From NCBI RefSeq assembly GCF_004010195.1, contig NC_057719.1, forward strand, positions 22,250,896 to 22,281,951: a DNA stretch of 31,056 nucleotides, read 5' to 3'. The position numbers were made by a program, and so were the translations under genes. This stretch comes from Chiloscyllium plagiosum (lineage: Eukaryota). The notes below the pieces were generated by a model. It did no database searches. It was given only the letters and a program-made list of their open reading frames with translations, and had not been told where the DNA came from. Positions 1 to 31,056 of the stretch are shown one piece after another (positions within the stretch are counted from its first letter, which is position 1; the number at the start of each line of letters is the position of its first letter).

Positions 1-1327
1 TTGAAGCAGGTTGCATCGGTAAAACTCACCTCGACATATTTATTGATGTTTGACTCACTTGACATCTAAAGCTGAAATTCTAATTTTAGTGATAAATAGG
101 AAAATATCTGACTGCCTTTCTCCAGAATTAATACCCTGCCAATGAAATTGCACTCTCAGAAATGATCAATTTCAAAGACACATATTCTATCAATTTTGTT
201 AGCAGATCATTAACTATGGGGAAATAAAACACAGCCTGTTTCTCATTGCAGGAGAAATCTCGCACCTTTTAGTCAGTAGCACCATTGAAACTTCTGTGCA
301 ATTTAAAGCAAGTACTTTCAATTCTTCTTACTTTGTTTAGAATGTAATCATTACAGCTCAGGTCACTTCATCAGAAATAATTCACAACTCATGACTATAA
401 CTGTCAGGATTAAAGGAGCAGAGATCTCTTTTTCAAAAAAGAGTTCATGTCAGTAAGAGTGGATGTTGTATAAAGATGTCTTTATCGCTGGAACATTCCT
501 GAACTATTCCAGATGTTGTTCAGAGCAAGTTAACATAGTAGTTAGAAAAATACACTTCTGATGATCTGCAAGACTTCTGCTCAGATTATTTAGAGCGTGC
601 AATAAATACACAAGGGTGCGTTCACAGAGGAACTGCAGTCCCTGACAGTGATTAAGTACTACAGCAATGACTGCCATATACGTTTTCTAGTTTGTGCATG
701 GATCAACAGCTTCTCTTTTTGCCAGCTTTTATATTGATTTCTACTCTTAGTTGGCACAGTACCATTTAGCTGGTAAAGAAATTGGTAAATGAAGGTTATG
801 AGATGCTTGAGCTCGGAACAGCAGCAGTGGCGAGGGTGACAAGTGAAGCAAAAACATAAGGCAAAATTGTAGGGTCAGAAACTTTAAACAATTTCTGACT
901 GATACCAACAAACGCCACTATGTCAGTTTCTATTGTAAAATCACTTGCTCCTTCTTTGAAATATGTTGGACTGAATTTTATAGACATCTGAATCGTGAGA
1001 CCAGAGCAAGGAGCCAAAGAAGAATCGGAGAGTTTCCAATCAGTGGGCAGTAGTCAGACCAGACTGGAGATTGACTGCTCGTTCGATGAAAGTGGACTGT
1101 TAAGTTGCATAAAGCAAGTTCTCATTTAAGGTTCACTAAGTGGGACCAGCAGTATTTTGCTGGCATTGGTGCACCTAACCCTGCCATATGGTGCCATCTT
1201 TGTGGAGGTGACCTCCCTGTGGTAGGTCAAGGATCCATGAGAAGCAGAGGTTCAGTAAAAGTACATCAGAATTTAGCTTGTTGCCCTTAGCTCTTCATCA
1301 GCTTTCATAATGCTTAATATCAAACAT

Positions 1328-1454
1328 TAAACAAAGAACTGTGGGTGCTGAAAATCCAAGACAAAATAGTAATTGCTGGAGAAACTCAGCAGGTCTGACA
1401 GCATCTGTGGACAGAAAGCAGAGTTAACATTTCAACTCCAGTGATTTCTTCAGG
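1328..1454 (-). mobile_element. Short PLE-derived element (family C) with degenerate hammerhead
   Basis: Similar to 7409-7535 and 19748-19996. Minus strand reads CTGAAGA...TGAAATGTT. Flanked by ATATCA(A/G)ACAT at 1317-1327 and 1455-1465. Confidence 0.65.
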
Positions 1455-1771
1455 ATATCAGACATGTTGACTGTGATGTGTCCATGCCTGAAGAGGGAGT
1501 TAAGTCCTGCCCACGTGCGGATGAAAGGATTCCAAACATTAAAACTGTGCAGTTTTCTCGAAACAAAGGATCCAACAAATACGTCACAGCACGTGGACAT
1601 TGTGAAATAGAAATTAGTTGTTGTGTCCAGCAGTCCTTGTCAGCATTTAACTCCATGAAAGTGCCTAGTTTCGTTCTCTCTTTCTTCCTTACCGATATCC
1701 TTCCTGTCATTTCTGATGATTTGTTAGTTGTTAGCTGATACTCAGTGTTCAAGATTTAAATGTAAAATGTC

Positions 1772-1913
1772 AAAAATCACACAACATCAGCTAAATGATG
1801 AAGGAGCAGTGCTCTAAAAGCTAATACTTCCAAATAAACCTGTTGGACTATAATCTGGTATTGTGTGATTTTTAGCTTTGTCCACCCCAGTCCAACAATG
1901 GCACCTCCACATC
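1772..1913 (+). mobile_element. Short fold-back PLE-derived element (family B), internally deleted
   Basis: AAAAATCACACAA is inverted as TTGTGTGATTTTT. Degenerate hammerhead TGATGAAGGAGCAGTGCTCTAAAAGCT. Perfect 12-bp TSD ATGTAAAATGTC at 1760-1771 and 1914-1925. Confidence 0.75.
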
Positions 1914-2049
1914 ATGTAAAATGTCCACAAAGTATAGCACAAATTGTATTCACCACATGTCTTATCATATTTCAATGAGGAAAATTGATTAGCTCCTCTG
2001 GTTTGTCAAATGACTTCTGTATCATTTGTTTCAATTCAACACTTTCAAT

Positions 2050-2355
2050 GTGGCCACACTTATTTGGTCACAGCCTCATGCCTGAATCACAAGCTTGCAG
2101 ATGCAAATTCCATTCCAAGACTTGAACTTGAAAAGCCCAGGCTGATACTCCAGTATAGCATTATACCACCAGAGGAGTAGTCTTTCAGATGGGACTTTAA
2201 ACCAAGGTCCCATTCCCATTGCTCAGGTGGATGTGAAGTAAATCCAATGGCCCTGTTCAAATACAAATAGGAGAGGTTTCCCCAGTTTCCTGGCCAACAC
2301 CTATCTATCCATCCATCAACATCATCTGAACAGATTATTTAATCATTATTAAATT
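2050..2355 (+). mobile_element. Degenerate DeuSINE (SacSINE1/AmnSINE-like)
   Basis: Deu-domain-like string CTTTCAGATGGGACTTTAAACCAAGGTCCC...CTCAGGTGGATGT...CCTGGCCAAC...CAACATCA...AACAGATTAT. Recognised from memory; boundaries approximate. Confidence 0.55.
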
Positions 2356-2707
2356 GATAACCACCTTTGTATGAATGGAAATGAATTGAATTGAAATATT
2401 GCTGAAATGTTAGTCTGTGATGCTGAAGAAGCAGAAACAATGAATCATAATCAAATCATCATGAAGGGATTAATTTGAAGAATTCAAAACTCTGGGTGTC
2501 ATGAAGTTGTTAGACATTCCTGCCAACAGCATAGGAAAACCAATTGAAGAATGTCTGTAGTAAGCCATAGGACCGGACTGGTACTCCTGATTAGCTCCAT
2601 TTGTGCACACCTGTCTTATCATCATGCCAGTCAATCAGAATGGAGGTAGGCCACACTAGAATGCAAACTCATAAGCAGGCTGGCAGCAATGGATGACTGT
2701 GCTACAA

Positions 2708-3630
2708 AATCACAAAATCACAGAATTGTTATGGCATTGAAGGAGACCATTTGGCCCATCATACCTGTCCTGGTTCGATCACCTATTGCTAATTTCCTAA
2801 CTTCTGCCCATATCCCTACATACTATTTCTATCCACCAATCATCCAATGCCCTCTTGAATGCCTCATTTGAACCTCCTTCCACCACATTTCCAGGCAATG
2901 CATTCCCACAGCTACTCACTGTGTAACAGCCAATAAAAGACAAACAGAAATTTCATGACCACAGAGATTACTTCATCTATTGTTTGGCCTATTTCATGTC
3001 ATCACGTTTAATTCAATGCTTGATTTTTCCAAAACACATTGATACGTTTTTGATTTTCACATCACCCTTGCTTCTTTAGCACATCACATTATATTTCTTT
3101 TTTTTTCTTCTTTTTTTCTTTTTCTTTTCTTTTTCCCCTTTCTTTTTTAACCCCCACACTACCACCTAAGTGCGGTAGTGCTTATTTTATCCCCAGCACC
3201 CATGGTGTGTGTGTGCAGGTGTGAGACACAGTGAAAGACACAAAGTGCACCAATCTTTATTCAATTTCCACCACCAGGAAGATAGGAAAACACCTGGGTG
3301 GCCAGTGACAAACACTGCCTTCACATCAGAGGGCAGTGCTGTGTGATCAAAACAGTGAAGGGGAGGGTAGGGACTCACATCACATTATATCTGTGCCCTC
3401 TTGTCCTTTTCCCTGTTGCGAGTAGGAACAGTTTCTCCTGGCTACACTGACAGTCCACTTATGGTTTTGAGGACTGCTATCAAATCTCCCCTCAGCTATT
3501 TTCTCTCCAAGGAGAGCTGTCCCAACATCTTCAATCTATCTTTGTAACAGAAGTTCTTCATTTCTGGAACCATTCTTGTAAATCCCTCTGCCCATTTCGA
3601 TTCAAACTGAGCCACAGTATCTTCTGCATG
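2708..3630 (-). mobile_element. Old CR1 LINE 3' fragment, interrupted
   Basis: Short tandem tail (ATCACAAAATCACAGAAT) followed by CCATTTGGCCCATC. Antisense RT C-terminal motifs AAATCTCCCCTCAG and CCATTCTTGTAAATC resemble 10730-10840. Confidence 0.6.
3095..3375 (-). mobile_element. 5'-truncated retroposed 3' end with A-rich tail (L1/Tx1-like TPRT product)
   Basis: Perfect 15-bp TSD CACATCACATTATAT at 3080-3094 and 3376-3390. T-rich tract 3095-3148 is the tail on the minus strand. AATAAA on minus at about 3256-3261 and a hairpin at 3157-3180. Confidence 0.75.
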
Positions 3631-4666
3631 ATTAGCAGTGAGGAGAATATGACAGTTAAGGCTACAATTATAGATATCAGACTACAAAATAGTCTCACAT
3701 AAGTATTTATCAAGAGATGATGAAACTAAACTGTTTTACTGTATTCTACCAGATCACTCTTTAATGTTTAAAGATGGAACATGTAATAGTGGAAAATGAT
3801 GCAAAGAACATGTTGCTCTGATCCAACATGGATGATACTGAATAGGCTGCTGCTTTTTGAGATAGGAAAATACAAGAAGCCAAGATGCTTTGTAAACATT
3901 GGGACACTACCCATGCAGTTTGGGGCTAACAAAGGCAGCTGGACAACCTCCAGCACTTTTGGCGTGTGGATCAGGAAATTGGATAAAATTTATTTTCTTT
4001 ACAAAGAAAAAGAAGATTATCACCCTTCATAACGTTAAAGAATCTAATGAATGTCTGCTCACTCACCTCCCTATTTCCCTAGCTGAAGACATAAAGATGC
4101 TTTGGGACTTTTCATTGCAGCATAAGAACATGGAAAATATGCACTGTTGTGATGCTGGATTGCGCTGTAGCTGTTGAAAGACAGCATGCTAAACAGAAAA
4201 ATATAAATGGATATTTCCAGCATGACCTGCCAATGATATTCACTAACTTTTATAGTAAAAGGTCAGGCCTTTGAGGTGTGGACAAATTGAAAGGCAAAGA
4301 CATTTTTTTCTCTCGTTGCAAATTTCTCTTCTCTAGAGTTAGCAAGGGGGATGTATCAGCATTGGAGCGATACTCACCTATTAGTCAGGTTGTTAGTGGC
4401 TTTAAATGCCCCAATCTGGAGGCAATCAGTGGCACAGATTGTGGGCAAAGGGATGGCCTGTCAATGTCACTACCTTGGCTCTGATACCTTTCTAAAACGC
4501 CTTTCCCCACAACCCCCACCTCTGTATAAAATACATTGACCTTCTCATTGCTGGATTTCACAAAAGTAGGCCTGAACAGCAAACATTGTGATCCAGAAAT
4601 TACCTGCTAATAATGGACAGTAGCTTTTGGTGATACAGGTTGCTATTATCAAGCTCTGTGATTCAT

Positions 4667-5411
4667 CAGTGTAGTGTAAAGACAACAATTTCACCCTCAA
4701 TGTCAGCAAAATGAAGGAGCTGGTCATCAACTTCAGGAAGTGGTGTGGATGACGTGCATCTGTCTGTAACAATGGTGCTGATGTGGAGGTGGTCAAGAGC
4801 TTCAAGTTTCAGGGAGTAAATATCACCAACAATCTGTCCTGGTCCATTCACATCAAAACTACAGTCAAGAAAGTACACCTGTTAGGGTTAAGGAAACTCA
4901 GTATGTCTGCAATGACTCTCACCAATTTTGTGGGTGCAGTGTTGAAAGCATCCCATCTAGATGCATCTCAGTTGGTATGGCAACGGCTCTGCCCAAGACC
5001 ACAAGAAATTAGAGAAAGTTGTGAACGCAGCCCTATCTATCGCGAAAACGAGTATTCCTTCCATTGACTCCATCTACACTTATCCCTGCTGCAGGAAAGT
5101 ACCCAACATAATCAAAGACCATTCCCTGATTATGTTCTCTTCCACCCTCTTCCATTGAATAGAAGATACAAAAGCTTGAGAACACATACAGATAATTTCA
5201 GGAACAGCTTCTTCACCGCTGTTATCAAATTTATGAATGGATCTCTCTGATGAGAGTTGATCTTTCTCTGCATCTTCTCTGTATTCTGCATTCTGTTCTA
5301 TTACCCTAATGTGCTTATGTAAGGGATTATTTGTCAGGTTAGCATGTAAAACAATACTTTTCACTGCATCTCAGTACATGTGACAAAAATAAATCAAATC
5401 AAACCAAATCA
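4667..5411 (+). mobile_element. Rex1/Babar-type (or L2-group) LINE 3' end
   Basis: Translates to CKDNNFTLNVSKMKELVINFRK and VEVVKSFKFQGVNITNNLSWS, typical of the region after the RT core. Ends in an AATAAATCAAATCAAACCAAATCA tail. Confidence 0.75.
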
Positions 5412-6799
5412 TTGAGAAACCCATTGTCTATCTCCTCTTATTAGGTTAGTTGGTGGTTGATTGGATGAGTGATTTCAGTGATGGGATTGGCATGCTAATC
5501 ACCACCTGACACATTCATAACCATGCTTACAAAATGCAAACATTTTGCCAACATATTTACTGCACTTCAGTGTTTCTTTTTTTTTGCTTTGAGCATGTTT
5601 GTAGGCAAAACCGGTTTTATTGGAGCATCCTTTTGCTTTCTTGAAACTCAGTTTAACACAAATTTGTGGGCATGTCCCCTGCAACTCAACTCATCCTGAT
5701 TGTACTGTGTGACAAAAAAATCTCAGAGTTAGTTTGTAAAGCTGCAATGAGTTTCCTCCGGCTCCAGTTTATTTAAACAGATTTAACTGTTCTTTATTGT
5801 TTAACTCATGTCTATTAAATTTGATATATAAAGCTCAGAGGCTATATCTTTCTCTAAGTGTAATATTACTGTCAGTGCTCATGGGAGATTTATTCTCAAA
5901 TTTTCCCATTATTTCACAGCAACATCTACACGACCATGTGATATTGCACCAACTCAACTTTAGATCATGGAATTAAAATAATAGTCAACACTTCCTTGTG
6001 ATTTTTGACATGTATAAGGACTGTTTTAGACAAAGGTCAAATTAGTTTTAGAAATTTCACATGATTATGAAAATATTTCAAGAAGCACTCCTGGCAATAA
6101 TAGTCAAACGGGATGAGTTTACAGTGTGGCATTGGAAAATTTGGAGAAAAGCAAGAGTGAGTTGATGAATCTGGGCGTTAGAGGAAAAAAAACCTCTAAC
6201 AAACTTCACATTTTGTTCTTACTTTATTTGATCACTATATTGTAAATAGCAGACACCCACTTTTTGTCTTTTTTCTCAGTTTGCATGAGAATTCAAGTGC
6301 CATTTGACTAAGAATGCTGAGAAGTCCTCAGAGGGATTGTACAGATACAATCATTCCACACGGCACCTGAAAAGGGCCTATATGTACACTGCTGGGTCTT
6401 GAGATGCTGTTTGTTTCTAGCAATAGGATATTTTGATCAAATCTAGGTCTTGTGCTCTGCTGGATGGTTTTGATCATACGAGGAGACCATGAAGGAATTT
6501 ACCATGTGTTTTTTTTTCTATTCTGTCTTTGGTCTTGATTTATTTTACTTATTTCAGATTACATCGCTGTGGTAAGGGGGTGGGAGGCAGGGAATAGATA
6601 TCTGGTCAAGATGTTCTGAGCCATGACAAACGTTTGTAGGTTATTTGCTTGTCCATCAATTCCATATGATCATTATTGCAGAATGAACCACTTGCTATTT
6701 TAACACTTAGTTGTGGTGTGGAAGGTGGGTGGGCATGGGAATGGGTATTGGGAGCATTGGAAGAGGGACATGAATATGGATACTTCATCCTATTTTATG

Positions 6800-6937
6800 C
6801 TGTGGAGGTGTTGGATTTGGACTTGGGTGGACAATGTCAAAAGTCACACAACACCAGGTTATAGTCCAACAGCGATCCAAAAGCTTGTGATTTCAAATAA
6901 ACCTGTTGGACTATAATCTGGTGTTGTGTGACTTCTG
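6800..6937 (-). mobile_element. Short fold-back PLE-derived element (family B)
   Basis: Arms AAGTCACACAACACCAGGTTATAGTCCAACAG and CTGTTGGACTATAATCTGGTGTTGTGTGACTT. Perfect 13-bp TSD ATCCTATTTTATG at 6787-6799 and 6938-6950. Confidence 0.8.
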
Positions 6938-7009
6938 ATCCTATTTTATGGGTAATGCAATTCAACATTGAGGTTTGTAAGCTTTTGTTTGTGTCACTAT
7001 CAGATTCTA

Positions 7010-7265
7010 TGGAACAAAGTGGAGTATTGGAGTTAAGATGGAAATTAGCTACGATATAATTGAACGATATTTTACACACTGCAAGTACGAATCTGCAGCT
7101 TACAAATCGTGACCACAAACCTAACAAAGGGTTACACCTGAAACGTTGACTTCTCTACCTCCTGATACCGTCTGGCTTGCTGTGTTTGTCCGGCCTTCTG
7201 CCTATCTACTTACGATACAATTGAATTAAATGGCAGAACGGCCTACTTCTGTTTCTATGTTCCTA
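7010..7265 (+). mobile_element. CR1-type 3' tail fragment split by a PLE-derived insertion
   Basis: AATGGCAGAACGGCCTACTTCTGTTTCTATGTTCCTA resembles the CR1 tail at 23680-23750. Confidence 0.5.
7065..7210 (+). mobile_element. Short PLE-derived element (family E) with degenerate hammerhead
   Basis: CTAACAAAGGGTTACACCTGAAACGTTG fits a decayed CTGANGA-stem-GAAA core. 15-bp TSD TACGATA(T/C)AATTGAA at 7050-7064 and 7211-7225. Confidence 0.6.
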
Positions 7266-7408
7266 CTGCTGAATTGGCCACTGGAACACAAGCAGCACTA
7301 TCGATCCCAATAAAAATAATATTAATTGCTGCCACGCAATGTTTCTTCCCATCCCCTCTACCACCCAACCCTCCAAAGACATAAAATAAGAAAACAGAAC
7401 TAACTTAT

Positions 7409-7535
7409 TCAAAGAAGACTCATGGGACATGGAACATTAACTCTGTTTCTCTCTCCACAAATGCTGGTAGATTTGTTGAGTTTTTCCTCCACTTTCTGTT
7501 TATATCTCAGATCTCCAGCATCCACAGTACATTTC
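7409..7535 (+). mobile_element. Short PLE-derived element (family C), decayed
   Basis: Reverse-complement homologue of 1328-1454 and similar to the right arm at 19895-19992. Confidence 0.55.
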
Positions 7536-8050
7536 TTCCAATAAGGATGTACCTTGCTACTATCTCTCAAGGAAATGTCTGCCTTAGCCACCCACATGTT
7601 TGACTAAATTCTGCTTCCAAAGTTGGTGGGTTTGCCCTCTGCACCCACATCTCAGCATGACGATCACATGGTTTAGGCTACTTTTCACTGAACTGTGCAC
7701 GGTGGACTGGGAAATTTCCTACCTCACGTTGCTCACCTCAGTAACAAAGATCCAGCCCTATCTGTCACTGTTAAAAGAAGGTCCCCTCCATATGGTGCAG
7801 TATGCCTCCTAGCTGTATTTAGGTAACGTTCTAGCCTCAAAATAGGTCTGGCCTCTTCAATTCCTGCACAGGACACAGCCACATGAAACTTTAAAATTGA
7901 AAAAATATGACTAGACTTAATGTAGCACAATATGAATCACTTCTTCTTTAAAGTTGTTATGGTCTCTACATAGACCTTGGATTTCCCCTTTAAGCCATAT
8001 GGTTTATTGCTTGCTTGATGCTATCTTGGATTTTTCCATCCCTTACACGT

Positions 8051-8310
8051 CATTGAGGTGTGTACAAAGGCAGTTTCAATCATTTTGCAGCTACATTATA
8101 TGTTAATGACTATTTTCAGACAGTTTGCCGCCTTCACCTCTGCTTTCATTGTCACATGCTTTAGTTCACAATGTTACTCAAAACTTATTTTAGTAACAAG
8201 CAGATGTCAAGCATATTATGACCAAATTCCCCTTATTCCATGGTTGTACATTGTTTCATGCAGCTGTTACATTAAAGTACCTGAAAAAGGACTCATTACT
8301 GGCTTGAGAT
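8051..8310. repeat. Copy 1 of an old ~260-bp direct duplication
   Basis: Aligns by eye to 9417-9532 joined to 13067-13240, e.g. CATTGAGGTGTGTACAAAGGCA vs CATTGAGATGTGTATAAAGGCA, and TTGTTTCATGCAGCTGTTACATTAAA vs TTGTTTCATGCAGCTATTACATTAAA. Confidence 0.75.
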
Positions 8311-9899
8311 GCCCTAGAGAATATCAGTTTAAGAGTTGGATATTGGTCGGTATTTTTGCAGAGCCTGGGAGACTTCATGGAAACTTTAGAAATGATGGGC
8401 AGTACCCAGATGCAGAACTCCCACCCTGATTTCCAACAGATCCTGTTTTTGCTGAGGGCCGAAAGGGATCAGGGTATGAATTTCACAGATTGGAAACCTA
8501 AATTCAGCAGGGACATGTGAAGTAAGTGCTGCGTTCAAACAGATCCTATTTTGGTGATTAAAGGGCCTCAACTTGCATATGGGTGTCAACAATTAATGGA
8601 GTAAACGTAAATGCTTTTGAAGATTGGATAAGTCTGTCATGATTTCAAGTTTTCCTTCTACCCCCTGCATTATAAACCATACTTAAAAAAGAGCTGAAGC
8701 TGTCAATGAGAGTTTAAAAATGAACTGCTTGACTGCTTCAGTAGACAGGGTCATCTACTGCAGGTTAGCAATTAGTAATGGAATCAGACCACAGTTCCTT
8801 GCGAACATTTCCTTTCAGGTTATTATTATATCATTTTCAATGAGTTTCAAAAGCTACAATTATCTCTGCAAGTGGTTCTGAGTTCACAGTGTGATTGACA
8901 GTTTAAAAAGGCTATTAAAGGCTTACTTGTCTTTGCTGTGGGTTTGACTGAAATTTGTTTGTTTTTGATAGCGATTGACCAGTTGAGATTTGCATATTTT
9001 GGATGGGCTGTATGGATAATTCCTTTCCTCTTTATTGAACATATACACGTGAGAACTATTATCAGATTGTTCGACTTACAATTTTTCATCTCCACATGCC
9101 TTCTGTGGTCTGCCCATGGTAGATTCTAGGTAAGTTGCCTGAGAGAATGGGTGGCATGAGTTGGCATTGAGTTGCTTTGGTGGTTATATGGGGTAATTGG
9201 GAGACTGGTAGCAAGTGTTGACATTGAGTTGGCTTGGAGAGTTTGAGGGGTCATGTGGTGGATGACAACACAAGGTATGAGGATTAGAGAGCCTAACAAT
9301 TAGTGAAACAGCTGTAATAAAGTCTTGGAGCACTGAGACAGACCTACTAATGAGCCTACCTTGGTTACCTCCATCGCAAGCCCATCTCTGTTCCAAAAGT
9401 TGGTGGGCTTGAAAATCATTGAGATGTGTATAAAGGCATTTTCAATCCCTTTTATTTTCATTTGGCTTGTGGTCTTCAACTTTCTGTTTTTATTGTCACC
9501 TCAGTTTAATTGTCTGTGTTAATCGAAACTTATAGAGCCATAGAGTCATACAGATGTACAGCAAGGAAACAGACCCTTTGGTCAAACCTGTGCATGCCGA
9601 CCAGATGTCCCAACCCAATCGTCCTACCTGCCAGCACCCGGCCCATATCCATCCAAATCCTTGCTATTCATATACTCATCCAAATGCCTCTTAAATGTTG
9701 CAATTGTACCAGCCTCCACCACATCCTCTGGCAGCTCATTCCATAAACGTATCACCCTCTTTGTAAAAAAAGTTGCCTCTTAGGTCTCTTTTATATCTTT
9801 CCCCTCTCACCTTAAACCTATGCCGTCTAGTTCTGGATTCCACCACCCCAGGGAAAAGACTTTGCTGTGGTTCTGTTCGCCGAGCTGGAAGTTTTTGTT

Positions 9900-9939
9900 G
9901 CAAACGTTTCGTCCCCTGTCTAGGTGACATCCTCAGTGC
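9900..9939 (-). ncRNA. Minimal type I hammerhead ribozyme motif
   Basis: Exact inverted copy of 10560-10599. Confidence 0.8.
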
Positions 9940-10325
9940 TTGGGAGCCTCTTGTGAAGTGCTTCTGTGGTGTTTCCTCCGGCATTTATAGTAGCCTGTCC
10001 CTGCCGCTTCCGGTTGTCAGTTTCAGCTGTCTGCTGTAGTGGCCGGTATATTGGGTCTAGGTCTATGTGTTTGTTGATGGAGTTTGTGGATGAGTGCCAT
10101 GCTTCTAGGAATTCCCTGGCTGTTCTTTGTTTCGCTTGCCCTATAATGGTAGTGTTGTCCCAGTCAAATTCATGTTGCTTGTCGGTCTGCGTGTGTGGCT
10201 ACTAGGGATAGCTGGTCGTGTTGTTTCGTGGCTAGTTGATGTTCGTGGATGCGGATCATTAGCTGTCTTCCTGTTTGTCCTATATAGTGTTTTGTGCAGT
10301 CCTTGCATGGGATTTTGTACACTAC
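9920..10325 (-). pseudogene. PLE GIY-YIG endonuclease C-terminal domain remnant (one frameshift)
   Basis: Reads VVYKIPCKDCTKHYIGQTGRQLMIRIHEH...ATHAD/DKQHEFDWDNTTIIGQAKQRTAREFLEAWHSSTNSIN. Contains the VY and YIG motifs with CxxC between them, plus the conserved R, E and N. Confidence 0.9.
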
Positions 10326-10559
10326 ATGAATTTGACTGGGACAACACTATCATTATAGGGCAAGCGAAACAAAGAACAGCCAGGGAATTCCTAGAAGCAT
10401 GGCACTCATCCACAAACTCCATCAACAAACACATAGACCTGGACCCAATATACCGGCCACTACAGTGGACAGCTGAAACTGACAACCGGAAGCGGCAGGG
10501 ACAGGCCACTATAAATGCCGGAGGAAACACCACAGAAGCGCTTCACGGGAGGCTCCCAA

Positions 10560-10599
10560 GCACTGAGGATGTCACCTAGACAGGGGACGAAACGTTTGC
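10560..10599 (+). ncRNA. Minimal type I hammerhead ribozyme motif
   Basis: GCA-CTGAGGA-T-GTCACCT-AGAC-AGGGGAC-GAAA-C-GTT-TGC: stem I GCA/TGC, CUGANGA core, stem II, GAAA, self-complementary AAACGTTT stem III and a GUU site. Confidence 0.8.
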
Positions 10600-10689
10600 A
10601 ACAAAAACTTCCAGCTCGGCGAACAGAACCACAGCAACGCGCACCCGAGCTACAAATCTTCTCACAAACTTGGAAAAGACTTTGTCTAT

Positions 10690-11310
10690 TTACTCTAATA
10701 TGCCCCATATAATTTTGTAAATCTCTATAAGGTCACTCCTCAGCCTCCGATGCTCCAGAGAAAACAGCCCCAGCCTGTTCAGCCTCTCCCTATAGCTCAA
10801 ATCCTCCAATCCTGGCAACATCCTTGTAAATCTTTTCTGAACCCTTTCAAGTTTCACAACATCTTTCCGATACGAAGGAGACCAGAATTGCAAGCAATAT
10901 TCCAACAGTGGCCAAACCAATGTCCTGTACAGCCGCAACATGATGTCCTAACTCCTGTACTCAATACTCTGACCAACAAAGGAAAGCATACCAAACGCCT
11001 TCTTCACTATCCTATCTACCTGCAACTCCACTTTCAAGGAGCTATGAACCTGCACTCCAAGGTCTGTTTGTTCAGCAACACTTTCTAGGACCTTACCATT
11101 AAGTATATAAGTCCTGCTAAGATTTACTTTCCCAAAATGCAGTATCTTGCATTTATCTGAATTAAACTCCATTTGACACTTCTCGGCCCATTGACCCATT
11201 TGATCAACATCCTGTTATAATCTGAGGGTAACCTTCTTCGCTGTCCACTACACCTCCAATTTTGGTGTCATCTGCAAACTTATTAACTGTATCTTTTATG
11301 CTCACATCCG
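10690..11310 (-). pseudogene. CR1 ORF2 reverse transcriptase C-terminal remnant
   Basis: KFADDTKIGG, QWAEKCQMEFNSDKCKILHFG, LYRTLVWPLLEYCLQFWSP and LERVQKRFTRM, broken by frameshifts and stops. Confidence 0.9.
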
Positions 11311-11947
11311 GCACCTCACCTGTGACTATCGATTATACAAATATCGCAGCAAGAGGCCCAGCAATCACTTCTCTAGCTTCCTACAAAGTTCTCGGGTACA
11401 CCTGATCAGGTCCTGGGGATTTATCCATCTTTATGTGTTTCAAGACATCCAGCACTTCCTTCTCTGTAATATGGACATTTTGTATGGTGTCACCATCTGT
11501 TTCCCTACATTCTATATCTTCCAAATCATTTTCCACAGTAAATACTGATGCAAAACACTCGTTTAGTATCTTCCCCATTTTTTGCGGCTCCACACAAAGG
11601 TCGCCTTGCTGATCATTGAGGGACCTTATTCTCTCCCTAGTTACCCTTTTGTCCTTAATTTGTAAAAGCCCTTTGGATTCTTCTTAATTTTATTTGCCAA
11701 AGCTTCTCATGTCCCCTTTTTGCCCTCCTGTTTCCCTCTTAAGTACACTCCTACTTCCTTTATACTCTTCTAAGGATTCACTCGATCTATCCTGTCTATA
11801 CCTTACATATGCTTTCTTCTTTTTCTTAACCAAACCCTCAATTTCTTTAGTCATCCAGCATTCCCTATACCTACCAGCTTTTCCTTTTACCCTGACAGGA
11901 ATATACTTTCTCTGGATTCTCGTTATCTCATTCCTGAAGGCTTCCCA

Positions 11948-12720
11948 TTATCCAGCCGTGCCTTTACCTGCGAACATCTGCCCCCAGTGAGCTTTCGAAA
12001 GCTCTTGCCTAATACCGTCAAAATTGGCCTTTTTCCAATTTAGAACTTCAACTTTTAGATCTGGTCTATCCTTTTCCATCACTATTTTAAATCTAAAAGA
12101 ATGATGGTCACTGGCCCCAAAGTCCTCTCCCACTGACACCTCAGTCACCTGCCCTGCCTTATTTCCCAAGAGTAGGTCAAGTTTTGCACCTTCTTTACTA
12201 GGTACATCCACATACTGAATCAGAAAATTGTCTTGTACACACTTAACAAATTCCTCTCCATCGAAACCCTTAACACCATGGCAGTCCCAGTCTATGTTTG
12301 GAAAGTTAAAATCCCCTACCATAACCACCCTGTTATTCTTACAGATAGCTGACATTTGCTTACAAGTTTGTTTCTCAATTTCCCTCTGACTATTAGGGGG
12401 TCTATGATACAATCCCAATAAGGTGATCATCCCTTTCTTATTTCTCAGTTCCACCCAAGTATCATCCCTGGATGTATTTCCGGGAATACCCTCCCTCAGC
12501 ACAGCTCTAATGCTATCCCTTATCAAAAACGCCACTCCCCCTTCTCTCTTGCCTCCCTTTCTATCCTTCCTGTTGCATTTCTATCCTGGAACATTAAGCT
12601 GCCAGTCCTGCCCATCCCTGAGCCATGTTTCTGTAATTGCTATAATATCCCAGGCCCATGTTCTTAACCATGTCCTGAGTTCACCTGCCTTCCCTGTTAG
12701 GCCCTTTGCATTGAAATAGC
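11948..12720 (-). pseudogene. CR1 ORF2 apurinic-like endonuclease remnant
   Basis: GLYHRPPNS, VMVGDFNFPNIDW, LDLLL and GASDH motifs. Confidence 0.9.
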
Positions 12721-12865
12721 TGCAGTTTAATTTATTAGTCCTACCTTGTCCCTGCCTGCCCTGACTGTTTGACTCACTTCTATTCTCAACTGTACCAGTC
12801 TCACATTGATCGCTTTCCTCACTATCTCCCTGTGTCCCACCGCCACACCCCCCCCCCCCCCCCCC

Positions 12866-13060
12866 TCCACCAGTACATTAGTCTCCTTCCAATTTAAGTG
12901 CAATCCGTCCTTCTTGTACAGGTCACTTCTACCCCAAAAGACATTCCAATGATCCAAAAATGTGAATCCTTCTCCCATACACCAGCTCCTCAGCCATTCA
13001 TTCATCTGCTCTATCCTCCTATTTCTGCCATCACTAGTTCATAGCACCGGGAGTAATCCA
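12866..13060 (-). pseudogene. CR1 ORF1 SGNH esterase C-terminal remnant
   Basis: MNEWLRSWCMGEGFTFLDHWNVFWGRSDLYKKDGLHLN carries the DGLH block V motif. Confidence 0.85.
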
Positions 13061-15688
13061 GATATTACTTATTATCAAAACGAGTAGATGTTAAATATAT
13101 TATGACTAAATTCCCTTTGTTCCATGGTTGTGGATTGTTTCATGCAGCTATTACATTAAAACCAATCATTGATGTCAGATTCTCAGTAAGCACCTGAAAA
13201 TACAACTACCATAAGTTCCACTATAGGTCTTGAGGTTGCTTCCTTCCAGTGATGTTTAGTCACTGAGAGCCATAATTCATACTGGAAGTGTTTTGCATTC
13301 TCAAGAGTAGTGTTTTGATATCCAAGCGTTTTACATTGTCCATACATCCATGCTTCAAACAGGGATCATTGCCTAATGATGCTTTTGTCCAAATGTCTGA
13401 AGACTGACAGCCAGTTGAAATCAACTTATAAATCTCAGACCAAAAATTGCACTTGGACCCTCAGTGCTACACATTGTGTTTCATTCAGTGCTAAAGGGCT
13501 TTCCCTCATTCTGAGCTTTGTATTTAATCACAGATGATGCCTAATGTAGCATTTATGTTGTATATAATATTATCTATTTTGTCTACATCTTATCTATTCT
13601 GTCCCTTTGAAAGACTAATCCAGTTAACGCCCCCACTCTGCATTTACACACTGTCCTGTTACTTTACTTTCCCCTTTGATTAATAACCTAATTGCCTTTT
13701 TAGGTTTTCAATTAATCTATTTCCTTTTGGTCATCTCATTCCAAATTATTAAAAAAAAAACCGACTGATTAAAAATGTCTTCATCTTCACAGAAGTTATT
13801 TTGATAATTGTCTTAAATCAGTCCTCGGACTATTGAACCTCCTGTTGACTTAACATTACCATAAGAGATGCAAACAATGTGATCCTAAACCCTTGCCCTC
13901 CCCTCCACAAAAAAATGGCCATTAGAGATATTGAAACAACAAAATACCTTCACAAGTAATTTCCAATGCTCCAGTGATGTATTGTGCAGCCTCACAGTTC
14001 AATCTATTATTGATAACATAATTAATAAACATTTATGTTTGAAAATGATACTTTAGCTGATGAGGAGACAGTATCAAGGAGTGGTAAGATTGTCTGGATT
14101 AGGAGGGCCCTTAGAGAAAATAAGGATTTGTTAAAATTACATTAAGTAAATCCCTTAAAAGCCATGTTTACATGAAAATAAAGTGTACTTGTTTCAACGT
14201 GGCAGAAATTATTCTGTAATTATACAGCCAGCAGGGCTAGCAGACATTGGAGCCACTGTTGTGGCTTTATAGAATGTTATTTTAGCAATGGAGTAGGAAT
14301 TTCAGAGCTCTGATGAATTTATATCAACCTTGGGGTATTTTTCCGAATTGTCAAATGCGCAAGAGAGCTGGAGAACTGTAAAGTCAACTATAATGTTCTA
14401 GAGTGTCAAGTCTGTTGCTGAGTTAATTGTCACAAATACTCTCAACATTACTCTGATGGGTGTAATTTTGCACTAGTGTCATTAGGAAGCAGCTACATTG
14501 GTATTGATGCATCAGTACTCCTCTATGTTGAACACCATCAGGAGGAAGCAGTAAAGGAGGCAAGGGAACTATGTACTGTGGTATGGGGGCTTTCAGTACT
14601 TATTACTAAGAGTGGCTCAGCAGCATCACAACTAACTGAGCTGGTTGTAACCTCAAGGTCATAGCTGCTAGACTGGAAGTGCAGCAGGTGCTAAAGGAAC
14701 CAGAAAAAGGGATAAATATACCTGACCTCATCCTTACCAATCTGCCTGTTGTGGCTTCATCTATCTATGACAGTAGCAATAAAAGTGATCACTGCATAAT
14801 CCTGTTGAAACAAAACCCCATCTTCATTACAAATGCAACTCTTCAACAAATTTGATTTATTACAAGATACTAAGAAATGGCTTCAGATACTGGATACTGC
14901 AAAGGCTATGGGCTCTGACAACATTCCAGCAGACTTGTGCTTCAGAGCTTGTTTCCCCCTAGCCAAGCTGTTCTGATACAGCTATGGCATCTCCCTGATA
15001 ATGTACATCATGTCCACAAAAGCAGGGCAAATCCAGCCCATTCAATTATCAGTCTATATTTGATCATCAAAAGCATGATGGAAAATGTCATCAAGAGTGC
15101 TATCAAGCAGTACCTGCTTAGTAATAACCAGTTCACTGACAATCAGTTTGGATTTTACCAGGGACACTTAGCTCCTGATCTCATTATACACTCAAACATG
15201 GACAAAAGAGCTAAATTCCAGAGTGAAGTGAAAGTTGCTGCTCTTGACATCAAGGAGCTCTCACAAAACTTGAGTCAATGGGAATCAGGGGAATATCATC
15301 TAATGGTTAGATCATACCTAGCACATAGGAAGATGGCTGTGGTTGTCAGAGATGTGTCATCTCAGCTCCAGGACATCACTGCAGGAGTTCAGTAAGGTAA
15401 TGTCTGGGGTCCAACCATCTTCAGCTGCTACATCAATGACCTTCCCTCCAACATAATAACAGAACAGCGATGTTTACTAATGATTGTGCAATGTTCAATA
15501 TGATTTACAACTTCTCAAATACTTCTCAAATATCCAAATGCAGAAGACTTGGACAACAACCAGGTTTGTACTGACAAGTGGCAGATGACATTCGTGCCAC
15601 AAAAATGCCAGGCAATGACAGTGTCCAACCATTATCCTTTGATATTCAGTGGCATAACTGTCACTGTGTTCCCCGCAATCAAAATCTT

Positions 15689-15744
15689 GGACGTCCATAA
15701 CTGGAAACTGAACTGGACATCCATAATTGGAAACTGAACTGGAC
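15689..15744. repeat. 26-bp tandem duplication
   Basis: GGAC(G/A)TCCATAA(C/T)TGGAAACTGAACT twice, plus GGAC. Confidence 0.9.
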
Positions 15745-15852
15745 TAGCTACATAAATACAATGACTACAAGAGCAAGTCAGAGGCTATTAATCCTGCAGG
15801 AAGTAACTCACCTTCTGACTCCCCAAAGTCAGTTCACCATCTACAAGGTACC

Positions 15853-16073
15853 AAGTCAAAAGTCACACAACACCAGTTTACAGTCCAACAGCTTTACTTG
15901 AAATCAAAAGCTTTCAGAACACTGTTCCTGTGTCAGGTGAAGTCAAGTTTACTTCACCTGATGAAGGAGCAGCGCTACAAAAGCTTGTGATTTCAAATAA
16001 CCTGTTGGATTATAACCTGGTGTTGTGTGACTTCTGACTTTGTCCACCTCAGTCCAACACTGGTACTTCACAT
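15853..16073 (+). mobile_element. Fold-back PLE-derived element (family B) with hammerhead remnants in both arms
   Basis: About 90-bp imperfect inverted arms around CAAGTTT. TCAC-CTGATGA-A-GGAGCAGCGCTAC-AAAA-GCTT-GTGA at 15954-15990. Nested in a LINE. Confidence 0.8.
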
Positions 16074-17121
16074 ATAAGGTGAGTGGAGAGTCCTCAGATT
16101 CTTGGAGATTACCCAGATGAGTGCAGTTCCAACAACACAAGGCACCATCCAGGTCAAAGCAGCCTGCTTGATTACCACCACATCCAGAAACATTCACTCC
16201 ATCCACCACCGAAGCTCAGTTGCAGCAGTATCTACCAGCCACAAGATGCACCAGGAATTCATAAGGGTCCTCAGAAGGAACCTTCCATACTCCAAACCAT
16301 GACCATCTCGAAAGACAGGGAACATCACCACCTGCAACTTCCCTTCCAAGCCACTCACTGTCCTCATTGGAAATATATTGATGCTACTTCAGTTTCGCTG
16401 AGTCAAAATCCTGGAACACACTTCATAATGGCCTTGTGAATGTCCCATGGCTAATAGACTTGTTCAAGAAGGCAGTTCACCACCACTTCTCAAGGGCAAT
16501 AAACACTGGCCTTGTGAGTAATGTCTACATACCATGTATGAATAAAAGAAAATATTAAAATCTGTTACCCTTTAGTGATTCAGCAACAAGTCCAATAAAA
16601 ACCATGAGTTTCTGCAAAGTTACCTTATGACCAAGAAAAAAGAAAGTCTATGGGATTGAATTCTACACTCCTCTGCCAAAGGTTTTGAAGGATGTGCGGG
16701 CACATTGAATCCAACAGGTATGTTTTCTGGTAGCTGCCCTGATCTAGCTGATGTTTTATGAAGGGGACAAAGTAGGTCTGTGGACCCTATATCATTGTCC
16801 TGTAAATGATCTGTTAGTTAATGGCTACATAAGGACCGCATCTGACTTCTGGCAGTATTTTATCTGCACTGGGGATGGCCCACACCATGGAGGAGGCCAG
16901 GCAACTCTAACTGTATGTTTTGGTATTGGACAAAGGCAGGAATACCTCCTTTGCAGGCTCCCTGTGTCCATCACAGTCACACCTCTAATGAGGTCACCCT
17001 CCACTTTCACATTTACTCCCCCCCCTCCCCACCACCCCAGCCTCTTACACTTGTCCCCCTACCCATCTTGCCAAGGTCCCCAACCCTGGACTTATGTGGG
17101 CCCCTTGGCATGAAACCCAAT

Positions 17122-17461
17122 GGGGGAGGCAATGACCTGGTAGTATTATCACTAGACTGTTAATCAGAGGCCTAGGTAATGTTTTGAGGACCCAGATTTG
17201 AATCTTGCATGGGCAGATGGTGGAATTTGAATTGAGAATCTAATGATCACCATAAATCCATTGTGGATTGTAAGAAAACGCAGCTGGTTCACTAATGTCC
17301 TTTATGGAAGGAAAGCACAATCCTCACCTGGTCTGGCCTACGTATGACCCAGACCCACAGCAATGTGGTTGACTTTTAAACTACTCTCTGGGCAATTAGG
17401 GATGGGCAATAAATGCTCACCTAACCAGCGATGCCCACATCACATGAATGATTTTTTTTTT
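17122..17461 (+). mobile_element. tRNA-derived SINE sharing its 3' tail with the 14620-16555 LINE
   Basis: Degenerate A/B-box-like head. Tail GGGCAATAAATGCT...CCAGCGATGCCCACATC...ATGAATGA resembles 16495-16545. A second copy lies on minus at 30228-30840. Confidence 0.7.
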
Positions 17462-18731
17462 AAATGACAAGTCTGTATTTTTAGTGGTGGCTACTACTGC
17501 TAGCTAATGTTGTTGGGGGTGCAAACCTACCCACCATTTTGAGAAAGAGATGGAAGTCTCACCTTAAAGCAGTTAGTCCTACTTCCAAGGTTCCTCTAAT
17601 TCCCATAAAGCAGACATTTTGCCTTATGATTGATCTTCTTGAATGTGACTGTGGTTCCAACCATTCATGCAAATAGTGAATATTTCATTAAACTTTCAAC
17701 TTAAATCTTACAGTTAGGGAGCCTTGAAATCTTTTAAGAAAATGTTATCCCCTGTACCTTTAGTATTGATATCTGGTCCTTGAATGTTAATGGTTAGCCA
17801 TTCAGTAGTGGTAATGCTATTGAGGGTCAGAGGCGCTAGGGTCTACAATTTATTGGAGGTGGTACTTATTATCACAGAAGAGTGATAATAAGCCAAGTCC
17901 TGGATGTGGGCTAGTCTCTCATATTGCAGAAGATAATTGTTCTAAAGGGGTTAATACTCATATCACATTGTTCTGCCCATCTTTTGATGTCACACAGTTT
18001 GTAGGTTAGGCACAAGAGCTTTACTCCAACTTTCAGACGATTAACTGAATAAGTGCCAGCTCCCAAAAGGCCTTGTGATTATGCCTGACAAGAACGTATT
18101 TTTTCTGATTGAAATCATGCAAGAAACCTTTTTAGTCACTTAAAAACTGTGTTTCTTCTACCAATAGTCTACGGTAATAAATCCTCTGCAGCTGATCACG
18201 AATTAGGCTCCTTTCAAAGCAAAGCCAAAGGAAGATTGGTAACAATACTTAAACAATACTGACCCAGTCATACATTCTGGTAGCAAAGGCAGAAAGCAAA
18301 AGTTATCAGGAGTGTCCGTCTGGGAAAATATCATTCCTTATTTAAGAAGTTGTAAATGGAAGTGAACACTTTGGCCTCTTGGAAAAAGAAGGAAATAGTT
18401 GAAGATGCCTGGGCCTTGCTCAGTGTGCAATGGAACCCCAATGTCCTGCGGCTGTTATTCCTGACCTCCAACAGCCAAAGCCATTGTCATGGAAGGTTTT
18501 TTCATTAATCACTCTAACTGAGAAATATTGTAAATTAATTTTCACTCCCAAATGCTGACCAATAAGGTGTTTCATCTGTGAAAAGTGTTATGAAATGAAA
18601 ATATACAGAAATGCACATGAGAAATAAAAAGAAAAAGGAACAAAAATGTTTATTCTTTTTACCTATTTTATGTTTATCTGAGAACAGTTGATCTTAAAGT
18701 TAGAACTTTTTATTGACGCACATGCATATGT

Positions 18732-18810
18732 TATAGTAAGTTACTTGTTCCCACATTACATTGTGCGACATATAGTAAGTTACTTGTTCCCACATTACAT
18801 TGTGCGACAT
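18732..18810. repeat. Perfect 39-bp tandem duplication
   Basis: TATAGTAAGTTACTTGTTCCCACATTACATTGTGCGACA twice. Confidence 0.95.
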
Positions 18811-19589
18811 GAAAACATTTTAAAATGGTTTCCATGAAGACATCAGAATTTCCCTGGAGCTGATAGCACATTGAGGGTTAATATGTTATATTTGTGAATC
18901 AGTAAAATTAAAATATCATTTCTGAAATGTTCAGTTACTGCTAACATTTCCTTATTGTTAACTTTGATACAATTAGGAGTCTTCCTTATTTTTTAGGAAC
19001 TACTTAATAATGCAATCTACTTCCTCTTTAATTAAATTTGTTTTCCTCTTCATATTTGACTCCTCAGCCATTTTGCATATTGCAAAAAATTTTTGCCAGC
19101 TGTGACAACACTTTAATAGTCAAATATGTCATGAACAGGGCAGTTGATTCCCGACTCAGAATAATTTCTCAAAATGAGCTGCACATGTTTAGTATGTTAA
19201 AGAAGTGACCTTAAGCAATTGGAGAAAAAATTCAGTCCTAACACTTTCATATGTGTGCTTATTTTGAGAAAAATGATGGTCAAACAGAACCCATTGTTTT
19301 CAACTTATTGTCAAATGCGTGTTTGATTGCATTCATAATTGCACTCAATGTCCATGCGGTTACTTAAGTACATTTTAAAAATATCTTTATTTGATGTATC
19401 CGAACTGAGCTTTGCTGTTAGAAACCATCATATGAGTACCTAAATTACAGAATCTAATAGCATAGAAATAGGCTACTTAGTAATTCAGTTTGTCTCAGTG
19501 TACACTGTTCCAATCTTTCACAAAACCTGTGAAGTTGAGCACATAATCTATGTGAAAACGTTACTGCAGCAATAGGTTAAAGCTGTATC

Positions 19590-20065
19590 ATTAGAGGTGG
19601 TGGACTTCAGATGGGCTACAAACTGAGAGCCTATCCATCTCGCTCGGGTGGTGTAAAATATGCCCATAACATTATTCAAAACAGTGCGGAGAGTCATGAC
19701 ATTGTCTTGGCAATATTTCCCTTTCAACTGACATTACCAAAAGACTAAATAAAAAAAAACTAAGAACTGCAGATGCTGGACATCAGAAACAAAAATAGGA
19801 ATTGCTGGAAAACTCAGAAGATTTGGCAGCATCAGTGGAGAGAAAGCAGTGGCTCTAACTGAGAAATATTGCAAATTAATTTTGCAGTGACCCGTTCTGA
19901 AGGAGAGTCACTGGACCCAAAATGTTAACAATGTTTTCTGTCCACTGACGTTGCCAGATCTGCTGAGTTTTTCCAGCAATTTCTGTTTTTGTATCGCCAA
20001 AAGACTATTTAGTCATTTGTTCATTTTGAAGTTGTGTGCAGATTGGTTGCCAATCTTACCTGTGT
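19590..20065 (+). mobile_element. Highly decayed DeuSINE-like copy, interrupted
   Basis: CTTCAGATGGG...GGTGGTGTAAAA...TCTTGGCAATATTT...TGTGCAGATTGGTTGCC is similar to 2180-2350. Confidence 0.45.
19748..19996 (-). mobile_element. Fold-back PLE-derived element (family C)
   Basis: Arms AATTGCTGGAAAACTCAG and CTGAGTTTTTCCAGCAATT. Hammerhead remnant CTGAAGGAGAGTCACTGGACCCAAAATGTT. TSD CCAAAAGACTA at 19737-19747 and 19997-20007. Confidence 0.75.
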
Positions 20066-20129
20066 AAGGAACCTGAAGATACAGGCACAAGTTGGATTGT
20101 AGGAGCCTTAATAGCACAAGATGGTCATG

Positions 20130-20410
20130 TAATTATGATACTCTTCTTTGCTTGGATGGATATAGCTACTATAACTCTCAGGAAGCTCTCACCATCCAGG
20201 ACAAAGTGATACCATTAATCAGTAGCCCATCCGCCACCACTTTAACATTCACTTGGATCAACTCCAGGACAATGTGGCTACATAGAGTGTACAATCGATA
20301 TAAGTAAAGTGATTTGGTCAGGCTCCTTTCACAACACATCCCACACCACAACCTTTACTGTCTAGAAGGGGATAAACGTCAAATACATAGGAAAATCATC
20401 CATTCCAAGA
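20130..20410 (+). mobile_element. Decayed fragment of the second CR1-group LINE family
   Basis: CACCATCCAGGACAAAG and flanks match 16143-16200. Confidence 0.5.
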
Positions 20411-20940
20411 GCCACTAAAAAATATTAATGATCGCCCTAAGAGAGCAGTGGCAGATTGCTGCCATATCAGGTAGTGTAAATGGTGAAAATCCCTGTAAAT
20501 TGGAAGTCATTACTGATTTTCATCAAGCTAGTTTTGGGAATGGCCTGGCTTTCAGGAGACAGCTGGCAATTTAAACTGTCAGCTGTCTCCATATAAATCC
20601 TATTCGGGTAGCTTTGCAAACTGGGATGCAAAGGACACACATTAGATCAGGCCAGAATATCTATCAGAGGAGTTAGAATACAAGTGTTCCACTTATCCAA
20701 GAGATTAGTTGAAGGAATTTTAATGCTTTGAGTTATTTTGATCAATGAAGAGTGTTTTTATGAAAAAAAAACAGTGAATTAATAAATAAACAATTAACCT
20801 TATTTTGTGTCAGCATGGTTCTTGGCATTTGTCCTGAAGGGACAGGGGTTAAGTGTATGGGTCATGCTGATGCTAAGTTGGCACAGGGGCTAGAAGGAAT
20901 ATGGGGATACGGGTTGGCATAGGTAGTATGGGGGAAACAT

Positions 20941-21058
20941 GTAAAAACAAGGACTGCAGGTGCTGGAAACCAGATTCTAGATTAGAGTGGTGCTGGAAAA
21001 GCACAGCAGTTCAGGCAGCATCCGAGGAGCAGGAAAATCGACGTTTTGGGCAAAAGCC
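20941..21058 (-). mobile_element. PLE terminal fragment (family D)
   Basis: Near-identical to 30841-30958 and truncated inside hammerhead stem II. TSD TGGGGGAA(A)CAT at 20929-20940 and 21059-21069. Confidence 0.75.
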
Positions 21059-21252
21059 TGGGGGAACATGTGAGTAGGTACAGCAGCATTTTGTGGCATA
21101 GCAGTTGTGGAGGAACATGGCTGGTGGGTACAGGATACTAGGAATGGCATGAGGTGTGCGGCACCTCTAGGTACAGGTTGTGAGGTGGCTCGGTTCGCAT
21201 GATGGGGCTTGCAGGTATGAGGACTGCAGCATATTTTGGTTTTATTCTTTTT

Positions 21253-21589
21253 TTAGATTAGATTACTTACTTAGATTAGATTACTTACAGTGTGGAAACA
21301 GGCCCTTCGGCCCAACAAGTTCACACCGACCCGGTGAAGCGCAACCCACCCAGACCCATTCCCCTACATTTACCCCTTCACCTAACACTACGGGCATTTT
21401 GGAATGGCCAAATCACCTAACCTGCACATTCTTTGACTGTGGGAGGAAACCTGAGCACCCGGAGGAAACCCACGCAGACACGGGGAGAATGTGCAAACTC
21501 CACACAGTCGGTCACCTGAGGCGGGAATTGAACCCGGGTCTCTGGCGCTGTGAGGCAGCAGTGCTAACCACTGTGCCACCGTGCTGCCC
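21253..21589 (-). mobile_element. HE1-type V-SINE
   Basis: On minus: A box TGGCACAGTGG, B box GGTTCAATTCC, V-domain TGTGGAGTTTGCACATTCTCCCCGTGTCTGCGTGGGTTTCC, CR1-like tail GGCCGAAGGGCCTGTTTCC and TAATC repeats. Confidence 0.9.
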
Positions 21590-22432
21590 ATCTTTATTTG
21601 GGCAGGCCTTGTATCTGCACCCAGCAACATCCACATTCATTCTGGGGTCAATCAGCTCATTCCAAGGTAACCCTGCTACCCCAATTCAAAAATACCACCT
21701 CCCAGACCAGATCCCCTTGTCTCATCTTTGTGGAGCAGCCTAATATCTCGTTTCCTTGTGAGCAAAATTCAGAGCCTATATATCCCCATTTCTTCAGAGT
21801 TTCTGGGTCAAAATCCAGAACTACTTTTCCAAACATTCTGTGTGAGTACTTAAACCACACACAACCCAGCAGTCTAAGATGGTTTACTGCTATCTTTTCA
21901 TGTGCAACTATTCTTTTATCTTTTTTAAAATTCAGACTGTACTGAGAACTGCCATAAATCCAAAATTCAGAGTCCTGCGATGAATCACCCGTGGGGTAAT
22001 AACGTGAGTCTTCAACCCACTCAATAATTCCACCAGAAATCACAGGGACAGTTTATTGGAATGTCGACAAGGGCACATGTCCTTCCGGGAATTGATGTGC
22101 TATAATTAGGAAGTGCAGCGAATATGACACATGAAGAGAAAAAAACAAAAGTGCTATGGGTGGGAAAGGAACAAAGAAAAGTAAGTGAAGCAGAGTTCTG
22201 GCACCAGTCCAAATTACAGATATTGATGAGATGTTTTCCTTCAGTTCCCTATTGGTTCTTTTTGGCTCGTTGAGAAGAACATGAGGTTGTGGGCACACTG
22301 GTTCTCAAAATTTCATTCCCTGCTTGAGAATTTGCCTTTTCAGTGATTCTGAAGGCGTTTATTGACTTTTTTTTTCAAGAAGCGAAATTGCTGAAGTGTG
22401 AATAGTTAGCTGCTCAGGATTCTGTTTTACTT

Positions 22433-22640
22433 CCCCCACCCCCCCCCCCCCCCAAACATAAGGGGAACAGAGACACACACACGCACACACACACATGTAC
22501 ACACACACACACGCACACATACATACACACGCACACAGACACACACACACGCACACACACACATGTACACACACACACACGCACACATACATATATAAGT
22601 TTGTGGGGTGAATTTGTACCACACACACGCACGCACACAC
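22433..22640. repeat. Poly-C tract plus compound (CA)n microsatellite
   Basis: C-run at 22433-22453 and interrupted CA/CG/TA repeats at 22471-22596 and 22620-22640. Confidence 0.95.
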
Positions 22641-23075
22641 CAGTTGAAAAATCAATAATTTGTCATTAGACAAAACTGCTCTAGACCTAGGTTTTGGGTG
22701 CACCTCCCCTCTTCTTTTAGTACAGCAATTACACTTTGTAAATACAACACACAATGACTTATTGTGGCTCATCATTTAAAAAAAAAATCTGCAACATCTT
22801 CATCCACAGTCCTGTAGTTTGAAGTAACATGTGTTTCATTTACACAAATTTGCTATAGCACAATTGATGAAATGTGGATGCTGTTAGAATAACATAAACT
22901 TTCTACTGAATGGATATCATGAGTTTGTATTGTGTGTTTGCATGCGCGATTTTCTACAGTGTGGGATTGCAGAGGTACACAATCGTCGCGGTTTAGCTGA
23001 ACGATCTGTAATATCTTTTCCTGTCTTTAAGTTGACAACCCAAAAAATAAAAATGGTTTCTACATATCCCTCAAG

Positions 23076-24365
23076 TAGGAACACAAGAATAAAGAGTAGG
23101 AGTAGGCAATTCAGCCTTTTCCACCTGCTCCACCATTACACGTGATTGTGGCTGATCTTATCCTGGTCTCAACTCTACTTTACTGTCTGCTCCCCATAGC
23201 CCTTCTCCCACTTTTCATCTGAAACATATCTCATTCTTTCTTGAATCTGTTGATTGATTCTGCCTCCACTGCATTCCGGGGCAGTGAGTTTCACAGATTG
23301 ACAACACTCTGACAGAAGTAGTTTTCGCTCATCACAATTTTAAACCAACCTTCTCTCACTATATCTATGACGTTTTGCCCTAGGCTGTCCCACAATGGGA
23401 AGCATCTGTTCAACATTCACCTTACCAATCTCTATTAGCATTTCCTATTACTCAGTTAGATCCCACTTCATTCTACTGAACTCTAGTGAGTATAAGCCAA
23501 ACTAATCAACTGTTCCTTGAAAAAACCTTTTGTCCCTGGAATCAATCTGATGAAGCTCCTCTGAACTGCCTGTCATGCTACCACATCTGGATGTGACCCT
23601 TGCAGATGAAGGGATCAAGGAGAATGGAGAGGAAGCGGGAATGGGATACTGAGGTAGCATGATCAACCATGATTATATTGAATGGAGGCGCAGGCTCGAA
23701 GGGCCAAATAGCCTACTCCTGAACCTATTTCCTATGTTTCTATGTTTCTGTCCTTCCTCAAGAAAAGAGACCAATATTCCAGGTGTGGTCTCACTAATAC
23801 CTTATATATGTGTAACAACACTATGTTATTTTTCATAATCTAGTCTTTTTGCATTAAATGTCAGGATTCCATTTGCCATTCTTATTCTCTGCTGCGCCTG
23901 CATACTCACTTTCTGAGACTCATGCACAAAGATGCCCAGATCCTTTTGCACTGATGCACTATGAATCTGCTTCCCATTTAAATAATAATTTATCCTTTTA
24001 TTTTTCTGGCCAAAACAGACAGCCTTGCATGTATCCACATTAAACTCCGTCTGCCAGTTTCTGGCCTGTTCCTGTAGCCTAAAAATATCCATCTGCAAAC
24101 TCCTTATCTTCTCATCACTGCCTGCTTCCCCATCTATTTTAATATCATCCATGACCTTTGTATGTTACACGCTGTCACTACTTGCAGATCATTTATGTGG
24201 CACCTTGTCAAATGCCTTCTGGAATTCTATATATACCACATCCACTGGATTCCCAGTATCTGTCTTGCTGGCTGCATCCTCAAAGAACTCCAGTTTTTTT
24301 TGTCAAGCACGATCTGCCCTTCATGAAGCTATGCTGACACTGGTGAATTGAACTTTGATTTTTCA
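23076..24365 (-). mobile_element. Old CR1 LINE 3' portion
   Basis: MDDIKIDG (decayed ADDTK), NWQTEFNVDTCK and QKDLGIFVH. Antisense DFQKAFDKVPH at about 24195-24227. Tail at the left end. Confidence 0.85.
23605..23750 (+). mobile_element. Nested CR1 3' UTR fragment
   Basis: GAATGGAGGCGCAGGCTCGAAGGGCCAAATAGCCTACTCCTG followed by (CTATGTTT)n. Confidence 0.75.
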
Positions 24366-24989
24366 GGTGTTCAGTTTGTGGGTCTGAGTTCTGGTGGCAA
24401 TGACAAAGTGCCGATTTCATCAGTGATGGCATTGTGAGTCCTTATCGGGACTTTGACAGCAATGAGGTGAAGACTGCAGTATCAGGGGCATCGTGACTAC
24501 TCAGTGGCACTCCAGCAGTGAGGTTATAGCTGCAGCAGTAGAACAGGAATACTGTCAGTGCGTCAATGAGACTGTGGTAGCAGTAGCTTAATGGATGCAG
24601 AGCAAGATTCCTGTCAGTGACAGTGACACAGCAGTGGGTAATGAACGAATTTGGACTCTCTTTCAGTTGTATCTTTTTTTTATTTTTAAGTTGTTCAAAA
24701 TGGAACCAAACCCTGGTAACAGTTGAACCTTTTTACTGTATTTAACCTTAAAAATAAGTAATAATAAATCATTCAATTTAATTTATGATTGACTCCAGCA
24801 ACTTCCCCACTACAGAGGTCAAATTTACTGATCCATATATGAAATGCTATTTCAAAAATGCATTTCATCATAAGGTATATGACACTTAGATAACAAAACA
24901 TGAGCCTATGCATTCATATTCATCCCTTATACAGTCTAATCTAATTTTCATTGCATTCCTTATAAATTCTTAAATTATCTGATCATTTT

Positions 24990-26830
24990 TACATTCTGGC
25001 AAATCCAGTTATCATATTGCCTTTCCCACCAATGTGAACAATATACACATTGAATGACTATATCAGTAAACTCCATCTGAATAATCTCACATTTTAGATT
25101 TTTAACCTTTCAATGATGCCTGTGGATTGTGGTCAGTCCTGATTAGTATTTCATTGCAAACCTATTGGATATAGCCTTCAGAAGATTAAAGAGCCAATAA
25201 CAATCCCAAAGTCTGCTGTTCTACGGTAGAGTGCTTCCTCTGGTGTTGGTTTAATGTCTCAGAAAAGTACCCGATTGGCTTCCCCTTTCCCAACTTATTA
25301 GCTTTCAATAAGACTGCATCTAGCCCCATGTCATGAACATCAATTCCCATTTTGAAAGATTTGGTAAAATCAGGGGTGTCTAACACTGGTCCATTTATTA
25401 TGATTACCTTCAGATTCTCCGAGGCTGCTTGATATTCTTCTGAACAGATCGCTTTTGCCTGTTCCTGTAACAGAACAGTTAAAGGTGCACCTATTGTCCT
25501 CAAGCTGGGCACAGATTTCCAATAAAACCTGCATATTCCTAAAAATCTCATGATTCCAGTTTCATGTGAGAAATAGAGAATTCAGTCACTGCCTTCACAT
25601 TTGCCATTCCCTATCCTTGTCCAATGTCCCAGGTAAGTTATGGTACTTACCTGTACCCCTTCAAAAGATTAATTTAATAAATAAATGAGGCATTGCCAAC
25701 CCTGCTGTTACAATCTTTTAACTGAAGATATGGATAGCAATCTGGTTTTGCAACTGCATTTATTTTTTTGTGGTTTATGTAAAATCTTGTTGATCCTTCT
25801 AATTTAGAAAATAACATTATTGTTGAACCTTGCCAAAGCAGTTAAAGTTCAATCAAGTGATTTTTCAGCACGGATGGAAGCTCTGTTGCCACCTGAGCTT
25901 GTTTCTCTTGGCTGAACTAAGGGTGATGCTGTTTTAAAATTAGAATGTCCTGTAACTACATCAAGTCTAGCCAGCATCGTTTTTCCAGCTGAATTGTTAC
26001 ATATTTCATTAAACTCCCCAAAAAAGCTAACTAAATTTCCCATTACCCTTCCTCTAAATATGGTAACACAGTCTCAATCTCACTTAGTATTTCTGTTGGT
26101 TGACCAGTTGAATCGTAGGAGACGCACAACTGTCAACTTTCCTTTCCACTTCTCGTGCTATCTCTTCATCCCTCACTACTCTTATAACCTGACACAACTG
26201 CTCTTTAGAATGATACAGAAGTAAAGGAGCCCATTCAGCCCCAAGTCTGTACTGCTAAACATACACTGATAACTCCACCAGTCCCACTTTCCTGCACCAG
26301 GCTAAAATATTATGGCTCTTTAAGTGCTCATCTAAGTACTTTTCAAAGACGGTGATGTTTCCTGCCTCAATATCCTCACAGGCAGTATATTCTAGACCCC
26401 ACCACACTCTGGGTGGAAAAAGCTTTTCCTCAAATTCTCTCTAAACCTCCTGCCTTTCACTTTAAAATAATGCAGCCTCTGATCTTCTTCCCTGCAATAT
26501 CGTTTCAACATGTTTGTTTGACAACAACATTTTTTTCTTCCTGAAGTCATGAGTATCCATAATTTTATCAACCCTCCTAAAGAATGTACAGGGATCAATG
26601 AATTTTAATTTCAGAGGTTCACTTTGAAGAGACAATAATACCAATACATTGTATCCTGCTTGAAATATTCTAATCATAGCATATTGCCCTACCCGTTCTT
26701 TCACTTTTGCCTGTGAAGTTCTTAATTACTCCTTAACATCATTTTACCCTCCTGGAAATCTCCTTCACCACCTCCTCCACTGCTTAAATAAGGCCATGTG
26801 GAAAATGCAATAAGTTCCAGTAATTTTCTT
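24990..26830 (-). mobile_element. Decayed Gypsy LTR-retrotransposon pol remnant (Gmr1-like order)
   Basis: RT-connection/RNase H: RFLGICRFY...PDFTKSFKMGIDV...PIGYFS...STVEQQTLGLLLAL, then TDHNP. RT N-terminus at about 25850-26040. Integrase C-terminal GPY/F-like region RIFQAGYNVLVL...KFIDP...NMLKRY at about 26495-26700. Confidence 0.8.
26205..26480 (-). mobile_element. CR1 3' fragment nested in the Gypsy remnant
   Basis: FKVKGRRFRENLRKSFF on minus, and tail-proximal GCCCATTCAGCCC. Confidence 0.65.
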
Positions 26831-26924
26831 TTAAACTGCCACATCTACTTCCTCTATTCCATACTTTAAACCAGTACCTACCTCCATTTTAAACTCCCAA
26901 GACCAATAAAATAAAATTGGTCTA

Positions 26925-27180
26925 CTTGGCGGTGAGCTGCCTTCTTGGACCACTGCAGTCCATGTGTTGAAGAGACACTCACAATTCAGTTAGGAAGCAA
27001 GTTTCAAGGTTTTTACTGAGCAACAGTGAAGGAATGATGATTTGTTTCCAAATCAGAATGATGTCGCCTTTGGAAGGAAAGCTGAAGGTGATAGCATTCC
27101 CATTAATTCACTGAAATTGTCCTTCTAGGTGTGAGATGTTATAAGCTTGGAAGGTGTTCCTGATGGAGAATTGGTGAGTT
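26925..27180 (-). mobile_element. 3' fragment of the second CR1-group LINE family
   Basis: GGTGAGCTGCCTTCTTG is the reverse-complement homologue of CAAGAAGGCAGTTCACC at 16465-16481. Confidence 0.6.
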
Positions 27181-30100
27181 ATTTATAATATAATGCATCT
27201 AGATACTAGTCTTTCTTTTAAAATAATTACAATCATGAGGTTAGCTTGTTCTGAAATACCCTGTGTATTGAAATGGTAAGGTGCCACTGTTTATCTTGCT
27301 ATATTTATTAATGGGCATTTATTGTATATCTATAGTTATGGTTGATGGCAAGTTGCCTTCCTGAACAATTGCAGAGTGTAGATAGAGAGACATTTCCAAG
27401 TTGATAACCCAACAATCATTAAGGATTGATGATACATTTCCAAAACAAATATCTGGCTTGGATGAGAAACTGCAAGTGGTGGAGCTTTCATGTTGTGATG
27501 AGTTTGTTCTTCCAAGTGATAGAAGTTTGGAAGACATCACCCTATTACCCAAGATAATAAATCAAAGGCACTAATCTTCTTTAAGACCTGGTTTTGAATT
27601 TTAGGATGGATGGAAAGAGTCAGGAAACCCAGAAGTACAGGTTGCCCTGAAAGCCCTAGAGTTTAAATCCTTACAGTTTTAACGGCAGAGCCTGTGCATT
27701 TTATTTTACCCCAGGTTACCTGTCCAATGTATAGGCTTTGCTGCTGTAAAGTAACTTACCTCAGTGAACTGTTCTGCTCACCTCCTTTTACCTTTCGGGT
27801 TTCCCAAGACCAGGGAATCTCAGTTGGCATTTTTTTTTAAAAATTGAGCACTGTTCAAATGAGGGAATGCATCTTCTTGAAAAGATAAAAAGAAATGTCA
27901 ACAAGCCACCCATCTCTTGATGGCAAATTCATAGCCTGACCGTCATCTGCTCCCCTATCCCCCAAACGAATCTCCACAAATCACTGGCTCCATCAAAAGT
28001 CTGATAAAAATGGTTTGATGCAGGTTGACATTTTGTTTGAAACTTTTAGCATTACTTCTCACTATCCCAAAATTGTCCATTTTGTGGTTTAATATAAACT
28101 ACCAAGAGTCTGCCCTTCCTTGCTTCTCATGGAAATGGCAATACTTTGATTGAATATATTGCAAAAGCTCCTCTGAGATGCATCAGTTGCATGCATGAAA
28201 AAAACACAATCTTTGAAATAGTTGTAAAATGAAAATGTTTTGTCAGACTACCTGGAAAGGTGCAGATTGAGATGTTGTATATTTCTGATATTCACTGTTA
28301 ACATTATAAATTGCCAGCATTTTCAAATATTTTTGATTACTTGGAACATTTGCATGAGTTTATCCGAGTTCAAACCCAGATCTGCTCATTCCTCTGCAAA
28401 TCTGCACCGAGAACATGCAAAAGGTTCAAACCTGAATAATTATTTGAGGGTCAGGGTGTGACATGCAGGTCTTACATGATCTGTGCACTCAGTCATTTTA
28501 GAGGTCATCTGGATTCTGGTGCAGCTCCCAGGTCATGACTGCAGGCAGTAGCTGAGTTGAAAAAGAAAACAAATCCTTGAAAAAGCTCGAGAAAAATCAT
28601 TGTTTCATTGAGACAGTTTTTCACTGTTGACGCAAGCTTGAGGGAGTATAACCTCATCAAATTGATAGGGTGTTACTTCTGGACAACAAATCCATCAGGT
28701 TTACTGATGGGTAGTAGTGACCATGTAGGTTAGGCCAGTCCAATTTTGTTTGTAAAGAGGTCTCAGCATCACGTTTAAAAATAGTGAATCACTTGTACAA
28801 ATCAATTGAAATGACTGTTTGAATGGAGGGGGGATTGTCATTTATCATTGGCTTTGAGGGAAAGCAATTGAGCTATAGATTTTTTTTCTTCGCTGAAGTA
28901 GCTGTCAGTCAATGTGACATGTTTAGTTTGTGCGCTGGACAGTTAGGTGAATTCACAAACAGATTGTAAGCGCATAACTGTGTGAACAGAGGAAGTGAAG
29001 CTGAGGCATATTCTGGTATGGATTTAGTCATTTAAAATTTGAAACAACCTGCACCCATAGAACCCATGGATTACAACGCAAATGAATTGTCCTCGAGTCA
29101 TGTGGTGTATTGGCAGGAGAGATAGTGGGTTCAGGTGCATCTCCTGTCATTCCCTGCAATAATGTTCGGGTAAGCCAGGATGGGGTCTTCCATTCAAAAT
29201 GGCCCAATAAGATGAAAACGTCTTCCAATTTTAATTTCCATTGATTTAAATGAAAATATATGCTTTCTTGTCGTCTTTAATCCAACACTGCAACCTGCAT
29301 ATTGAGATACTGGTCTGAAGTATTTCCAGCTGTGTATGCCTGTATTGCACCATCCCTGAGGCTACTTGCTATTTATCTCTAATTAAGGTTCTTCATCTCT
29401 TCATGTAGCTTGACACTAACTTTATTTTTATCCAAATGTAGGTTACTAATTGCAATTCTCTCATAATAGGGTCGAAGACCTCCTTCAAAAATAGTGTCTT
29501 CTTTTCTCCTGGTTTCAGAGCCATGTCATCAATTATGTGATCATGATACTCTCATTATACAACAGAATATGCATTGTAAAAAATTCACCTTATCAATGGC
29601 AAATTTGCTGCAAGTTGTCAAAACAACTTCATAGTTGGCAATTTTGATTTTTCTAATCTGTTGAGAATTTCAAACGCACGGATGCCTTTTGCAAAATGGC
29701 AAGAGTGATGTCTATGCTATTAAGAATAATGGCCACTTGATGATTTACAAGAACAGAAGATGCAGAATCTTACAATGAGACACATCCTTCTACTAAAATA
29801 ACAATTTCTGAAACGATGGAAATGTTTTGGACTTTGAAACAGAAGTTGAACTTGACATCGGAGCAGCTGCTTCAGACCAGCAAACAAAAACTCCGAAAGT
29901 CCAGAAAGCAAAGATTTCCAATGGACGGGCAAATCACCACAAAGCCATCCTCATTCTCCCTTGATTTTGAGGATATGTTTCATATATCTGAGAACCTGGA
30001 CAGTCGATGGCTTAGTAGGGTTGTCCTAAACTGGCTTCCTATTGCAACTTCCATTGATTAAGTGACTCAAACACATGTCGATGATCCCAATGTCAGACAT

Positions 30101-30227
30101 ATAGAACATCTTCAGTGTTATGATTCCACCTGATGGTAATGTCGGACAAATTGTGGAATGAAACCTGGCTTGCTAAACAGTAAGTTTTTTTTTGCAACTC
30201 TTTTACTATTGGGACCAGCCACTGATA

Positions 30228-30840
30228 TTTTAAATTCATTCACATGATTACAGTATTGTTAGCTAGGCCAGCATTTATTGCCCATTCCAAACTTTTAAGA
30301 GTCAACCTCATTGCTGTGGGTCTGTAGTCACATATATAGGCCAGACCAGGTAAGGAGCAGCACAGTGGCTTAGTGGTTAGCACTGTTGCCTCACAGCGCC
30401 AAGGACCCGAGTTTGATTCCAACCTCGGGTCACTGTCTATGTGGAGTTTGCACATTCTTCCCATGTCTGTGTGGGTTTCCTTTGGGTGCTCCGGTTTCCT
30501 CCCCAATCCAAAGATGTGCAGGTTAGGTGAATTGGCCATAGTGTTCAGGGATGCGTAGATTAGTTGCATTAGTCAGCGGTAAATGTAGGAGAATTGGTCT
30601 GAGTGCATTACTCTTCGGAGGGTCAGTGTGGACCTACTGGGTCAAATGCCCTGTTTCCACAATATTGGGATTCTATGATTTCCTTCGCCAAAGGATATTC
30701 GTGAACGAGATTTTTTTTTTCTGACAACTGACAATGGATTCATGGTCATCATTAGATTCTTAATTTCAGACTTTTTAAAATTGAATTCATATTCCACCAT
30801 CTGCCATGTTGAGATTCAAGCCTGGGTTCCAAAGCATTAG
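30228..30840 (-). mobile_element. tRNA-derived SINE (same family as 17122-17461), interrupted by HE1
   Basis: GCATTTATTGCCCAT, TAGGCCAGACCAGGT and ATTCCACCATCTGCC are reverse complements of motifs in 17122-17461. Confidence 0.75.
30354..30680 (+). mobile_element. HE1-type V-SINE
   Basis: A box TGGCTTAGTGG, B-box-like GTTTGATTCC, V-domain GTGGAGTTTGCACATTCTTCCC and tail CCTGTTTCCAC...GATTCTATGA. Confidence 0.9.
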
Positions 30841-31056
30841 GTAAAAACAATGACTGCAGATGCTGTAAACCAGATTCTGGATTAGAGTGGTGCTGGAAAA
30901 GCACAGCAGTTCAGGCAGCATCCGAGGAGCAGGAAAATCGATGTTTCGGGCAAAAGCACTTCATCAGGAATACAAGCAGAGTGACTGAAGGGTGGAGAGA
31001 TAAATGAGAGGAGGGTGGGGGGTGGAGAGAAAGTAGCATAGAGTACAATAGATGAG
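30841..31056 (-). mobile_element. PLE terminal repeat (family D) running off the window end
   Basis: Near-identical to 20941-21058 and continues through a hammerhead motif. Confidence 0.75.
30936..30970 (-). ncRNA. Minimal hammerhead ribozyme motif (slightly mutated)
   Basis: Minus strand CTGATGA-A-GTGC-TTTT-GCCC-GAAA-CATC. One stem II mismatch, and the site reads AUC. Confidence 0.6.

Follow-up and report, generated by a model that had tools for sequence, protein, structure and literature searches.

The ten short inserts described here, from a 31,056-nucleotide window of a carpet-shark genome (Chiloscyllium plagiosum, NC_057719.1, positions 22,250,896 to 22,281,951), are probably cut-down, ribozyme-bearing ends of Penelope-like elements (PLEs) in which the ribozyme is mostly dead. 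We consider it likely that target-primed reverse transcription by PLEs left them as short products, which later underwent neutral decay, and that about five endonuclease-bearing PLE families were the source, with insertions spread over a long time. The kind of element is already known: solo minimal hammerheads from truncated PLEs have been published for other animals, and one such report counts single motifs of this origin in the thousands in several animals (Cervera and De la Pena 2014, PMC4209133). A separate class of mini-element, or a dedicated non-autonomous family, is not demonstrated by the window data, and what is useful about the inserts is their scale and geometry.

An earlier note on this DNA had listed ten hammerhead-bearing inserts from roughly five families. 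All ten were recovered at about the positions given, occupying about 7.6-7.7% of the window (5.0% without the largest, e6), and five families held by sequence grouping. Family A is the element near 9865 (e6); family B comprises those near 20941 and 30841 (e9 and e10, 95% identity), family C those near 1772, 6800 and 15853 (e2, e3 and e7, 78-94%), family D those near 1328, 7409 and 19748 (e1, e5 and e8, 73-82%) and family E the one near 7065 (e4). A 3' block is common to families B and D at 73-79%. The label 'mini' did not survive for e6, which is coding and 807 bp long, and e10 leaves the window, its full length not being visible. A profile search of the window for families B-E, with profiles made from these same copies, returned nothing past the listed elements at E<1; pattern scans gave 0 related loci in metagenome contigs and 0 in viral contigs.

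The inserts behave as discrete insertion events. Seven had been credited with target-site duplications (TSDs) of 11-15 bp, and we found a TSD score of at least 10 at the boundaries of 7/9 testable elements (e10, which extends beyond the window edge, is excluded), a score reached by only 1/1500 random pseudo-elements. Accepted lengths were 11, 12-14, 15, 15, 13, 11 and 12 bp with 0-1 mismatches, and their AT content was 70% as compared with 60% across the window. The best matches at e5 and e7 (7/8 bp) were rejected. This variability resembles that of endonuclease-bearing (EN+) PLE insertions, which, as published, carry an inverted 5'-truncated copy, a 30-40 bp tail and TSDs of about 8-15 bp (Arkhipova 2013, PMC3846280; Craig 2021, PMC8557442).

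The arms of the inserts show the same arrangement. Five of the ten, from families A, C and D, are head-to-head pairs containing an inverted 5'-truncated copy and a tail of 29-42 nt on one side. This two-armed structure is absent from the earlier note. Within family C, e2 (1774..1913, plus strand; TSD 12 bp exact, or 14 with one mismatch) has a 17-nt inverted, tail-less arm (1774-1790) and a forward arm that runs from the C3 position, 1795, to a 42-nt tail, with a core mutated at C3A and G12A; e3 (6800..6935; TSD 15 bp, 1 mismatch) joins an inverted arm with a 41-nt tail (6800-6872) to a tail-less forward arm (6870-6935) that begins within stem II; and e7 (15850..16072) folds back on a 1-nt centre at 15947, with a 29-nt tail on the right side, arms identical at 78/96 positions that both begin 10 nt upstream of C3, and both cores mutated. 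In family D, the fold-back e8 (19748..19996; TSD 11 bp) is centred on its core at about 19897; the left arm has a 38-nt tail and a 31-nt insert that copies 18512-18542, and the right arm is tail-less with G12A.

The remaining copies, apart from e6, are simpler. The PLE end with tail in e1 (1332..1532, minus strand; TSD 11 bp, 1321-1331 and 1533-1543) lies at 1332-1465, with C3 at 1453, intact core boxes and a decayed stem II; the rest of the element, 1466-1532, is unassigned. A single arm makes up e4 (7065..7210, plus strand; TSD 15 bp, 1 mismatch), which has a decayed core at 7121 (2 mismatches) preceded by 56 nt of unassigned sequence, and whose 3' end falls in the same column as the ends of tail-less arms. 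An old single arm with a tail and 4 core mismatches forms e5 (7402..7537, plus strand), and no TSD was found at its boundaries. Family B is represented by e9 (20943..21059, minus strand; TSD 12 bp, 1 mismatch), one 117-nt arm with tail that is cut within stem II and carries G12A, and by e10 (30841..31056, minus strand), a PLE end with tail that has both core boxes intact (C3 30967, G12 30947) and at least 89 nt more of pyrimidine-rich sequence upstream of the core.

Across these elements the longest arms end at most 12 nt from C3, the first core base, in 7/10 cases, and the predicted cleavage site forms the end of 0/15 arms. These counts suggest that uncleaved RNA was copied, with a start or a stall at the core front. 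Random truncation would scatter the ends, and their clustering (p about 0.014, post hoc) tells to that extent against the main reading. The junctions vary among the three copies of family C, and no two window copies have identical boundaries. The head-to-head arms, palindromic junctions, one-end tail and heavy 5' truncation are features shared with the complex insertions of EN+ PLEs, whereas most units here consist of the terminal 110-150 nt alone, with 5' ends clustering at the hammerhead (PMC3846280, PMC8557442). If arm ends genome-wide pile up at the ribozyme front and never at the cleavage site, tens of thousands of junctions would become usable for testing where the PLE template RNA starts, whether the hammerhead cleaves before copying and whether inverted arms arise via both nicks.

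Hammerhead cores are concentrated in the inserts, and most are decayed. A strict scan of both strands of the whole window for CTGANGA, stem II and GAAA gave 4 matches, 4/4 inside elements; dinucleotide-shuffled sequences averaged 0.65 matches and reached 4 in 2/200 cases. That every insert contains a hammerhead, intact or degraded, proved right in part: among the 12 arms that reach G12, both boxes are kept in four (1453-, 9936-, 10563+ and 30967-), six have 1-4 core mismatches and two, in the 6800 and 20941 elements, are cut within stem II and have no CTGANGA. G12A is present in five arms, and the decay of individual copies falls largely at CpG. Positions 15.2-16.2, which are palindromic in dimer-type stem III, read CG in 4/12 arms and GC in 4/12 (family C, compensatory), with TG or CA, the products of CpG decay, in the remaining 4/12. 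The full minimal form (CUGANGA and GAAA boxes, stem II, an extra nucleotide after A9 and a G10.1-C11.1 pair) occurs in both arms of family A and in the family-B majority sequence; families C, D and E are seen as decayed copies alone, of which e1 retains both boxes and has a weak stem II. The fixed 3' block sits about 80-105 nt downstream of the minimal hammerhead. These observations support reading the inserts as terminal repeats of the PLE type that carry minimal type I hammerheads. Monomer folding of 9 core segments was no better than shuffles (z -1.19 to +0.85), which is uninformative because the motifs are dimer-type and decayed.

There is next to no chance that the inserts are instead MITEs or fold-back DNA transposons with an incidental likeness to hammerheads, a reading already largely refuted. 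Five palindromic copies of 136-807 bp would fit it. However, the TSDs are variable and not of a fixed length of 2-8 bp, the inverted arms are unequal with the tail outside the symmetry, 5/10 copies have no inverted arm, strict cores occur only within elements and e6 encodes a PLE endonuclease end.

This last element (9865..10671) provides the direct link to PLEs, and, as had been proposed, family A alone is tied to an ORF within the window. It is an 807-bp head-to-head pair of 5'-truncated PLE ORF ends, flanked by a 13-bp TSD inside a LINE. The tail-less left arm (9865-10327, minus) holds the GIY-YIG motif region, with a frameshift near 10184, and the right arm (10324-10671, plus) holds the last 84 codons and a 37-nt tail; the arms are identical at 303/311 positions, overlap by 4 nt at the junction and contain two intact cores (9936-, 10563+). 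The window itself contains only the endonuclease end of the ORF, which matches residues 327-463 of an RT-bearing bamboo-shark protein, P0001, at 84-92% identity. Through P0001 (RVT_1 in Pfam, E 3.3e-6, just under cutoff), family A has the single ORF of EN+ PLEs, with RT and C-terminal GIY-YIG; the relatives P0005 and P0006 gave weak, below-cutoff Pfam matches to GIY-YIG (E 0.027-0.028). Cysteine is absent from P0001 between residues 264 and 335, a trait compatible with Poseidon more than with Neptune or Nematis (PMC8557442).

Family A also resembles PAc, the Poseidon element of Anolis carolinensis (Frangieh 2024, PMC11167929), in which the hammerhead core contains a start codon, the end of the ORF overlaps the pLTR and two 3' ends fall about 65 and 100 nt past the ATG. 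In family A, the minimal type I hammerhead (10563..10596, plus) has the ORF stop in its stem II, and 34 codons run from an ATG at 10569 to the tail end. Both PAc and the window elements have AT-rich TSDs. PAc copies uncleaved RNA in assays, and the window elements, to judge by their sequence, may do likewise. Unlike in PAc, no long reading frame begins in the core of families B-E.

The anole protein cuts both strands of the target and extends each of them. It begins reverse transcription at two internal positions of the RNA, one on either side of the tail, and copies uncleaved RNA, with a shorter RNA 5' end giving shorter products (PMC11167929). By analogy, each of two staggered nicks might prime cDNA synthesis at one of these RNA positions, and head-to-head joining of two cDNAs would place tail-plus and tail-minus arms within one TSD. 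Most cDNAs may stop at the hammerhead front because the RNA starts there, through initiation in the 5' pLTR, and synthesis runs off; alternatively, a folded or protein-bound ribozyme could stall the RT. Most landed copies would then be dead ribozymes with no further role.

Public data for family B bear on the size of the population and on two further explanations. The earlier suggestion of a very large population was borne out, as 71,682 and 74,337 contigs from two species align to a single family-B copy. In public reads, the prevailing letters rebuild an intact minimal hammerhead: C at 30958 (96-98%) restores stem II and C at 30942 (51-67%) the palindromic stem III, with G12 mutated in 9-19%; the family consensus has therefore not lost its core. 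The contigs also contain opposite-strand joints, a step at 30880-30887 and other head-to-head joints at 30909/30957, 30930/30966 and 30934/30971.

Families B-E could be dedicated, SINE-like PLE derivatives, 110-150 nt hammerhead-headed units with their own pLTR promoter that use PLE proteins in trans, but we regard this as unlikely. The clustering of 5' ends at the hammerhead (7/10) would suit such units, as would depth in the upstream body of e10 of only 4-5% of peak and 13-23% of core depth, making the end block 4-20-fold commoner, and the many loose ends (530 and 538 contigs, 181 reads) at 30971, which lies 4 nt upstream of C3. An internal promoter in pLTRs (PMC2377424) and non-autonomous PLE derivatives (PMC8557442) are on record, and protein searches, which covered two family-B frames, gave 0 matches; this null is weak evidence because the region is non-coding. 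Against dedicated units, boundaries differ among all window copies and e10 and e4 reach further upstream. The depth drop at the hammerhead was rejected as pure truncation, since sibling subfamilies with different upstream bodies contribute to it and contig depth is not equal to copy number; the loose ends at 30971 open with common letters, and among the listed contigs one returns to the e10 sequence at 30990. In RNA from one poly(A) single-cell run, a library that gives a weak test, no site of massed starts or ends was found, nor was a pile-up of ends at the predicted cleavage site, for which such a library is unsuited. The 2331 reads came from both strands and 97% continued into unlike sequence, as expected for passive read-through. 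That families B-E are self-propagating, transcribed from the ribozyme front edge, copied uncleaved in trans and primed from both nicks, is similarly doubtful; if true, several percent of shark genomes would consist of them, and they would document on a very large natural scale how PLEs transpose.

The earlier note had allowed for either retrozyme-like elements or truncated PLEs, and only the second half of that suggestion fits. Non-LTR retrozymes, monomers from tandem arrays that are self-cleaved, circularised and reinserted via a PLE RT, are a very improbable source, even though they too are short, non-coding and dispersed as monomers, with type I hammerheads and pLTR kinship (Cervera 2020, PMC7229834; Li 2026, bioRxiv 10.64898/2026.07.22.740005). 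The long TSDs would also suit them, as would the pLTR-derived, dispersed monomers described in vertebrates including one chondrichthyan (bioRxiv 10.64898/2026.07.22.740005) and an 85-nt go-back joint found in two species, in 3 contigs of one and 2 of the other. That joint, however, is one among 15 listed of 71 in total, and none was among the RNA joints listed, poly(A) selection losing circles. Retrozymes are defined by tandem units with intact cores (PMC7229834; bioRxiv 10.64898/2026.07.22.740005), of which the window has none: 0/14 TRF rows contain an element. The cores are of the minimal PLE type, dead in most copies, whereas the retrozymes of the 2020 work had canonical hammerheads and abundant circular RNA, neither of which is seen for the window (PMC7229834). 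Boundaries are not fixed, the cleavage site starts 0 arms and the one-sided tail on head-to-head arms is a PLE insertion signature.

Truncated PLE ends, by contrast, agree with the metazoan minimal hammerheads described in PMC4209133: a minimal type I core with an extra nucleotide between A9 and G10.1 and a G10.1-C11.1 pair, palindromic positions 15.2-16.2, several families in one genome, and motifs that mostly stand alone or form pairs on opposite strands, 100-700 bp apart. The window has about one insert every 3 kb, as compared with about 4,000-9,000 motifs per genome given there for coelacanth and Xenopus under a strict descriptor. An Rfam search of the window at E<=10 gave 12 matches with no hammerhead among them, and, as the inserts fill 7.6% of the window, annotation of shark genomes may fall short for both hammerheads and PLEs.

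The window is repeat-rich vertebrate DNA, in which we found all ten short inserts that an earlier note had claimed, starting at 1332, 1774, 6800, 7065, 7402, 9865, 15850, 19748, 20943 and 30841 (e1 to e10 in this order). These are discrete retro-insertions. As claimed, seven of the nine inserts with both ends inside the window (e10 runs past its end and was excluded) are bordered precisely by direct repeats. These target-site duplications (TSDs) measure 11 bp in e1 and e8, 13 bp in e6, 12 bp with one mismatch in e9, 15 bp with one mismatch in e3 and e4, and 12 bp exact, or 14 bp with one mismatch, in e2; one of 1500 random pseudo-elements scored as high under the same border test. The host site of e6 is a LINE with an endonuclease domain at 11948-12577, and the minus-strand frames flanking e6 both contain QSLF, encoded at its TSD, which provides an independent mark of the insertion point. 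This LINE (about 9530-13040, minus strand) is fairly young and, we assume, of CR1/L2 type. The border test gave no convincing TSD for e5 or e7, and a target-site rearrangement may lie behind the missing e7 duplication. The sequence surrounding e7 (about 14700-16500) is presumably an older, decayed LINE-like stretch; a Pfam search of 14919-15392 gave no match.

BLAST among the inserts bore out the proposed five or so families: A (e6), B (e9 and e10, 95% identity), C (e2, e3 and e7, 78-94%), D (e1, e5 and e8, 73-82%) and E (e4, without a match to other inserts), with a 3' block common to B and D (73-79%). Half of the inserts (e2, e3, e6, e7 and e8) consist of two arms in head-to-head union, one arm alone extending beyond the symmetry by 42, 41, 37, 29 and 38 nt, respectively. 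This anatomy is the one reported for insertions of Penelope-like retroelements (PLEs; PMC8557442, PMC3846280): an inverted copy and, in addition, a tail of 30-40 bp. Arm junctions vary inside one family: e2 has a second arm of 17 nt, the arms of e3 overlap by 3 nt and e7 has a hairpin centre of 1 nt; the arms of e6 overlap by 4 nt and the centre of e8 lies within the core itself. Arm-to-arm identity runs from 303/311 (e6) down to 78/96 (e7), indicating insertions spread over a long time. The e8 left arm includes 31 nt (19853-19883) that match 18512-18542, 1.3 kb upstream, at 30 positions; flanked by a 6-nt direct repeat, they substitute for the GAAA/stem III half of that hammerhead and look like a templated insertion at integration or in later repair.

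By its coding sequence, family A is a PLE. Among 25 candidates, the e6 protein fragment has eight matches of 76-91%, to predicted proteins named as Chiloscyllium punctatum, Hemiscyllium ocellatum and Rhincodon typus, which would place the window in a carpet shark of the bamboo/epaulette group. The left arm of e6 aligns with residues 327-463 of the RT-bearing bamboo-shark protein P0001 at 84% and 92%, with one frameshift; the right arm does so with residues 380-463 (90%). This upholds the claim that only family A is ORF-linked in the window. The P0001 RT domain falls slightly short of the RVT_1 cutoff (E 3.3e-6), and the GIY-YIG matches of two relatives are weak (E 0.027-0.028). With 807 bp and coding sequence, e6 is a truncated PLE, not the 'mini-element' it had been called. 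Its ORF ends with a stop in stem II. From an ATG at 10569, within the core, a 34-codon frame runs up to the tail end, and this arrangement is that of anole Poseidon (PMC11167929). Protein searches with two translated frames of family B gave no match, and the PLE status of families B-E would rest on hammerhead type, tail, inversion and TSD. We consider it probable that the inserts are PLE stubs; that they are MITEs seems barely credible.

A strict scan of both strands of the whole window (CTGANGA, a stem with at least 3/4 pairs, and GAAA) yielded four sites, all within inserts, which make up 7.7% of the window; shuffles averaged 0.65 sites and reached four in 2 of 200. With one mismatch permitted, just 8 of 30 matches fell within inserts, so loose matches alone carry little meaning, and decayed copies were assigned by alignment instead. 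A hammerhead, whole or in decayed or truncated form, had been proposed for each insert. Both boxes are present in four of the 12 arms that reach G12; the remaining eight are decayed or cut, two (e3, e9) starting within stem II and lacking CTGANGA, and six having 1-4 core mismatches. G12, the hammerhead general base (PMC6155905), is changed to A in five of the 12. Positions 15.2-16.2 read CG in four arms, GC in four (all family C) and TG/CA in four, which in sequence terms is a palindrome, a compensatory variant and CpG decay. Two results speak against hammerheads: an Rfam search (E<=10) returned 12 matches, none a hammerhead, and none of nine folded segments was better than its own shuffles. 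The earlier note was right about the features and their kind, and overstated details.

Genome-wide statements are based on comparing positions 30757-31056, which include e10, at likeness 85 with 4 of 24 listed public runs. Contigs matching e10 numbered 71,682 in set X1 (organism A) and 74,337 in X10 (organism B), totals that do not equal copy numbers, with 9,397 and 9,941 partial matches among the aligned contigs. The suggested very large population is confirmed to this extent: family B is very abundant and common to at least two species. Majority letters depart from e10 at its ribozyme-breaking sites, 30958 in stem II (96-98%) and 30942 in the stem III palindrome (51-67%). Because they mend these breaks, the family B majority is an intact minimal hammerhead and decay followed landing; among 40 of the 85 differences, G12 is altered in 9-19% of contigs and the CpG partner in 8-20%. 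Contig depth peaks at 30907-30916, falling to 19-37% at the CTGATGA box and 4-5% immediately upstream. Loose ends are numerous at 30971 (530 and 538 contigs; in reads, 181), which is 4 nt upstream of the first core base, C3. The opening letters of their consensus are shared, and among the listed contigs one returns to e10 at 30990; part of the drop is therefore due to sibling subfamilies that have other bodies, a mixture with truncation that these data do not separate. Among 15 of 71 joints on e10, four are opposite-strand, at differing positions, and one goes back 85 nt. An opposite-strand joint, 30839/30882, unites the tail end with the tail-less end in two contigs in each of two species, a tail-to-tail arrangement at the two presumed initiation sites. 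In the poly(A) single-cell RNA run X21, 2331 of 12.96 million records fell on e10, on both strands; 97% continue into unlike sequence, and no site was found where many molecules start or stop.

Relative to C3, the longest arm ends at 0 in e2 and e8, -7 in e5, +9 in e9, -10 in e7, +12 in e3, about -12 in e1 (provisional, since 67 nt without a match elsewhere in the window follow), -56 in e4, -391 in e6 and beyond -89 in e10. In seven of ten, this is 12 nt or less from C3. At the predicted cleavage site, about +28, no end was seen in any of the 15 arms; the ends of the two short second arms are close to +44 and +60. Under an exponential truncation model the cluster has p about 0.014, a post hoc value for inserts chosen for hammerhead remains; a profile search of the window for additional shorter copies of families B-E found none. 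Of these findings, it is the clustering of ends at the ribozyme that deserves testing across the genome. The 67 nt in e1 (1466-1532), within its TSD, are upstream body or captured filler; a plus-strand CTGAAGA at 1488 has improper stem II/GAAA spacing. On the minus strand (796-1755), two open frames, 85 and 101 codons long and without a Pfam match, flank and enter e1; they are possibly an old mobile-element relic.

For anole Poseidon, nicking and extension on both target strands and two internal RT start sites flanking the tail are described; the main substrate is uncleaved RNA, and 5'-shortened RNA gives shorter products (PMC11167929). Each staggered nick may here prime from one of two such sites, with the cDNAs uniting head-to-head, which would explain the single TSD, the pair of arms and the single tail. 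The alternative that has been proposed is self-priming (PMC3846280). The cDNA would usually stop at the hammerhead front, either with transcripts starting in the PLE terminal repeat (pLTR), which holds an internal promoter (PMC2377424), or with the ribozyme stalling the RT.

The class of PLE hammerhead stubs is already known. Cervera and De la Pena counted minimal hammerheads in the thousands per genome, for the most part single motifs that they ascribed to truncated PLEs, some being opposite-strand pairs 100-700 bp apart (PMC4209133), and PLEs are recorded in every vertebrate lineage studied (PMC4350176). Our literature search, with subscription literature mostly outside its scope, found no paper on shark stubs. 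That the inserts are instead dedicated non-autonomous elements appears unlikely. Retrozymes, tandem forms of which come from pLTRs, one chondrichthyan included (Li et al., bioRxiv 10.64898/2026.07.22.740005), are a still poorer candidate, as their defining tandem units (PMC7229834) are absent in the window.

The window holds other repeats. An insert of 281 bp at 3080-3390 is T-rich at one end and has a 15-bp duplication without mismatch; it is a minus-strand poly(A)-tailed retro-insertion unrelated to the PLE families. Opposite-orientation copies of one repeat, which we take to be SINE-like, lie at 21253-21587 and 30357-30675 (84% across 158 nt and 74% across 101 nt), and an RT-associated RNase H-like domain at 25186-25581 (E 4e-14) is probably an LTR-retrotransposon relic. 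We also observed tandem duplications of 39 bp (18732-18810, perfect) and 26 bp (15688-15744), a 94-nt repeat at 8183-8276 and 13067-13160 (84% identity), and 107 nt bracketed by a 12-bp direct repeat (5977 and 6096).
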